Translations under genes and position numbers: made by a program
The notes under the pieces: generated by a model
What the model was told of the DNA's origin: nothing
Databases searched by the model: none
The model's input: the letters and a program-made list of their open reading frames with translations, nothing else
Shown here: in pieces, positions 1-64,000 of the stretch
How the letters are laid out: every line of letters begins with the position of its first letter
How positions within the stretch are numbered: position 1 is the first letter of the stretch
DNA from: Mobula hypostoma
Taxonomy: Eukaryota
Length of the DNA: 64,000 bases
Assembly (NCBI RefSeq): GCF_963921235.1
Contig: NC_086108.1
Location: 60,948,001 to 61,012,000 of the forward strand
Direction of reading: 5' to 3'

Positions 1-535
1 GAGAAAGTGGGTTTCGGAGGATCAATCAGGCGGATTGATCCAAATTGCTATTCCATCAGTGAAGAAAGGGTTGACTGGTGGGGAGTTGTCTATGTGTCCA
101 CCCTCGCCTGGGTGATAGCTCCACCACAGAAGACCGGTCTCCCTGGTTAAAGTCACTGTCGATGACTTGTAAAGGATTTCGGAGGATGACGAGAAGATCA
201 ACGGCATCAGCTCACCTGAAGACTCAACTCACTCACTCTCTCTCTCTCTCTCCATCACTACTCAACTAAATACCACAAACTGAACTGAACTTTACTCAAC
301 ATCGTAAGACTGTATCTTTTTACCCCTAGACTTAAAGAAGCTTGGTTTTTACATACATATATATATTCCACACTTACTTTTATATATAATCATTGCCAAC
401 CTGTTTGATCTATGTACATTTATATTACTGTATTGTGTAGTTACTAATAAATATCAGTAGTTTATAGCAATACGAGACTCCAAAGTGTTTTCCATCTCTG
501 CTGGTTTCTTAACCCCCGTCATGGGGTACGTGACA
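1..535 (+). mobile_element. 3' part of an LTR-like repeat, truncated by the window start
   Basis: Non-coding; AATAAA at 446-451; ends ...GTACGTGACA at 535 (CA terminus typical of LTRs); (CT)n tract inside. Confidence 0.45.
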
Positions 536-584
536 ATTACAGTGAAAAAATGGCAAAGAAATAATAAAGAAAATCTTACTTTTT

Positions 585-1805
585 TTTTGAGAATATTACC
601 AGGAAAGTTGATGAAGGCAAGGCAAGAGATGTTGTCTACATGGACTTTAGAAGATATTTGACAAGGTCCCGCATGGAAGGGTGGTCAAAAAGTTTCAGTT
701 ACTGGCATTCAAAATGAGGTCGTAAATTGGATAAGACATTGGCTTTGTGGGAGAAGCCAGAGAGCGGTAGTAGATGGCTCCCTCTCCGATTGGAAGCCTG
801 TGAATATTGGTGTGCCGCAGGGATCAGTGCTGGGTCTGTTGTTGTTTGTCATCTATTGCAACAATCTGGATAATAATGTGGTAAACTGGATCAGCGAATC
901 TGTGGATGACACCAAGATTGGAGGTGTAGTGGACAGCTAGGAAGACCATCAAACCTTGCAGCGGGATATGGACAAGTTGGAAAAAAATGGGCTACAAAAA
1001 TAGCACATGTAATTTAATGCAGACGTGTATGAGCTCATGTACTTTGGGAGGACAAACCAAAATAGGATTTACATGATGAGTGGTAGGGCATTAAGTAGTG
1101 TGGTAGAATAGAAGGGTTTGGGAATACAGGTTCACAATTCCTTGAAAGTTGAGTCACAGGTTGATAAGGTCATAAGGTAAGCTTTTGGCAAATTGGCCTT
1201 CATAAATCAAAGTATTGAGTATAGGAGTTGTGATATTATGTTGAAGTTTTATAAGATGTTGGTGAGGCCTAATTTGGAGTATCTTGTGCCATTTCAGTAA
1301 CCTACATACAATCAGATTGAAAGAGTACAGAGAAAATTTACAAGGATGTTGCTGGGATTGGAGGCCCTGAGTTATCGGGAAAGGTTGAATAGGTTAGAAC
1401 TTTATTCCTTGGAGCGTAGACAATTGAGGAGAGATATGATTTGATAGAGGTATACAAAATTATGAAGGGTATTAATAGTGTAAGTGCAAGCAGGCTTTTT
1501 CCACTGAGGCTGGATGAGGCTAGAACTAGAGGTCATGGGTTAAGGGTGAAAGGCAAAATGTTTAAGGGGAACATGAGGAGGGAGTTCTTCACTCAGGGGG
1601 TGATGAGAGTATGGAACGAGCTGCCAGTGGAGATGTTGGATGTGGGTTCGATTTCAACAGCTATGAGAAGTTTGGATCGGTACACGGACGGGCATGGAGG
1701 GCTCTGGTCGTGTGCAGGTCAATGGAAGTAAGCAGATGAATAATTCAGCGTGGACTAGATGGTTCGAAGGGCCTGTTTTGTGGTGTGGTATTCAATGTCT
1801 CTATA
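585..1805 (+). mobile_element. CR1 LINE, 5'-truncated and degraded (RT C-terminal half plus 3' UTR)
   Basis: Frameshifted motifs VVYMDF..FDKVPH, GVPQGSVLG, DDTKIGG and LVRPNLEY; ORF 1441-1731 contains RTRGHGLRVKG...FFTQ. Confidence 0.9.
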
Positions 1806-2099
1806 GTCCTAAACTAGTCTGTAACTTTTATTGCGAGTGCTTTCAGTTCAGTTGAACTTTGTCAAGAATAAAAGTTGGTGCAAAACAAGAGTTTTTTTAG
1901 TTTTAACCAAAAATACCCCATAGTGTCAAACACAAAAACTAGAAAAATAAATACTGAACTGAACAAAAAATAATTGAAAACTGAAAAAAATTAAAAGCGC
2001 ATTCTTGTTAATTACTCTGTCATTATAGGATTCATATTTTAACTACACTCTGGATAAAACTTCCTGTATTCACCGTATTAATAAGAGTTATTTATAACA

Positions 2100-3372
2100 C
2101 TACCAGGCAGGAGCTGGGGAGAATAGATTGGGAGCAACTATATGGGGGTAAATCCACATGTGACATGTCAGACTCCATTAAAGCTGGATTGAGTGCAATG
2201 CCAGTATGTTTCTATGAAGTTGAAAGGTAAAGATTAGCAAGGATTGAGAACCTTAGGTGATAATAGACTGTAAACTTGGGCCTTATATATGCTTTATTTT
2301 TCTTTTTGATTAAGAAGTTGAATTATTGGAGAAGATTCTTAGGGGCAGGTTTTGGAAAAGCATGGATTTATTAGGGATAAACTGCATAGCTTTGTGCAGA
2401 GGAGATCCTGTTTCACAAATTTGGTCGGGATTTTTCAGAAAGTTAAGATCATTGTGTTATTATGTGTGGAATTCCCAGTGGGCATAGTGAGGGCTTCTCC
2501 CAAAACCGGAAGCTACGATGGTGATTTGGTTGAGTGCGCACAGGGATTGAGCTGCATTTCAGTAATAAAATGTTCTACTGTAAACCCATGTCAAGTTTGT
2601 CTTTATTAAGGACAAACATAACAGTTTGAGCACTGGATCAGCATAAGAGAATCTACAGATGCTGGAAATCTAGAGTAACAATACAGTACAAAATACTGGA
2701 GGAATTCAGCAGGTCATCCTGCTTCCCTGGAAAGGAATGCGTTGTTCACATTAGTAGAGCATAACAAAGTTTCTCATGGTAGGCTGATCCAGAAGATCCC
2801 GTCATATGGGATAAATGGTGAGGTTAATTCAAAATTGGCTTGGTCTAGAAGACCGAGGGTAGTAGTGGAATAGTGTTTCTCTGATTGCATAACTGTGACC
2901 AGTGGTGTTCCACAAGGATCAGTATTTGCTGGGACTAGTATGTGATCTGGATGAAAATGTAGGTGGTTCAATTAGCAAGTCCGCAGACAACATGAAAATT
3001 GGAGTTGTGGATAGTAAGAAAAGTTGTCAAAGGGTACAGCAAGATACAGACCAGCTGGAAATCCGGGCAGACAAGTGGAAGATAGAGTTTAATCTGGGCA
3101 AATGCAAATGTTACACTTTGGAAGTTTAAATGTGAGAGGAAAATTCACAGAAATTGGCAGGAGCCTGAGGAGCATTGACATACAGAGAGCTGGAGTGAAA
3201 TCCAAAGCTTCGCTGAAAGTGGCCACACAAGTGGATCAGGTGCTTCAGAAGACGTGTAGCATATTTGCCTTCATTGGTTGCAGCACTGTGTCTCAAAGCT
3301 GCGTTGTCATGTTGCACCTGGATAGAAGTTTTGTTAGAGCACACTTGGAGTATAGTACGCAGTTCTGGTCTT
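2100..3372 (+). mobile_element. Degraded CR1 LINE fragments
   Basis: SCFTNL, VTSGVPQGS, ISKSADNMKIG, KCKMLHFG and VRAHLEYSTQFWS remnants across frames. Confidence 0.75.
2645..2740 (-). mobile_element. Old Penelope-like terminal (pLTR) fragment
   Basis: Resembles the CAGATGCTGGAAAT...CTGGAGGAATTCAGCAGGTCA terminus seen at 24013-24100 and in the palindromic insertions. Confidence 0.6.
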
Positions 3373-3389
3373 GATAGAAAACTGTCTCA

Positions 3390-4870
3390 GATCCTGTAAT
3401 CTACCCTTGCAACTGCATTATCTCATGAAGGAACCACATTCAAAAAACTTTTCTGGTCCCATTCAACTGTCCCCATATGCTTCCTAAAATGAGATGACCA
3501 CAACTGAACACAACAGTTGAGGCTGAACCAATATTTCATAATGGCATAACAAGAGAAAATCTTTTGCCTGCTTTTACACTCTATGCCTCTCCTTGTTAGT
3601 TACTTTGTTTTGTTAGTCACTTTCTCAACCTTCCCTGCATCTTTCAATGATTTGTCTCTACACAGACCTGGTGCCATCTGCTTCTCAGAAGTTTTACTCT
3701 GTTACATTCTCTCTTCTCATTCTTCTTATTAAATGCATTGTCTCGTATTTTTCCAGATTAATGCTTCCACCATTTGACCAGCAGGCTGATATCGCTCTTT
3801 GCCTTGCATTTCACAATACTGTGAAGTTTTAGGTCATTTGCAATTTTACGAATAGTGCCCCCCCCCCCCCCCCCACAGCTGGAACCAAAATTCAAGTTAT
3901 TAACAAAGAAAAAATGCAGTCTACCAAATACCAGTTGCTGGAGAATAGCACATCATCTTCCTCCAAATCAGGAAAAAACAAAGCATAATTTTTGATCGTC
4001 TACTCAAGGTATCAATTTCCCCTTTATGGCATATCTTTCAGCTTTGCTAATAGACCTTTAAGTGCAACATCTTAGTAAAAGCTTTCTGAAAGTTCAACAA
4101 CTCCATTACCTGCATCAAAACATTGTTACATTAGTTAAACACCATCTACTTTTAACTAACAAAACCCAGTGTTGACTTCCCTTTATTAATACAGTTTCCC
4201 CCACAGGACTCTATCCTGTCTAGATCAATATTTCTAAAAGCTTTCTTGCCATATAAGCTGACTGGACTGTAATGGTTGGACATTCTGACTCCTGTTATTG
4301 TTTTAGGGAATCACATTTATCACTTTGCAGTCCACTGGAGTCGACCCCACTGCTAAACAGCATCAAACTAATGTGATCAGAACTCCTGCAATTTCTTCCC
4401 GTGCTTTCCTTTGGATGATCAGGTACATCCCACCCAGCCGTAGTGACTTGCCCATTTTAAGTTCAGATAACATACTTACTCCAATTTTTAACATTACAGA
4501 GTCACAAACATATCCCCTTCACTATTACTGTGGAAGCATGTATTTCCCTGGTGAAGATAGATGCCAAGAACTCGATGTACCTTCACACTGTCCTTGTCCT
4601 GTCAGCATCCTTGAAAAATGTCTTAGTGCTTATTAGTCCCCTCTCCTCCATACAGTAACTTTTACTCCTTACACATCTAGAACATCTTACATTTCACTTA
4701 TATTGGCAGTTAAGCTGTCCTTACCCCATTTATTTTAGCTTTTATTTTCTCTGGGTCTTTGTAATCAGCCTGGTTCTTGTTTCTAATTGCCATCATAAAT
4801 AAACCCCTTTTTTTGCTTTATCTCCTTTGTTAGCCCTATCATGATCCCAGATTTGTTTGTACATCCTTTG
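3390..4870 (-). mobile_element. Highly degraded CR1-like LINE
   Basis: Weak reverse-strand resemblance to CR1 ORF2; no intact motifs. Confidence 0.4.
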
Positions 4871-5374
4871 TATCATAGAATATAGAATAGTAAAGCACAT
4901 TACAGGTCCTTCGGCCCACAATGTTGTGCCGACCCTCAAACCCTGCCTCCTATATAACCCCCACAATAAATTCCTCCATATACTTGTCTAGTAGTCTCTT
5001 AAACTTCATGAGTGTATCTGCCTCCACCACTGACTCAGGCAGTGCATTCTACGCACCATCCACTCTCTGAGTAAAAAACCTTCCTCTAATATCCCCCTTG
5101 AACTTCCCACCCCTTACCTTAAAGCCATGTCCTCTTGTACTGAGCAGTGGTGCCCTGGGGAAGAGGCGCTGGCTATCCACTCTATCTATTCCTCTTATCT
5201 TGTACACCTCTATCATGTCTCCTCTCATCCTCCTTCTCTCCAAAGAGTAAAGCCCTAGCTCCTTTAATCTCTGATCATAATGCGTACTCTCTAAACCAGG
5301 CAGCATCCTGGTAACACACATCAAAGTTGCTGGTGAACGCAGCAGGCCAGGCAGCATCTCTAGGAAGAGGTAGA

Positions 5375-5407
5375 GTCAACGTTTCGGGCCGAGACCCTTC
5401 GTCAGGA
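5375..5407 (-). ncRNA. Minimal hammerhead motif on the opposite arm (stem I truncated)
   Basis: Reverse strand reads TC-CTGACGA-A-GGGTCTCGGCCC-GAAA-CGTT-GAC; only about 2 bp of stem I remain. Confidence 0.55.
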
Positions 5408-5415
5408 ACTTCAGT

Positions 5416-5453
5416 TAGTCCTGACGAAGGGTCTTGGCTTGAAACGTCGACTA
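5416..5453 (+). ncRNA. Minimal type I hammerhead ribozyme motif (PLE-associated)
   Basis: TAGTC-CTGACGA-A-GGGTCTTGGCTT-GAAA-CGTC-GACTA: stem I TAGTC/GACTA, conserved CUGANGA and GAAA cores, palindromic ACGU stem III, GUC triplet; stem II is weakened to G-U pairs. Confidence 0.75.
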
Positions 5454-6019
5454 TACCTCTTCCTAGAGATGCTGCCTGGCCTGCTGCGTTCGTCAGTAAC
5501 TTTGATGTGTGTTGCTTGAATTTCCAGCATCTGCAGAATTCCTCGTGTTTAAGCATCCTGGTAAATCTCCTCTGTACCCTTTCCAATGCTTCCACATCCT
5601 TCCTATAGTGAGGCGACCAGAACCGGACACAGTACTCCAAGTGTGGCCTAACCAGAGTTTTATAGAGCTGCATCATTACCTCACGACTCTTAAATTCTAA
5701 CCCTCAACTTATGAAAGCTAACACCCCATAAGCTTTCTTAACTAGAAACTAGAAACCAGGAGCTTTCTTCTGGGAATGCAGCCAAACTGTATCTGAACAA
5801 CCCTTTCCTTAGAGGCTGCCTTTTGTTCCAGTAAAATCTTGCCGATTAACCTTTGACTGAAATTTACCTGAGCCAGCTTTGCTGAAACCACATTGAAATC
5901 ACTATCTTCCGAATATATTTGCACTCTGGACTGCTCTTTTATTTTAAAACAGCTAAGATAAATCTTATCATGTTATAATCATTACATCTTGGACACTCTA
6001 CTGACTACACCCCAGTTAT

Positions 6020-6270
6020 AAGTTAGATTAAATCTTTGTTTCCTGGAGCGTATGAGAATAAGGGGGAAGATTTGATGATTCTGAGCAGAATAGACAAGGC
6101 AAATGCAAGCAGCCTTTTTCCACTGAGCTCGGGTGAGACTAGAACTAGAGGTCATATGTGAAGGGTGAACGGTGAAATATTTAAGGGGAACATGAGGGGG
6201 ATCTCATTTACTCATACGGTGGTGGATATGTTAAAAACGCTGCCAGTGGAAGTAGTGGATGCATGTTTGT
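6020..6270 (+). mobile_element. CR1 3' fragment
   Basis: ACTAGAACTAGAGGTCAT...TTTAAGGGGAACATGAGG, similar to 1520-1580. Confidence 0.7.
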
Positions 6271-6356
6271 TTTAAAAAAAGGCAGAAAACGAGCATATTT
6301 GTGGATTCATAAACAGTGAGTACTGGGTGATAATCATAAATTTAAAAAGAGCAGAA

Positions 6357-7333
<977 letters not shown>

Positions 7334-7420
7334 TTATAAGGTTGATTATTGTTGCACCCTTGCCCTAAAGGACTGCAGCCATTCTTTTGCCTTTGGTCAT
7401 AACCCACGTATCTCACATAC

Positions 7421-7438
7421 GGGTGATAGCGGTGGGAT
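7421..7438 (+). promoter_or_regulatory. Degenerate tRNA-Leu primer-binding site
   Basis: GGGTGATAGCGGTGGGAT versus TGGTGGCAGCGGTGGGAT (complement of a tRNA-Leu 3' end), 3 nt after the LTR end. Confidence 0.6.
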
Positions 7439-10239
7439 GGCTAGTCTCAAAGGGATGCTTTCAATTCAGGGAAGATTGGGATTGCCGTCCCAAGTCAGGA
7501 ATCCCCCCACCTCCTGAAGTTTAAAATGAAACAGATGCCTGGGAAACAGTGGAGGCCTCAGGGGAGGAAAAACTTCAACCCAGGGCAGACTCAAACTCAG
7601 GCCAGAAACAAAAGGGCCTTCAAGTGGCACCACTTCCGAATCTTCCCTGGAATATCTATTCAGAGACTTTTTGTCTACCCAGCACAGGGCAGAAGATGCT
7701 TTTAAAAAGGAACTCCAAAGCCTGTGGAGGGGTCCCAAGATGCTTATCAACAAGGTGAAAATATTGGGAACTATCTCCTCAGGTTCGAGAGGAAGGCCCA
7801 GATATGGCAATGGCCCGAGGGAGGAGTGAGTCTGCTAGCTAGTGCTACTACTGACGGGTAAAGCTTTCAAAGCCTACACCGCAATGGATGAAGGTTCAAC
7901 AACTATATTGACCTGAAGGAGGCTGCTGACTAAATTTGATATCTTGACAGAAACCTATCATCAACACTTTCCTTCCAGTACACTACCACCCACTGAGATG
8001 TTTCATTGCCCGACGGGTCTCTACCACAGATAGATTTGACCACAGCAGATGCCTGAGGAGGAGATTGGGGAGGCCATTGTTCTGGAAGCTGCTGCAGGTT
8101 CTTCCTCCAGATGCCAGAACCCAGGTCTGAGAGCACGAGCCAGTGGATGGACATTGGTCCGACTTGCCCTGCAGTACCTGAATGACCACAAGGGGACAGC
8201 ATCACGACCATCATTCTGAAGCAACAGAGACTCTAACCCTCCATAGGACTCTCAGAGCAACTCTGTGGAACTGGGGAGTGGGAGAATGAGGACAAAGAAC
8301 CTTTGGTAGTTTTTTCTAAGACTTTTATTTGTTACCATTGTCAGCAGCCAGGTCATAAATCCTCTGTGTGTCCATTCAAGAAGCCCAATTTGTCAGGTAT
8401 GTGCTATGTACCAAGAAGTGGAGAATGTGATGATGATGATAATGACTGTAATGATGGTGATTATGGTAATGGAAACAAGCAGAATGTGAGGAGAAAGAGT
8501 CTTTATTTATTATAGTCAAAGTTAATGGAAAACCCATTAAAGCACCTTTAGATTCTGGTAACTCACTGCCATTCATTAAGAAAAATTATGCTCCTGCCTT
8601 TGGTGTTGACTGCAGTTACCAAACACCTATCCAATGTTTCCATGGTGACTGGAAGTCTGAGCCACTGACAGAACTCATTCTTGAGCCAGATGACCACAAG
8701 TACTTGTTGACAGTGGGGGTGCTGGAGAAACTATCAGTTGACATGGCTCTGGAGAGGGATTTGCCTGTTTTACATGAATTACTGAGGAAGGGAAATAGCC
8801 AATCACGTCCATCTGTTACTTTGAGAGTAGATAGTGCTGTTTCTTATTTTGTCATGACTCGTGTTGAAACCAAAGCAATGGACAGGTTACAAGCTCTGCC
8901 TGATTTGGATGCTAGTCTGTGCAAGGGAGGGACCAAAAGGCCTAGAAAGTCACACCAGCAATGGCACCTTGAGAAATACACCAGTATTCCTGCCTCTGTA
9001 CAATGGTGTACCCATTAAGGACAACTTGGAAGGGGTCGTGGAGGCCTGCAGGGTCCTGGGAACACTGACCTCTCCCATTTTGATGGCCGCCAACCAGTGG
9101 AGCTCTGGAAGGTGTTTGCTGACTTTCTACAGCTGTTCCAGCAGAGACCAGGACTAACAAAGGTCCTAAAACCTTCCGTCAGGATCAGACCTGAGCAGGG
9201 TTCAGTACGCCAACACTGCTACAGAGTGCCAGAGTGACTTGTGAGGTCCCTGAAGGATGAGATTCGAACCGTGCTGGAGCTGGGAGTCATCGAGCTTTCA
9301 AATAGTCAGTGGAGCTGTCCCCTCGTTATTGTCCACAAGAAGAATGGCACCCTGAGGGTATGCATTGATATCTGAAAGTTAAATGCCATTTCTTTTCTTG
9401 GTGCTTATGCACCACATTGATGACCTACTAGAAAGTACTGGACGGATTAACAACACTGGGCCTTTGCAAAGGCTACTGGCAGTTTCCCCTGGATGACCTA
9501 CCAGAACCCCTCTCTGCCTTCTGCACAACCCTTGGGGTCTGTTTCAGTTCACCGTGATGCCATTTGGTCTTCATGGTGCACCAGCAACTTTCCAGTGGCT
9601 GACGGACCAGGTGCTCCAATACCATGAGGACCACTGTGTGGCCTACCTAGGTGACGTAGTTATCTATAGCCAGACACGGTCAGAGCACTTGGGCCATCTG
9701 TATAGGATCCTGGGAGTTTTCCTGCTGTCGGTTCCACCCTCAATCTACAAAATTGTGAGTGGATGAAAAGGAAAACCAGATACCTTGGCTACCAGCTGGG
9801 AGATGGAGGGGATTGAGCACAGGTGGACAAAGTGGTAGCGACTGCAACAGTACTTGAACTCACACCAAGAAGGAAGTGAAGTGACGTGAAGTCCTTCCTG
9901 GGTCTGGTAGGGTGATATCGCAGGTTCATTTCCAAAATCAGTACTCTGGCCGCACCTCTGACTAATCTTACTGGGCAACCCCGTGATGTACAAAGTAGAC
10001 AAGTGAATGTGAAAACATTTTCCAAGCCCTTAAAGCTCAAAAATCTTCTTCACCAGTCCTTCAGAGCCCAGACTTTGATAAACTGTTCCTTTTCCAGGTG
10101 AATGCCTCAGGAGGAGGCATTAGAGCAGTGTTGGCCCAAGGAGAACCTGGAGAAGAGTGACCTGTCATTTACCAGAACTGAAAACTCCTCCCAAGGGAAA
10201 CCAGATATTCCACCATTATAAAATTAACCTGAACACTTC

Positions 10240-10470
10240 TGTTGTGCATTTAATATTTCAGTAATATTGTAAATATATTGTTTGATTTAAGCATTCTTTG
10301 TTTAAATAATTCATTCTGGGTTGTATGTAAAAGTACGTGGATAACATACATCATTACGTAACCAGGTCAGAGGTGCATGCCTCATTAAATGTAAAATGAA
10401 ACTAAAATGTGCATCACCCAGCTTTTTCTCTTTCAATTAGTTTTATGCTTTGGAGTTATAAAACATAACA
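10240..10470 (+). mobile_element. Solo LTR (Gypsy type)
   Basis: TGTTGTG...CATAACA termini; flanks ACTTC/ACTTT (5-bp TSD, one mismatch). Confidence 0.7.
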
Positions 10471-11119
10471 ACTTTTTAGTAATCCTTCACCCATTCTGCA
10501 TTTAATCCTATACCTTATAACACTATTATCCTATAATCAGTAGACATTTGGAAAAGTATGGTACCCCACCATAACTACCCAATAAATACCCGATAAACAT
10601 CCACCTGTCTGTAACCTCTCTGCACATTTGCTGCTCCATAGGTCACCCATAGAATACGTCCGGCAATGTATTGTTCCTTGTCCTATTTTTTGCTTCCAAT
10701 CAAACAGATTATTTTCTGATGCTTCCATGCCATGCTCTCTCTCCAGCACAATTACATTTTCCTTCATCATCTCTGCTAAGCCTCCCTCCTTCTTTCATTC
10801 CCTAGCCTTCCTTTTAAAGGAAATTTTGCTTCAGAGTGAAAAATACACTCCAAGGAGTTGTTTGGCACAAATCATCAGGCTAAATTGGGCAGGCTGTGAA
10901 CAGATCCAGCAGCTCAGGACAGGACCTGGCCTCCAGGATGTGTTGTGGACCATCAGAATTTCACTTCGCTTCCAACCTGGGACATCATGGCCCAGACTAT
11001 CGGCCTCTCTAACCATCACCATCAAACCAGCAGATTAACACTGACTTAGTGAAGATTGTAGGAGTAGCACCACACATACCTCAGAATGAGGGGTCAGTCT
11101 GGTGAAGCTGCAAGACAGG

Positions 11120-11348
11120 TGTGGTAAACCATGTATATATGTTGTAACTCGGTTACCTGTCTGGACACACCCCTCTGCTGACTGCCCCTGTGGCTCCTCC
11201 CACAGAATCCTGTATAAAGGTGTTCGCCTTACCCCTCCCCCTCAGTCCGGGGGCAGACACTCACTGTGGAGGTCGTATTGTACAGCGAATAAAAGCCTTT
11301 CAGTATTTTATCAAACCTCAGTCTTTTGGAGTAATTGAAGGTGCTTCA
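11120..11348 (+). repeat. 5' LTR
   Basis: Direct repeat of 15353-15581; TATAAA at 11213; AATAAA at 11288. Confidence 0.95.
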
Positions 11349-11374
11349 ATTTTATTCGCTGTATGTTTTAAAAC

Positions 11375-14300
11375 ATGGAACAGGCCCTGAGACCAGAAAA
11401 ATTAGACCTCAATCCGCAAACACCTGAAGCTGGAAACGCTTTCGAACTCTGGCTGGCCTGCTTCAAAGCGTATCTAGAGGAGATTAAAGCGACCGACCCC
11501 GTAGCGAAGCGCAGAGTTCTACTCTCCAGGGTCAGTCCACGGGTCTATTCGCTGATCAGAGACCAGCCGAACTACGACGGCGCAATGAACGCACTCAAAA
11601 AACAATACCTGCGGCCGATAAACAGCGTCTATGCTCAGCATCGCTTAGCGACACGGCAACAACGGTCCGGGGAATCGAGTGCTGAGTTTGTGCAGGCCCT
11701 ACAGACACTCGTGCGAGCCTGCAATTGCCAGGAGCTGACGACGGCGCAGCATGCAGAACTCCTAGTGAGAGACGCCTTCGTCACGGGGACCAGGTCAGTG
11801 TATGTGTGCCAGCGGCTGCTGGAAAAAGCCGATCTTACCCTAAGTTCGGCCATCGAGCTGGCTGATACGTTGGAGGCCGCTCTGCATAACTCCGAGGCTC
11901 TCCAGGCACGCGATCCCCCGATGGCCTCGTGAGCGCCACAGACCCCGCAACCTGCCGGCGAATCGACCTCGGCTGCAGCCAGTCGTGAGTCCGCGAAGTG
12001 CTACTTCTGCGGACTGGAGAAGCACCCCCGGAAACGCTGCCCGGCCCAACAAGCTACCTGCTCCAGCCGCGGAAAGAAGGGCCACTTCGCCAAGGTCTTT
12101 AAGTCAAAACCGCGAGCGGGATCGAGCAGCGCCGCGTGCGAGACGTGGGGGCCGCCATCTTCCCGGCACACTGCCACCACGTGCGAGACATGGGGGCCGC
12201 CATCTTCCCTGCACGCCGCCACCACGTGCAAGACATGGGGGCGGCCATCTTGGTCGACGCCACCTCCCACCGCCTATGACCAACGGGTGCTCACGGGCCA
12301 CCCCACCGCGCCGGACCAAGACAGCAACCCCACCCTGGCTTCCGTGACCCTCGACCAAAGCGCTCCCCACCAGCTCGCAAGGTCAATGATAGACATCCTG
12401 GTGGAGGGGTGCAGGACAAGCTGCCTGTTTGACACAGGCAGCACGGAGAGTTTTATCCACCCGGCCACGGTGCAGCATTGTGGACTCATGATACGGCCGG
12501 TAAGTCAGAGGGTCACCATGGCCTCCGGGTCGCATACAACAGACATCCGGGGAGGGGTTGTGTAGCGACGCTAGTGGTGCAGGGCACAGAATATCGGGAC
12601 TTTAAGTTACTGGTCTTGCCTCAACTGTGTGCCCCTGTGCTGTTGGGGTTGGACTTCCAGAGCCACCTGAAAAGCGTGACAATGGAGTATGATGGGCCCC
12701 TCCCACCAATTACTGTCATAAATCCCCAGTTTTGTAGAGATATGTCTCGTACCCTGCTACTGACCACACACACACACCGACCTGCGCATCCCACCCAACA
12801 CCATGCCAACTGCCACACTACCGACACCACTTGCGGCCTCTCCACCCTCAGGATCCCTCCCCCACCGCTGTTCACCAACCTGACCCCCGACTGTAAACCT
12901 GTGGCAACTAAAAGCAGGAGGTACAGCACGGGAGACAGAGCCTTCATTAAGTCGGAGGTGCAGCGACTGCTCAGGGAGGGGGTCATTGAGACAAGCACAA
13001 GTCCTTGGAGGGCGCAGGTGATCGTTGTTCGGAACGGGGAGAAGAATAGGATGGTCGTGGACTATAGCCAGACCATCAATAGGGTCATGCAGCTCGAAGC
13101 GTGCCCTCTACCCCGCATCGCGGATATGGTCAATCAGATAGCACAGTACAAGGTATACTCGACCATAGACCTAAAATCCGCCTACCATCAGCTCCCCATC
13201 CGCTGGGAGGACCGCCCTTACACTGCCTTCGAGGCGGACGGCAGGCTTTATCAATTCCTGCGCGTCCCCTTTGGTGTCACGAATGGTGTATCTGTCTTCC
13301 AGAGGGCAATGGACCGGATGGTGGACTAGTGCCAACTGAAGGCCACGTTCCCATATCTGGATAACATCACCATCTGCGGTCACCACCGGCAGGATCACGA
13401 CAACAACCTCCAAAAATTTCTCCAAGCGGCCAAATCTTTCAACCTCACCTATAACAAGTGTGTATTTGGGACCACCCGACTTGCTATCCTTGGGTGTGTC
13501 GTGGAGAATGGAGTCATTGGCCCTGACCCCGACCGTATGCGGCCCTTGTTGGAACTCCCTCTTCCCAATACCCTCAGTGCCCTCAAAATGTGCCTGGGCT
13601 TCTTTTCATATTACGCCCAATGGGTCTCTAACTATGCAGACAAGGCCCACCCCCTGGTCAAGTCCACCACATTCCCCCTCTCTGCCGAGGCCCACGCGGC
13701 CTTCAACCGCATAAAAGGGGACACGCCAAAGCAGCAATGCATGCGGTGGATGAGGCCATTCCCTTCCAAGTAGAGAGTGACGCCTCCGACTTTGCGCTGG
13801 CTGCCACCCTCAACCAGACAGGAAGACCAGTGGCGTTCTTCTCCCGAACCCTTCAAGGCCCTGAAATTCGGCACTCTGCGGTAGAGAAAGAGGCCCATAG
13901 TGGAAGCTATTAGGCACTGGAGGCACTATCTTGCCGGCAAAAGGTTCACCCTGCTAACTGACCAGCGCTCAATCGCATTCATGTTTAATAATCAGCAGCG
14001 GAGCAAAATCAAAAATGATAAAATTCTGAGGTGGAGAATTGAACTCTCCACCTACAACTATGACATCATGTACAGGCCTGGGAAGCTCAACGAGCCCTCC
14101 GATGCCCTATCCCGGGGAACATGCGCCAGCGCGCAGATCGACCGGCTATATGCCCTACATGTAGACCTTTGCCACCCGGGAGTTACCCGGATTTTCCACT
14201 TCGTGAAAGCCCGGAACCTGCCTTACTCCCTTGAGGAGATCAGGACGATGACCAGGGACTGCCAAGTCTGCGCAGAGTGCAAACCGCACTTCTACTGACC

Positions 14301-15284
14301 CAAAAAGGCACCACTCATCAAAGCCACCCGCCCCTTTGAGCGATTGAGTGTTGACTTTAAGGGCCCCCTTCCCTCCACCGACCGCAATGTGTACTTTCTT
14401 AATGTAATTGACGAGTACTCGCGGTTCCCCTTCGCCATCCCCTGCCCCGACACCACTACCACGTCAGTTATAAAAGCCCTGCGCAAGCTCTACACTCTGT
14501 TCGGATACCCATGCTATATCCACAGTGACAGAGGGTCCTCGTTTATGAGTGACGAGCTGCGCCAATATCTACTGGCTAGGGGAATTGCAACCAGTAGGAC
14601 CACGAGCTATAATCCCGGGGGAATGGACAGGTGGAGAAGGAGAATGGCACAGTGTGGAAAGCCACACTCTTAGCCCTCAGGTCAAAGGGACTGCCGGTCT
14701 CCCGCTGGCAGGAGGTCCTTCCTGAGGCACTCCACTCCATCCGCTCCCTGTTATGCACAGACACCAATGCCACCCCTCATGAGCGGCTCTTTTCTTTTCC
14801 CAGAAAGTCGACCACTGGAACCACCCTACCATCTTGGCTGACGTCTCTGGGGCCAGTGCTGCTCCAGAAACATGTGAGGAGCAATAAATACTCCCCGATA
14901 GTCGAGAGGGTTCACTTACTTCATGCGAACCCCCAGTATGCCTACGTGCTTTTACCTGATGGGCGGGAGGACACTGTCTCCATCCGCGACCTAGCGCCCG
15001 CAGGAGCACCGAGCCCCTACCCTGAACACTCTGTGGTGACTATTGACCCCGTACCCACCAATGTATGTACCTACGAGACACCGTGCACCCCAAACCCTAT
15101 ACAGACACCACACGACACTCCCACACCGGGCGCGACGCACACGCACGAGGGATTACCGACGCCTAACGCGCTGGCACCTGAAGTCAGGCCGGAGCCAGTA
15201 CAACCGCCATCGCTGGTGCAATCACCACTGGTGCTACGTAGATCACAGCGACGGACTCGACCGCCCGATAGACTTAACCTGTAA
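11375..15284 (+). pseudogene. gag-pol polyprotein with several stops and frameshifts
   Basis: Gag 11375-11932; zinc knuckles CYFCGLEKHPRKRC and TCSSRGKKGHFAK at ~12000-12100; LFDTGSTESF protease; RT (SPWRAQV, IDLKSAYHQ, PFGVTNG, YLDN); RNase H (SDASDF, LTDQR); integrase (HPGV..CQVC, SVDFKGP, HSDRGSSF, EKENGTVWK). Confidence 0.93.
12135..12252 (+). repeat. 45-bp tandem repeat (~2.6 units) between gag and protease
   Basis: CGTGC(G/A)AGAC.TGGGGGC.GCCATCTT starts at 12135, 12180 and 12225. Confidence 0.9.
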
Positions 15285-15352
15285 ATATACTTCTTGTAAA
15301 TATTGTCAGTCACTTCACCCCGCGGGACTCTTTTTTAAAAAAGGAGGGTGAA

Positions 15353-15581
15353 TGTGGTAAACCATATATATGTTGTAATTGGGTTACCTGTCTGGACACG
15401 CCCCTCTGCTGACTGCCCCTGTGGCTCCTCCCACAGATTCCTGAATAAAGGTGATTTCGTCTTGCCCCTCCTCCTCAGTCCAGGGGCAGACACTCACTGT
15501 GGAGGTCATATTGTACAGCGAATAAGCGCCTTTCAGTATTTTACTAAACCTCAGTCTTTTGGAGTAATTGAAGGTGCTTCA
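15353..15581 (+). repeat. 3' LTR
   Basis: Direct repeat of 11120-11348, preceded by a polypurine tract. Confidence 0.95.
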
Positions 15582-15829
15582 ACAAGATTGTTTGCATGCC
15601 AAACAAGAAAGAACATGCAACAGGCAGAGCTCAGTGATACTAGAACAAACAGATCAGATCCAAGATCTGCAATCCTGCATTGTCCAGCCATGAATGGTTG
15701 TGAACAAACTATCCAGTGAAGGAGTAGGCTCCACAAATATGACCTTTCTCAGCAATGGGGTAGAGCAAAACATCAGTGCAAAAGACAAAGCCAAAGGATT
15801 GACAAGAATCTTCAGCCGGAGTGTCTAAG

Positions 15830-16860
15830 AAGAGCATGGCGACCTGCCTTAATGACTATATTCCAGTAGTGCTTGCATGATCCGTAATGAAATGCTCTAA
15901 GAAGTTAGCAATAGTATGAATCAACTCCTGTCTCAGGGATTACTTGGATCTATTTCAATTTGCCTATTGCCACAACAGATCAACAGCAGAAGTGATTTTC
16001 TCTGACTTTTCTCTGCGCTAAGACAACAGGAATTTATATAGCCGGTTAGGCCCCGTTTATCGACTACGGCCCAGGTTTTAACACAATCATTCTATCCAAA
16101 TCTATTGTCAGGCTTCAAGATCTGAGCCTCTAAACCTCCCTCTGCAACTGGATACTCGACTTCCTCATGAGTTAATGAAGATTAGTAACAACATCTCCAC
16201 ATTACTGATCATCAGTACACCTCGAGGCTGTGTGCTTAGCCCTCAGCTCTACACTGAAACACACAGGACTGTGTGGCTAAGCACAACTCCAGTGCAATCT
16301 TCAAATTCACTAATGACACTACCATGGTACGGGTCATAGCCGGTGGTAAGTCACTTTACTGGAGCACGATAGGACACCTGGTTGAGTGGTACCACAATAA
16401 CAACCTTCTGCTAAACATCAGCAAAACTAAACAGCTGAATACTGACCTTACAAAGCGGGAGGAAAGCAAGCATGTACCAGTCTACATTGGGGCAGTCAAC
16501 AATGAAGAGAGTCAGCAGCCTTAAATTCCTGAGTTTTAACACAGCAGACGACCCGTCCTGCGCCCAGCACGTAGACGTAAACAGAAAAAAAAGCAGCATG
16601 CTGGCATCCTTACTTTCCTAGTAGGTTCAGCTTGTCACCAAACACTCTTAACAAACTTCTACAGGTGTACCCTTGTAAGTATCCTTATGGGTTGTAATAT
16701 TGTTCTTTCTTGTTAAAATTGTGTATAGCTGTTTAATTTATGTTTTCCTCGTGAATATTGCTTATATGCTATGTGTCTGAAAAGCTGCTCCAAGTTTTTC
16801 ATTGCTCCTGTGCAGACATATATTTGTGCATATAACAATAAACTCAAATTCACTTCACTC
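15830..16860 (+). mobile_element. Degraded Rex1/Babar LINE fragment
   Basis: CLNDY, LCNWILDFL, PRGCVLSP, KFTNDTT and NNLLLNISKTK motifs; AATAAA plus short-repeat tail at ~16840. Confidence 0.8.
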
Positions 16861-17994
16861 TACGTGGCATCAAGGAATGGGCAGAGGCAAAGGATACAGC
16901 AAAGGCCATGGACTGTGAAAACACAACATTCCAGTAAGAGGACTGAGGACGTGCTCCAGAACTTGCCTGCCCTTGGTCAAGCTGTTCCAGTGTAGCCACA
17001 ACACTGGCATCTACACAGCAATGTGGAAAATTATCCAGGTATACCCATCAAAAAGAAGCAGGATAAATAAACACGGCCAATTACCATATATCAGTTTACC
17101 CTTGATTACCAGCCAAGTGATGGAAAGAATCATCAACAGAACTACCAGACAGCACTTGCTTAGCAATAACTTGCTCACAAAAGCTTAGTTTGGGTTCTGA
17201 CAAGGTCAGTCAGCTCCTGGCTTTACAGCAGGCTTGGTGCAAAGATGGATAAAAGAACTGAACTCCAAAAATGAAGTGACAGTAATTGCCCTTGACATCA
17301 AGTCATTGTTTGATCGAATAGAACATCAAGGAGTTGAGGCACCTCCCCCAGGCCATTAGGCTTCTGATCTCCCAGCTGCATCACATTTAAAGTGTCACTA
17401 GCTAATCTGTTCCGTACTTCCCAATATTTAAAATTAACGCACTTTAGTTTGTTATTTACATGTAGATTTTATCCGTACTTTCATAAGTTACTGTGTGTTA
17501 TATGTACTACTGTGCTTTACACCCTGGGTTGAAGAAATGCCCAATTTCTAGAATAATGATATGGTTATATACATGCATATAATTAAGTGACAATAAAATT
17601 GACTTGATGACTTGACTGAAACATACATATGCTTTGAACTTTGTATCTCTAAATAAGAATAAAATAAAAATAAATAAGATTTTATGGGAATCAGGGAGAA
17701 CCTCTCTGCCATGCACAATGGAAGATATCTGGCGCCCAATCCACTCAGCCACAAATCATCTCTGCAGTGTTCCTCAGGGTACTGGGCCCAACCATCTTCT
17801 GCTGCTTCTTCAATGTCCTCCCTTCAATCACTAGTTTAGTAGCACGTCCTGATATTCATTTGCATTACCATCACTGAATGCTCTGCTACCAATATCCTGG
17901 AGGTTACCATTGACTAGAAACTGAATTGGGAAGTACATACCAGCAGGCACAAGGACTGCTCTTATAATAAGGCTACTGAACAGACCTCTTATAG

Positions 17995-18190
17995 AGCATA
18001 GAACATAGAAATCTACAGCACATTACAGACTCTTACAGGCACATCACAGACCATATAACCTACTCTAGAAACTACCTAGGATTTCCCTACTGCATAGGCC
18101 TCTATTTTTCTAAGCTCCATGTACCTATCTAAGGGTCTCTTAAAAGACCCTATTGTATCCACCTCCACCACCATCGCTGGCAGTGCATTC
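17995..18190 (-). mobile_element. CR1 3' UTR/tail fragment
   Basis: CATAGAA repeats and similarity to 4875-5050. Confidence 0.65.
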
Positions 18191-18364
18191 TTTGTGAATC
18201 TTTGCAAGATGAAAATTTTCTTCATGAGATCAAATGCCACTCGTATTTAAGTGACTGTTCCCCTTGTTACTGTAACAGGGCTGAAAATACCAACTCCTAA
18301 TATCTAGGTTCACTACCCAGGTGGGAGCTTTCTATGAAATTCAAAGAAGGCATGGAAGTGACCT

Positions 18365-18599
18365 TAAAAACGGAAACACGAGGAAACCTGCAGATGCTGG
18401 AATTTCAAGCAACACACATCAAAGTTGCTGGTGAACGCAGCAGGCCAGGCAGCATCTCTAGGAAGAGGTACAGTCATTGTTTCGGGCCGAGAACCTTTGT
18501 CAGGACTAACGAAGGGTCTCGGCCCAAAACGTCGACTGTACCTCTTCCTAGAGATGCTGCCTGGCCTGCTGCGTTCACCAGCAACTTTGATGTGTGTTG
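18365..18599. mobile_element. Palindromic PLE mini-insertion #2
   Basis: Arms ~18410-18508 and ~18509-18599; tail on the left; flanks ATGGAAGTGACCT (18352-18364) and ATGGAGGTGACCT (18600-18612), a 13-bp TSD with one mismatch. Confidence 0.9.
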
Positions 18600-21467
18600 A
18601 TGGAGGTGACCTGTGCACTTTGTACTGTACCATTTCTATGTGTGCATGTTATTAACTTTTTACCCTTAATTCACAAGGTTGATGCAAATTTTAATATTTC
18701 AAGTAAATTTTACACAAATATTCATTTACTGTCACAATCAATAAATGGCTCTGTTTCCTCAGTATTGGATTATCAACATACAAGCCAAGTATGTATGGTC
18801 AAGTGTCACTTCTATGGAAAATGCCGTTCTTAAGGTTAAGTTTTCATTCCTGTGAACGGTTTATTCAGTTATTTCTTTTCTGATAAAATCTACTCTTGAC
18901 CTGACAATCCACATTGTTATTTCCTTTCCCCTTTCTGTTTCCTTGCACTGAACATTCTGTGTAACGATTACACTACGTTCTGCATTATGATATCGGTTTT
19001 CCCTTGCACTGATTGATGAAATGGTCTGTGTGTATGGCATGCAAAGTAAAGTTTTTCACTGTCCCTTGATACAAGTGACAATAATAAATCAATATATATA
19101 TATAAATAATGTGGCCATAGGAGCAGCTCAGAGCGTAACGAATCCTTGTGAGTAACTTACTTCCCAACTTCCCAAAGCCTCTCCACCATCTACAAGGCTC
19201 AGGTCAGAACTGTGCTGGAATACACTCCAGTTGCCTGGATGAGTGCATCGTCAACAACATTCAGGAAGCTGAACAGTACACAGGATATAGTAGTCAGCTT
19301 GACAGGCACCTCATTTACAACCAGTCACTCCAACCACAACGCACAGTAGCAGCAGTCTGCACCGTCTACAGGATGCACTGCAGTAACTCACCAAGACTCC
19401 TTAGACAGCACCTTCTAAACCCACAACCTCAATCAGCTGGAAAAGCACGGGGACACCACCACATGAACATTACTCTATCAGCCACTCACCATCGAGACTC
19501 AGAAATATAACACTGTTCCTTCCTAAGTGTATTGTGGGTACACCCACTCCTCAAGGATTTACAGTGGTTCAATAAGACAGCTCAGCCCCACCTACTCTAA
19601 AGCAATTAGTGTTGGACAATTAACTTCTGGCTCAGCATGCAAAGCCTTTGCACATCCTTTAAATGAATAAAAAAAATGTTATCCAGGAATACTTTAGGAC
19701 CAAGTTTCTCTCAGTGCTGAGTTTCTGATATCACTCTATCATGTTTCCACAGTTACCCGCACCTGTGGTTTACAAGGGTAATTCACCACATACCACACAT
19801 TCAAAAACACATATAATGAACAAATTTAGTCATGTCATTTCTATTTTCATTTACTCCAGTAAAATCCTCACACTGGCCAAATTGAACACAAACTGCCTTC
19901 CCATTTCGTGTTCCTTCTTTTTAAAATCTTATCTTTTATCCTGACTCTGTCCGTACTTTCTGATGCATTCTAATGCTCGCGTACTCTGTCCCTCCCCTAC
20001 ACATTCTGTCCTGCACTACTTCTGTTTCCAGTATGAACGTGTGCCCTTCTGGATCTGCCCTCTGCCAAACTGGTTTTAAACCTCCCCAGCAGCACCAGCA
20101 AACTCTTCTGTGAAGGGTCCTGTTCCTGTTGAGTTGCTTTGTCGCTCCCGGCAACTGCGATAATAACAGTTCCAGGCCAAGCAGAGGGTTGGGGGTTTGT
20201 TTATTAGGGTTCGGGGAACAGCAGCCGTGGCCCAAAGAGCAGAGGGATAATGGAGGAAGGAAGAGCTGATCATAAAATACAGATCTTTCTTGGGTTACAA
20301 CACAGTTTAATTCCTGATAGCGGTTTGTAACCTGGACCATTAAGTCAGAAATGAAGGGGGAAAAAAAGTCGGTGGGAGAGAATCACAGAAAAAATTGTAA
20401 TGGGAGAGCGAGCAGTTGCAGGGAGAGTGGCCTCACGGACTCAGTCAAGTCTGCTCACCGTTCCTGGCCTTGTTCAGCTGTCAGAGCTTGGCGGCGGTGG
20501 TGGGGGTGGAGGACGAGGTGGAGACAAGAAAACACGTGGGAATATCTCAGCAGATTACTACTGCAGTCCTTGTAGTAAATCCATCCTATCAGTCTTGGGG
20601 GAACCAGTACCTTAGAGTGGAGCAGGAGAAATTTCAACAGTAGGCAACAAACCGCGACATATTTCATACTTCTCAATGCCACGGAAGACCATTCGGCCCA
20701 TTAGGACTATATCTGTTCTTAGATCAACTCCATTAGCCCATTTTTTCCTATTCTCGCAAAGTGGTCATTACTAATTTTCATCACATACGTCCCTCCCCCC
20801 CCACCCACCAACTACTTCATCCAGTCAGCTTTCCTTTTTAGATATTTTGCCTGTCATTTACAACAACCAATTAATCCACCAACCGCTGGAAGCTCATAGC
20901 ATTCTGGATATGTTTGTAAGTGAGGGAGAATATCTGTAGCTGCTGGAAATCTGTGATAATGACAAAAACCACCAGGGACACAGAAAGCGTGTGATGTGGG
21001 ATCATTGACCTAATCTGCAGAGGGTTTCTGAGACCGCACATGATGGAAATTTGGAATAAAACTTTGCAGTACACAGCGGCGAAGGCCTCAGAGAAATTCA
21101 GACACACTGCCAAAACTATCTACTAGTGATCATCTAGCGAATGGGATAACTACATACACTCATTCTATTCCTGGAGTTCCCAGAACTGATGGTCTCACTT
21201 AAGGGCTCTTTAACTTGTTATTTCATGCTCTCATTATTTATTGTCATTTATTTATATTTGCAACGCACAGTTCGTTCTATAGATTTGTTAAGTATGCCAG
21301 CAGATAAAGAACCTCAGGGTTATATGTGGTGACATGTACGTACTCTGATCATAAATTTTACTTTGAATTTCGGAATCTTTTTCGTGACTAACACCTCTCC
21401 TCATGCCCAACAACAGGTCTCAGGAGACTGTGAACTTTGCTACTAAAATCAAATTCATATATTCAAC

Positions 21468-21616
21468 CCTGAGCCAATAGGCTGGTCCTGGACTTATTTC
21501 CTGGCATAATTTACATATTACTATTTAATTATTTATGGTTTATTATTATTTAATCATTTGTAGTGCAACTGTAACAAAAACCAATTTCCCCCGGAATCAA
21601 TAAAGTATGGCTATGA
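21468..21616 (+). mobile_element. Rex1/Babar 3' UTR fragment, same family as 35258-37410
   Basis: Reverse-complement match to ~35260-35416 (CTGAGCCAATAGGCTGGTCCTGGACTTATTTC...AATAAAGTATG). Confidence 0.8.
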
Positions 21617-24445
21617 ACTTACACTGTTATATCCCATCAAAAAAAAACATTTCACAAAGCGTCTCCCTCTCCTTGTCCTTAACCAGTGTCTTTCTGTAGA
21701 TTTGTTCCAAATCTCCTGCAGGCCTTCTTTGAGCTCACTTTATCCACAAGATCCAACATTTTATGTTCCTTTGACTAAATATCTGCTAAACCATTGACAA
21801 CTCAATCTTATTTCCTCTGGCCATATTGTGTGATATAGTTAATTTTTTTCTTTCTCATCGGGTACTATTCATTTCCTTTCAAATTACCTCCAATTAAATG
21901 CTGGGAAGACTGAACACCCTTTATAACTTTCATTCTATAACTCAATTCCAGCTCAGTCTGAATCAACTTTTGAACTGGAATCAGACTGATAATAATCTAA
22001 ACATCCCAAACAATCCCAAGTTTATCTTCCAAACCATCGGCAGGAATCACAGCTTTAACTTTGTGATATTACACACCTTGCCTCTTCCTTCTTTTCATTG
22101 CTTGCAGAAGAGTCCACTCCAAGCTGCCATGTATGACTATCTACATACTACTGTCTACATCTTAACTACCTCTGTGCTTCCTCATTTACAGTCCTAATTG
22201 AAACTAGAACAGCTCATGACATGAACCCTTCTAGTACAGCAAGCTTTGGAAATCTACAACCACTTGTAATCCTTTCCTGGTATTTTGCACATTTGCCACT
22301 TAGAAACATCAATAATTGTGTCATCTGTTACACGGGGTCTTAATTAATTGAAAAATTCTCTCCCAGGCCAAATACACATGGTTCCACATGTAAGATATTC
22401 ATTAAAACCAGCCTTTTTGATTAAAATTATTCCCTTATGACATAGGAAGAAGTCATTTGGCTCCTTGGGTCTCTGCCAACTCTGAGCAAGCTCATTCCAC
22501 AGTTATTTTGCTGTAACCCAGTCCCTTTTGCATGCTTATCAGCTCCACTTGATTCTCCTACCATCCACTTCGATGGAACTTACAGCATTCAATTAAGTTA
22601 TAAACAACCATACCTTTGGAACATGTGAGGAATTGAGAGAACCTGGGGAAAACTATTTTGACACAAAAAGTGCAGGATGCACACAGATGGCATCAAAGGT
22701 CAGGACAGAAGTTGGGACAATGGAGTTGTGAGGTAGCAGCACTCTCTTTCCAGTCTTCCTCAGAGCTCATCTTACCTACAAGGTACAGATTTTTATGCAC
22801 CCTTGAGTAAATGTTCCCTTATAGCATTGACGACTAAACCCGACTTCCTCTGCCCATGTTGCCTGATACTGTTAATCTTTGTCAACTGAAATACTGTGTT
22901 GCTCCTTGTCCAAATATCCTGCTTGGCATCAATTTTGCTTGTTTACACTTCCCTGGAGATTATAGTACATTAAAGGCTCCATGTCAAAATGGAAAGTCAT
23001 TGTTCTACTTAAACAGGAAGTGAGCATACACCGGGGAAATTTACAATATGATCCCTCCATTAACAATCCAATGCAACTTTATCTGAAAATAACCAAGGAT
23101 AGTTGATTGATTCCTGATAAGCAATTTTTAAATACGATTATCTTCTCAGTTTGTAAAATAAGGTATGTCATATCTGACTAAAAGCTTGTAGCAAGATCTC
23201 CCACATCGCCATATTTTGTTGTTTGTGCTGGCAGCAAGAGCCTCTTACTATGGGGTCCAGTAATAAAAAGCTGACCTTCAAACCCTTGGTATTGAATAGA
23301 CAAACAACTCTTCCTCTCAGACCAATCAGCTCTCTGTGTGTCTTCAGTTTCTTTTAATACATTAATGACAGCTCTATCTTCAAAGGCCAGTACTGATATT
23401 CTGGATTTCATTCCATGGAATTCTCTATGTCCCTAAACCATTCCTTGAAACCTGCTTCTGTATTGAAGCTTTCAGTCCACCATTTCCAAGGTCTCACTGT
23501 TCAGCTGGAAGTCAAATCTTGTATAACATCCACTGACACCCCTCCAGATATATTACTTGGAAAAGACATGAAGGTTATTCAAGGCATGTTGTTCAGTTGG
23601 TGAACCTTGGGACTTGGAATCATAGCCAAGGGTGTGACTATCATTCATACTTTATGGAGCTTGTTCTGGTTTTATTAAGATAAGAGCGACACATTATAAT
23701 GCAGGGTCTGTGAGAATAGATATGTCAGAGGATCAGGATAGCGGAAGAGATATTGTACTTGGCCATTGAACTGAGAAGCAGGAGGAAGCTGAGGGAAGTT
23801 TTCTTGGAACAGAAGAAAAACAAGTGACAAGGAGTAAGGGGAATGCAAGCAGCACGAGACAGTCGTGGAGGAGCGATCAAGCTGAGCGAAGCAATGGACA
23901 ACAGTGTCACTGTGCTTCCTACCTTGGAGGCTGTGCTACAGACCGAGGGGTGAAAATGGTGTGCAGGAAGCTAAATTAGCTGAGAACAAAAAAAATGCTA
24001 AATTGATATACAAGCACAAGAGATTCTGCAGATGCTAGAAACATAGAGTAACACACACAAAATGCTGGAGGAACTCAGCAATCAGGCAACATCCCTGGGA
24101 GGAAATAAACTGTCAAAATTTCGGGCCAAGACCGTTCATTGGGGACTGGAAAGGAAGAGGCAGGAGCCACTACACGGTGGGGGAGTACAAGGAGTACAAG
24201 GAGGAGGGGAGGAGGGAGGAATTATTGAAAGTTTGAGAAATGAATGTTCATGTTGTCAGGTTAGAGGGTACTCAGAGAGAACACGATGTGCATTTGGCTT
24301 CATCTTGAGGTAGAGAAGACTATAGACAGGAATGTCAAAATGGGAATAGGAAGTCAAACTGAAATGAGTGGCCACCGCAAAATCCTGCCTTTCATGGTGG
24401 ATGGAGTGACCCCCCCACTCCCAAATCTGCGCTGAGTCTCAACGA

Positions 24446-25433
24446 TCAAAATCAGAATCAGGTTTATTATTACCGGCATGTACCGTGAAATGTGTTAACT
24501 TAGCAGCAGCAGTTCAATGCAATACATAATATAGAAGAGGAAAAATAAATAAATAAATAAATAAATAATAAAAAACACAGTATACGTATAGAAACACAGA
24601 AAACCTACAGCATTGAATAGATTAAAAGAACATGCAAAAAACAGAAATATTACATATTAAAAAAAGTGAGGTAGTGTCCAAGGATTCAATGTCCATTTAG
24701 GAATCGGATGGCAGAGGGGAAGAAGCTGTTCCTGAATCACTGAGTGTGTTCCTTCAGGCTTCTGGACCTCCTTCTTGATGGTAACAGGGAGAAAAGGACA
24801 CGCCCTGGGTGCTGGAGGTCCTTAATAATGGACACTGCCTTTCTGAGACACTGCTCTTTGAAGTTATCCTGGGTACTTTGTAGGCTAGTACCCAAGATGG
24901 AGATGACTAGATTTACAACCCTCTACAGCTTCTTCCAGTCCTGTGCAGTAGCCCCTCCATACCAGACAGTGATGCAGCCTGCCAGAATACTCTCCAAGGT
25001 ACATCTATAGATGATTTTGAGTGTATTTGTTGACATGCCAAACGGCTTCAAATTCCTAATGAAGTATAGCCGCAGTCTTGCCTTCTTTATAACTACATCG
25101 ATATGTTGGGACCAGGTTAGATCCTCAGAAATCTTGACACACAGGAACATGAAACTGCTCACTCTCTCCACTGCTGATCCCTCTGTGAGGATTGGTATGT
25201 GTTCCTTCATCTTACCCTTCCTGAAGACCACAATCAGCTCTTTCGTCTTACTGATGTTGAGTGCCAGGTTGTTGCTGCAACATCACTCCACTAGTTGGCA
25301 TATCTCACTCCTGTACGCCCTCTCATCACCACCTGAGATTCTACTAATAATGGTCATATGGCCAGCAAATTTATGGATGGTATTTGAGCTATACCTAGTC
25401 ACACAGTCGTGTGTATATAGAGAGTAGAGCAGT
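24446..25433 (-). mobile_element. Rex1/Babar LINE 3' fragment inserted in the PLE YIG motif
   Basis: YSLYTHDCV..KFAGH; ERVSSFMFLCVKISEDLTWSQH..YRCTLESILAGCITVWYG; (GATTCT)-type tail at ~24450. Confidence 0.9.
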
Positions 25434-27216
25434 GTAGAGGAGGTCGCACCAGTATCATCAAATACAATAGATGATACTGATTGACTAGCAGGCAAATTGT
25501 TCCCCAACCTGAAGGAACTGTTTGGTGCCTGGATGGTTCATAAGCGAGGAGGTGTAGGGGCACTTGTCCATTTAACCCTCTCCGCAGTTATCCCTGAAAG
25601 TGTGACAAGGGAATCACGTAGAGAAGGATCCCAGTGGAAATCGGAAAGGGGAGGTGGAGGTAAAGATGTGTTTAGTGGTAGGATCTTGTTGGAGATGGTG
25701 GCAGTTGCAGAGAATGATGTGGCTCGTAGGGTGGTAGATAAGGACAAGGGAAACCCTATCCTGTGAGAATGGAGTGACGGTAGATGTACAGGAAATGTTG
25801 GGGATGGGGGTCAGCAAAGTATGAATGGTGGCAGAAGGGAAACCCTGTTCTTTGAAAATAAAAGGAGAACATCTCAGATGTTCTAAAATGGAAACCCCAA
25901 TCCTTAGAACAGATGCAGCCAAGATGCAAGAACTGAGAAAAGGGAATACCATTTTTACACGTGACAATGTGGGTAGAGGTATAGTCAAAAGAGCTGTGAG
26001 AGTCAGTAGGTTTGTGGATACTTTGTCTCCAGAGATGGAAACAGTGAGATTGGGAAAAGGGGTGAGAACTGTCAGAGATGGATCAAATAAATTTGAGGGC
26101 ACGTTGGAAGTTGGAGGCAAAGTGGCTTAAATTGACTAGCTCAATATAGATCTAGGAAGAGCATCAATGTGGTCATCAAAATAGAGGGGGAAAATCTGGG
26201 AAGCATTACCTATGAAGGCTTGGAACATGGACTGTTTCACGTTGCCGACAAAAAGTCAAGCAAAGGTGGTGCCCACGCGAGTGCTGCACCTTGAGCTTTG
26301 AGAAAGTGGGGGGAGTCAAAAGAAAATTGTTTAGCGCAAGAACTAGTTCTGCCAGAGGGGATAGGGTGGTGGTGGAGGGGAACTAGTTAGGCCTGTCGTC
26401 AGAAAGAAGCCGAGAGCTTCATAGCCTTCATGATGGGTGATGGACATGTATAGGGACTGGATGCCCATAGTGAAAATAAGGCAATCTAGGATAGGGGATT
26501 GAAAGTGATCAAGATGATGAAGAGCATGTGAAGTGTCATGGATATAGGGAGGAAGGGACTGAACCAAGGGGATAAAATGTTGAGGCATGTGGAGACAAAT
26601 ATAGTGGGGCAAGAGCAGGCAAAAACAATAGTCCTACTGGGACAGTCAGGTTTGTGATCTTAGGTAGGAGGTAGAAAAGAGCAGTGTAGTGTTTGGGAAT
26701 TACAAGGTTGGTGGCAGTGGATTGAAATCTCCAATGAGGTTGGTATGATGCGGACGACAATGATCTAGTGTTCCTTAGAGGAGTCCTATGCAAGGGACAA
26801 GTAAGAAGAAAGGTCCGAAAGCTACCATCTAGCCTCAGCAAGGTAGAGGTCAGTCAGCCAGACTACAACAGCACCAGCTTTGACTGCAGTTTCGATGTGA
26901 GGTTGGGATTGGTGCACAGAGATAGGGGCAGTGTGTTCTGAGGAGGCGATGTGGGAATGTGGGAAAAGAAGATGGGACTGAAGTTGAAACGGCTGAGATC
27001 TCGATAGCAGTTACGAGATGAGAAGAACCAGAGCACACAGAAGTCCAGATGCTTCTCAAGAAGAGGGGAGTTAAAGGGGCGATCAGTAGGGGTTGGGGGA
27101 AGCCTTACCAAAGAAGTCGGCTCAGAGACAGACAATGGAACAAGAGCTTGGTGTCATGGCAGGCCCCAAGCTCATTAAGGTGTGGGTACAGGGAGATAAA
27201 GGGTAACATTCTTGTT

Positions 27217-29278
27217 TGGGATATATACATCCCAGGGAGGAAGAAGTATTCTAAAGGAAAGATGACAGAACTGTGGTTAACAAGAGAAGTCAAAGCGAAC
27301 ATAAAAGCCAAAGAGAGGTCATATAACAGAGCAAAAATTGGTGGGAAGTTAGAGGATTGGGCAGCTTTCAAATACCGACAGAAGGAAACTAAAAGTCATT
27401 AAGGTGGTAAAGATGGAATACGAAAATAAGCTAGCCAATAATATTACAGAGAACACCGAAGTTCTTTCAGATACATAAAGTGCAAAAGAGAGGAGAGAGT
27501 GGACATCAGAGTGCTGGAAAATGATGCTGGAGAGGTAGTAATGAAAGGCAACAAAATGGTGGAAGAACTGAATAAGGATTTTCCATCAGTCTTCACTGTG
27601 GAAGACACTAACAGTATGGTAGAAGTTCCAGGTATCAGGGGTCATGAAGCGTGTGAAGTTACCATTACTAGGGAGCAGGTTCTTGGGAAACTGAAAGGTC
27701 TGAAGGTAAATGTCACATGGACCAGATAGTGTACACCCCAGGGTTCTGAAAGAGGTGGCTGAAGAGATCGTGGAGATATTAGTAATGATATTTCATGAGT
27801 CACTAGATTCTGGAGTGGATCTGGAAGACCAGAAAATTGCAATGTCACTCCACTCTTCAATAAGGGAGAAAGGTAGAAAGGAAATTATAGGCCAGTTAGT
27901 CTCTCCTCAGAGGTTGGGAAGGTGTTGGAGACGATTATTAAGGATGAAGTCTCAGGGAACTTGGAGGCGCATGATAAAATAGGCCATAGTCAGTATGGTT
28001 TCCTCAAGGGAAAATCTTGCCTGACAAATCTGTTGGAATTCTTTGAAGAAATAACAAGCAGGATAGAGAAAGGAGATTCAGTTGATGTTGTGCACTTGGA
28101 TTTTCAGAAGGCCTTTGACAAGATACCACACATGAGGCTGCTTAATAAGCTACGAGCCCATGGTATTACAGGGAAGATTCTAGCATCGATAAAGCAGTGG
28201 CTGACTGGCAGGAGGCAAAGAGTAGGAATAAAGGGAGTCTTTTCTGGCTGGCTGCTGGTGACTAGTGGTGTTCCACTCGGGTCTGTGTTGGGACCAATTC
28301 TTTTTATGCCATGATTTTTACGTTATATTATTTTTATGTTAAGATTTGGATGATGGAATTGATGGCTTTGTTGCAAAATTTTCAGATGATACGAAAATAG
28401 GTGGAGGGGCAAGTAGTTTTGAGGAAGTCGAGAGGGTACAGGAGGACAGATAGATTAGGAAAATGGGTAAAGAAGTGGCAGATGGAATACAGCATCAGGA
28501 AGTGTATGATCATGCACTTTGATAGAAGAAATGAAAGGGTTGACTATTTTCTAAATGGAGAGAAAATACAAAATACTGAGGCACAAAGGGGGTTCCCCAA
28601 AGCTTGATTTGCAGGTTGAGTCTGTGGTGAGGAAGGCAAATGGAATGTTAGCATTCTTTTCAAGAGGACTAGAATATAAAAGCAAGTATGTAATGTTGAG
28701 GCTTTATAAAGCACTGGTGAGGCCTCATGGAGTATTGTGAGCAGTTTTGGCCTCCTTATCTTAGAAAGAATGTGTTGAAACTGGAGAGGGTTCAAAGGAT
28801 GTTCACAAAAATGATTCCAGGATTGAATGGCTTGTCATATGAAGAGGATTTAATGGCTCTGGGCCTGCACTCATTGGAATTCAGAATAATGAGGGGTGAC
28901 GTCATTGAAATCTATCAAATGGTGAAAGGCCCTGATAGAGTGGATGAGGACAGAATGTTTCCTATGGTGGGAGAGTTTAAGACCAGAGGACACAGCCTCA
29001 GAATAGAGCAGCGTCCTTTCATAATGGAGATTAGGAATTTATTTCGCCAGATAGTGATGAACCTGTGGAATTCTGTGCCACAGAAGCTGTAGAGGCCAAG
29101 TCTGTATGTACATTTAAGGCAGAGGTTGATAGATTCTTGATTGGTCAAGGCACAAAGGGATATGGGAGAAGGCAGGACTTTGAGGGTAAGTAAAAATAGA
29201 TCAGCCACGATGAAATGGTGGAGCAGACTCAATGGGCCAAATGGCCAGATTCTGCTCCTATGTTTTATGGTCTTTTGG
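27217..29278 (+). mobile_element. CR1 LINE, 5'-truncated, inserted in the PLE
   Basis: KSCLTNLLEFFE, LDFQKAFDKIPH, GVPLGSVLGP and TRGHSL motifs; 7-bp TSD TCTTGTT at 27210-27216 and 29279-29285. Confidence 0.93.
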
Positions 29279-30187
29279 TCTTGTTGAGGACTGAACATTC
29301 TGCCTCCGAGGGGATGGTGAAGACACAGCAGGAGATGGAGCTGGGGTCAACGTAGGGTAGAGGATTGGACCAGTCAGAGGACAGAGAAGGTTGGGCTATT
29401 CAGAGAAAATGGAGTGGGAGGGGGTCCCATGGAAGTAACAGGGCATAGATGGAAGCCTGAGAAACCAAGGATGGGTGGGAGGTAGTGGTAGAAGGAAAGG
29501 AGCAGTAGTCCTGATGCAGGGTCTCAGCCCAAAAATGTCAAATGTTTATTTTCCCATCCATAAATGCTTCCTGATTTGCTGAGTTCTCTAAACTGGTATA
29601 TGTAATTTTACCCCAGATTCTAGAATTATTTAATCTGTCAATTTACTTAATTTCTTCACACAGATTCAATAAAGATACTAGAACTGTATTCTCAGAAGCA
29701 AATACACAGATGGTAGCCTTGGTTAACTACAATTCTAATAGCAGTTTAAAAAATGAAGTTAATTTTCGTTTAATGCACTTGCAAAGTAAAGTGGATTTGG
29801 TTTTCATTTACATAAATGAAATTACAAGTAAAAATCCACAGGTAAATTTCTGCATTGTTGCTGATTACCATAAAGATATGGTTGAATCCCGCTAATGGAG
29901 ATTTCATTCCCAGCTCTATTAACTTCATTTTCGATTTTATTACTACAGACGTCCTGGTAAAGTAGATTTACAGGAAAGATAGCAAGTCACATGCAGTTAA
30001 CCAGTTATTAAAGCAATCCCTTGAAAAGAATTCTTGACAATAAATTTCAGTTTTGCTTTGAATAGATAAACACAATTACTTTAATTGAAAGTTGTGTTTA
30101 TATTGAGATCTGCTTAAAATTACGACTTAAGTCATTGATGCAGAACTATCACAAAGCGCGCTACAATTTTAATTTTTTTAAATTATT

Positions 30188-30462
30188 TTTAAATTTATTA
30201 AGATACAGCACAGAACAGACCCTTCCGGCCCTTCGACCCACGCTAGCCTAGCAACACCTGATTTAACCCTAGCCTAGCCACGGGACAATTTACAGTGATT
30301 AACTAACCTCCCAACCGGCACGTCTTTGGACTTCGGGAGTAAACCGGAGGACCCAGAGGAAATCCATGAGGTCACAGGGAGAATGCCCGAACTCCTCACA
30401 CACAGCGGTGGGAATTGAACACTGTAAAGCATTGTGCTAACCACCACACTACAGTGCCGCCC
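30188..30462 (-). mobile_element. tRNA-derived SINE with V-domain (HE1/V-SINE-like)
   Basis: Reverse strand GGGCGGCACTGTAGTGTGGTGGTTAGCA...GTTCAATTCC (A/B boxes), V-domain-like TTTCCTCTGGGTCCTCCGGTTTACTCCC, CR1-like 3' tail. Confidence 0.8.
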
Positions 30463-31199
30463 CAGAAGATGCAAAAGTAAATGAAAAAAAAGAGCAAAAT
30501 CTTTCTCATGAATGTAAGGTCAATACTTCAGCAAATTAAATTTTATAAATGATGACTGGTAGCAGTTGAGTTAAAAAAGGAAGTTTTGTAGCGATTAGAT
30601 GGAATATCGTCAATCATTGTATTATTTCAGAAAACGGTACACTGTTGAATATACGCAGTCTAATGTTTCTCATTTGTTCAGTTAAAGCAGGACTTTCTTA
30701 AACCCACTCTTAACCAGCTGACTGCAGTCATAACCAAGTAACTTAACCAGAAAGTTTAGTTCTATTCCTCACTAAAAATTCCCCATTTCCAATCAATTAC
30801 ACCGCAAGCTCTATTGCAGCAATAACATTTATACACAAAAACGCAGTAATCACTTCGTCAGGAATTGTAGATTTACATTTCCAGTAGGTAGCTGTTAAAA
30901 TAATTGTATCTGCCATTTATCATCCTGTTGACTCCAAAAAAATTCCGAGCAGTTGTATTTGTCATTTTAGTTAAACCCTATTGACGTAAAGGTAAACCGC
31001 AAAAGTATGTCATATTGGCATAAAATTACCCAACCACCCATTCCATGAATTATACGGATTCTTAAGATGAAATATCGGAAAGTCGTTTTCCAAACTACCC
31101 GAACAAGATTGATCTAACGCCTTTTTACTGCTTTAACCCTGAGAACAGTCAGTAATCAGGTAAATAACTATAAGTACGCGTTACGTGGTGAAACCAAAG

Positions 31200-31510
31200 T
31201 AGCCCTTTTAATCAGGTGCCGTCCTGTATCTCCGCGAAAAAAACTATAACCACCTGCCAAGGACGAAAGTTTCCCGGAGTGGACGGCGCAGGCTCAGTGT
31301 GGCAAACGGGAGCCGTGGAGAGACACTCTGCTGCCAGAAGTAGGAGGAGAGGAATGATCGCAAGCTGCAATTTAAGTTGAAATCTTACCATCATAGCATC
31401 CATAAGACGCGACTGTCGAGAAGCCGGCGCACCTGCGTTGAGGCATTGCGCAATCTTAGTTTCCCGGCACCCTGAACTCGCAGTCGCTCCTCCTCCCTCA
31501 CCCGTCAATC
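31200..31510 (-). promoter_or_regulatory. CpG-rich unique segment: candidate promoter/first exon of an unidentified gene
   Basis: Local CpG retention in unique AT-rich DNA; perfect C/EBP palindrome ATTGCGCAAT at 31445-31454; minus-strand ATG at 31403 followed by a donor-like ATG|GTAAGA and a signal-peptide-like frame. Confidence 0.45.
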
Positions 31511-31819
31511 AAAAGTGTTCCAAACAAAAATTGCTCCCAAACTCTTTACCACAAGTAAGAGCTGTCCTCTCAAATGTCACTTATTTTTATCTTGTTTTTG
31601 CTTGCGTAATTCTGGATGATAACCAGAAAGTGCTCATTGCTTTTTGCAAATATAAGGAATCCTAAGGAGGACTTGTATTTGCAGAGTGTGTTCCATGTCC
31701 CAAGTGATGGCTTGGGATTGGAAATTGACTCAACACTTTGGAGGCTGCAAACCACAGGCTCAAACAGATAGGTGTAGCTGGAGTGAAAGCTGCTAGAAAT
31801 GTTGTATGTAAGTGAAAAT

Positions 31820-31995
31820 CTGAAATAAACTGCAGAAGTTGGAAATGTGAAATTAAACCACATACACTCAGCAGGTCAGGCAGCTCCTGTGGAAAGAGAA
31901 GCAGTTAGCATTCTGGGTCTGTGACTCTTCATCAGAAGGTAGAACTTAACTGTACATGCATTTGTTACATTATTGCAGGCATTGCCTTGACCTGC
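31820..31995 (-). mobile_element. Old PLE pLTR remnant with decayed hammerhead
   Basis: CTCAGCAGGTCAGGCAGC motif; reverse strand CTGATGAAGAGTC at 31935-31923. Confidence 0.55.
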
Positions 31996-31999
31996 AAGA

Positions 32000-32290
32000 G
32001 ATGAGTGAGATTTTAATGAATATTTCTCTACTTGCTTATTGAGGAGAAAATCGTGGTTGCTGAAGAGGTAAGGGTTACAAGTGGGGATATTTTGGAGGGC
32101 ATTCATATTACTAAACTGGAGGTACTCGTGGTCTTGCAGCTCAGTAAGATTGATAAATCCCCAGTATTTGACCAAGAGCATCCTCAGATTTTATGGAAGA
32201 CTAGAGAAGAATTTGCGGAGGACCTCGTGGAGATATTTCTTTCACCATTAGCACCCAAAGTTCCTGAAGATTGGCTGCAGTTTTCTGTTG
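32000..32290 (+). mobile_element. CR1 ORF2 middle fragment
   Basis: KIDKSPVFDQEHPQILWKTREE...VPEDW. Confidence 0.75.
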
Positions 32291-32434
32291 TTCTGGTTTA
32301 GCTAAACTCTTGTAGTATCTCATTTTTATAATTCTTTAGCCCATCCAGGATCTCAGCTGTATCTTTCTTAGCTTTTACATGAACAGCATTTTCATTGGTA
32401 AAGGCTAATACATTTAGTATATCAGCCATGTAGG

Positions 32435-33035
32435 GTGCAGACTAGACCCTACAGCCCGACTGACTGATACTAACCTAGCTGTTTATCTGAGTTAGTTCCA
32501 TTTGCCTCCATTTAGCCATAAAGGACTTTTCTATCCATGTACCTGTCCAAGTATCTTTAAAACATTCTAACTGCATCTGTCTCCACCACTTCATCTGGCA
32601 GCTCATTCCATATATCGACCACCCTCTGTGTGAAAAAGTTGCCTCTCAGATTCCTTTTAAATCTTTCCTCTCTCACCCTAACCTTATGCCCTCTTGTTTT
32701 AAGACTCCCAGGCCCTGAGAAAAAGACTGTGACCATTCATCTTATCTATGTCCTGATGATTTAATAATAATCAATAAAGTCACTCCTCAGCCTCCTGCAC
32801 TGCAGGGAAAAAAGCCCCAGACTTGCCAGTCTCTTCTAATAACTTAAGCCACATAGTTCTGGCAACATCCTCGTGAATCTCTTCTGCACTCTCTCCAGCT
32901 TAATAACATCCTTTTTATAGCTGGGCAACCAGCAACACACGTCACTATCTTGAATAGCTAGAACATGATGTCCCAACTCTATATTCAATGCCCTGAACAA
33001 TGAAGGCAAGCATGCAAACTGCCTTCTCCCATGTT
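32435..33035 (-). mobile_element. CR1 3' fragment
   Basis: KKDVIKLERVQKRFTRMLP. Confidence 0.8.
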
Positions 33036-33344
33036 CCAATCAGCATATTTTCTTTTCTTCTCTGCTCACAACTATTTCCTGTTTACATGCCAATAGAACG
33101 GTTTTGGATTCATTTTTATGTTTACAATTTTTACTCTGTTCTTTCTTTGCCTCTGAACATTTGTTAATTAGCCAAGTCTATATTTGTGTTCACAACCCAG
33201 CCTCTATCACAGATTCCTTTTGTTTTGTCCTATTGTGTTCTGTCATTCTGAAAGCTCTGGCTTTTAACTTCCTTACCCATCTCTGCAAATGGATTGTAGT
33301 TAGGATGTAGTTGACAATCTCCACCAACAACCTACATACATTTG

Positions 33345-33800
33345 TAGAGTCATAGAGTCCTACAGCATGGGCACAGGCCATTCAGCCCATCTAGTTTACC
33401 CAACCACCATTCCCATTTAAGCTAGTCCCATTTGTACATGTTTGGCCCATATCCTTCTAAACCTTTCCCACCGATGTATCTGTCCAAGTACCTTTTAAAT
33501 GTTAGTGCTTCAACCACTTCCTTTGGCTGCTCATTCTAAACACTGGCAACCCTCTGGGTGAAAGATTTGCCTTTCATATTCCTGTTAAATCTCTACCCTC
33601 TCACAATAAACCTATGTCATCTTGCTTTTGGTTCCTCAATGCTGCAAGAAAGTCTATGCCCATTGACCCTATCTATGTTCCTCATGATCTTATACACTCT
33701 GTAAGATCAGCCCTCATTCTCCTATGCTTCAGTGAAAGAAGTCTCAACCTGCTCAACCTCTGTCCATAATTCAGTCTCTTGAGTCCAAACAACATCCTTA
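33345..33800 (-). mobile_element. CR1 3' fragment
   Basis: CR1 3' UTR and ATAGAGTC tail repeats at ~33345. Confidence 0.7.
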
Positions 33801-34044
33801 TAATTGTATTCTTGCCAATATTCTTGTGTTCTTGTTCCAGCAAGGCAGTTCTATCATTGGATGCTCTGAGGATTCAATTGGGAGCAGCAGGGAGTTTGCC
33901 AACATGCTCGTTGTGAATTTATCTAAGTGGTTTGGAAGGCAGTCCATGATCAAGGAAAATTGTGTGAGGAGACTGCACTTCACAAAAATATCCTCAGGAG
34001 CTTCTGTGACCTTCAGAAAGATGACCTGCTGCTGTCATCCAAGT

Positions 34045-34640
34045 CATAGTTCACTACTGCATAGAAACAAGCCCTTCAGCGCATCAAGTCCATGCCAAAT
34101 TATTATTCTGTTGACCCTGTAACAGACCATCCAAACCCCTCCCATCCATGTACCTATTCGAATTTCTCTTAAATATCAAAATCAAACCATCCACCACTTC
34201 CACTGACCGCTCCTTCCTCACTCTCACCACCTTATGAGTGAAGAAGTTCCCTCTCATGCTCCCCTTAAACATTTCACATTTTACCTTTAACCCATGACAT
34301 CTAGTTCTAGTTTAATCAAACTGCAGTGTAAAAAGCCTGTTTGCATTCACCCATCATAGTTTTGTTAACCTCTGTCAAATCTTCTCTCCTTCTCCTACAC
34401 TCTAGGGAATAAAGTCCTAACATACTCAAACTTTCCTTATAACTCAAGTCCTGACAAAATCCTTGTAAACTTTCTTGGCACCCCTTCAATCTTATTGATA
34501 CCTTTCTTGTAAGTAGGTTACCACAATTCTCCAAGGTAGGCCTCACCAACATCTTACACAGTTTCAACATAACATCCCAACTCCCATACTCAATGCCTTG
34601 ATTTATGAAGGCAAATGTGCCAAAAGCTCTCTTCATTAAA
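34045..34640 (-). mobile_element. CR1 3' fragment
   Basis: AFGTFAFINQGIEY..LVRPTLE; FKGSMRGNFFTHKVVRV. Confidence 0.8.
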
Positions 34641-35257
34641 GTCAACTGTGCTGACTTTCTATTGCTCTGCGTTGTTTCTGGCTGGGATTATGGATATGTA
34701 TAGCACACTTTGCTCTTCCGGATGATGGCTGTTCATCCAGCTAGACATGACCTACATTAGGCAGCATGGAGGCACTGCTGCTTCTCATCAGATTGCTGGT
34801 CCCCCAAAACTGGTGAGACCCATGTTTCCTTCTGCCATGCAAGGAGCAGCAGCTCCCACCAAGTATAGGGAAAGGGGCTGGGAGTGGCTGGTCAGATGAT
34901 TGTGTAGTTAAAGTTGTGGTTAAAGTAGTGTGGTAGGGGGAAGAATTTTAAGCTTCTGGACCACTAGAACTGTTGCTGGGGAAGATGGGACCTTTACAAG
35001 TTAGACAGATTGCACCTGAAACAGAGTGGGGTCCAATATCCCAGCAGGAAGATTTGCTCATTGTGCTGGGCATGATTTAAACAAATATGGCTGGGTAAGT
35101 ATACAGTTATGGTGGGAGTGAAGTGGGGGGAGCTGCAGTCAAATGTAGAAAGAAATTGAAATCGACCTAGTATGTTGAGTAGGCAATAAGGCACATCTGC
35201 ATAATGCAAGGATAAATTGCATCTACCTGTAAAGAACCTGTAAATAAATGAAAAGAA

Positions 35258-37410
35258 TAGTCATAGTCATACTTTATTAATCCCGGGGGAAATTGGTTTT
35301 CGTCACAGTTGCTCCATAAATAATAAATAGTAGTAGAACCATAAATAGTTAAATAGTAATATGTAAATTATGCCAGTAAATTATGAAATAAGTCCAGGAC
35401 CAGCCTATTGGCTCAGGGTGTCTGACCCTCCAAGGGAGGAGTTGTAAAGTTTGATGGCCACAGGCAGGAATGACTTCCTATGACGCTCAGTGCTACATCT
35501 CGGTGGAATGAATCTCTGGCTGAATGTACTCCTGTGCCCACCAAGTACATTATGTAGTGGATGGGAGACATTGACCAAGATGGCATGCAACTTAGACAGC
35601 ATCCTCTTTTTAGACACCACCGTGAGAGAGTCCAGTTCCATCCCCACAACATCACTGGCCTTACGAATGAGTTTGTTGATTCTGTTGGTGTCTGCCACCC
35701 TCAGCCTGCTGCCCCAGCACACAACAGCAAACATGATAGCACTGGCCACCACAGACTCGTAGAACATCCTCAGCATCGTCCGGCAGATGTTAAAGGACCT
35801 CAGTCTCCTCAGGAAATAGAGACGGCTCTGGCCCTTTTTGTAGACAGCCTCAGTGTTATTTGACCAGTCCAGTTTATTGTCAATTTGTATCCCTAGGTAT
35901 TTGTAATCCTCCACCATGTCCACACTGACCCCCTGGATGGAAACAGGGGTCACCGGTACCTTAGCTCTCCTCAGGTCTACCACCAGCTCCTTGGTCTTTT
36001 TCACATTAAGCTGCAGATAATTCTGCTCACACCATGTGACAAAATTTCCTACCGTAGCCCTGTACTCAGCCTCATCTCCCTTACTGATGTATCCAACTAT
36101 GGCAGAGTCATCCAAAAACTTATGAAGATGACAAGACTCCGTGCAGTAGTTGAAGTCCGAGGTGTAAATGGTGAAGAGAAAGGGAGACAAGATAGTCCCC
36201 TGTGGAGCCCCAGTGCTGCTGATCACTCTGTCGGACACACAGTGTTACAAGCACATGTACTGTGCTCTGCCAGTCAGGTAATCAAGAATCCATGATACCA
36301 GGGAAGCATCCACCTGCATCGCTGTCAGCTTCTCCCCCAGCAGAGCAGGGCGGATGGTGTTGAATGCACTGGAGAAGTCAAAAAACATGACCCTCACAGC
36401 GCTCGCTGGCTTGTCCAGGTGGGCGTAGACACGGTTTAGCAGGAAGACGATGGCGTCCTCAACTCCTAGTCGGGGCTGGTAGGCAAACTGGAAGGGATCT
36501 AAGTGTGGCCTGACCATAGGCCGGAGCAGCTCCAGAACAAGTCTCTCCAGGATCTTCATGATGTGGGAGGTCAATGCCACCGGTCTGTAGTTGTTGAGGC
36601 CACTGGGGCGCGGCGTCTTCGGCGCAGGGACGAGGCAGGACGTCTTCTGCAATACAGGAACCCTTCGGAGCCTCAGACTCAGGTTGAATACATGGCGAAG
36701 TACTCCACATAGCTGAGGGGCACAGGCTTTGAGCACCCTGGTACTGACACCATCCGGTCCTGCAGCCTTGCTTGGGTTGAGACGTTTCAGCTGTCTTCTC
36801 ACCTGTTCAGCTGTGAAGCCCACCGTGGTGGTTTCATGTGGGGAAGGGGTATAGTCATGAGAGCAGGGTGGGGGACTGTGAGGAGGGGTAGGAGGGGAGA
36901 GTGGAATATGTGTTGGTTGGGGGACGACAACAGATGGCTCATGTGTGGGATGGGCAGGGGCCACACTGTCAAATCTGTTAAAGAACAGGTTAAGTTCATT
37001 GGCCCTGTCCACACTGCCTTCCGCTCCTCTGTTGCTAGTTTGCCGGAACCCAGTGATGGTCCTCATCCCACTCCAGACCTCTCTCATGTTGTTCTGCTGG
37101 AGTTTCCACTCAAGCTTCCTCCTGTACCTGTCCTTAGCCTCCCTGATCCTGGCTTTCAGGTCCCTCTGTATTGCCCTCAGCTCCTCCCTATTTCCATCTC
37201 TAAACGCCCTCTTTTTAGCGTTTAGGATGTCCTTAATGTCCTTTGTCACCCATGGCTTGTTATTTGAATAACAAAAGACAGTTCTTGTTGGAACCTTGCA
37301 GTCCACACAGAAGTTGATATAATCGGTGGTGCACTCTGTGAGCCAATCAATATCCTCTCCATGTGGCTCACAGAGTGCCTGCCAGTCTGTCACCTCAAAA
37401 CAACCCTGGA
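35258..37410 (-). mobile_element. Young Rex1/Babar LINE, 5'-truncated, RT nearly intact
   Basis: ORFs 37393-36245 and 36238-35405 share one frame separated by a single TAA; YRPVALTS, FFDFSSAFNTI, GAPQGTILSP, KFLDDSA; (ATGACT) tail. Confidence 0.95.
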
Positions 37411-37764
37411 GAATCTGACTAGTAAAACAGATGGACAGAGCATTGATCAGACTAACTGGATCTCCTTAGCCATCGATCAGTTGCAAAGTTGGGCAAAGTA
37501 TTTGCAGATGGGTTGATGCACTTTGGTAAATCAGATAGGGGTAGGACATGCGCTCTATTAGTAAATGGTAAAACACAAAGGAATAGCTCCTTGAAAGTAG
37601 CAACCCAGGCTGATGGGATGGAGTCTAGAATTTTAAAAAATGGGATGTCATGTTGCAGCTTCACAAGATTGGTTTGATGTCTCAGTGTATTGTGTACAGT
37701 CCTGGTTGCCACACTACAGGAATGATGAGATTATACAGTACTGGAGAGAGAACAGAGGAGATTT

Positions 37765-38056
37765 ATTTTTGATTTATTTTATTTAGAGAAACAACAAAGA
37801 ATAAGCCCTTCCAGACCTTCGAGCTGCACCACCCATCAACCCCCATTTAACTCTAGTTAAATATACAATGACTAATTAACCTACTAACCAGTATGCCCCT
37901 GGACTGTGGGAGGAAACTGGAGGACCTGAAGAAAACCCATGCATTCCAAGGGGAGGACATACAGACTCCTCATAGAGGAGGTTAGAATTGAACACCGAAC
38001 TCCGATGCCCTGAGACATAATAGCGTTGTGTTAATCACTACACTACCATGGTGCCC
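37765..38056 (-). mobile_element. tRNA-derived V-SINE/HE1-like SINE
   Basis: Homologous to 30188-30462 (GGGCACCATGGTAGTGTAGTGATTAA...GTTCAATTC). Confidence 0.78.
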
Positions 38057-38333
38057 AAAAAGAGATTCACCAACCCTTGGCAGCTAAACACCCTGTGAAC
38101 TACCAGCAGGACATTGCTTGGATTGGCAAGACTTTAGTTATGGGAACAAATTGGAGACCTGGGTTTGCTTTTGCCAAAGGAAAAGAGGTTGAGGGGTAAC
38201 AAGAAAGAGGTATATAAAATAAAAGAGGTATAATTCTAGTGGACATTGAGTAGATGGTGCTCATCTTCCTGATTATCCTTCCAGAACAAAGTACATCCAC
38301 TGCTTTGTTCTTTGAGCTGTCCATCTTTAGTTT

Positions 38334-38540
38334 TGCAAACAACAGGAATTCTGCAGATGCTGGAAATTCAAGCAACACACATAAAAGTTGCTGGTGAACG
38401 CAGCAGGCCAGGCAGCATCCCTAGGAAGAGGTGCAGTTGATGTTTCAGGACGAAGGGTCTCGGTCTGAAACGTCAACTGCACCTCTTCCTAGAGATGCTG
38501 CCTGACCTGCTGCGTTCACCAGCAATTTTTATGCGTGTTG
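38334..38540. mobile_element. Palindromic PLE mini-insertion #3
   Basis: Arms ~38373-38448 and ~38465-38540; junction inside the hammerhead; perfect 13-bp TSD CCATCTTTAGTTT at 38321-38333 and 38541-38553. Confidence 0.92.
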
Positions 38541-39829
38541 CCATCTTTAGTTTGTTGTGTTCCTCTCAGTGTGGTATCTCAGTAAAATGGAGCCTGAGTC
38601 ACTGAACAATAATAATGGAACAATTATCATGTTTCTCTTTGGTGAGTCTATTCACTTGGCTCTTGACATTCTTGGTCCTGAACTTCATAGTGAAGAGTGG
38701 ACGCGGCCTGTGTGTGATTTCTTCTTACAGGGCATGGCCATCGCAGAGCAGCCCAAACTTGAGAAACCAAGGTCTTAATCCAATGGTCAATGGGATACAA
38801 AATGATTAGAGACCAGTTTCAGCTGTGTGGGTGTTAACTTATGAAGGCACGCCCTCTGAAAGATGCCCAGCCTCTGACTTTGGACATCACTAGTTTCAAT
38901 GTAATAAAGATTTTAAGTGCAAACCAATCTGGTGAGTGTTATTATAAACACAATTTATTCAGAATACATAACATGTTGGTTACACAAGCAGAAACACTTA
39001 ACCATGTTTGACTTCATTGGGCAGATCATGAGCAGCTATGGTTTACTTTTCTATCCTTCTTGGAAGCCAAAAAGGAAATCAATGTTCAACACCTGTGTAA
39101 GCGCAGTCTCGGGCTAGCTGATATATATATATACTTCTTCACCATATTTTCCTTGTATACTTCCCTTATTTTATATCTGTCCCGATCCACTTCTTGTTTT
39201 CTAAAAGTCCAGGTATCACGTACTTTGAGGTTTTGCAAAATGTCTAAAAATATGCATTCGTGTTCTTGATGAGCTAGCTGTCTCATTTCCTAATTTTGAC
39301 AATCACTTACCCTTTGGATCTATTAGTTTTAGCACTATATTGTTTGAAGATCTTCTTCATAGAAAATCCGTGGTTATTCGGTGTTGTACTTTTGGCGCAC
39401 TTCTCTGGGAGAAAATCTTAATTAAATATTATATTAAATATATTGGCATAAGATTTACATTAAAGACTGATTACACATCAAAAGAATTAATATTTTGTTT
39501 TTCAAAAGTAAGTTTCAACCTTGAAGAATTACATTTTGCAATGGCATTGTGCAATATTGCTTGTATTTTCTAGTTATTGAATAGTTCTTGCCTAGAAGTT
39601 CATAATAGTGACAAGATATTATACTCTGCCTCTGCATTTTGTTTCATTGAAAACAATTGAATACATTTTGTAGGTAGAATACAACACACAGATGTATATG
39701 ACATGCTCAGCTTCACCAACTAGGAATGACTTTATTGGCATTAATTTCCAGTGAACAACTGTATACATTACACCTCTTGTGCAGCTGGTCATCCCTCCTT
39801 TGCATACTCTCACAGGCATAGGTTGGAAG

Positions 39830-40540
39830 TATTCAAAGATTCAAATTTATTATCAAATTATACACCTCTGATATTCTTCTCCAGATAGCATGAGACCAAG
39901 AAAGAAAAGAACGGCTGCATGATCATCAACTGCCAAATCCCCCCTCCCTGTGCAAAAAAGAGAACAAAAACAGAACCCTGCATACCAGAAATGAGAAAGA
40001 TGGAGTGAAAAACACAGAATACAAAAAAACCCCCCATCAGACTGAAAAGAAAGTCAATAGTCCAAGTTCATATCCAAAAACGCAGAAAACCTGGGTAACG
40101 TTCTCCGGGCACAGTGGCAGCCTCTCCCCTCTCTGGTCGCAGAGCGATCCCACCAGCGGTCAAAAGGCAGGCAGCCAAGGCTCACCTTCCACATTCGCCT
40201 CAATGTTTCAATCTCCCTTGTCACTTTAATTGGTGAACAATGGAAGCTTTAATTGGAGAAATGGAGTTGAACACCAGCTCTCACCCTGTCCCGCAGCCTT
40301 CTTGCCACGAGGTTTGCACACGTTGCCTCTGTCTCCCGGAATTGTCTTGGAGACTGCAGAGTGCTGAAACACCCAAATGATCTCCAAACCGCTAATACAG
40401 GCTCCAACAGTTCCAGAATCACACTCAAGATGAAAAACAAACATAAACACAAAAGAAGTGAAATATATGGTTTCATGGTCTATCCAGAAGATGGCAACCA
40501 TGGGAACATTGTTTGCAGGCACCATCTTACCATCTTGACC
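39830..40540 (-). mobile_element. Non-coding retroposon with Rex1-like ends (putative non-autonomous element)
   Basis: Reverse strand starts near AAGATGGTGCC (compare CAAGATGGTGCG at the Rex1 5' end, ~52065) and ends AATAAATTTGAATCTTTGAAT. Confidence 0.5.
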
Positions 40541-40699
40541 TCCAGCAGGTTGTCCATCTTGACCTCCAGCATTCCCTCTCTAAAGTTATGTCCTAGTGCT
40601 GAGAATAATGTATATTATCATGGACAGTGGACTGTCTATTGACAGGAAAATAGTGCAGCAAAACATGAGATATATTTAGGTTTTCAAATTTTATCTAGT

Positions 40700-41900
40700 G
40701 GGTTGCCGTGGACCTCAGCTATTTACAGTCTATTGTAATAATTAAGATGAAGAGACCGTGTGTATTGTATTGAGATTTGCTGATGGTAACAATCTTGACA
40801 GGAATGTATGTTGCGAAGACAGAAAGGACCTGCCGTATGGACATGATGTACATTAGATAGATAAGGAAAGAGGGCAAGATACGACAAATGGATTGTGAAG
40901 TATGGGGTATAGAGGTTAGGAAGAGGAGAAACATAGAATATTATTTAAATTGGGTGATATCATTGAAAATTGGTGTTCGGAGAGACCCAGGCTTCCCTGT
41001 TTAATTAACACAGAAAAATATCATGCAAATTCAGCAAATAAACTAAGTGTCCTTCATTGTAAGAGAATAAGGAACACTTACTACAATGATACAAAGTTTT
41101 GGTGAGATGGTGTTTTGCTGTTATGAATTTATGTTTATGGTTATATAATGTTTATATATATTATATTATATGTGTAATGATCATATATGACTGTAAAATT
41201 CTGTATCCTTATTTATGGAAGAAACTATCTGCCTTTGTGGCAATCATGTTAAGGTTCAATGAATGAATTGCTGGGACTAGGGGGATTATCTGTTGAGATA
41301 TTTTAAAACTGAGGTGCATAATAATTTCTCTTTACAGAGGATGGTGAATTTCTGGGATTCTTTATTCCCGAGATGAAAGCTAGATTATTGGAGTTTTTAA
41401 AGATGAGGTAGTTAACTTTCTGGAAGGTCGGGGAATTGAGGAGCATGGCAATCTGGTACAGAAAATGAGCCGAGGCAGTATCATATTTAATGGCAGGATA
41501 GGACTGAGTTGTCAGGTGTGGCTAATTCCATCTCTTATTTTCTGGAGTTTTTGAGAGATTGAGCAGATTAGACACACATTCACTGTAGTTTGAAAGAATG
41601 AAGGATAATCTTGGAATTTTGATTAATTGAATTTATAATATGAGGAAATTATGGAGTTGCTTCCCCTGGTGAAGAAATTTAGAACCAGGAGGGTGTAGTC
41701 CAAAGATGTCGAGGGGAAAAAGGACTTAAATCTTTTGGGATAATCTGTAGTTTTGTTACTGAGTATGTGAAAAGTGAAGCTAGATTTTTGGATGTTAGTA
41801 GAATAAGGAATCCTGGATACTTAGAAGAAAAGTGGATCCAACAATCAGATTTGCTTTGATCTTATAAAATGGTAGAGCAGGTTTGGGCTGGGCGTGTGGA
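40700..41900 (+). mobile_element. Very degraded CR1 fragments
   Basis: Remnants resembling GLPWTS/GVPQG, GTGAATTTCTGGGATTC and AGAACCAGG motifs. Confidence 0.5.
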
Positions 41901-42211
41901 AGTAGTGTGGGGTGGGAGGTGATTTGCGGTGAGGACGTTTGCCATATGCCATCTGTTTATTGCTTCGCTTTCTTATGCCTGAATGTTCTTATGTGCTTCT
42001 GTTGGTCCTTTTTTTGCTAACCCTCAAGTTCTCTAAAACGGTTATGCTTCACATTTATATTCCTGAGGAATCTGGCAAATCATCAATGGGAACTGGGCTG
42101 TTACTGAAAGTAGGGAATTGAAAGTACAGCCTAAACTCTTTCCCCTCACACCTACATGGTTACTGAGTTCCAGGCATCTCATGCCTGGTGGCTGAGAAAC
42201 TAAACACAGTG

Positions 42212-42323
42212 TGAGGAATCTCTTCTCAGGCTTCTAGCCAGGTCCAAGTATTGATTATAACCGACTTTATAATTGGCTATAATCGGTACCCATACCTGGC
42301 TGGAAGCCCAAGAATATTCGTCA
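42212..42323. repeat. ~110-bp imperfect inverted repeat, probably from a second PLE family
   Basis: TTCTCAGGCTTCTAGCCAGGT...GATTATAACCGA pairs with TTGGCTATAATC...ACCTGGCTGGAAGCCCAAGAA. Confidence 0.75.
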
Positions 42324-42377
42324 TATAAGCACTAGATCCTTTTTTAAAACCAGCACATTCCAAAAGGTGCTTATTTA

Positions 42378-42580
42378 GACCATAAGACCATAAGATAAAG
42401 AAGCAGAAGCAGGCCATTCAGCCCATCAAGTCTGCTCCAGCATTCAATCATGGGCTGATGCAATTCTTCCAGTCATCCCCACTCCCCTGCTTCACCCCAT
42501 TCCGTTTGATGCCCTGGCTAATCAAGAACCTGTCTATCTCTGCCTTAAACACACCCAATGACTTGGCCTCCACAGCCGCC
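42378..42580 (-). mobile_element. CR1 3' tail fragment
   Basis: (AGACCATA)n tail; matches 54274-54475. Confidence 0.8.
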
Positions 42581-45500
42581 ATCATTATTTAAATTTAATG
42601 ATGAACTGAATACATATTTTATATTCCCAAATACCTGTGTTTGCTTTGCTTCTAAGCAATGATTGCTGTGAACCCTGTCTCTCTTAGACTATGATATCAT
42701 TGCAATGGAGTTTGGTTGTTGTTATGGATCATTTGTTTTTAGTTATGTATATAGACCTGACCACAACTCCACATTCTTGGGAACTGAAATGTCCCCCTAG
42801 TGTAACAATGGGCAGTGAACAGCTTTTAAAAATACAATATCTTGAGATTTCATATTCAGTGTTTGTTAACAGGATACTGATTTGGGACTACTCACTTTTT
42901 TTCCTGAAGCAATGACAAAGTTGAATGAATTAAATTATTTATGTTAGTATGCCTTTCTCTGCCATGAGAAATGGTTCCACATGCAGACATGTATGAGCAG
43001 AATTCTCTTCACTAAATCCAACTGCTAATTAGATATTATTGCCAACAGGAAATCTGGTGGGACACTTAGTATATTGTCAATAATAGATAGTTTCACATTT
43101 AAGAAGCTCCCTATCTTTTGGGTGATCTGAGAACATTGATAACTTGGGATTTTAGCAGTTTCACTGTAGAGGATCTGAGGACAAAGTCCTATCTTAATTC
43201 AATACAGAGTTCCAAAACATTGTTCAAGGTTTAAAGTAAATATATTATCAAAGTACATATATGTCACCATATACAACCTTGAGATTCATTTTCTTGTGGG
43301 CATACTCAATAACTCCAATAACCATATAGAAGCAAAGAAAGACCGCACCGACCGAGTGGACAGCCATTGTGAAAACAATGACAACCTGCAAATACAAAAT
43401 AAAGAAAAACAAGTACTAGTAATAATAATAATAACCACTTTCTTAAATAACTACAATATACTTACAGAAAAGCAGAAAGGATGCCAAAAGGGTATGAAAG
43501 GATGTAAAGTACAACTTATAATAGATTCCATAATTCTAAATCAAGCCTGGCAGATAAGCAGAAATCTTTCATGTTGTTTTATTGACTACCAAAAGGCATT
43601 TGATTCTGTCCCACACTCATGGTTAATAGAAGTTCTTAATATATATAAACTACACCTAATGCTTGTCAAATTCCTACAACATCTGATGAAGCATTGGCAT
43701 AGTATAAACACTCTATCTATTAACAACAAGAAAAGAACAAACACAGTTATCAAAATAAACCGAGGCATTTTTCAAGGAGACTCTCTAAGTCCACTATGGT
43801 TTTGTCCAGATTTAAACCCAGGCTAAAATTGGGGATCAAATCAGAAACAATGAAATGAGCTATACCTTAACACACCTTTTATACATGGATGATTTGAAAG
43901 TATATGCTCCTTCATTAGTAAAGCTAAAGCAATTAATTCAAATAGTATAACTATTTTCCAAAGATATAAACATGAACTTTGGACTGGATAAATGCAGCAT
44001 TAAACAGAAAGAAAGATGCAATAGCACTAGTGGAATACAAAACAGAGCAGCAGGATAAAATACAATTGTTGATGAAAATGAAACACTAAGTATCTGCTAT
44101 ATCAACAAACAAAGAAAATAGATCACAGTGCAATGAAGGAAAAACTTTTGACAGAGTTTACGTCAAGGCTTAAGAAAATCTGCCAAACAAAGCTCAACAG
44201 TAAAAATATTACAGGCAATAAACACTTACACTATACATATATTAACGTATTCCTTTGGCATAATAATTTGGTCCAAAACAAAGAAAAATAAGAACTGAAA
44301 TGACAACTTTCAGAAAACATTATGTACACTCGAATGCATTTAGATTAACATTACCTAGAACGGAGGGGGGAAGAGAATAACAGGCATTAAGATTCTACAC
44401 AACAGTCAGATAAAACTTTTAAGGATATATTTTCATCAATGAAAACAGGATTCAGGACTCCTCTGATAAGAAGTATTCACCACGAAACTTAAGTGAGTGC
44501 ACAACCGAGAAAAATGAAGACATTATCACTACTGAAGAAAAAGTTACCCAATGGAAGACCATGGCCCGCCATGGAAGACATCCCCACGATCTGAGCAGAC
44601 TAGATGTCAACAAGGAAGCTTAGAATGCCTAGCTCAGAGCTGGAGGCATCTTCCCAGAAACTGAATGGTTCCTTGTGGCTATACTGGATCAGGTGGTTAA
44701 CACAAAAAAATGATCAAAAAAATATAATGAATACTAACAAATTCAAACCAGAAACAATCTGTCATAAGGGGGCGGGGTGCTGGTGGCAGACCCAAATGCA
44801 AGACACAGACACTGAAGTACTAGGAACAGGAATTGACTAGAGAGCGGGGACGAGAACATAGACTTGGGCTAGGACATTGGCTAGGCAAGAGGGACCAGGA
44901 CAAGGAACTGGGAACTAGGAGCCTGGGCTTGGACTCCGAGCCGGAGACTGGACAAGGACCCAGAACCCAGGTCTTGACCCATGCTCAGACCCCGGAACAA
45001 GGTGAGGACATGACATGGCTACAGGACTGGACATGGCTTGGGTTCTTCGAGGCGAGGTCATGACGAGGCTTGGGTTTGGACTCCAAGCCAGAGACTGGAC
45101 AAGAACCCAAAACCTGAGTCTTGACTCGGGCTTGGGCTCCGGAACTAGGCGAAGTCATGACGTGGTCTTGGGAGACAGGACTAGGCGAGGTTACAGGACA
45201 GAACAAAAGACTCCTGGGCAAGACAAGGGAACTCCAGCAAAGGACAAGGCACATGGACAGGACAAGAACACGAAGCCTTGACTTGGTACTCAGGAACAGC
45301 CGAGCCTTGGACTTGGGACGACAGGAACCGTGGAACCTTGGACTTGGGAAAACAGGAACGCAGAACACAGAGCCTTGGTCTTGGGGAGAACAGGAACACA
45401 GGGACATTGAACACAGAACCGGGACCCCTCCTTGGGAACAGGACTTAGGGCCGGGACCCGTACACGGAACACAGAGCCAAGACCCCTCCTTGGGAACAGG

Positions 45501-45829
45501 AATTGGGGCCGGGGCTCTACACAAAATGTCCCCAACACTAGGTAGCGGCAAAAGGCCGGACCTACCGAGCGAAGGCATGGACACAGAGACAGTTCGAACT
45601 CAACAATGACAGTTCCTTATCTTGACACAGCAAGGCTCACCCGGTCTTGCTCCAGTGGTAGAACTTGCCAAGGCTGCAGGCAAGGCTCCAGACACAGATT
45701 GCAGAATAAAGCTTCAGACACAGGTTGCAGGGCAAGGCTTCAGAAGGAAGTGGAAGGAAAGTGAACAGTCCAGCCTCAGGGTAACGGCAAAGACGGCCTG
45801 GCTTACCCCACTGGGGTAAGGACGGGATA

Positions 45830-48637
45830 CAGGGTCCCCCGCTTTTCGAACATTTGCTGTACGAAACCTCGTGGTTACAAAAGACCTACATTAGTTACCT
45901 GTTTTCACTAACAGAAGGTGTTTTCACTGTTATGAGAAAAGGCAGCGCGCGATAAAAGGCAACGTATGCCCTGAGCAGCCAAGCTCTTCCCCTGGAACTG
46001 CATTCCAGCCGGCATTGCTTAAACACCTGCCTGTGAGTATCTGTGCTTTTATGTCAATTTATTTTGAGCATCCGTTAGCAAGATGAGTTCTAAGGTATCG
46101 GAAAAGCCTAAACGAGCTCGTAAGGGTGTTACACTTAGCGTAAAACTAGACATAATTAAGCGTTTCGATCGTGGTGAACGAAGAAAGGACAAAGTGAGTT
46201 TGGCTTGTGGAAGTTGACGAAGATGATGTTGAAGGGGTTTTGGCAACCCATGACCAAGGACTGATAGATGAAGAGCTGATGCAATTTGAAGAGGAAAGGA
46301 TAACAATTGGAACTGAATGCGGTAGCGAATTGACCGAAAGTGAAGTCGTCCAGGAACTGAACATGAAGCAACTGCATGAGATTTTCACTGCAATGATTGC
46401 AGAGAAGTACGACGTTAATCTTGAAAGGGTACATAGGTTTAGGGCATATTTGCAGGATGGTTTGAGTGCTTAAAAAGAACTGTATGTTAGAAAAATGCGC
46501 AAGGCTAAACAGTCAAGCATACTGTCATTTTTCAAGCCTTCCACATCAGCCACAGCAGATGACGAACCTCGACCTTCGACATCAAGGCAGGCAGACATAG
46601 AAGAAGATGACCTGCCTGCCCTGATGGAAACAGACGACGATGAGATGACACCCCAGTGTCCCACCACCACGACCCCCGGGCCTCAGACCGATACACAGAA
46701 ACACAGAAAATAGGTGCAGGAGTAGGCCATTCGGCCCTTCGAGCCTGCACCGCCATTTATTATGATCATGGCTGATCATCCAACTCAGAACCCCGCCCCA
46801 GCCTTCCCTCCATACCCCCTGACCCCCGTAGCCACAAGGGCCATATCTAACTCCCTCTTAAATATAGCCAATGAACTGGCCTCAACAGTTTCCTGTGGCA
46901 GAGAATTCCACAGATTCACCACTCTCTGTGTGAAGAAGTTTTTCCTAATCTCGGTCCTAAAAGGCTTCCCCTTTATCCACAAACTGTGACCCCTCGTTCT
47001 GGACTTCCCCAACATCGGGAACAATCTTCCTGGATCTAGCCTGTCCAATCCCTTTAGGATCTTATACGTTTCAATCAGATCCCCCCTCAATCTTCTAAAT
47101 TCCAACGAGTACAAGCCCAGTTCATCCAGTCTTTCTTCATATGAAAGTCCAGGAATCAATCTGGTGAACCTTCTTTGTACTCCCTCTATGGCAAAGATGT
47201 CTTTCCTCAGATTAGGGGACCAAATTTGCACACAATACTCCAGGTGTGGTCTCACCAAGGCCTTGTACAACTGCAGTAGTACCTCCCTGCTCCTGTACTC
47301 GAATCCTCTCGCTATAAATGCCAGCATACCATTCGCCCTTTTCACCGCCTGCTGTACCTGCATGCCCACTTTCAATGACTGGTGTATAATGACACCCAGG
47401 TCTCGTTGCACCTCCCCTTTTCCTAATCGGCCACCATTCAGATAATAATCTGTTTTCCTATTTTTGCCACCAAAGTGGATAAGTTCACATTTATCCACAT
47501 TAAATTGCATCTGCCATGAATTTGCCCACTCACCCAACCTATCCAAGTCACTCTGCATCCTCTTAGCATCCTCCTCACAGCTAACACTGTCACCCAGCTT
47601 CGTGTCATCCGCAAACTTGGAGATGCTGCATTTAATTCCCTCATCCAAGTCATTAATATATATTGTAAACAACTGGGGTCCCAGCACTGAGCCTTGTGGT
47701 ACCCCACTAGTCACCGCCTGCCATTCTGAAAAGGTCCCGTTTATTCCCACTCTTTGCTTCCTGTCTGCTAACCAATTCTCCATCCACATCAATATCTTAC
47801 CCCCAATACCGTATGCTTTAAGTTTGCACACTAATCTCCTCTGTGGGACCTTGTCAAAAGCCTTTTGAAAATCCAAATATACTACATCCACTGGTTCTCC
47901 CCTATCCACTCTGCTAGTTACATCAGATCAGAGGCGACGCAATCGGCAATTGCCTCTGATCTGGGCCGACATTTATGTGCTGGGCGGTACCTAATTTATT
48001 AGCTTGTTTATTTTGGCTTTTTTCATAAAGATGTGCTGGGTGCGTCCCAGCTACTGCTGCACCACTGCATGCTACGCGGATTGGTATCGGTTGGTGGATC
48101 GGAGGTTGGGGACCACTGCACCACCCCAACCTCCGACGACTCAGCCTAACACACCATCATCAGTGTGCTCGGCGCTGTCTTCCCGATTCCGGTCAGTGAT
48201 ACTACACTGTACATACATTATTTCTACTTTATATAGGCTGTGTATTTTTATGTGTTATCTTGTATGATTTGGCAGCTTCATAGCTTAACGGTTACCAGAG
48301 AGAGCGTTTCTGCCGAAAGCGCTTGCACCATGTTTCTGCCGAGACTGCTTGCATGAGATTTTCACTACGGTGGACAGTTCGGCAATGATTGTAGAAAAGA
48401 ATTTCTACTTTATATAGGCTGTGTATTTATCATATCATTCCTGCTTTTACTATATGTTACTGTTATTTTAGGTTTTATGTGTTATTTGGCATGATTTTGT
48501 AGGTTATTTTTGGGTCTGCAAACACTCACAAATTTTTTCCATATAAATAAATGATAATTGCTCCTTCACTTTACGACATTCCAGCTTACGAACCATTTAA
48601 TAGGAACGCACTACCTTCAGATGGAGGGGGAAACCTC
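45830..48637 (+). mobile_element. Internally deleted Tigger/pogo DNA transposon
   Basis: TA TSD at 45828-29 and 48638-39; imperfect TIRs CAGGGTCCCCC / GGGGGAAACCTC; N-terminal MSSKVSEKPKRARKGVTLSVKLDIIKRFDRGE (46083) joined to the acidic C-terminus with KQSSILSFFK; no DDD domain. Confidence 0.85.
46693..47923 (-). mobile_element. Young CR1 3' fragment with an open frame
   Basis: Open 374-aa ORF 47909-46785 (VYLDFQKAFDKV, GVPQGSVLGP, KFADDTKL); octamer-type tail. Confidence 0.96.
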
Positions 48638-50269
48638 TACTGACGAAACGAACGAGCACCCACACTCGAACCCAGGGCCACTTATATTCCCAGCCCCAAG
48701 ACAAGCATCAGGTGCCTATGATTAAGCCCAATGGAAACAAGGGAGAGCCGGAAGACCTGGAGTCCGGAGTCCATGGACCAGACCGTGAACCAGAATGCGG
48801 ACTTCACGGACCGGACCATGACACAATCCAACACACCACAGGATCCTGTAGCAGTTTAACGTAATCTGATTTTTTACACAGGCACAATAAAGTGGTAAAC
48901 ATCATTCACTACAATCTTGCTTTAAATTACAATCTTGAAAGAAATCATACCTTACTATAAATACAAACCTGATCCATTTATAGAGTCAGAATACTACAAA
49001 TTATATTGTGACCGATCTGTTATTACAGATAGGACAATCTATAATAACCCTCTGGATATAATAATACAGGATAAACAAGCAAGAACATCTTATTTAATAG
49101 ATATAACCATTCCAAACATACATACCTTACAGAAATCAATAAGTGAAAAACACAAGAAGTATACTGAATTAAAAGAGGAAATTGGAAGACTTTGGAACAT
49201 GAAGAGGGTATACATTGCCCCAATAGTAATCATCCAAAAAACTAGTATCATCTGAAAGTCACTACACAATAGCATTAAAAAATTAGGCTACACAGCAATA
49301 TCTACGTAAGTCCTCAGAAAGCCACAATACTAAACACCACTAGAATAGTCCGAAAGTTCATAGCAATTGACAAATGAGTGTGCATGGCTATGCCCATACC
49401 TCAGGTTTTACCAGCTTATGCTGAGAAAGAATGTTTAAAATAATAATAATGATAATAATAATTAATAAATAAGCAACAAACATGAAAACATGAGTTGAAG
49501 AGTCCTTGAAAGTGAGTCCATAGGTTATGGGTACAGTTCAGCGGGCAAGTGGGCAGGTGAGGTTATATCGACAGGTTCAGGAGCCTAATGTTTGAAGGGT
49601 AATAACTTCCTGATGCTGGTTCTGAAAAGTGGTATGAACATGCAAATGTAAGACATTAAAAAAATTGCTTAGTATGTCCACAAATAGATAAGGAAGAATT
49701 CACAAGGTTGCTGGTGACATCAACACGCATACAATAATTACAAAAGATATTGCCTAAAAATAATATCCATTGCAACATACATTTCAGGCTGTCAGCTGCA
49801 AGAATTTATGAAGTATTATTATCTATTCAACTTTAAATGAAGAGCAGGGTCAAAATAATTTAACCTTATCTATTATTGATACTTTAGCACCCAATTATAG
49901 ATGGTCATAACCTCTCAAATAATATCAATTTATCAGCTAGTGAAACAAGTTTTCCACGTTCAACAGAGCACTCTCTTTTCTCCACTGATCTCATTATGTC
50001 CATGGAAAGCTCCCTTCAGCAAATTATGATAATGAATGTTTTAGGCTGTGTGCTCAGTGCAGATTTTCCTTCTTGTGTAGTTTATGTCTGTATTTCCCAC
50101 TGTTTAATAATACTGGAATATTGCTATGGTCTCCTTACAGATATATTGAGGAAAGTTGAGCATAATGTGTATTTACAAATTTTCTGAAATAATGTTGATT
50201 TTCCTGTAAATTAGCTCACTGTCACATTTTATTCCAGCATGCTGAAAGATTGGTTTTAGACCCTTTATC

Positions 50270-50800
50270 TCAGGAAAGGTGAGAAGGCCAAGAAAAAGTT
50301 CACAAGAATGATCCCAGGAATGAAAGGGTTAATGTATGCAGAATGTTTTATGGCCCCGGGCTTGTTCTCACTGAAGTTTAGAAGATTGGTGGGGTGGGGG
50401 GGGGCGGATCTCATTGAAACCTGTTCTATATTGAAAGGCCCAGATAGAGTGAATGTGGAGAGGATGTTTCTTTTCGTGGGGGAGTCCAGACCAGAGGGTA
50501 GAGCCTCAGAATACAAGACTATCCCTTTAGAACAGAGATGAGGAGGAATTTTTTTATGCAGAGGGTGGTGAATCTGTGGGATTCACTGCCGCAAATGACT
50601 TTGGAGGCCAAATCGATGGATATACCTAAAGCAGAATTTGATAGGATTTTGATTAGTTTGGATGCCAAAGGCTTAGGGGAGAAAACAGGAGAATGGGGTT
50701 GAGAGGAATAATAAATCAGCCATGATGAACTGGCAGAGCAGTCTGATGGGCTGAATGCCCTAATTCTGCTCCTATATCTTTTGGGCTCATGGTCTTATGG
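50270..50800 (+). mobile_element. CR1 3' fragment
   Basis: FTRMIPGMKGLMY...; CR1 3' UTR with ATGGTCTT tail. Confidence 0.85.
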
Positions 50801-51399
50801 TATGTATCTGAACACAGATGCAGTTTTTCCTGCAGAGTTAAAGACTATATCTTCATGAAGTTCTTTCTCTGATAAGATGGCTACTAGATTGACAGCAATG
50901 AAGAAGACCCTGGATGGGTCAATATTCCTTCAGATAATTTTCTATTTTCTTTAACATGCTCAGTGATTGCAGTTCATTACTTGCTACTACTCCCCACATG
51001 TGATCAGACACTGCTCTTCCTGCAGAATCTCAGAGTTCCCAGAAGCAGCTCTATAGTTCTAAAGTGGTTAGTGAGCTGAGGTTGATTAGGAGAGGGGCCA
51101 ATTGATTAAGAGGACCATTGAGAAAGGGGAATGACAGATGCAAGTGTGGCAGACAGAAGGTGCAATTATTCACAAGAAGAAATGTATAGAAGAAGCATGG
51201 AATTATTATTATAGATGGTTCCCATTTGAATAAGTGGGGTTAACAGGTCAAGTGGATTAAATGGCCTGTTTCTATATTGAAATTTCTATGACTCTACATA
51301 TGTTTAACCTAGAAATTAACCTTCTGCTTCTATGTCTTATGGTCTTAAGCAAACATCATATTCTGTAATTAGAAAAGACTCCAAAGTGACCCGAAATGT

Positions 51400-51950
51400 C
51401 AAGTTGCTTGTCACTTTAATTCGCCACCGCACTCTCACTTTGATCTTTCTGTTTTTAACCTCCTGCACTGTTAGAATGAAGCTCAATGCAAGCTGGAGGA
51501 ACAGTACTTCATCCTCAATGTGAGCACATCGCAGCCTGCTAGACTTAAAGATCCCCAAATTTAGATAACTGACTGTTTCTTTCCCTCTATATCTGAACTG
51601 GCCATTTTGGCTTGTCATAACGTTCTCTTTCTATAATATCTCTTTCAATTTTTCTTTCAATATAAATATAATAAGAAACTAACTTGGCCTGATGGGAATG
51701 CCATACAGCTGTGCTATCAGTAACACACAACACAAAGCAAGAAGCATAATATACGTCTACCTAAAAGTCATTTGCTCGCACCCGATGAGATGTATTCCCA
51801 TTGTTCTCCTATCCTTTTTCCACCTTCTCTTGTGTTCTCTCTTACCGGTGTCCTGAAGAAGGGTCTCACCCAGAAATGTCGACTGAATATTATTTTCCAA
51901 GCCAATAGAAGTGCTGCTACTGCTGTATTGTTAAGTGTTTCAGTGCTGGA
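51400..51950 (+). mobile_element. PLE 3' remnant (GIY-YIG C-terminus plus pLTR hammerhead)
   Basis: HFNSPPHSH...KLEEQYFI; GTC-CTGAAGA-A-GGGTCTCACCCA-GAAA-TGTC-GAC at 51850-51883. Confidence 0.7.
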
Positions 51951-52064
51951 TTCCCTCACACTGCTGGAGATTCAGATTCAGATTCATTTGCTTATTGCAA
52001 TTACATCAAAAAGTGCATCATTTGTGTTTAGAACTAACACACAAAAGTATGTGCTGGGGACAGC

Positions 52065-54130
52065 CAAGATGGTGCGTAAGTGGCATCTCTTTACATGCAG
52101 CTCCAAAGGGAATCACCAAAAATTCATGTTTAGGACTACTACAGCTGAAATCTGAAATCCACAGTCACAACCATGGGACTTCAGTAAGCAACGTTGCTTT
52201 AAGATACTTCAAAAACTCTATTGATCCTCAAAATTGGCAGACCCCATGCTGCAGATTCAGGTCACAAGTGCAGTTTCCCTAATGCAGAAAATGTGCTGGG
52301 TTGCAAGTAAGATTGAAACATAGGGCTCCGAGGCCCCCACTTCCAAGCACCTTGGTGGCTGTTATACACTCTCCGGAAAGTAAAATTGTAGACCTCAGAG
52401 AAAGATGGACATCAGGGACTGTTGTGTACTTTGCCTCTCAGAAACATGGCTCACCTCCAGCATTTCTGATAGTGCTACTACCTGAGGGCATCACCATCTA
52501 CCACACGGCTAGGACAGTAAAGTCTCTTAAGATAGAGAGGGTGAAGTGCTCCTCATGATGAATTCACTGTGGATCACAGATGTGACAGTTCTATCTCAAG
52601 TCTTGCTCACCCGACCTGAAATATTGATCAGTTAAGTATCATCAATTTTATCTGCTGAGGGAGTTTGCAGCCATCATCCTGGTAGCGGTGTACATTCCAC
52701 TCCTGGCAAACGTCAGGCAGGCTCTGGAAGAACTGAGTACTGTGATCAGCAGTCTCAAAGCAGCACACCCTGATACATTCCTAGTCACTGTGGAAGATTT
52801 CAACTATGCCAGCTTGAAGAAGTCTCTGTACAACTGCTGCCAACATATCACCTGTGCTAACCAAAGGAGCCAAAACCTTGACCACTGTCACACCACCATC
52901 AGGAATGCTGACCATGCCATCCTGCACCCACACTTTGGCAAATCTGATCTCCTGGATGTTCTTCTACTCCCAGCCTAGAGGCAAAGACTGAGGACCACAG
53001 CTGGTCCAAGGTCATAAGAGGCAGAGGAGCGCTTACAAAATTGCTTTGAGTTGGTGGACTGGACAATATTCAGGGATTCATCTTCATATCAGAATGAATA
53101 TGCCACTGTTGTCACCGACTCCACCAAGACCCATGTGGATGAGCGTGTGCCTTCGAAAACAAACCAGACATACCCAAACCAAAGACTGCGAATGAACCAG
53201 GAGATTTGTACTCTGCTGAGGGCTAGGTCTGAGGCATTCAAGACTGGTGATCCAGAACTATACAAGAAGTTCAAGTATGACTGACGGAAGGCTATTTTAA
53301 GAGCAAAAAAAATTCTGATTGAGGTTAGAGATGGAATCAGATGCACAGCAGCTCTGGCAGGGTTTGCAGGCCATTACTTCCTACAAAGCAAAACCCAACA
53401 TCACGAATGACTAGGATGCTTCACTCTGAGATGAGTTCAACACTTTTAATGCATGCTTTGCAAGGGACAATAGAACTACATCTGTGCAAATCCCTGCAGC
53501 ATCTGGTGACCTTCTGATTTCTGTCTCAGAGGCCAACATTAGAACATCTTACAGGGGTATAAACCTTTGCAAAGCATCAGGCTTCAATGGTGCACTGGTA
53601 GGGTACCGAAAATCTGTGCCAACCAACTGTTCGGAGTGTTCAAGGACAGCTTCAATCCTTCATTGCTGCAGTCAGAGTTTCCCACCTGCTTACAAAGGGC
53701 TTCAATCATACCAGTGCCTAAGAAGAACAGGGTGAGCTATCTCAATGACTATTGCCTGGTAGTACTCATATCGACCATGATAAAGTGCTTTGAGAGGTTG
53801 GTCATGGCCAGAATCAACTCCTGTCTAAGCGAGGACCTGGACCTGCTGCAATTTGCGTACCACTACAATAGGTCTACAGCAGATGCAATCTCATTTGCTC
53901 TCCACTCAGCCTTGGACTAGCTGGATAACAGCAATACCTACATCAGGCTGCTGTTTGTTCATTACAGGTCAGTGTTCAACACCATCATACCCTTAGTACT
54001 AATCAACAAGCTTCAAAACCTGGGCCTCTGTACCTCCCTCTGCAACTGAATTCCTTACCAGAAGACCATACTTAGTGCGGATCAGAAATAACATCTTCTC
54101 CTCGCTGACAATCAGTACAGGGGCATCCCA
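52065..54130 (+). mobile_element. Rex1/Babar LINE 5' two-thirds (APE endonuclease plus RT start), degraded
   Basis: VYIP, VEDFNYASL, NLDHC and FGKSDL (APE); IIPVPKK..LNDYC..KCFERLV..QFAY. Confidence 0.88.
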
Positions 54131-57006
54131 TCAGCAGCAATGCACATTCTATTTCTTTTTACATTTCTTTCAGGTGTTTAATTCCGTTACAAGATACAGA
54201 AAGTTTCTGTCTTTATAACACAAATGCCAATGTTGTTCAAAATTAAATGTTTAAGTTATTCTATTACGGAGAATACCATAAGACCATAAGACATAGGAGC
54301 AGAAGAGGCCATTTGGCCCATCGAGTCCGCTCCGCAATTCAATCACGGCTGATCCTTTCTTCCCCTCTTCAGACCCATTCCCTGGCCTTCTCCTTGTAAC
54401 CTTTGATGCCATGCCCAATCAAGAACCTATCAATCTCTGCCTTAAATACACCCAACGACCTGGCTCCACAGCTGCCTGTGGTAACAGATTCCACAAATTC
54501 ACCACCCTCTGGCGAAAGAAATTTCTCCACATCTCTGTTTTAAATGAACACACTTCTATCCTGAGGCTGTGCTGTCTTGTCGTAGACTCCCCCACCATGT
54601 GAATAATCCTTTCCGCAACTAATCTGTCGAGGCCTTTCAACATTCAAAAAGTGTCAATGAGATCTCCCCTCATTCTTCAGAGTTCCCCCGAATACAGGTC
54701 CAGAGTCATCAAATGTTCCTCATATGATAACCCTTTCATATCCGGAATATTTCTTGTGGACCTCCTCTGAACCCTCTCCAATGCCAACACATCTTTTCTT
54801 AGATGAAGAGTCTAAAACTGTTCACAACACTCAAGGTGAGGCCTTAACAGTACATTATAAAGCCTCAGCATCACGTCCCTGCTCTTGTATTCAAAACCTC
54901 TTGAAATGAATGCTAACATTGCATTTGTCTTCGTCACCACCAATTCAACCTCCAAGCTGACCTTCAGTGTAATCTGCACAAGGACTCCCAAATCCCCTTG
55001 CACCTCAGTTTTTTGGAATTGCTCCCCATTTAGAAAATAGTCTGCGTATTTATTTCTTCTACCAAAGTGCATGGCCATGTATTTTCTGAAATTGTATTTA
55101 ATTTGCCACATTCTTCTCCAAAGCTGTCTAAGTCCTTCCACAGCCTACCTGTTTCTTCAGCACTACCTGCCCTCCAACAATCTTCATATCACCTGCAAAA
55201 CTAGGAACAAAGCCAACTATTCCATCATCTAAATCATTGATAGACAGCATAAAAAGAAACGATCCCAACACCAACCCCTGCGGAACACCACTAGTCACTG
55301 GCAGCCAACCAGAAAAGGATTCTTTTATTTCCACTCACTGCCTCCTACCTATTAGCCAATGGTCTAGCCATGTTAGTAAATTTCCTGTAATATCATGGGT
55401 TCTTAACCTAGTAAACAGCCTCATGTGTGACACCTTGTAAAAGGCCTTCTGAAAATCCAAATATATAACATCCACTGCATCCCCTTTATCTATTCTACGT
55501 GTAATCTCCTCAAAGAATTCCAACAAGTATGTCAGGCATGATTTTCCCTTAAGGAAACCATGCTGACTTTGTCCTATCTTGTCCTGTGTCACCAAGTACT
55601 CCATAACTTCATCCTTAAGAATTGACTCCAATATTTTCCCAACCACTGAGGTCAGGCTAACTGGTCTATAATTTCCTTTCTGCTGCCTCTCTCCTTTCTT
55701 AAAGAGTGGAGTGACATTTGCAATTTTCCAGTCCTCTGGCACCATGCCAGAGTCCAATGATATTTAAAAGTTCATTACTAATGCTTCCACAATCTCTACA
55801 CTACCTCTTTCAGAACCCTAGGGTGTAGTTCATCTGGTCCAGGCGACTCATGTTTCCTTTAGGTCTTTCCGCTTTTTTAGCACCTTCTCCCTTGTAAAGG
55901 TAACTGTACTCACTTCTCTTTCCTCGCACCCTTCAACATCTGGCACACTGCTAGTGTCTGACTGATACAAAATACTCAGTTAATTTATCTGCCATCTGAT
56001 TGGCTCCTGTCATTATTTCTCCAGCCTTATTTTCTAGCACTCCTATATTCACTTTCATCTCTCTTTTATTTTTTACATACTTCAAAAAGCTTTTACTATC
56101 CACTTTGCTATTGTTTGCTAGCTCGCTTTCATATTTCATCTTTTCCCTCTGAGTGATTCTTTTATTGTTCTCCGTAGGGTTTTTAAAAAAGCTTCTCAAT
56201 CCTCTGTCTTCCCACTAATTTTTGTTTTGTTGTCAGCCCTCTCTTTTGCCTTTACATTAGCTTTGACTTCCCTTGTCAGCCACGGTTGTACTGTTTTGCC
56301 ATTTGAGTATTTCTTTGATTTTGGCTGATTTTGGCCAACTCCTCTCTCATACCACTGCAATTTCCTGTATTTCACTGAACTACTGCTATGTCAGACTTTA
56401 CTTTCTCCCTATCAAATTTCAAGTTGAACTCAATCATATTGTAATCGGTACCTAATGGTTCTTTTACCGTAAGCTTGCTATTCACTTCCAGTTTATTACA
56501 TAACACCAAATCCAGTATAGCTGATCCCCTAGTAGGCTTAATGACAAACTGCTCTAAAAAGCCATCTCATAGGCTTTCAACAAATTCACTCTCTTGAGAT
56601 CCATTACCAACATAATTTTCCCAATCTATCTGCAAGTTAACTTCTCCCATGACGATTATAACATTGCCCTTTTGACACGCCTTTTCTATTTCCTGTTGTA
56701 ATCTGTAGTCCACATCCCAGCTGCTGTTTGCAGGCCTATATATAATTGTCATCAGGGTCCTTTAACCTTGCAGTTCTTAACTCAACCCACAAAGATTCCG
56801 ATTCTATGTCACATCTTTCTAGTGATTGATGCCATTCTTTACCAGCAGAGCCATACCACCCCCTCTGCCTACCTTCCTATCCCTCTGATACAATGTGTAA
56901 CCTTGGACATTCAGTCCCCAACTACAAACATCCTTCAGCCACAATTCCGTGATGGTCATAGCAACCTGTAAAAGTGCAAGATGATCATCCACCTTATTTC
57001 TTAATA

Positions 57007-59397
57007 ACCAGAGACACCACGCACCCCGACCACTCCCTGTTTGACCCGCTGCCGTCCAGCAAAAAGTTCAGGACACTAAAAGCCAGAACAAGTAGACTGA
57101 GGAACAGCTTCTATCCCAGAGCTGTGGCCTCCATCACGCCACTCCCACAGAATAATGACTGAAACTGTGAGCACACACATGCATACACAAGGACTCAAAT
57201 ACTTGCACTAACGGCACTTTGTGCATTACTGTGATATTCTGGTGCTGCTGCAACATATTTTCTGCTATTTATCTATTTAATACTGTTTTTCTATTACTGT
57301 CTTGTTTTTATCTACTGCTTTATTTAACTGCCTAAGAGGAAGCCAAACAGAGTTTCATTGTATCCTTGAATCCCTGCCCCCTGCTCCAAATGCGTGGCTG
57401 AGGGATTGGAGCAGGGGGCAGTGATTCAAGTTTTTCGATCATTGGGACCTCTTTTGGCGCAGGCGTGACCTGTACAAAAAGGACGGGTTACACTTGAATC
57501 CTAGGGGGACCAATATCCTGGCAGGGAGATTAGCGGGGGCTACTGAGGTGACTTTAAACTAGAATGGTTGGGGGGTGGGAATCAAATTAAAGAGGCTAGG
57601 CGTGAGGAGGTTAGTTCACAACAGGGGGATGGGAACCAGTGCAGAGAGACAGAGGGGTGTAAAGTGAGGGTAGAAGCAAAAAGTACTAAGGAGAAAAGTA
57701 AAAGTGGCAGGCCGACAAATCCAGGGCAAGCATTAAAAAGGGCCACTTTTCAACATAATTGTATAAGGGCTAAGAGAGTTGTAAAAGAGCTCCTGAAGGC
57801 TTTGTGTGTCAATGCAAGGAGCATTCGTAATAAGGTGGATGAATTGAAAGTGCAGATTGTTATTAATGATTATGATATAGTTGGGATCACAGAGACATGG
57901 CTCCAGGGTGACCAGGGATGGGAGCCTTTTTAAAAAAGGAGGGAGAGAGAAACCAGGGAATTATAGACCGGTTAGCCTAACGTCAGTGGTCGGGAAACTG
58001 CTGGAGTCAGTTATCAAGGATGTGATAACAGCACATTTGGAAAGCGGTGAAATGATCGGACAAAGTCAGCATGGATTTGTGAAAGGAAAATCATGTCTGA
58101 CGAATCTCATAGAATTTTTTGAGGATGTAACTAGTAGAGTGGATAGGGGAGAACCAGTGGATGTGGTATATTTGGATTTCAAAAGGCTTTTGACAAGGTC
58201 CCACACAGGAGATTAGTGTGCAAACTTAAAGCACATGGTATTGGGGGTAAGGTATTGGTGTGGGTGGAGAATTGGTTAGCAGACAGGAAGCAAAGAGTGG
58301 GAATAAACGGGACCTTTTCAGAATGGCAGGCGGTGACTAGTGGGGTACCGCAAGGCTCAGTGCTGGGACCCCAGTTGTTTACAATATATATTAATGACTT
58401 GGATGAGGGAATTAAATGCAGCATCTCCAAGTTTGCAGATGACACGAAGCTGGGTGACAGTGTTAGCTGTGAGGAGGATGCTAAGAGGATGCAGAGTGAC
58501 TTGGATAGGTTGGGTGAGTGGGCAAATTCATGGCAGATACAATTTAATGTGGATAAATGTGAAGTTATCCACTTTGGTGGCAAAAGTAGGAAAACAGATT
58601 ATTATCTGAATGGTGGTCGATTAGGAAAAGGGGAGGTGCAACAAGACCTGGGTGTCATTATACACCAGTCATTGAAAGTGGGCATGCAGGTACAGCAGGC
58701 GGTGAAAAATGCGAATGGTATGCTGGCATTTATAGCGAGAGGATTCGAGTACAGGAGCAGGGAGGTACTACTGCAGTTGTACAAGGCCTTGGTGAGACCA
58801 CACCTGGAGTACTGTGTGCAGTTTTGGTCCCCTAATCTGAGGAAAGACATCCTTGCCATAGAGGGAGTACAAAGAAGGTTCACCAGATTGATTCCTGGAC
58901 TTTCATATGAAGAAAGACTGGATGAACTGGGCTTGTACTCGTTGGAATTTAGAAGATTGAGGGGAGATCTGATTGAAATGTATAAAATCCTAAAGGGATT
59001 GGACAGGCTAGATGCAGGAAGATTGTTCCCGATGTTGGGGAAGTCCAGAACGAGGGGTCACAGTTTGAGGATAAAGGGGAAGCCTTTTAGGACCGAGATT
59101 AGGAAAAACTTCTTCACACAGAGAGTGGTGAATCTGTGGAATTCTCTGCCACAGGAAACAGTTGAGGCCAGTTCATTGGCTATATTTAAGAGGGAGTTAG
59201 ATATGGCCCTTGTGGCTATGGGGGTCAGGGGGTATGGAGGGAAGGCTGGGGCGGGGTTCTGAGTTGGATGATCAGCCATGATCATAATAAATGGTGGTGC
59301 AGGCTCAAAGGGCCGAATGGCCTACTCCTGCACCTATTTTCTATGTTTCTATGTTTCTATGTATAATGACAATGAGGATCATTCAATTCAATTCAAT
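57007..59397 (+). mobile_element. Rex1/Babar 3' fragment, split by a CR1
   Basis: DTTHPDHSLFDPLPSSKKFRTLKARTSRLRNSFYPRAV; the tail resumes at 59360-59397 with (CAATT)n. Confidence 0.8.
57364..59359 (+). mobile_element. Young CR1 with an internal deletion of most of the endonuclease
   Basis: ORF1 end (DLYKKDGLHLN), ORF2 start (NARSIRNK..GITETWL) fused at ~57925 to FKKGGREKPGNYRPVSLTS; open RT ORF 58216-59262; flanks TGTAT/TGTAT; (TTTCTATG)n tail. Confidence 0.93.
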
Positions 59398-61810
59398 ACT
59401 CTGTGCACTGAGTGACAGTGTATTTGCTACCCTTTTTGATTCTGCATCCCTAATGCACTGATACTCACCCTGCTGGCTGTAGTTTTATCCTGTTGTCTGC
59501 CTGCCCTTCCGGGCAGTCTGACTGCACATTATCTTTGCTTTTTTACTATCTTCCCATTCTGAGTCCCTTCACTTTGATTTCCATCCCCCTGCCAAATTAG
59601 TTCAAACACTCCCCAACAGCTCTAACAAATCTGCCCACAAGAATATTCGTCCCCTTTGGGTTCAGGTGCAACCTGTCCCTTTTGTACAGGTCATACCTCC
59701 CCCAGAAGATAATCCAATGATTGAAGAACCTGAACCTCTATCCCCTGCACCAGCTTCGTGGCCATGCATTTATCTGCCACATCATCCTGCTTCTACCCTC
59801 ACTGGCACGTGGGACAGTTAGCAATCCAAAAATAACTACCCTGGAGGCCCTGCTTCTCAGCTTTCTGCCTGGCTCTCTAAATTCTCTCTTCAGGATCTCT
59901 TTGCTTTTCCTTCCTATGTCATCGGTACCAATATGTACCAAGACATCTGACAGCTCTCCCTTCCTCCTCCAAAATGCTATGGATGCAATCTGAGACGTCC
60001 CTTACGCTGACACCTGGAAGGCAACATACTATCTGGGTGTCCCGTTCATGACAACAGAATCTCCTGTCTGTTTCTCTGACTATTGAGTCCCCTATCACTA
60101 CGGCTCCCCTCTTCTCCCTTTTTCCCTTCTGCACCACGGACCCATGCTCAGTGGCACTAATCTGGTCTCCATGGCATTCCCCTGGAAGGCCATCCCCATA
60201 CAGTATCCAAAACGGTACAATATACTTATTTTTGAGAGGAATGGCCATAGGGGTGCTCTGATCTAACTGCCTATTCACTGTCCCATTCCTCCTGCTGACA
60301 GTCACCCAGCTACTCACCTCCTGCAACTTAGGGGTGACTACTTCGATCGATGATCTCCTCACTTTCCCGTACAAGCCAAAGATCATCCAGCTGCTACTCC
60401 AGATCCCTAACATGGTCTTCAAGGAGGTGCATCTGGACGCACCTCATGCAGGTGTTGTTCCCTTGGAGACTCTGGGTCTCCCAGGACTCTAATGTTCAGC
60501 ATGAAGAACACACAATGGCCATTTAAGCTACACTAAGTACCCCTGACACTCCTGAGAAGGTGAAAGGAATATTCAAAATCACAATAAAAGATCTAAGTGG
60601 AGAAAGAGAATCAAAACTAAATAAAACAAAAGGTTAAATGGGCAAGAACTTAGTGAATATTACTTGGCAGAACAATACAGAAACCAAGAAAAGAGAATAT
60701 ACTGGGCCGCAAACAGCAACAGCAAAACAAACAGCATTCTGCCCACTCACACATATACACACAGTACTCTAAACCCAGCGCAGGTGTCTCCTTTGGCCTC
60801 CAGCCTCTAGTAGACTCATAGATACACAGACATTAGGGCTTTAACTTCTTCAGTAGAATCAGGACCCAAGCCATTGGGCCTTGACTAATGGACTTCTGAT
60901 TGCCCTTCAGACTTCAATCTTCAGTGTCAATCCTGGACTCACCGATGATGACCTCCCTGGATTAGGACTCGAACTCCAGGCTTCAGGCTCTTATCTCACC
61001 AATGACAGGACCCGAAATGCTCTCGCTGCTCTGCCTGTTTGACATTCGAACACGTCCACATAGCTGTCCTTTGAGAGTGGAGCAGTGGCTTAGATTCTAG
61101 CCTGTACTCTAACTCCTCCACATCCCTGTCCCTAAACCCTAACTCCCTTCTCTGCTCCTCAAAATCATCCCTACAAGCCTAAATAGTGAAAAAAAACAAC
61201 TGTCTGAACCTTGACCTTGATGGAGTCTGCAGCTTGCCGCCATCTTGCATGATGGTGCATGCAGGAACATTGAGTCACAAGGCATTCCTGGTGCAAACCT
61301 AATTCTTGGTTTGGGTTAGAGAGATGGAGTGGGGTTGCTGCAGATCTGGTTGTTCATGTCCTGCTGCTTGTTGTTGCAAAATCTTATCCGCTTTATCAAA
61401 TGCAGCAATTCTTTCATTAACATGGCAGAGTCCATAGCTTGTATCTAACAGATGGATTAGCAAAGCGTCAAGAATATGTCCTCATAAGAGTCGATGAACA
61501 CCTTGACCACTCATGACTACTGAAGGAATAATCTCTGGGGAAGATTTCATAATGGAAAGTGAGGCCTATTGGAACATTTTGTGCTTAACCTGGTATGAAG
61601 GTCATACCTATATATTTACTAGAAATTGGTCATTAGGTACTCCATGATTCTGTATTGTCTATGATTTCCATAGCACCAGCAACAGCAAGTCATGCAAGCT
61701 TAACTATTTCCAAATGGCAATCACAATTGTCATCTTTTAGGTTAGGAGATTTGACAAATATTCAGCAGTTTGAAATAACAATGCTAACTTGTACAGGAAA
61801 GTTGGTCTTA

Positions 61811-62312
61811 TGTAACGGTCTTTGCCCCACTGACCCCCCGTTGCCTAGGCTGAATAACCATCTTCCCCGCCAAACAGTGCAATCGCTTTGGTGCGGTTAA
61901 GGTGTGAGTCACACATAACATTTTAATACGTTGGAGCTCACGGCTCCGATTCCATCCACAACGTCCTTCCGAGACTCCAGCCACCCTCTGAACCCCCGAG
62001 GTCTGGTGTCCACTGCCCTGGAACCGCTGTCCATTCCTCACATGTCCGTTCTCTCTGCTCGCCTCCCGAAAAAGCCCGCACTCCTCAACTCAGCACACAT
62101 ATACAAGATAACAGAACATGACATCCATTGGCTAACAAATGAATACAATTTCCATTATCACACTGTATAACCCAAACATTGCAGTTACAGAGAACCCCTT
62201 GCTCAGCAGTTAACATTATGAGAAGCCATTTTAATATAACACTTCAGAGAAGCCATTTTGATAATAAGCGATCAATAGTTAACAGTCCACCTAGTACACT
62301 GAGAGCCCTACA
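61811..62312. mobile_element. Solo LTR, 502 bp
   Basis: TGTA...TACA termini with 4-bp TSD CTTA at 61807-61810 and 62313-62316. Confidence 0.75.
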
Positions 62313-62436
62313 CTTATTATTATAACCAAAAGAATTGGCAGTTGGTAGCAGGGATATAGACTAATACAAGCAAACGTAACTTAGAATATTTGTGTTTAGC
62401 ATGGAGGTGGTAACAGCTCCTAAGGTGTAAAGGGAA

Positions 62437-62577
62437 GCAGTCCTGAAGAAGAGTCTTGGCCCAAAACTTCAACTGTTTGTCTGTTTGTTCACTTCCATGG
62501 AGGCTGCCTGACTTGCTGAGTTCTTGCATCATTTTCCGTGTGTTGCTCTGGATTTCCAGCGTCTGCAGAATTTCTTA
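62437..62577 (+). mobile_element. PLE pLTR remnant with decayed hammerhead
   Basis: CAGTCCTGAAGAAGAGTCTTGGCCCAAAAC...GGATTTCCAGCGTCTGCAGAATTTCTT. Confidence 0.7.
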
Positions 62578-62819
62578 AGCCTATGTTCTGTTAGGCTGAT
62601 GACACACTGCCACAGTCGATGGCACCTATCTCTCTGCAGTAAGCAACATTGCCTGCAGCAGTCTCTCTTCAAAGTTCCCCTTGTCTGGGTTTGATAACAT
62701 ATGACCACAGACATCCTTGCCTGGATGTTGTCTTTGATCCTTGCATTACCACAACTTCCACACTCCCTCCCGTAGAGGACAACATAAATCTTACTGAATT
62801 TCAATAGAGTCAAGTCTCT

Positions 62820-64000
62820 GAAACTTAGTGACAGTTTCATCATGGACAGTTGGCTGTTGATATCAGGGATGTACGTGCAACACTCCTGGCTAGTAATGGC
62901 ACAAGTACCACCTCTCTTAGACAACAGAAAGTCTAGTGCTAGTTGATTTTGAAGGTCCACAGTATTGATTGCCAGCATTTCAGCAGTAATGTCATTGATG
63001 GCCTGGCTCATATCATGTAGCAATAAGGTTGTATCATTAGCTAATTTCTCCAGCAGTGCTGAGGGCATGTTAATGCTTTCATGAGCCAGTCTGGCAGGCT
63101 CCCAGAACAGGAATACTACAGTCCAGAAACAGTAGGTTTCCATAGTCCTTCAGTGTCAGCTCCACATATTGGTTACTTAAAGTGGCAAAAAGCAAAGATC
63201 AAGAGTTTAGCCCTTCAGTCCTTTTTCAAGAAGGTTGTTCTGGCCCTGGTCCAGTAGCACTGCTGGCTTAACGCATGAAGTGTGTACCAGCATTGACTTT
63301 CCTTGGACATTTAAGGTGAATACTGTATGTGGTCAGCTACACTTGGAAAACACCTCCCCAGTGGGGATCTCGGCTGTTCTTTTGTTGGCAGGCTGTCAGC
63401 AGTATCCAATCTCCCAGCTGGTAGGCATGGCACTCTGCACACAGCGCAATCTTCTTGGATTTAATTACTTGTTGATAGAAACCTTTAAGAGCTTATATTA
63501 GTGCTATACAATAATGCAGCTTTCAGTAGTAAGGATGTTCATCTGTTTAATTAAAAGGCAACTAGCAAGTACATGGAAAGTCCCAAAACTATCTCATGTG
63601 AAGATAGACCTGTCACGTCATTTGGAGTGCAGCACATTGTCATGACAGCCTGTCAAAGTCCCCCTGGCCGCTTTAACTCCGTCCTGTTGTGCAATTAAGC
63701 TAACCTGCATTTCAAGGTCCCATTCTGTCTTTCAGCTGCCCCGTAAGACTAGAACAGTAAGGGCAGGTGAAATGATAACATTGAATATTGGTGTTTTGCA
63801 TGTTTTTGTGAGTGTAGACCGTTATCACTTGAGATTTTCTCTGGAATCCCAAACCTGGGAATACATTCTCATAATAAAAATTACCAGCAGTTTCAGCACC
63901 ATTTCTCTGAGTTGGATAAACTTTTAGCCATGCATTATCACAACCCGTACATTGAGGTAACTGTATAAAGTCTATTTGGAGATGTACAGACAGCCTCCTG
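62820..64000 (-). mobile_element. Endogenous retrovirus remnant (class I, gamma/epsilon-like): integrase plus env TM
   Basis: IN: LQIDFIQLP, IPRFGIPEKISSDNG, AERQNGTLK, TGLSSHEIV, GDWILL..PHWGGVFQV, VQGKSMLVHTS. TM: LQNQLALDFLLSKRGGTCAITSQECCTYIPD (immunosuppressive domain plus CX6CC). Confidence 0.9.

Follow-up and report, generated by a model that had tools for sequence, protein, structure and literature searches.

What builds a short palindrome with a hammerhead motif at its centre, and does the ribozyme decide where the palindrome turns? The question is raised by a window of 64,000 nt from the genome of Mobula hypostoma, in which a first-pass annotation described three insertions of one architecture, with inverted arms, a tail on one side and a 13-bp target-site duplication (TSD).

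Three palindromic insertions in the window

The coordinates bear this description out. Palindromes with 13-bp duplications were confirmed at all three loci, and each is a head-to-head pair of pseudo-LTR (pLTR) ends. We place arms on a coordinate c relative to the predicted hammerhead cut site, +1 being the first base 3' of GAAACGUC; core nucleotide C3 then lies at -27 and the 5' strand of helix I at -32 to -28. The features are as follows, including a fourth copy that the annotation had not listed.

5302..5314, left TSD of element 1, 13 bp, the last 2 nt also matching the arm end
5313..5407, minus strand, tailless pLTR arm of element 1, c +65 to -29
5409..5550, plus strand, tailed pLTR arm of element 1, c -39 to +102, with a predicted minimal hammerhead core at 5421-5448 and the tail at about 5515-5550
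5552..5564, right TSD of element 1, present once in the host repeat's other members
7157..7256, plus strand, fourth copy, one tailless arm alone, c -32 to +67, flanked by a repeat of 8 bp
18352..18364, left TSD of element 2, 13 bp, 1 mismatch to the right copy
18368..18510, minus strand, tailed arm of element 2, c +108 to -34, 2 nt common to both arms
18509..18599, plus strand, tailless arm of element 2, c -24 to +66
18600..18612, right TSD of element 2
38321..38333, left TSD of element 3, 13 bp
38335..38453, minus strand, tailed arm of element 3, c +104 to -14, 5 nt common to both arms
38449..38541, plus strand, tailless arm of element 3, c -25 to +67
38541..38553, right TSD of element 3

Elements 1, 2 and 3 measure 237, 235 and 207 bp between their TSDs. 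The TSD copies of element 1 are an identical 13-mer that occurs only twice within the window, and its host is a repeat whose other copies (43 loci) hold the 13-mer once; for elements 2 and 3 a paralogous empty site was looked for and not found. In all three elements the junction ends fall inside the hammerhead motif or at most 12 nt from C3, much as had been noted, but this does not hold throughout the wider sample described below, where both arms lie within c -45 or later in 45 of 77 pairs. Nor is the outer arm end constant, as first described: it forms a band from +57 to +74, or from +91 to +114 with the tail. Matches to Rfam mir-5681 and mir-4716 in the window, far below the gathering score, were rejected and reflect the palindromes, and an Rfam search of the window found no hammerhead family.

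The parent is a young Penelope-like element

The palindromes are the pLTR ends of a young Neptune/Nematis-type Penelope-like element (PLE) and not a MITE, because the 77 pairs have 75 different junctions. The parent unit is 3,515 nt long, with an ORF of about 1,016 codons that contains DKG, YIDD, a CX4CxxC linker and GIY-YIG. In the ORF of locus L154 both RVT_1 (E = 1.8e-5) and GIY-YIG (E = 1e-3) fall under the Pfam cut-off; the GIY-YIG domain of locus L007 (E = 4e-6) lies above it. Excerpts of PMC8557442 define EN+ PLEs by the DKG motif and CCHH-type cysteines between GIY and YIG, and give a CX2-5CxxC linker between RT and EN as a Neptune/Nematis trait. Here one ORF joins RT to a C-terminal GIY-YIG endonuclease, its translation has the DKG motif and two cysteines between GIY and YIG (CCHH finger), and the linker takes the form CX4CxxC. 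It is on this motif that the clade call rests, and the element would be Neptune or Nematis. Partial tandems form pLTRs (loci L155 and L157; 421 tail-to-ORF tandem junctions), and the 77 pairs have the inverted 5'-truncated copy and one-end 30-40 bp tail of EN+ PLEs, the tail here being about 36 nt. Base counts over 90 long arms, compared with PMC4209133, predict a minimal type I hammerhead with CUGANGA core, extra base, helix II, GAAA, palindromic helix III, UH and helix I.

There are about 100,000 PLE arms genome-wide. From 301 sampled arms we dropped 14 of older, diverged families; the remaining 287, nearly all from the start of one contig, were anchored on exact 31-mers, and 26 of them that are neither pair nor single (censored or with an incomplete partner) enter all-arm rates only. 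Thirty loci of an early set and 50 loci chosen by ORF were excluded as biased. Arm coordinates come from profile realignment, which removed a spurious peak at -28 caused by a base peculiar to the reference copy. A parent with RT and GIY-YIG, together with the diversity of junctions, upholds the original proposal that these are independent PLE integrations, not one MITE's copies.

Arm ends pile up at the foot of the hammerhead

The proposal had been set against a uniform spread of junctions along the element. We found instead that the 5' edge of helix I, 30-31 nt 5' of the cut site, is enriched about 20-fold in arm ends, which drop sharply beyond it. Among 223 arms at risk, 83 stop in -36..-24, a rate of 28.6 per 1,000 nt compared with 1.0-1.5 upstream of -100, and the same hot spot appears in singles (30/91) and in pairs (51/111). 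Exact counts genome-wide fall from 101,214 (-21) through 86,959 (-27), 80,823 (-29), 77,303 (-30), 70,884 (-31), 65,067 (-32), 63,185 (-33) and 61,370 (-34) to 57,396 (-36); they span -21 to -36, so the shoulder upstream of -36 is drawn from the arm sample alone. After a mutation control (1.46% per base, per-site rates taken as uniform), true ends amount to about 9% at -30, 7% at -31 and about 0 at -32. About 69% of arms reaching -21 continue past -36. Among the ends listed for contigs of sequencing runs, the best-supported 5' loose ends lie at c -31/-30 in three of four runs (of 22), which reproduces the hot spot of junctions in further samples but does not mark RNA starts.

Template jumps show what such an end may be. 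Of 90 tandem-junction loci, 25 contain a cDNA jump from a position x to a point 135-1,390 in the start of the ORF; x is exactly -31 in 6 loci and, with 1-nt microhomology, -32 in one. The final end of the insertion lies within 8 nt of x in 11 loci, short of it in 12 and far beyond it in 2 of the 25 (0/100,000 permutations). Of 16 such repeated ends, 6 lie at private positions, for example -155/-153, -71/-69 and +15/+15. The use of the same end twice in 11 of the 25 loci points to a physical RNA 5' end, either a transcription start or a trimmed edge. At two loci, circle-like arrays carry tandem copies of one GT-AG back-splice junction, +276/-33, and are likely to be rolling-circle copies of a circular RNA; in these two arrays RT crossed the ribozyme 6 times.

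Two other sources of the end signal were considered and rejected. A spliced upstream exon does not fit single arms at -28 to -35, which mostly abut the TSD with no common filler. Three jump loci have x = -46/-47, which might suggest a stop at a lariat branch point at -46, but first-pass ends show no peak at this position.

The annotation proposed that cDNA synthesis stops or switches at the ribozyme. The pile-up of ends there is strong, but its place is the 5' edge of helix I, away from the cut site. A folded or protein-clamped hammerhead could halt or switch RT on a longer RNA and thereby set arm length, and the hot spot does coincide with the 5' strand of helix I; cleavage by the ribozyme of PAc, a Poseidon PLE from Anolis carolinensis, requires protein, so protein contacts this region (PMC11167929). 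A structural block, however, is expected where RT enters the fold (+5 to -8), and the end rate there is only 4.2-4.4 per 1,000 nt. Private ends far from the ribozyme recur inside one insertion, the circle-like arrays pass through it, and hammerhead mutants of PAc gave an unchanged product size in vitro (PMC11167929). As a general RT stop the ribozyme fails, since it stops only 2 of 36 long copies on second passage as against 83 of 223 arms on first passage (p = 8e-5) and most arms run through, although a clamp confined to the priming pLTR would let long copies cross the upstream ribozyme freely. We therefore regard an RT block as unlikely. The fold may still set the edge if it is a nuclease-protected boundary.

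An RNA 5' end at -31/-30 has its own difficulty: only 2 of 50 long copies begin at -31, so the RNA-start model needs a further assumption, either that transfer to the downstream pLTR is seamless or that the end is confined to the pLTR occupied by the protein. Nor is there an excess of G before -31, such as cap copying might produce (A 37, C 36 and G 27 in the first 100 of 5,817 matches). A transcription start and an edge produced when protein-bound RNA is trimmed 5'-3' are about equally probable origins of the end.

Paired arms suggest priming on both target strands

In every one of the 77 pairs the tail is confined to one arm, as had been described for the three in the window. The tailed arm is longer in 30 pairs, shorter in 45 and equal in 2, and there is thus no length polarity; both observations support the earlier suggestion that cDNA is made off both target strands. 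TSDs measure 13 bp in 19 pairs, 14 bp in 26 and 15 bp in 12. Repeats of at least 11 bp flank 71/77 pairs and 4/552 shuffled flank pairings, so they exceed chance. The narrow peak near 13 that was anticipated is present, at 13-14: the uniform 13 bp claimed for elements 1-3 stands for those elements and not for the wider sample, and of the fixed 13-nt staggered cut the narrowness survives, a stagger of 13-14 nt fitting better (fixed 13 is rejected at chance-match rates of 0.25 and 0.30, not at 0.35). Single-arm copies have a TSD of at least 11 bp within 14 nt of the arm in only 49/107.

Arm 5' ends correlate within pairs (rho 0.64, p 5e-10), and both arms extend past -60 in 18 pairs compared with 6.6 expected, in keeping with a template end common to the two arms. 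Kinship was measured by base concordance at subfamily sites: the base at +18 agrees in 59/65 pairs (32 expected), and discordance at two sites (6/65 and 9/74) indicates that the template is not always single. Junctions (n = 77) show 2-5 nt of microhomology in 24 pairs, are blunt or share 1 nt in 14 and carry filler in 39. A few pairs (L083, L080, L237) show helix I microhomology, with arms near -31 and near +1.

Correlated ends and shared subfamily bases would also be expected if one cDNA, or an antisense template, primed itself and was copied back, as proposed for rotifer Penelope elements. Excerpts of PMC3846280 put forward self-priming on an antisense template, and two junctions (L094, L220) have helix III's palindromic ACGU at their centre. 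Such fold-back sits poorly with arms of which either may be the longer, with filler in place of homology at half of the junctions and with about one pair in ten mixing subfamily types, and it leaves the constant stop of the second arm at the second RT start site unexplained. We judge it quite improbable.

Self-cleavage creating the template ends is very unlikely. In its conserved core and helices the motif matches a minimal type I hammerhead (PMC4209133), and a few arms begin at +1 to +4, but genomic ends give no sign of cleavage across 259 arms, only 7 of which end within -2..+3; x lies at +1 in 0 of 30 jump junctions, and Anolis RNA-seq lacks reads ending at the cut site (PMC11167929). Junctions might instead owe their positions to later events, if long palindromes are unstable and collapse towards their ends once inserted. 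Long near-perfect inverted pairs do exist, their extrusion is possible, and pairs are on the whole shorter than singles; against this, single-arm copies share the hot spot, its edge is sharp to one base, and direct-orientation jump junctions use the same base, which makes collapse equally hard to credit. Retrozymes are non-coding units between direct hammerhead repeats, a family spread via ribozyme-made circles; the stubs here are inverted and come from a coding PLE, and circle-like arrays occur at 2 loci only, with a splice-type junction. Despite terminal inverted sequence, small size and narrow TSD length, amplification as a palindromic MITE or self-copying ribozyme mini-element has a negligible probability, given the junction diversity, the absence of shared internal sequence and equal termini, the one-sided tail and a continuum of arm lengths reaching 2.2 kb into the PLE ORF.

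A model for minimal PLE insertions

The parent element, the one-tail pairs, the TSD lengths, the sharp-edged hot spot and the repeated jump ends are direct observations, and the reading that we favour builds on them: the stubs are probably minimal PLE insertions made by a staggered cut, two-site priming and run-off at an RNA 5' end near -31/-30. The RT-endonuclease would cut both target strands 13-14 nt apart; priming is likely to take place at the tail site (about +102) for one cDNA and at an inner site (about +66) for the other. Both would be extended to the 5' end of a short template RNA and run off there; this RNA would start most often at -31/-30, at the foot of helix I, and its hammerhead is likely to be copied uncut. 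The 3' ends of the cDNAs may then be trimmed and joined head to head by end-joining, through microhomology or filler, which would make each junction unique. Single-arm copies could arise where loss or trimming leaves at most a few bases of the second cDNA, and long arms from RNAs extending further upstream; after run-off, RT may sometimes hop to the RNA 3' end for a second round of copying.

A bolder scheme is possible, although we hold it only tentatively. A dimer of the PLE protein would package short RNAs that all begin at the foot of the hammerhead, left uncut, and would prime both strands of the 13-14 nt staggered break from two fixed internal sites. On run-off it could jump to the RNA 3' end or continue around a circle made by back-splicing; the pLTR would resemble a retroviral R region (strong-stop cDNA and transfer), and the ribozyme would be a structural boundary, not a cutter. 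If true, it would explain inverted copies, tails and tandems together.

The family offers about 100,000 young natural products, through which the poorly understood PLE copying cycle would become directly testable. In an in vitro system each strand should be primed from a different start site with a stagger of 13-14 nt, stubs should be run-off products from an RNA end at -31/-30, the ribozyme should be copied uncut and back-spliced circular templates should be used. In annotation, PLE stub is the label that such palindromes should receive, in place of MITE or microRNA hairpin.

Comparison with known systems

In L1 twin priming, second-strand priming yields an inversion whose inverted part is a different, upstream region of the RNA, whereas the two primers in our stubs start at fixed internal sites and copy one and the same stretch of 100-140 nt. 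The jumps proposed here resemble R2 template jumping, which leads from the 5' end of a template to a 3' end, with untemplated bases. Retroviral strong-stop DNA is likewise a short cDNA that begins internally and reaches the RNA 5' end, but the PLE uses neither a tRNA primer nor an integrase.

The anatomy of PLE inverted copies and tails is published: excerpts of PMC8557442 and PMC3846280 describe the EN+ PLE insertion unit as a 5'-truncated copy, an adjacent inverted copy and a 30-40 bp tail at one end. How inverted copies, tails and pLTRs are made is termed undefined in excerpts of PMC8557442, and the role of the PLE hammerhead is unknown according to PMC4209133 and PMC11167929. Our search of the openly accessible literature found no paper that maps PLE 5' ends to the hammerhead, reports back-spliced templates or gives these stub numbers. 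As far as those excerpts go, our stubs share head-to-head inverted pLTRs, the one-sided tail, the TSD, partial tandems and variable 5' truncation with published units, and differ in being quantified, with one tail in 77/77 and a truncation hot spot sharp to one base. The stagger of 13-14 nt contrasts with example TSDs of 8-10 bp in the rotifer excerpts, which read palindromes as self-priming (PMC3846280), whereas our data favour dual priming.

Metazoan PLE hammerheads likewise have a core in which an additional base follows A9, a helix III that lacks a loop (palindromic ACGU) and a short helix I (PMC4209133). The same work noted opposite-strand hammerhead pairs 100-700 bp apart and proposed a circular template which the ribozyme cuts and ligates; the boundaries of our two circle-like arrays are GT-AG back-splices, and their ribozyme is uncut. 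In D. virilis the 5' end of helix I marks the end of an intron (PMC4209133), and a splice-acceptor-like sequence occupies the same place here.

PAc offers a further parallel: in vitro it cleaves and extends both target strands, with RT beginning at two sites bounding the tail, and it is predicted to be a dimer (PMC11167929). Two internal RT starts bounding the tail, extension of both strands, dispensable ribozyme cleavage and template sequence downstream of the tail are common to both systems (PMC11167929), although PAc belongs to the Poseidon clade and its ORF begins in helix II, whereas the ORF here begins about 37 nt past the tail and has a CX4CxxC linker. The joining of the two cDNAs, stagger length, 5' ends and jumps lie outside what PMC11167929 addresses.

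Stub palindromes in the window

We found the three insertions with 13-bp direct repeats reported by the first-pass annotation to be present at their places; their repeats stand 237, 235 and 207 bp apart. Each is a head-to-head pair of arms, the pseudo-LTR (pLTR) ends of a Penelope-like element (PLE). Coordinates (c) are numbered from the predicted hammerhead cut site, with +1 assigned to the base that immediately follows GAAACGUC; this puts core C3 at -27, and helix I pairs -32..-28 with +1..+5.

5315-5551: element 1, arm 5′ ends at c -29/-39
18365-18599: element 2, arm 5′ ends at c -34/-24
38334-38540: element 3, arm 5′ ends at c -14/-25
7157-7256: fourth copy, one arm only

In elements 1-3 the tailless arm ends outside at +65 to +67 and the tailed arm at +102 to +108. 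Other copies of the host repeat split by element 1 have the 13-mer once (43 fetched loci), providing a paralogous empty site. The stub palindromes are real. The Rfam mir-5681 model matches a palindrome centre (5364-5462) with a score under the gathering threshold, and such stubs are open to confusion with microRNA hairpins. The window also holds other repeats:

29508, 51850 and 62440, + strand: older, diverged relatives of the same pLTR, starting at about c -30
2646, 24011 and 31823, - strand: older, diverged relatives of the same pLTR
11134-15618: LTR retrotransposon, ~250-bp direct repeats 4.23 kb apart around protease and RT frames
46690-47870 and 58177-59357: two LINE-type RT fragments, mutually inverted, 97% alike over 1,181 nt
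62529-63149, - strand: retroviral env-like frame (TLV_coat match, E 1.2e-6), probably an endogenous retrovirus remnant

The parent element

Upstream of the arm, most best matches in the 3.48-Gb assembly extend into a frame encoding a GIY-YIG domain. Long-frame copies gave a unit of 3,515 nt, with an ORF of ~1,016 codons that starts ~37 nt past the tail and encodes DKG, YIDD, a CX4CxxC linker and a GIY-CxxC-YIG nuclease. By the criteria in PMC8557442, applied here to motifs, the parent is classed as an EN+ PLE of Neptune/Nematis type. One arm 31-mer has 42,070 exact matches genome-wide, a looser arm pattern 101,214 and the tail-to-ORF tandem junction 421. Four long copies (L265, L277, L296 and L313) have a common internal ORF duplication (~c 989 back to 781), apparently marking one source lineage. 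In two full-length copies on different contigs (L155 and L157), the upstream truncated copies start at most 6 nt apart, ~1,060 nt ahead of the end of the tail; directly past its 3′ end, L155 carries a further, separate stub that has a duplication of its own.

Pairs, tails and target-site duplications

We sampled 180 loci anchored on exact outer-arm 31-mers, which are uninformative on the junction, together with the window; one of these loci is the stretch adjoining the window. The sample contains 301 arms, and the 287 young ones among them make up 77 head-to-head pairs, 107 singles and 26 unclassed arms. In every one of the 77 pairs, one arm carries the tail and the other lacks it. Flanking repeats of at least 11 bp were detected in 71/77 pairs and 49/107 singles, compared with 4/552 shuffled pairings. 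The target-site duplications (TSDs), first described as uniformly 13 bp, do peak near that length but are not uniform (13, 14 and 15 bp in 19, 26 and 12 of 77 pairs); with chance extension allowed for, the fit is 43-59% of 13 and 25-41% of 14. Junctions are diverse, with 75 different ones among the 77 pairs: 24 with 2-5 nt of microhomology, 14 blunt or with 1 nt and 39 with filler. The tailed arm is longer in 30 pairs and shorter in 45, and arm 5′ ends correlate within pairs (rho 0.64). Subfamily bases also agree within pairs more often than at random, yet incompletely (59/65 against 32 at +18, 65/69 against 47 at +28, 65/74 against 52 at +56).

Arm ends cluster at the foot of helix I

In the sample, 83 of the 223 arms at risk have their ends within -36..-24, a rate of 28.6 per 1,000 nt; the corresponding rate is 4.2 near the cut site and 1.0-1.5 farther upstream than -100. 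This hot spot is alike in singles and pairs. Genome-wide, we also counted exact matches while adding upstream bases stepwise from -21 to -36, and deducted a per-base mutation rate of 1.46% from the losses. Excess loss per base was 1.5% at -21..-27, 6.9% at both -30 and -31, and 1.4-1.9% thereafter. Once chance matches are removed, true ends amount to ~9% at -30 and ~7% at -31, with none left at -32, and ~69% of arms reaching -21 go past -36. On the basis of these counts and the sample end rates, we conclude that there is a real and sharp hot spot at the 5′ foot of helix I, where a minority of arms end.

RNA ends and the ribozyme

The ribozyme had been proposed to stop the reverse transcriptase (RT). 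We examined 90 loci from the 421 tandem-junction matches, 50 of which have a long or full unit downstream. Of those units 36 reach -24, and just 2 of the 36 stop in -36..-24 on this second passage versus 83/223 on the first (p = 8e-5), so the ribozyme is no general stop. Of the 90 loci, 25 (30 junctions) contain jumps: the sequence leaves the pLTR or 3′ UTR at a point x, resumes at 135-1,390 in the ORF start and from there runs again through tail and ribozyme. In six of these loci x is exactly -31, and in a seventh it is -32 with one shared base; untemplated bases (3-10, once a run of A) are often present at these junctions. In 11/25 loci the final 5′ end comes within 8 nt of x; it falls short of x in 12 and extends past it in 2, an agreement reached in 0 of 100,000 permutations. 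Where x falls outside the hot spot, a private position is repeated in 6/16 loci. Because private end positions recur within a locus, as a physical RNA end would predict, contrary to a stall, we favour a physical RNA end on this DNA evidence.

Such an end at -31/-30 could be the trimmed, protein-protected edge of the RNA: long copies lack starts there, no extra G was found before -31, and other x values trail upstream. The idea of the ribozyme as a determinant of insertion structure would then persist in altered form, with its fold as the boundary. It is also possible that -31/-30 is a transcription start, since the A at -31 and the surrounding bases fit an initiator consensus. An internal promoter in the D. 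virilis Penelope pLTR, described in PMC2377424, points the same way.

Circle-like arrays

Two independent loci contain tandem repeats of the pLTR and ORF start, with an identical GT-AG junction of back-splice type:

G000:C2:157816563-157817513 (L321): 310-bp repeats, four identical +276/-33 junctions
G000:C50:58412485-58412815 (L355): 310-bp repeats, +276/-33 junction twice

The +276/-33 junction has six matches genome-wide, four in L321 and two in L355, which is on a different contig. In L321, GT follows the donor side and CAG precedes the acceptor side, upstream of which there is also a branch-point-like motif as well as a pyrimidine tract. The same three features occupy c -52 to -34 (for example, L270:1351-1369), directly before helix I. 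In D. virilis Penelope, an intron ends at this place (PMC4209133). No linear spliced copy of the element was identified. The arrays have different flanks and separate short duplications; they also differ in RT start sites (+66 versus +102), in end phases and at 4-5 of 310 bases. Later tandem duplication in DNA may have made either array taken alone. For the two loci, the simplest reading is that they probably arose by rolling-circle copying of a circular, back-spliced RNA, primed internally and with the ribozyme left uncut.

A proposed model for integration and comparison with known systems

Inverted truncated copies and one-sided tails are already published (PMC8557442 and PMC3846280), as are minimal hammerheads, opposite-strand pairs included (PMC4209133). 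For the strict tail asymmetry, end hot spot, repeated-end jumps and back-spliced templates, our literature search, which covered few subscription papers, found no paper. The family's value is as a dense record of copying products that renders an open mechanism testable.

Taking the parent, tail asymmetry, TSD range, junction diversity, hot spot and repeated ends as evidence, we propose that a dimer would cut the two target strands 13-14 nt apart and that each nick would prime at one of two internal sites. The two cDNAs would usually be copied from one RNA or from sister RNAs, in each case as far as the 5′ end, and the cDNA ends would be trimmed and then joined. This dual-strand, two-site dimer scheme agrees with the features of the system in PMC11167929, namely extension on both strands, two start sites bounding the tail, a predicted dimer and dispensable ribozyme cleavage.

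What the first reader, a model, noticed from the sequence alone, without database searches (positions are those of the whole stretch)
11281..11363. Gypsy element with no tRNA PBS: the PBS position is a perfect 14-nt complement of its own LTR poly(A)-signal region
Seen: the 5' LTR ends at 11348 and is not followed by TGG. Instead TTTTATTCGCTGTA (11350-11363) is the exact reverse complement of TACAGCGAATAAAA (11281-11294) in the LTR, which contains AATAAA. The gag ATG follows at 11375. Known: Tf1/sushi-group elements self-prime by annealing the RNA 5' end to the PBS, and retroviral hairpins can occlude the 5' poly(A) signal. Inference: this is tRNA-independent self-priming in a lineage with Mag-like double knuckles and no visible chromodomain, and/or a hairpin that hides AATAAA only in the 5' LTR. 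TATAAA at 11213 would put the start site about 40 nt upstream of the pairing segment, unlike Tf1.
Basis: partly seen in the sequence, partly recalled or inferred. Interest (0 to 1): 0.72.

Follow-up and report, generated by a model that had tools for sequence, protein, structure and literature searches.

The report
Self-priming signature in animal Gypsy retrotransposons
This decayed jumping gene in a ray genome, like about twenty distantly related families, has no tRNA docking site; the spot where DNA copying starts pairs with a stretch of the element's own end-repeat, so the group likely primes itself with its own RNA, a trick otherwise known from a different branch of these elements.

Summary
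Observation confirmed. 11350-11363 is the exact reverse complement of 11281-11294, one base after the 5' LTR (11120-11348), with no TGG. The element is a broken copy of a high-copy ray Gypsy family. The pairing is conserved, not the sequence. Ray subfamilies show compensatory changes. In 22 family representatives (2 ray, 20 metagenomic) the primer site pairs with its own LTR over 13-20 bp; own LTR is the best partner in 21 of 22. The RT forms its own clade (100/100), apart from chromoviruses and Mag-type elements; which is its sister is unresolved, so 'Mag-like' is unproven. Best reading: Tf1-like self-priming, with a cut predicted after the arm's final A-run, where a second helix begins (inferred; no RNA ends were mapped). 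Poly(A) masking cannot be the whole reason: 10 of 22 arms lack AATAAA/ATTAAA. The ray's own chromoviruses start their arm about 31 nt after TATA; this element's arm starts about 67 nt after, supporting an internal primer. The tRNA screen was incomplete. Nine literature searches found no description of this lineage's priming. The scan reported this clade before on other DNA, including this genome.

The parts
11120..11348 (+). 5' LTR (229 bp, TG...CA)
   Evidence: sibling copies share the boundaries
11213..11218 (+). TATA box (GTATAAA in 70 of 117 copies, GAATAAA in 42)
11242..11247 (+). Initiator-like TCAGTC, A at 11244, 31 nt after TATA: predicted transcription start
   Evidence: CTCAGTC in 102 of 117 copies; start site inferred from recalled TATA-Inr spacing
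11280..11294 (+). LTR arm, the predicted self-primer; includes AATAAA at 11288-11293
11295..11344 (+). Second helix stacked on the arm:PBS helix (starts GCC, pairs with the U5 GGT region); the predicted cut lies between 11294 and 11295
   Evidence: fold; RCC after the arm in most families; mean helix 4.3 bp against 2.9 shuffled
11335..11349 (+). Alternative U5-terminal hairpin (5 bp) with one compensatory change between subfamilies
   Evidence: 11339/11345 is A:T in 79 and T:A in 35 of 117 copies
11350..11364 (+). Primer-binding site, complementary to the LTR arm
11375..15284 (+). gag-pol (Gag with double zinc knuckle, PR, RT, RH, IN; no chromodomain), broken by stops and frameshifts in this copy
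   Evidence: full-length relatives are single ORFs of about 1200 aa
15335..15350 (+). Polypurine tract, followed by AA and the 3' LTR
   Evidence: AA|TG at this junction in most metagenomic relatives shown
15353..15581 (+). 3' LTR

Best explanation
This is a decayed copy of an animal-wide Ty3/Gypsy lineage whose primer-binding site pairs with a 13-20 nt arm of its own LTR, and which likely primes reverse transcription with that arm instead of a tRNA. Shown: the pairing, its covariation, the fixed geometry (LTR-CA, one base, T-rich site; arm ending in an A-run followed by RCC; loop 24-70 nt) and a separate RT clade. Inferred by analogy with Tf1: the 5' leader folds back, the arm:PBS helix stacks on a second U5 helix, the element's RNase H cuts between the arm and RCC (11294/11295), and the new 3' end primes minus-strand DNA across U5. 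First-strand transfer would then use only the short stretch between the cut and the poly(A) site. In the ray the transcript is predicted to start at 11244, so the primer would be a capped piece of about 51 nt paired only at its 3' end. Hiding the 5' AATAAA is a possible bonus in about half of the families.
For: Ray copies (115 counted of 120 loci; 3 duplicates and 2 incomplete arms dropped): site 11284/11360 is A:T in 78, T:A in 36, unpaired in 1; site 11287/11357 is G:C in 70, T:A in 27. 96.7% of cells paired and covariation score 0.130 against 0.046 shuffled, 0 of 500 (19 hand-picked copies, relatedness not controlled). 22 family representatives: Watson-Crick pairs in 20-22 of 22 at each of positions 1-13, with up to five pair types per position; own score mean 14.0 against cross-family 6.7; own LTR best in 21 of 22; 0-1 of 200 shuffles reach the observed score. 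L105 carries a compensatory change in both LTR arms and in the PBS at about 1% divergence from its siblings. Same-genome controls: Mag-type elements have TGG right after the LTR (7 of 12 loci); chromoviruses (Chromo confirmed) show the Tf1/sushi layout. The Tf1 mechanism is as stated in PMC7175516 and PMC4600332 (passages).
Against: No RNA 5' end, cut site, poly(A) site or cDNA end was observed. The host tRNA set retrieved was too small to exclude a tRNA fragment directly. The predicted start lies 36 nt upstream of the arm, unlike Tf1, and most non-ray families have no TATA-like box within 110 nt upstream of the arm, so the start is not general. Mixed arm/PBS copies are symmetric (3 and 3 at 11287/11357), so the expected 'arm changes first, PBS follows' order was not seen. 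PBS position 14 in the L091 family is polymorphic and not corrected to the arm in 5 copies. The second helix is short or absent in some families (2-3 bp in 7 of 22). The 22 representatives were chosen because a junction with pairing was visible, and several are close kin (L098/L099/L100/L102; L124/L170; L032/L176).
Confidence: 0.63

Rival explanations
1. Self-priming, but the primer comes from the copy of the arm in the 3' LTR or from the second packaged RNA, not from the 5' leader in cis.
For: If transcription starts at 11244 the arm lies in R and is present at both RNA ends. In 12 of 22 families it overlaps the poly(A) hexamer, so every polyadenylated RNA carries it near its 3' end.
Against: The short loop and the stacked second helix favour a local 5' fold. 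In the ray the second helix needs sequence about 50 nt past AATAAA, which a normally cleaved 3' end would lack (inference).
Confidence: 0.15
2. The helix exists mainly to hide the 5' poly(A) signal or for another RNA-structural role, and priming uses something else.
For: The fold buries AATAAA fully at the 5' end only. 12 of 22 arms contain AATAAA or ATTAAA.
Against: 10 of 22 arms lack a canonical hexamer and pair just as well; L095, L099 and L102 have theirs in the loop. The 3' strand of the helix always starts one or two bases after the LTR end, exactly where a primer must end, and no other primer site is visible.
Confidence: 0.1
3. A host tRNA fragment or other small RNA that happens to resemble the arm is the primer.
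For: The sites share a loose AU-rich pattern, and 27 of 462 cross-family scores reach 10 or more. Anticodon-loop tRNA priming exists in Copia (PMC10886601, PMC6317226, passages). The tRNA screen was incomplete.
Against: The site changes with each family's own LTR, even between ray subfamilies in one host and within a 1%-diverged family. No Rfam match over 11100-11420 at E up to 5. Best match to the spliceless Lys and Cys tRNAs retrieved was 5 nt.
Confidence: 0.05
4. Chance complementarity in one decayed copy.
For: 4 of 1272 control windows reach 14 nt or more.
Against: Conserved with compensatory changes across ray subfamilies and about 20 other families.
Confidence: 0.01

Closest known systems
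Tf1/Tf2 (S. pombe), Tj1 (S. japonicus) and the Tf1/sushi chromoviruses, incl. plant Tcn1
   Same: No tRNA site; the PBS is complementary to the element's own 5' LTR; Ty3/Gypsy gene order; a second U5 helix next to the primer duplex (Tf1's U5-IR-like structure known to me from a paper title and from recall).
   Different: No chromodomain or Tf2-type SH3 hit; RT in a separate clade with 28-37% identity to ray chromoviruses; arm 13-20 nt rather than 11; loop 24-70 nt against about 180 nt in ray chromoviruses; arm predicted to be internal (TATA+67) rather than the first bases of the RNA (TATA+31); arm often contains the poly(A) hexamer.
Mag lineage (A, B, C clades; SURL)
   Same: Double zinc knuckle in Gag, short LTRs, 5-bp TSD, compact size.
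   Different: Mag elements are tRNA-primed (Leu, Ser, Arg in Culex, PMC3286476 passages; TGG in ray Mag-type loci). The RT lies outside the Mag-type group in the best tree; a sister link is weak (79/81).
TAR lineage of plant Ty1/copia (Houba, Osr-1)
   Same: Self-priming predicted from LTR-PBS complementarity outside the chromoviruses (PMC6317226, passages).
   Different: Copia superfamily, plants.
Retroviral 5' poly(A) hairpin (HIV-1; recalled)
   Same: AAUAAA buried in a helix at the 5' end.
   Different: There the primer is a tRNA and the hairpin is a separate element; here the masking strand is the primer site itself.

Membership tests
Ty3/Gypsy LTR retrotransposon | LTR pair, TSD, PPT, gag-PR-RT-RH-IN order | tested here: met
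   (best solved relative of P0025 is Ty3 Gag-Pol)
Tf1/sushi chromoviruses | Chromodomain at the integrase C-terminus | tested here: not met
   No Chromo hit in the window's C-terminal ORF or in five relatives; hit in ray chromoviruses
Tf1/sushi chromoviruses | RT falls inside the chromovirus clade | tested here: not met
   Two separate clades, each 100/100; only ray chromoviruses sampled, no fungal ones; a sister relation is not rejected (p-AU 0.156)
Tf1/sushi chromoviruses | PBS complementary to own 5' LTR, no tRNA site | tested here: met
Tf1/sushi chromoviruses | Primer is the first bases of the transcript | tested here: inconclusive
   TATA/Inr place the ray start 36 nt upstream of the arm; no RNA end data
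Tf1/sushi chromoviruses | RNase H cleavage releases the primer | not testable with these tools
   needs RNA end mapping or biochemistry
Mag lineage | Double zinc knuckle in Gag | tested here: met
   the same knuckle retrieved Mag-type proteins P0218 and P0159, labelled Mag from recalled motifs
Mag lineage | RT inside the Mag clade | tested here: inconclusive
   Outside the Mag-type group in the best tree; grouping with it 79/81; nesting with the five B/C-type rows not rejected, p-AU 0.156; no named reference elements were available
Mag lineage | tRNA-type PBS starting TGG | tested here: not met
   met in ray Mag-type loci

The most novel reading that the evidence does not exclude
Self-priming arose independently in a large, animal-wide, non-chromovirus Gypsy lineage, and works differently from Tf1: the primer is an internal arm cut from a longer capped leader, and in many families it is the poly(A) signal itself, so one helix both masks the 5' poly(A) site and supplies the primer, with the PBS re-copied from the arm in each cycle.
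Probability: 0.3. Interest if true: 0.72.

Novelty: new variant of a known kind. Interest (0 to 1): 0.55.

Why it matters
In the papers I read, tRNA-independent priming among Ty3/Gypsy elements is tied to the Tf1/sushi chromoviruses. A second, widespread animal lineage (named relatives in rays, a catshark, moths and butterflies, a damselfly, crustaceans, a sea anemone and a nematode) would suggest that self-priming arose more than once or is older than thought, which bears on whether hairpin priming preceded tRNA priming (raised in PMC3601003). Such elements would also escape silencing by tRNA fragments (inference) and be missed by LTR annotators that require a tRNA site. The predicted cut site is precise and easy to test.

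Tried and rejected
RNA evidence: no RNA holder listed; runs were contigs only, with RNA status a guess, and gave no usable start, end or poly(A) site. One deep contig starting at 11239 and others at 11240-11241 fit the predicted start, but a polymorphic site there could explain it equally well; not used as evidence. tRNA screen: Rfam RF00005 plus 20 fetched stretches gave only Lys and Cys tRNAs and two long-intron calls, and the positive control (a TGG-type PBS in L097) found no match either, so the screen is uninformative. Viral-contig scan: nothing. Direction of PBS correction: symmetric, inconclusive. Naming the clade: motif searches in full text and in the supplements of PMC6238403 found nothing (one supplement is a scan and was not searched), so it may be one of the MolGy clades or an unnamed Repbase group. 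The ESM Atlas gave only unnamed or generic Gag clusters. The last homologue search on the knuckle returned only this lineage. Metagenome loci L110, L122, L141, L155, L156, L160, L161 showed no pairing but have no LTR pair or too little upstream DNA, so they were set aside as untestable. The automatic gag-start finder mis-registered several loci; the positions were used for those. The 63-row careful tree did not finish; the quick tree and a 24-row careful tree were used; L129, L176 and L306 were left out as too short.

Full report
Observation. The sequence is as described. The 5' LTR runs 11120-11348 and the 3' LTR 15353-15581 (213 identical, 14 mismatched, 4 gap columns), with TSD ACAGG/ACAAG. 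After the LTR come one A and TTTTATTCGCTGTA, the exact complement of 11281-11294. None of 2000 shuffles exceeded 10 nt; 4 of 1272 control windows reached 14 or more. The internal region encodes Gag, protease, RT, RNase H and integrase in Gypsy order, broken by stops and frameshifts, with no chromodomain. Gag is 91-92% identical to Mobula proteins, so the host is a ray. The family is high-copy: 2013 and 3246 first-look candidates.

Covariation in the ray genome. I examined 120 loci from four searches, all top hits and so biased towards the queries; 3 duplicates and 2 incomplete arms were dropped, leaving 115. Three arm/PBS variants occur. At 11284/11360 the pair is A:T in 78, T:A in 36 and unpaired in 1. 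At 11287/11357 it is G:C in 70 and T:A in 27, with 3 + 3 mixed copies and 12 that look like CpG decay. All 14 positions pair in 68 copies, 13 in 32, 12 or fewer in 15. On 19 chosen copies 96.7% of cells pair, the covariation score is 0.130 against 0.046 shuffled (0 of 500), and slid structures pair 27-46%; the count of pairs with a double change (4) is reached by 87 of 500 shuffles, and relatedness is not controlled. A U5-terminal hairpin also shows one compensatory change (79 A:T, 35 T:A of 117). The mixed copies are symmetric, so they give no order of change.

Distant relatives. The metagenome scan confirmed 490 relatives and kept 80 loci. A gag start was located automatically in 43 of 80, some out of register; 36 were examined for LTR pairs. 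Twenty metagenomic representatives with a visible LTR-gag junction, plus two ray variants, were scored. Each PBS pairs with its own LTR over 13-20 bp with a 24-70 nt loop. Positions 1-13 are Watson-Crick in 20-22 of 22, with several pair types. The own-LTR score averages 14.0 against 6.7 across families, is the row maximum in 21 of 22, and is reached by 0-1 of 200 shuffles. Three more families show it on inspection (L151; L118 and L150 across contig ends). Seven loci without pairing lack an LTR pair or enough upstream DNA and could not be tested. The representatives were chosen for showing the junction and some are close kin, so 22 overstates the independent cases. L105 has the same substitution in both LTR arms and the matching change in the PBS while only about 1% diverged from its siblings, as expected if the PBS is re-copied from the primer or strongly selected. 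Against a simple copying model, PBS position 14 in the L091 family mismatches the arm in 5 copies.

Geometry. In most families the LTR ends CA, one base follows, the PBS starts TTT or TTA, the arm ends in an A-run and is followed by ACC or GCC. That triplet starts a second helix (mean 4.3 bp against 2.9 shuffled; individually weak, 2-3 bp in 7 of 22). The ray leader folds with the arm:PBS helix stacked on this second helix (z -2.2 to -2.8). This resembles the Tf1 arrangement: first 11 bases pair with the PBS and RNase H cuts between bases 11 and 12 (PMC7175516, passages; PMC4600332, passages). The U5-IR-like requirement I have only from a paper title in those reference lists and from recall.

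Poly(A) signal. AATAAA or ATTAAA lies in the arm in 12 of 22 and not in 10; L095, L099 and L102 carry one in the loop instead. Masking therefore cannot explain the pairing in general, though it may be a second role.

Start site. The ray LTR has a TATA or AATAAA box at 11213 and TCAGTC with its A at 11244 (102 of 117 copies), 36 nt before the arm. As a same-genome control I retrieved chromoviruses (SH3_Tf2-1 plus Chromo): their 10-11 nt arm pairs with the PBS and starts about 31 nt after a TATA-like box, the Tf1 layout. So this element's arm is predicted to be internal. Only 3 of the 20 non-ray families show a TATA-like box within 110 nt upstream of the arm, at differing distances, so this is not shown for the lineage. 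Public runs were contigs only and did not settle it.

Placement. Relatives are single ORFs of about 1200 aa, 1273 hits among the 7981 candidates scored, with named hosts across several animal phyla. In RT trees the lineage is one clade (100/100), apart from ray chromoviruses (100/100), Mag-type rows and a Gmr1/Osvaldo-like group. The best tree puts it beside the Mag-type rows at 79/81; grouping with chromoviruses is not rejected (p-AU 0.156). The trees are unrooted, use 224 columns, and hold no named reference elements; the Mag and Gmr1/Osvaldo labels rest on recalled motifs. Independent origin is therefore plausible but not shown. Ray Mag-type elements have TGG after the LTR (7 of 12 loci), as do Culex Mag elements by tRNA assignment (PMC3286476, passages).

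tRNA test. Incomplete: only Lys and Cys tRNAs were recovered and the positive control failed. The argument against an outside primer is that the site tracks each element's own LTR. Rfam found nothing over the leader.

Literature. Nine searches of the open library found no description of self-priming in a non-chromovirus animal Gypsy lineage. I saw passages only of PMC6317226 (self-priming in Tf1/sushi, Tcn1 and Copia TAR), PMC3601003, PMC6934838, PMC6238403 (plus a supplement search, one scanned file unread), PMC2774666, PMC8220671, PMC4600332, PMC7175516, PMC3286476, PMC5341516, PMC10886601 and PMC2864245. The Levin, Lin and Butler papers were seen as reference titles only. Subscription papers and Repbase reports were not searchable and may already note this. 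The scan's own notes report what appears to be the same clade several times, twice in this genome; I consulted them after reaching my reading.

Verdict. A real, conserved and covarying primer-site helix in a large animal Gypsy lineage outside the chromoviruses. It most likely works like Tf1 self-priming but is not a Tf1/sushi member. New variant of a known kind; mechanism inferred, not shown. Interest 0.55.

Noticed in passing
window 11120-11348 against 15353-15581: The two LTRs differ by about 6%, while the 5' LTR region is 98-99% identical to sibling copies; the 3' LTR carries the older-type GAATAAA box. This suggests gene conversion or recombination between subfamilies.
   Followed up: partly
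window 11239-11348 (run X1 record 3): A very deep 2584-nt contig starts at the predicted start region of an older-type LTR and runs through the LTR end into unrelated sequence; possibly a host transcript driven by a solo LTR. RNA status is a guess.
   Followed up: no
window 62529-63149 (-): Fragment of a retroviral env-like ORF (Pfam TLV_coat, E 1e-6).
   Followed up: no
window 8470-10026 (+): Decayed fragments of a second, unrelated Gypsy element (protease and RT pieces).
   Followed up: no
window 35405-37465, 43179-43826, 46785-47927, 58147-59262: Long ORF remnants that look like non-LTR retrotransposon RTs (labelled by eye).
   Followed up: no
L281-L292 (G000): The ray genome holds abundant sushi-like chromoviruses whose 11-nt arm and PBS appear to covary between subfamilies.
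   Followed up: partly
L298-L307 (G000): Elements with an Integrase_p58_C domain and long ORFs have post-LTR sequence such as TAAGTGGGG or AAATTGGGG, with TGG set 4 nt from the LTR end; primer not examined.
   Followed up: no
L097, L113, L116: Nested insertions between this lineage and other Gypsy elements, two of them with a TGG-type site.
   Followed up: partly
L003:2798-2900 (-): A second, inverted copy of the LTR-PBS junction about 1 kb from the first, with a shorter PBS-to-ATG spacer.
   Followed up: no
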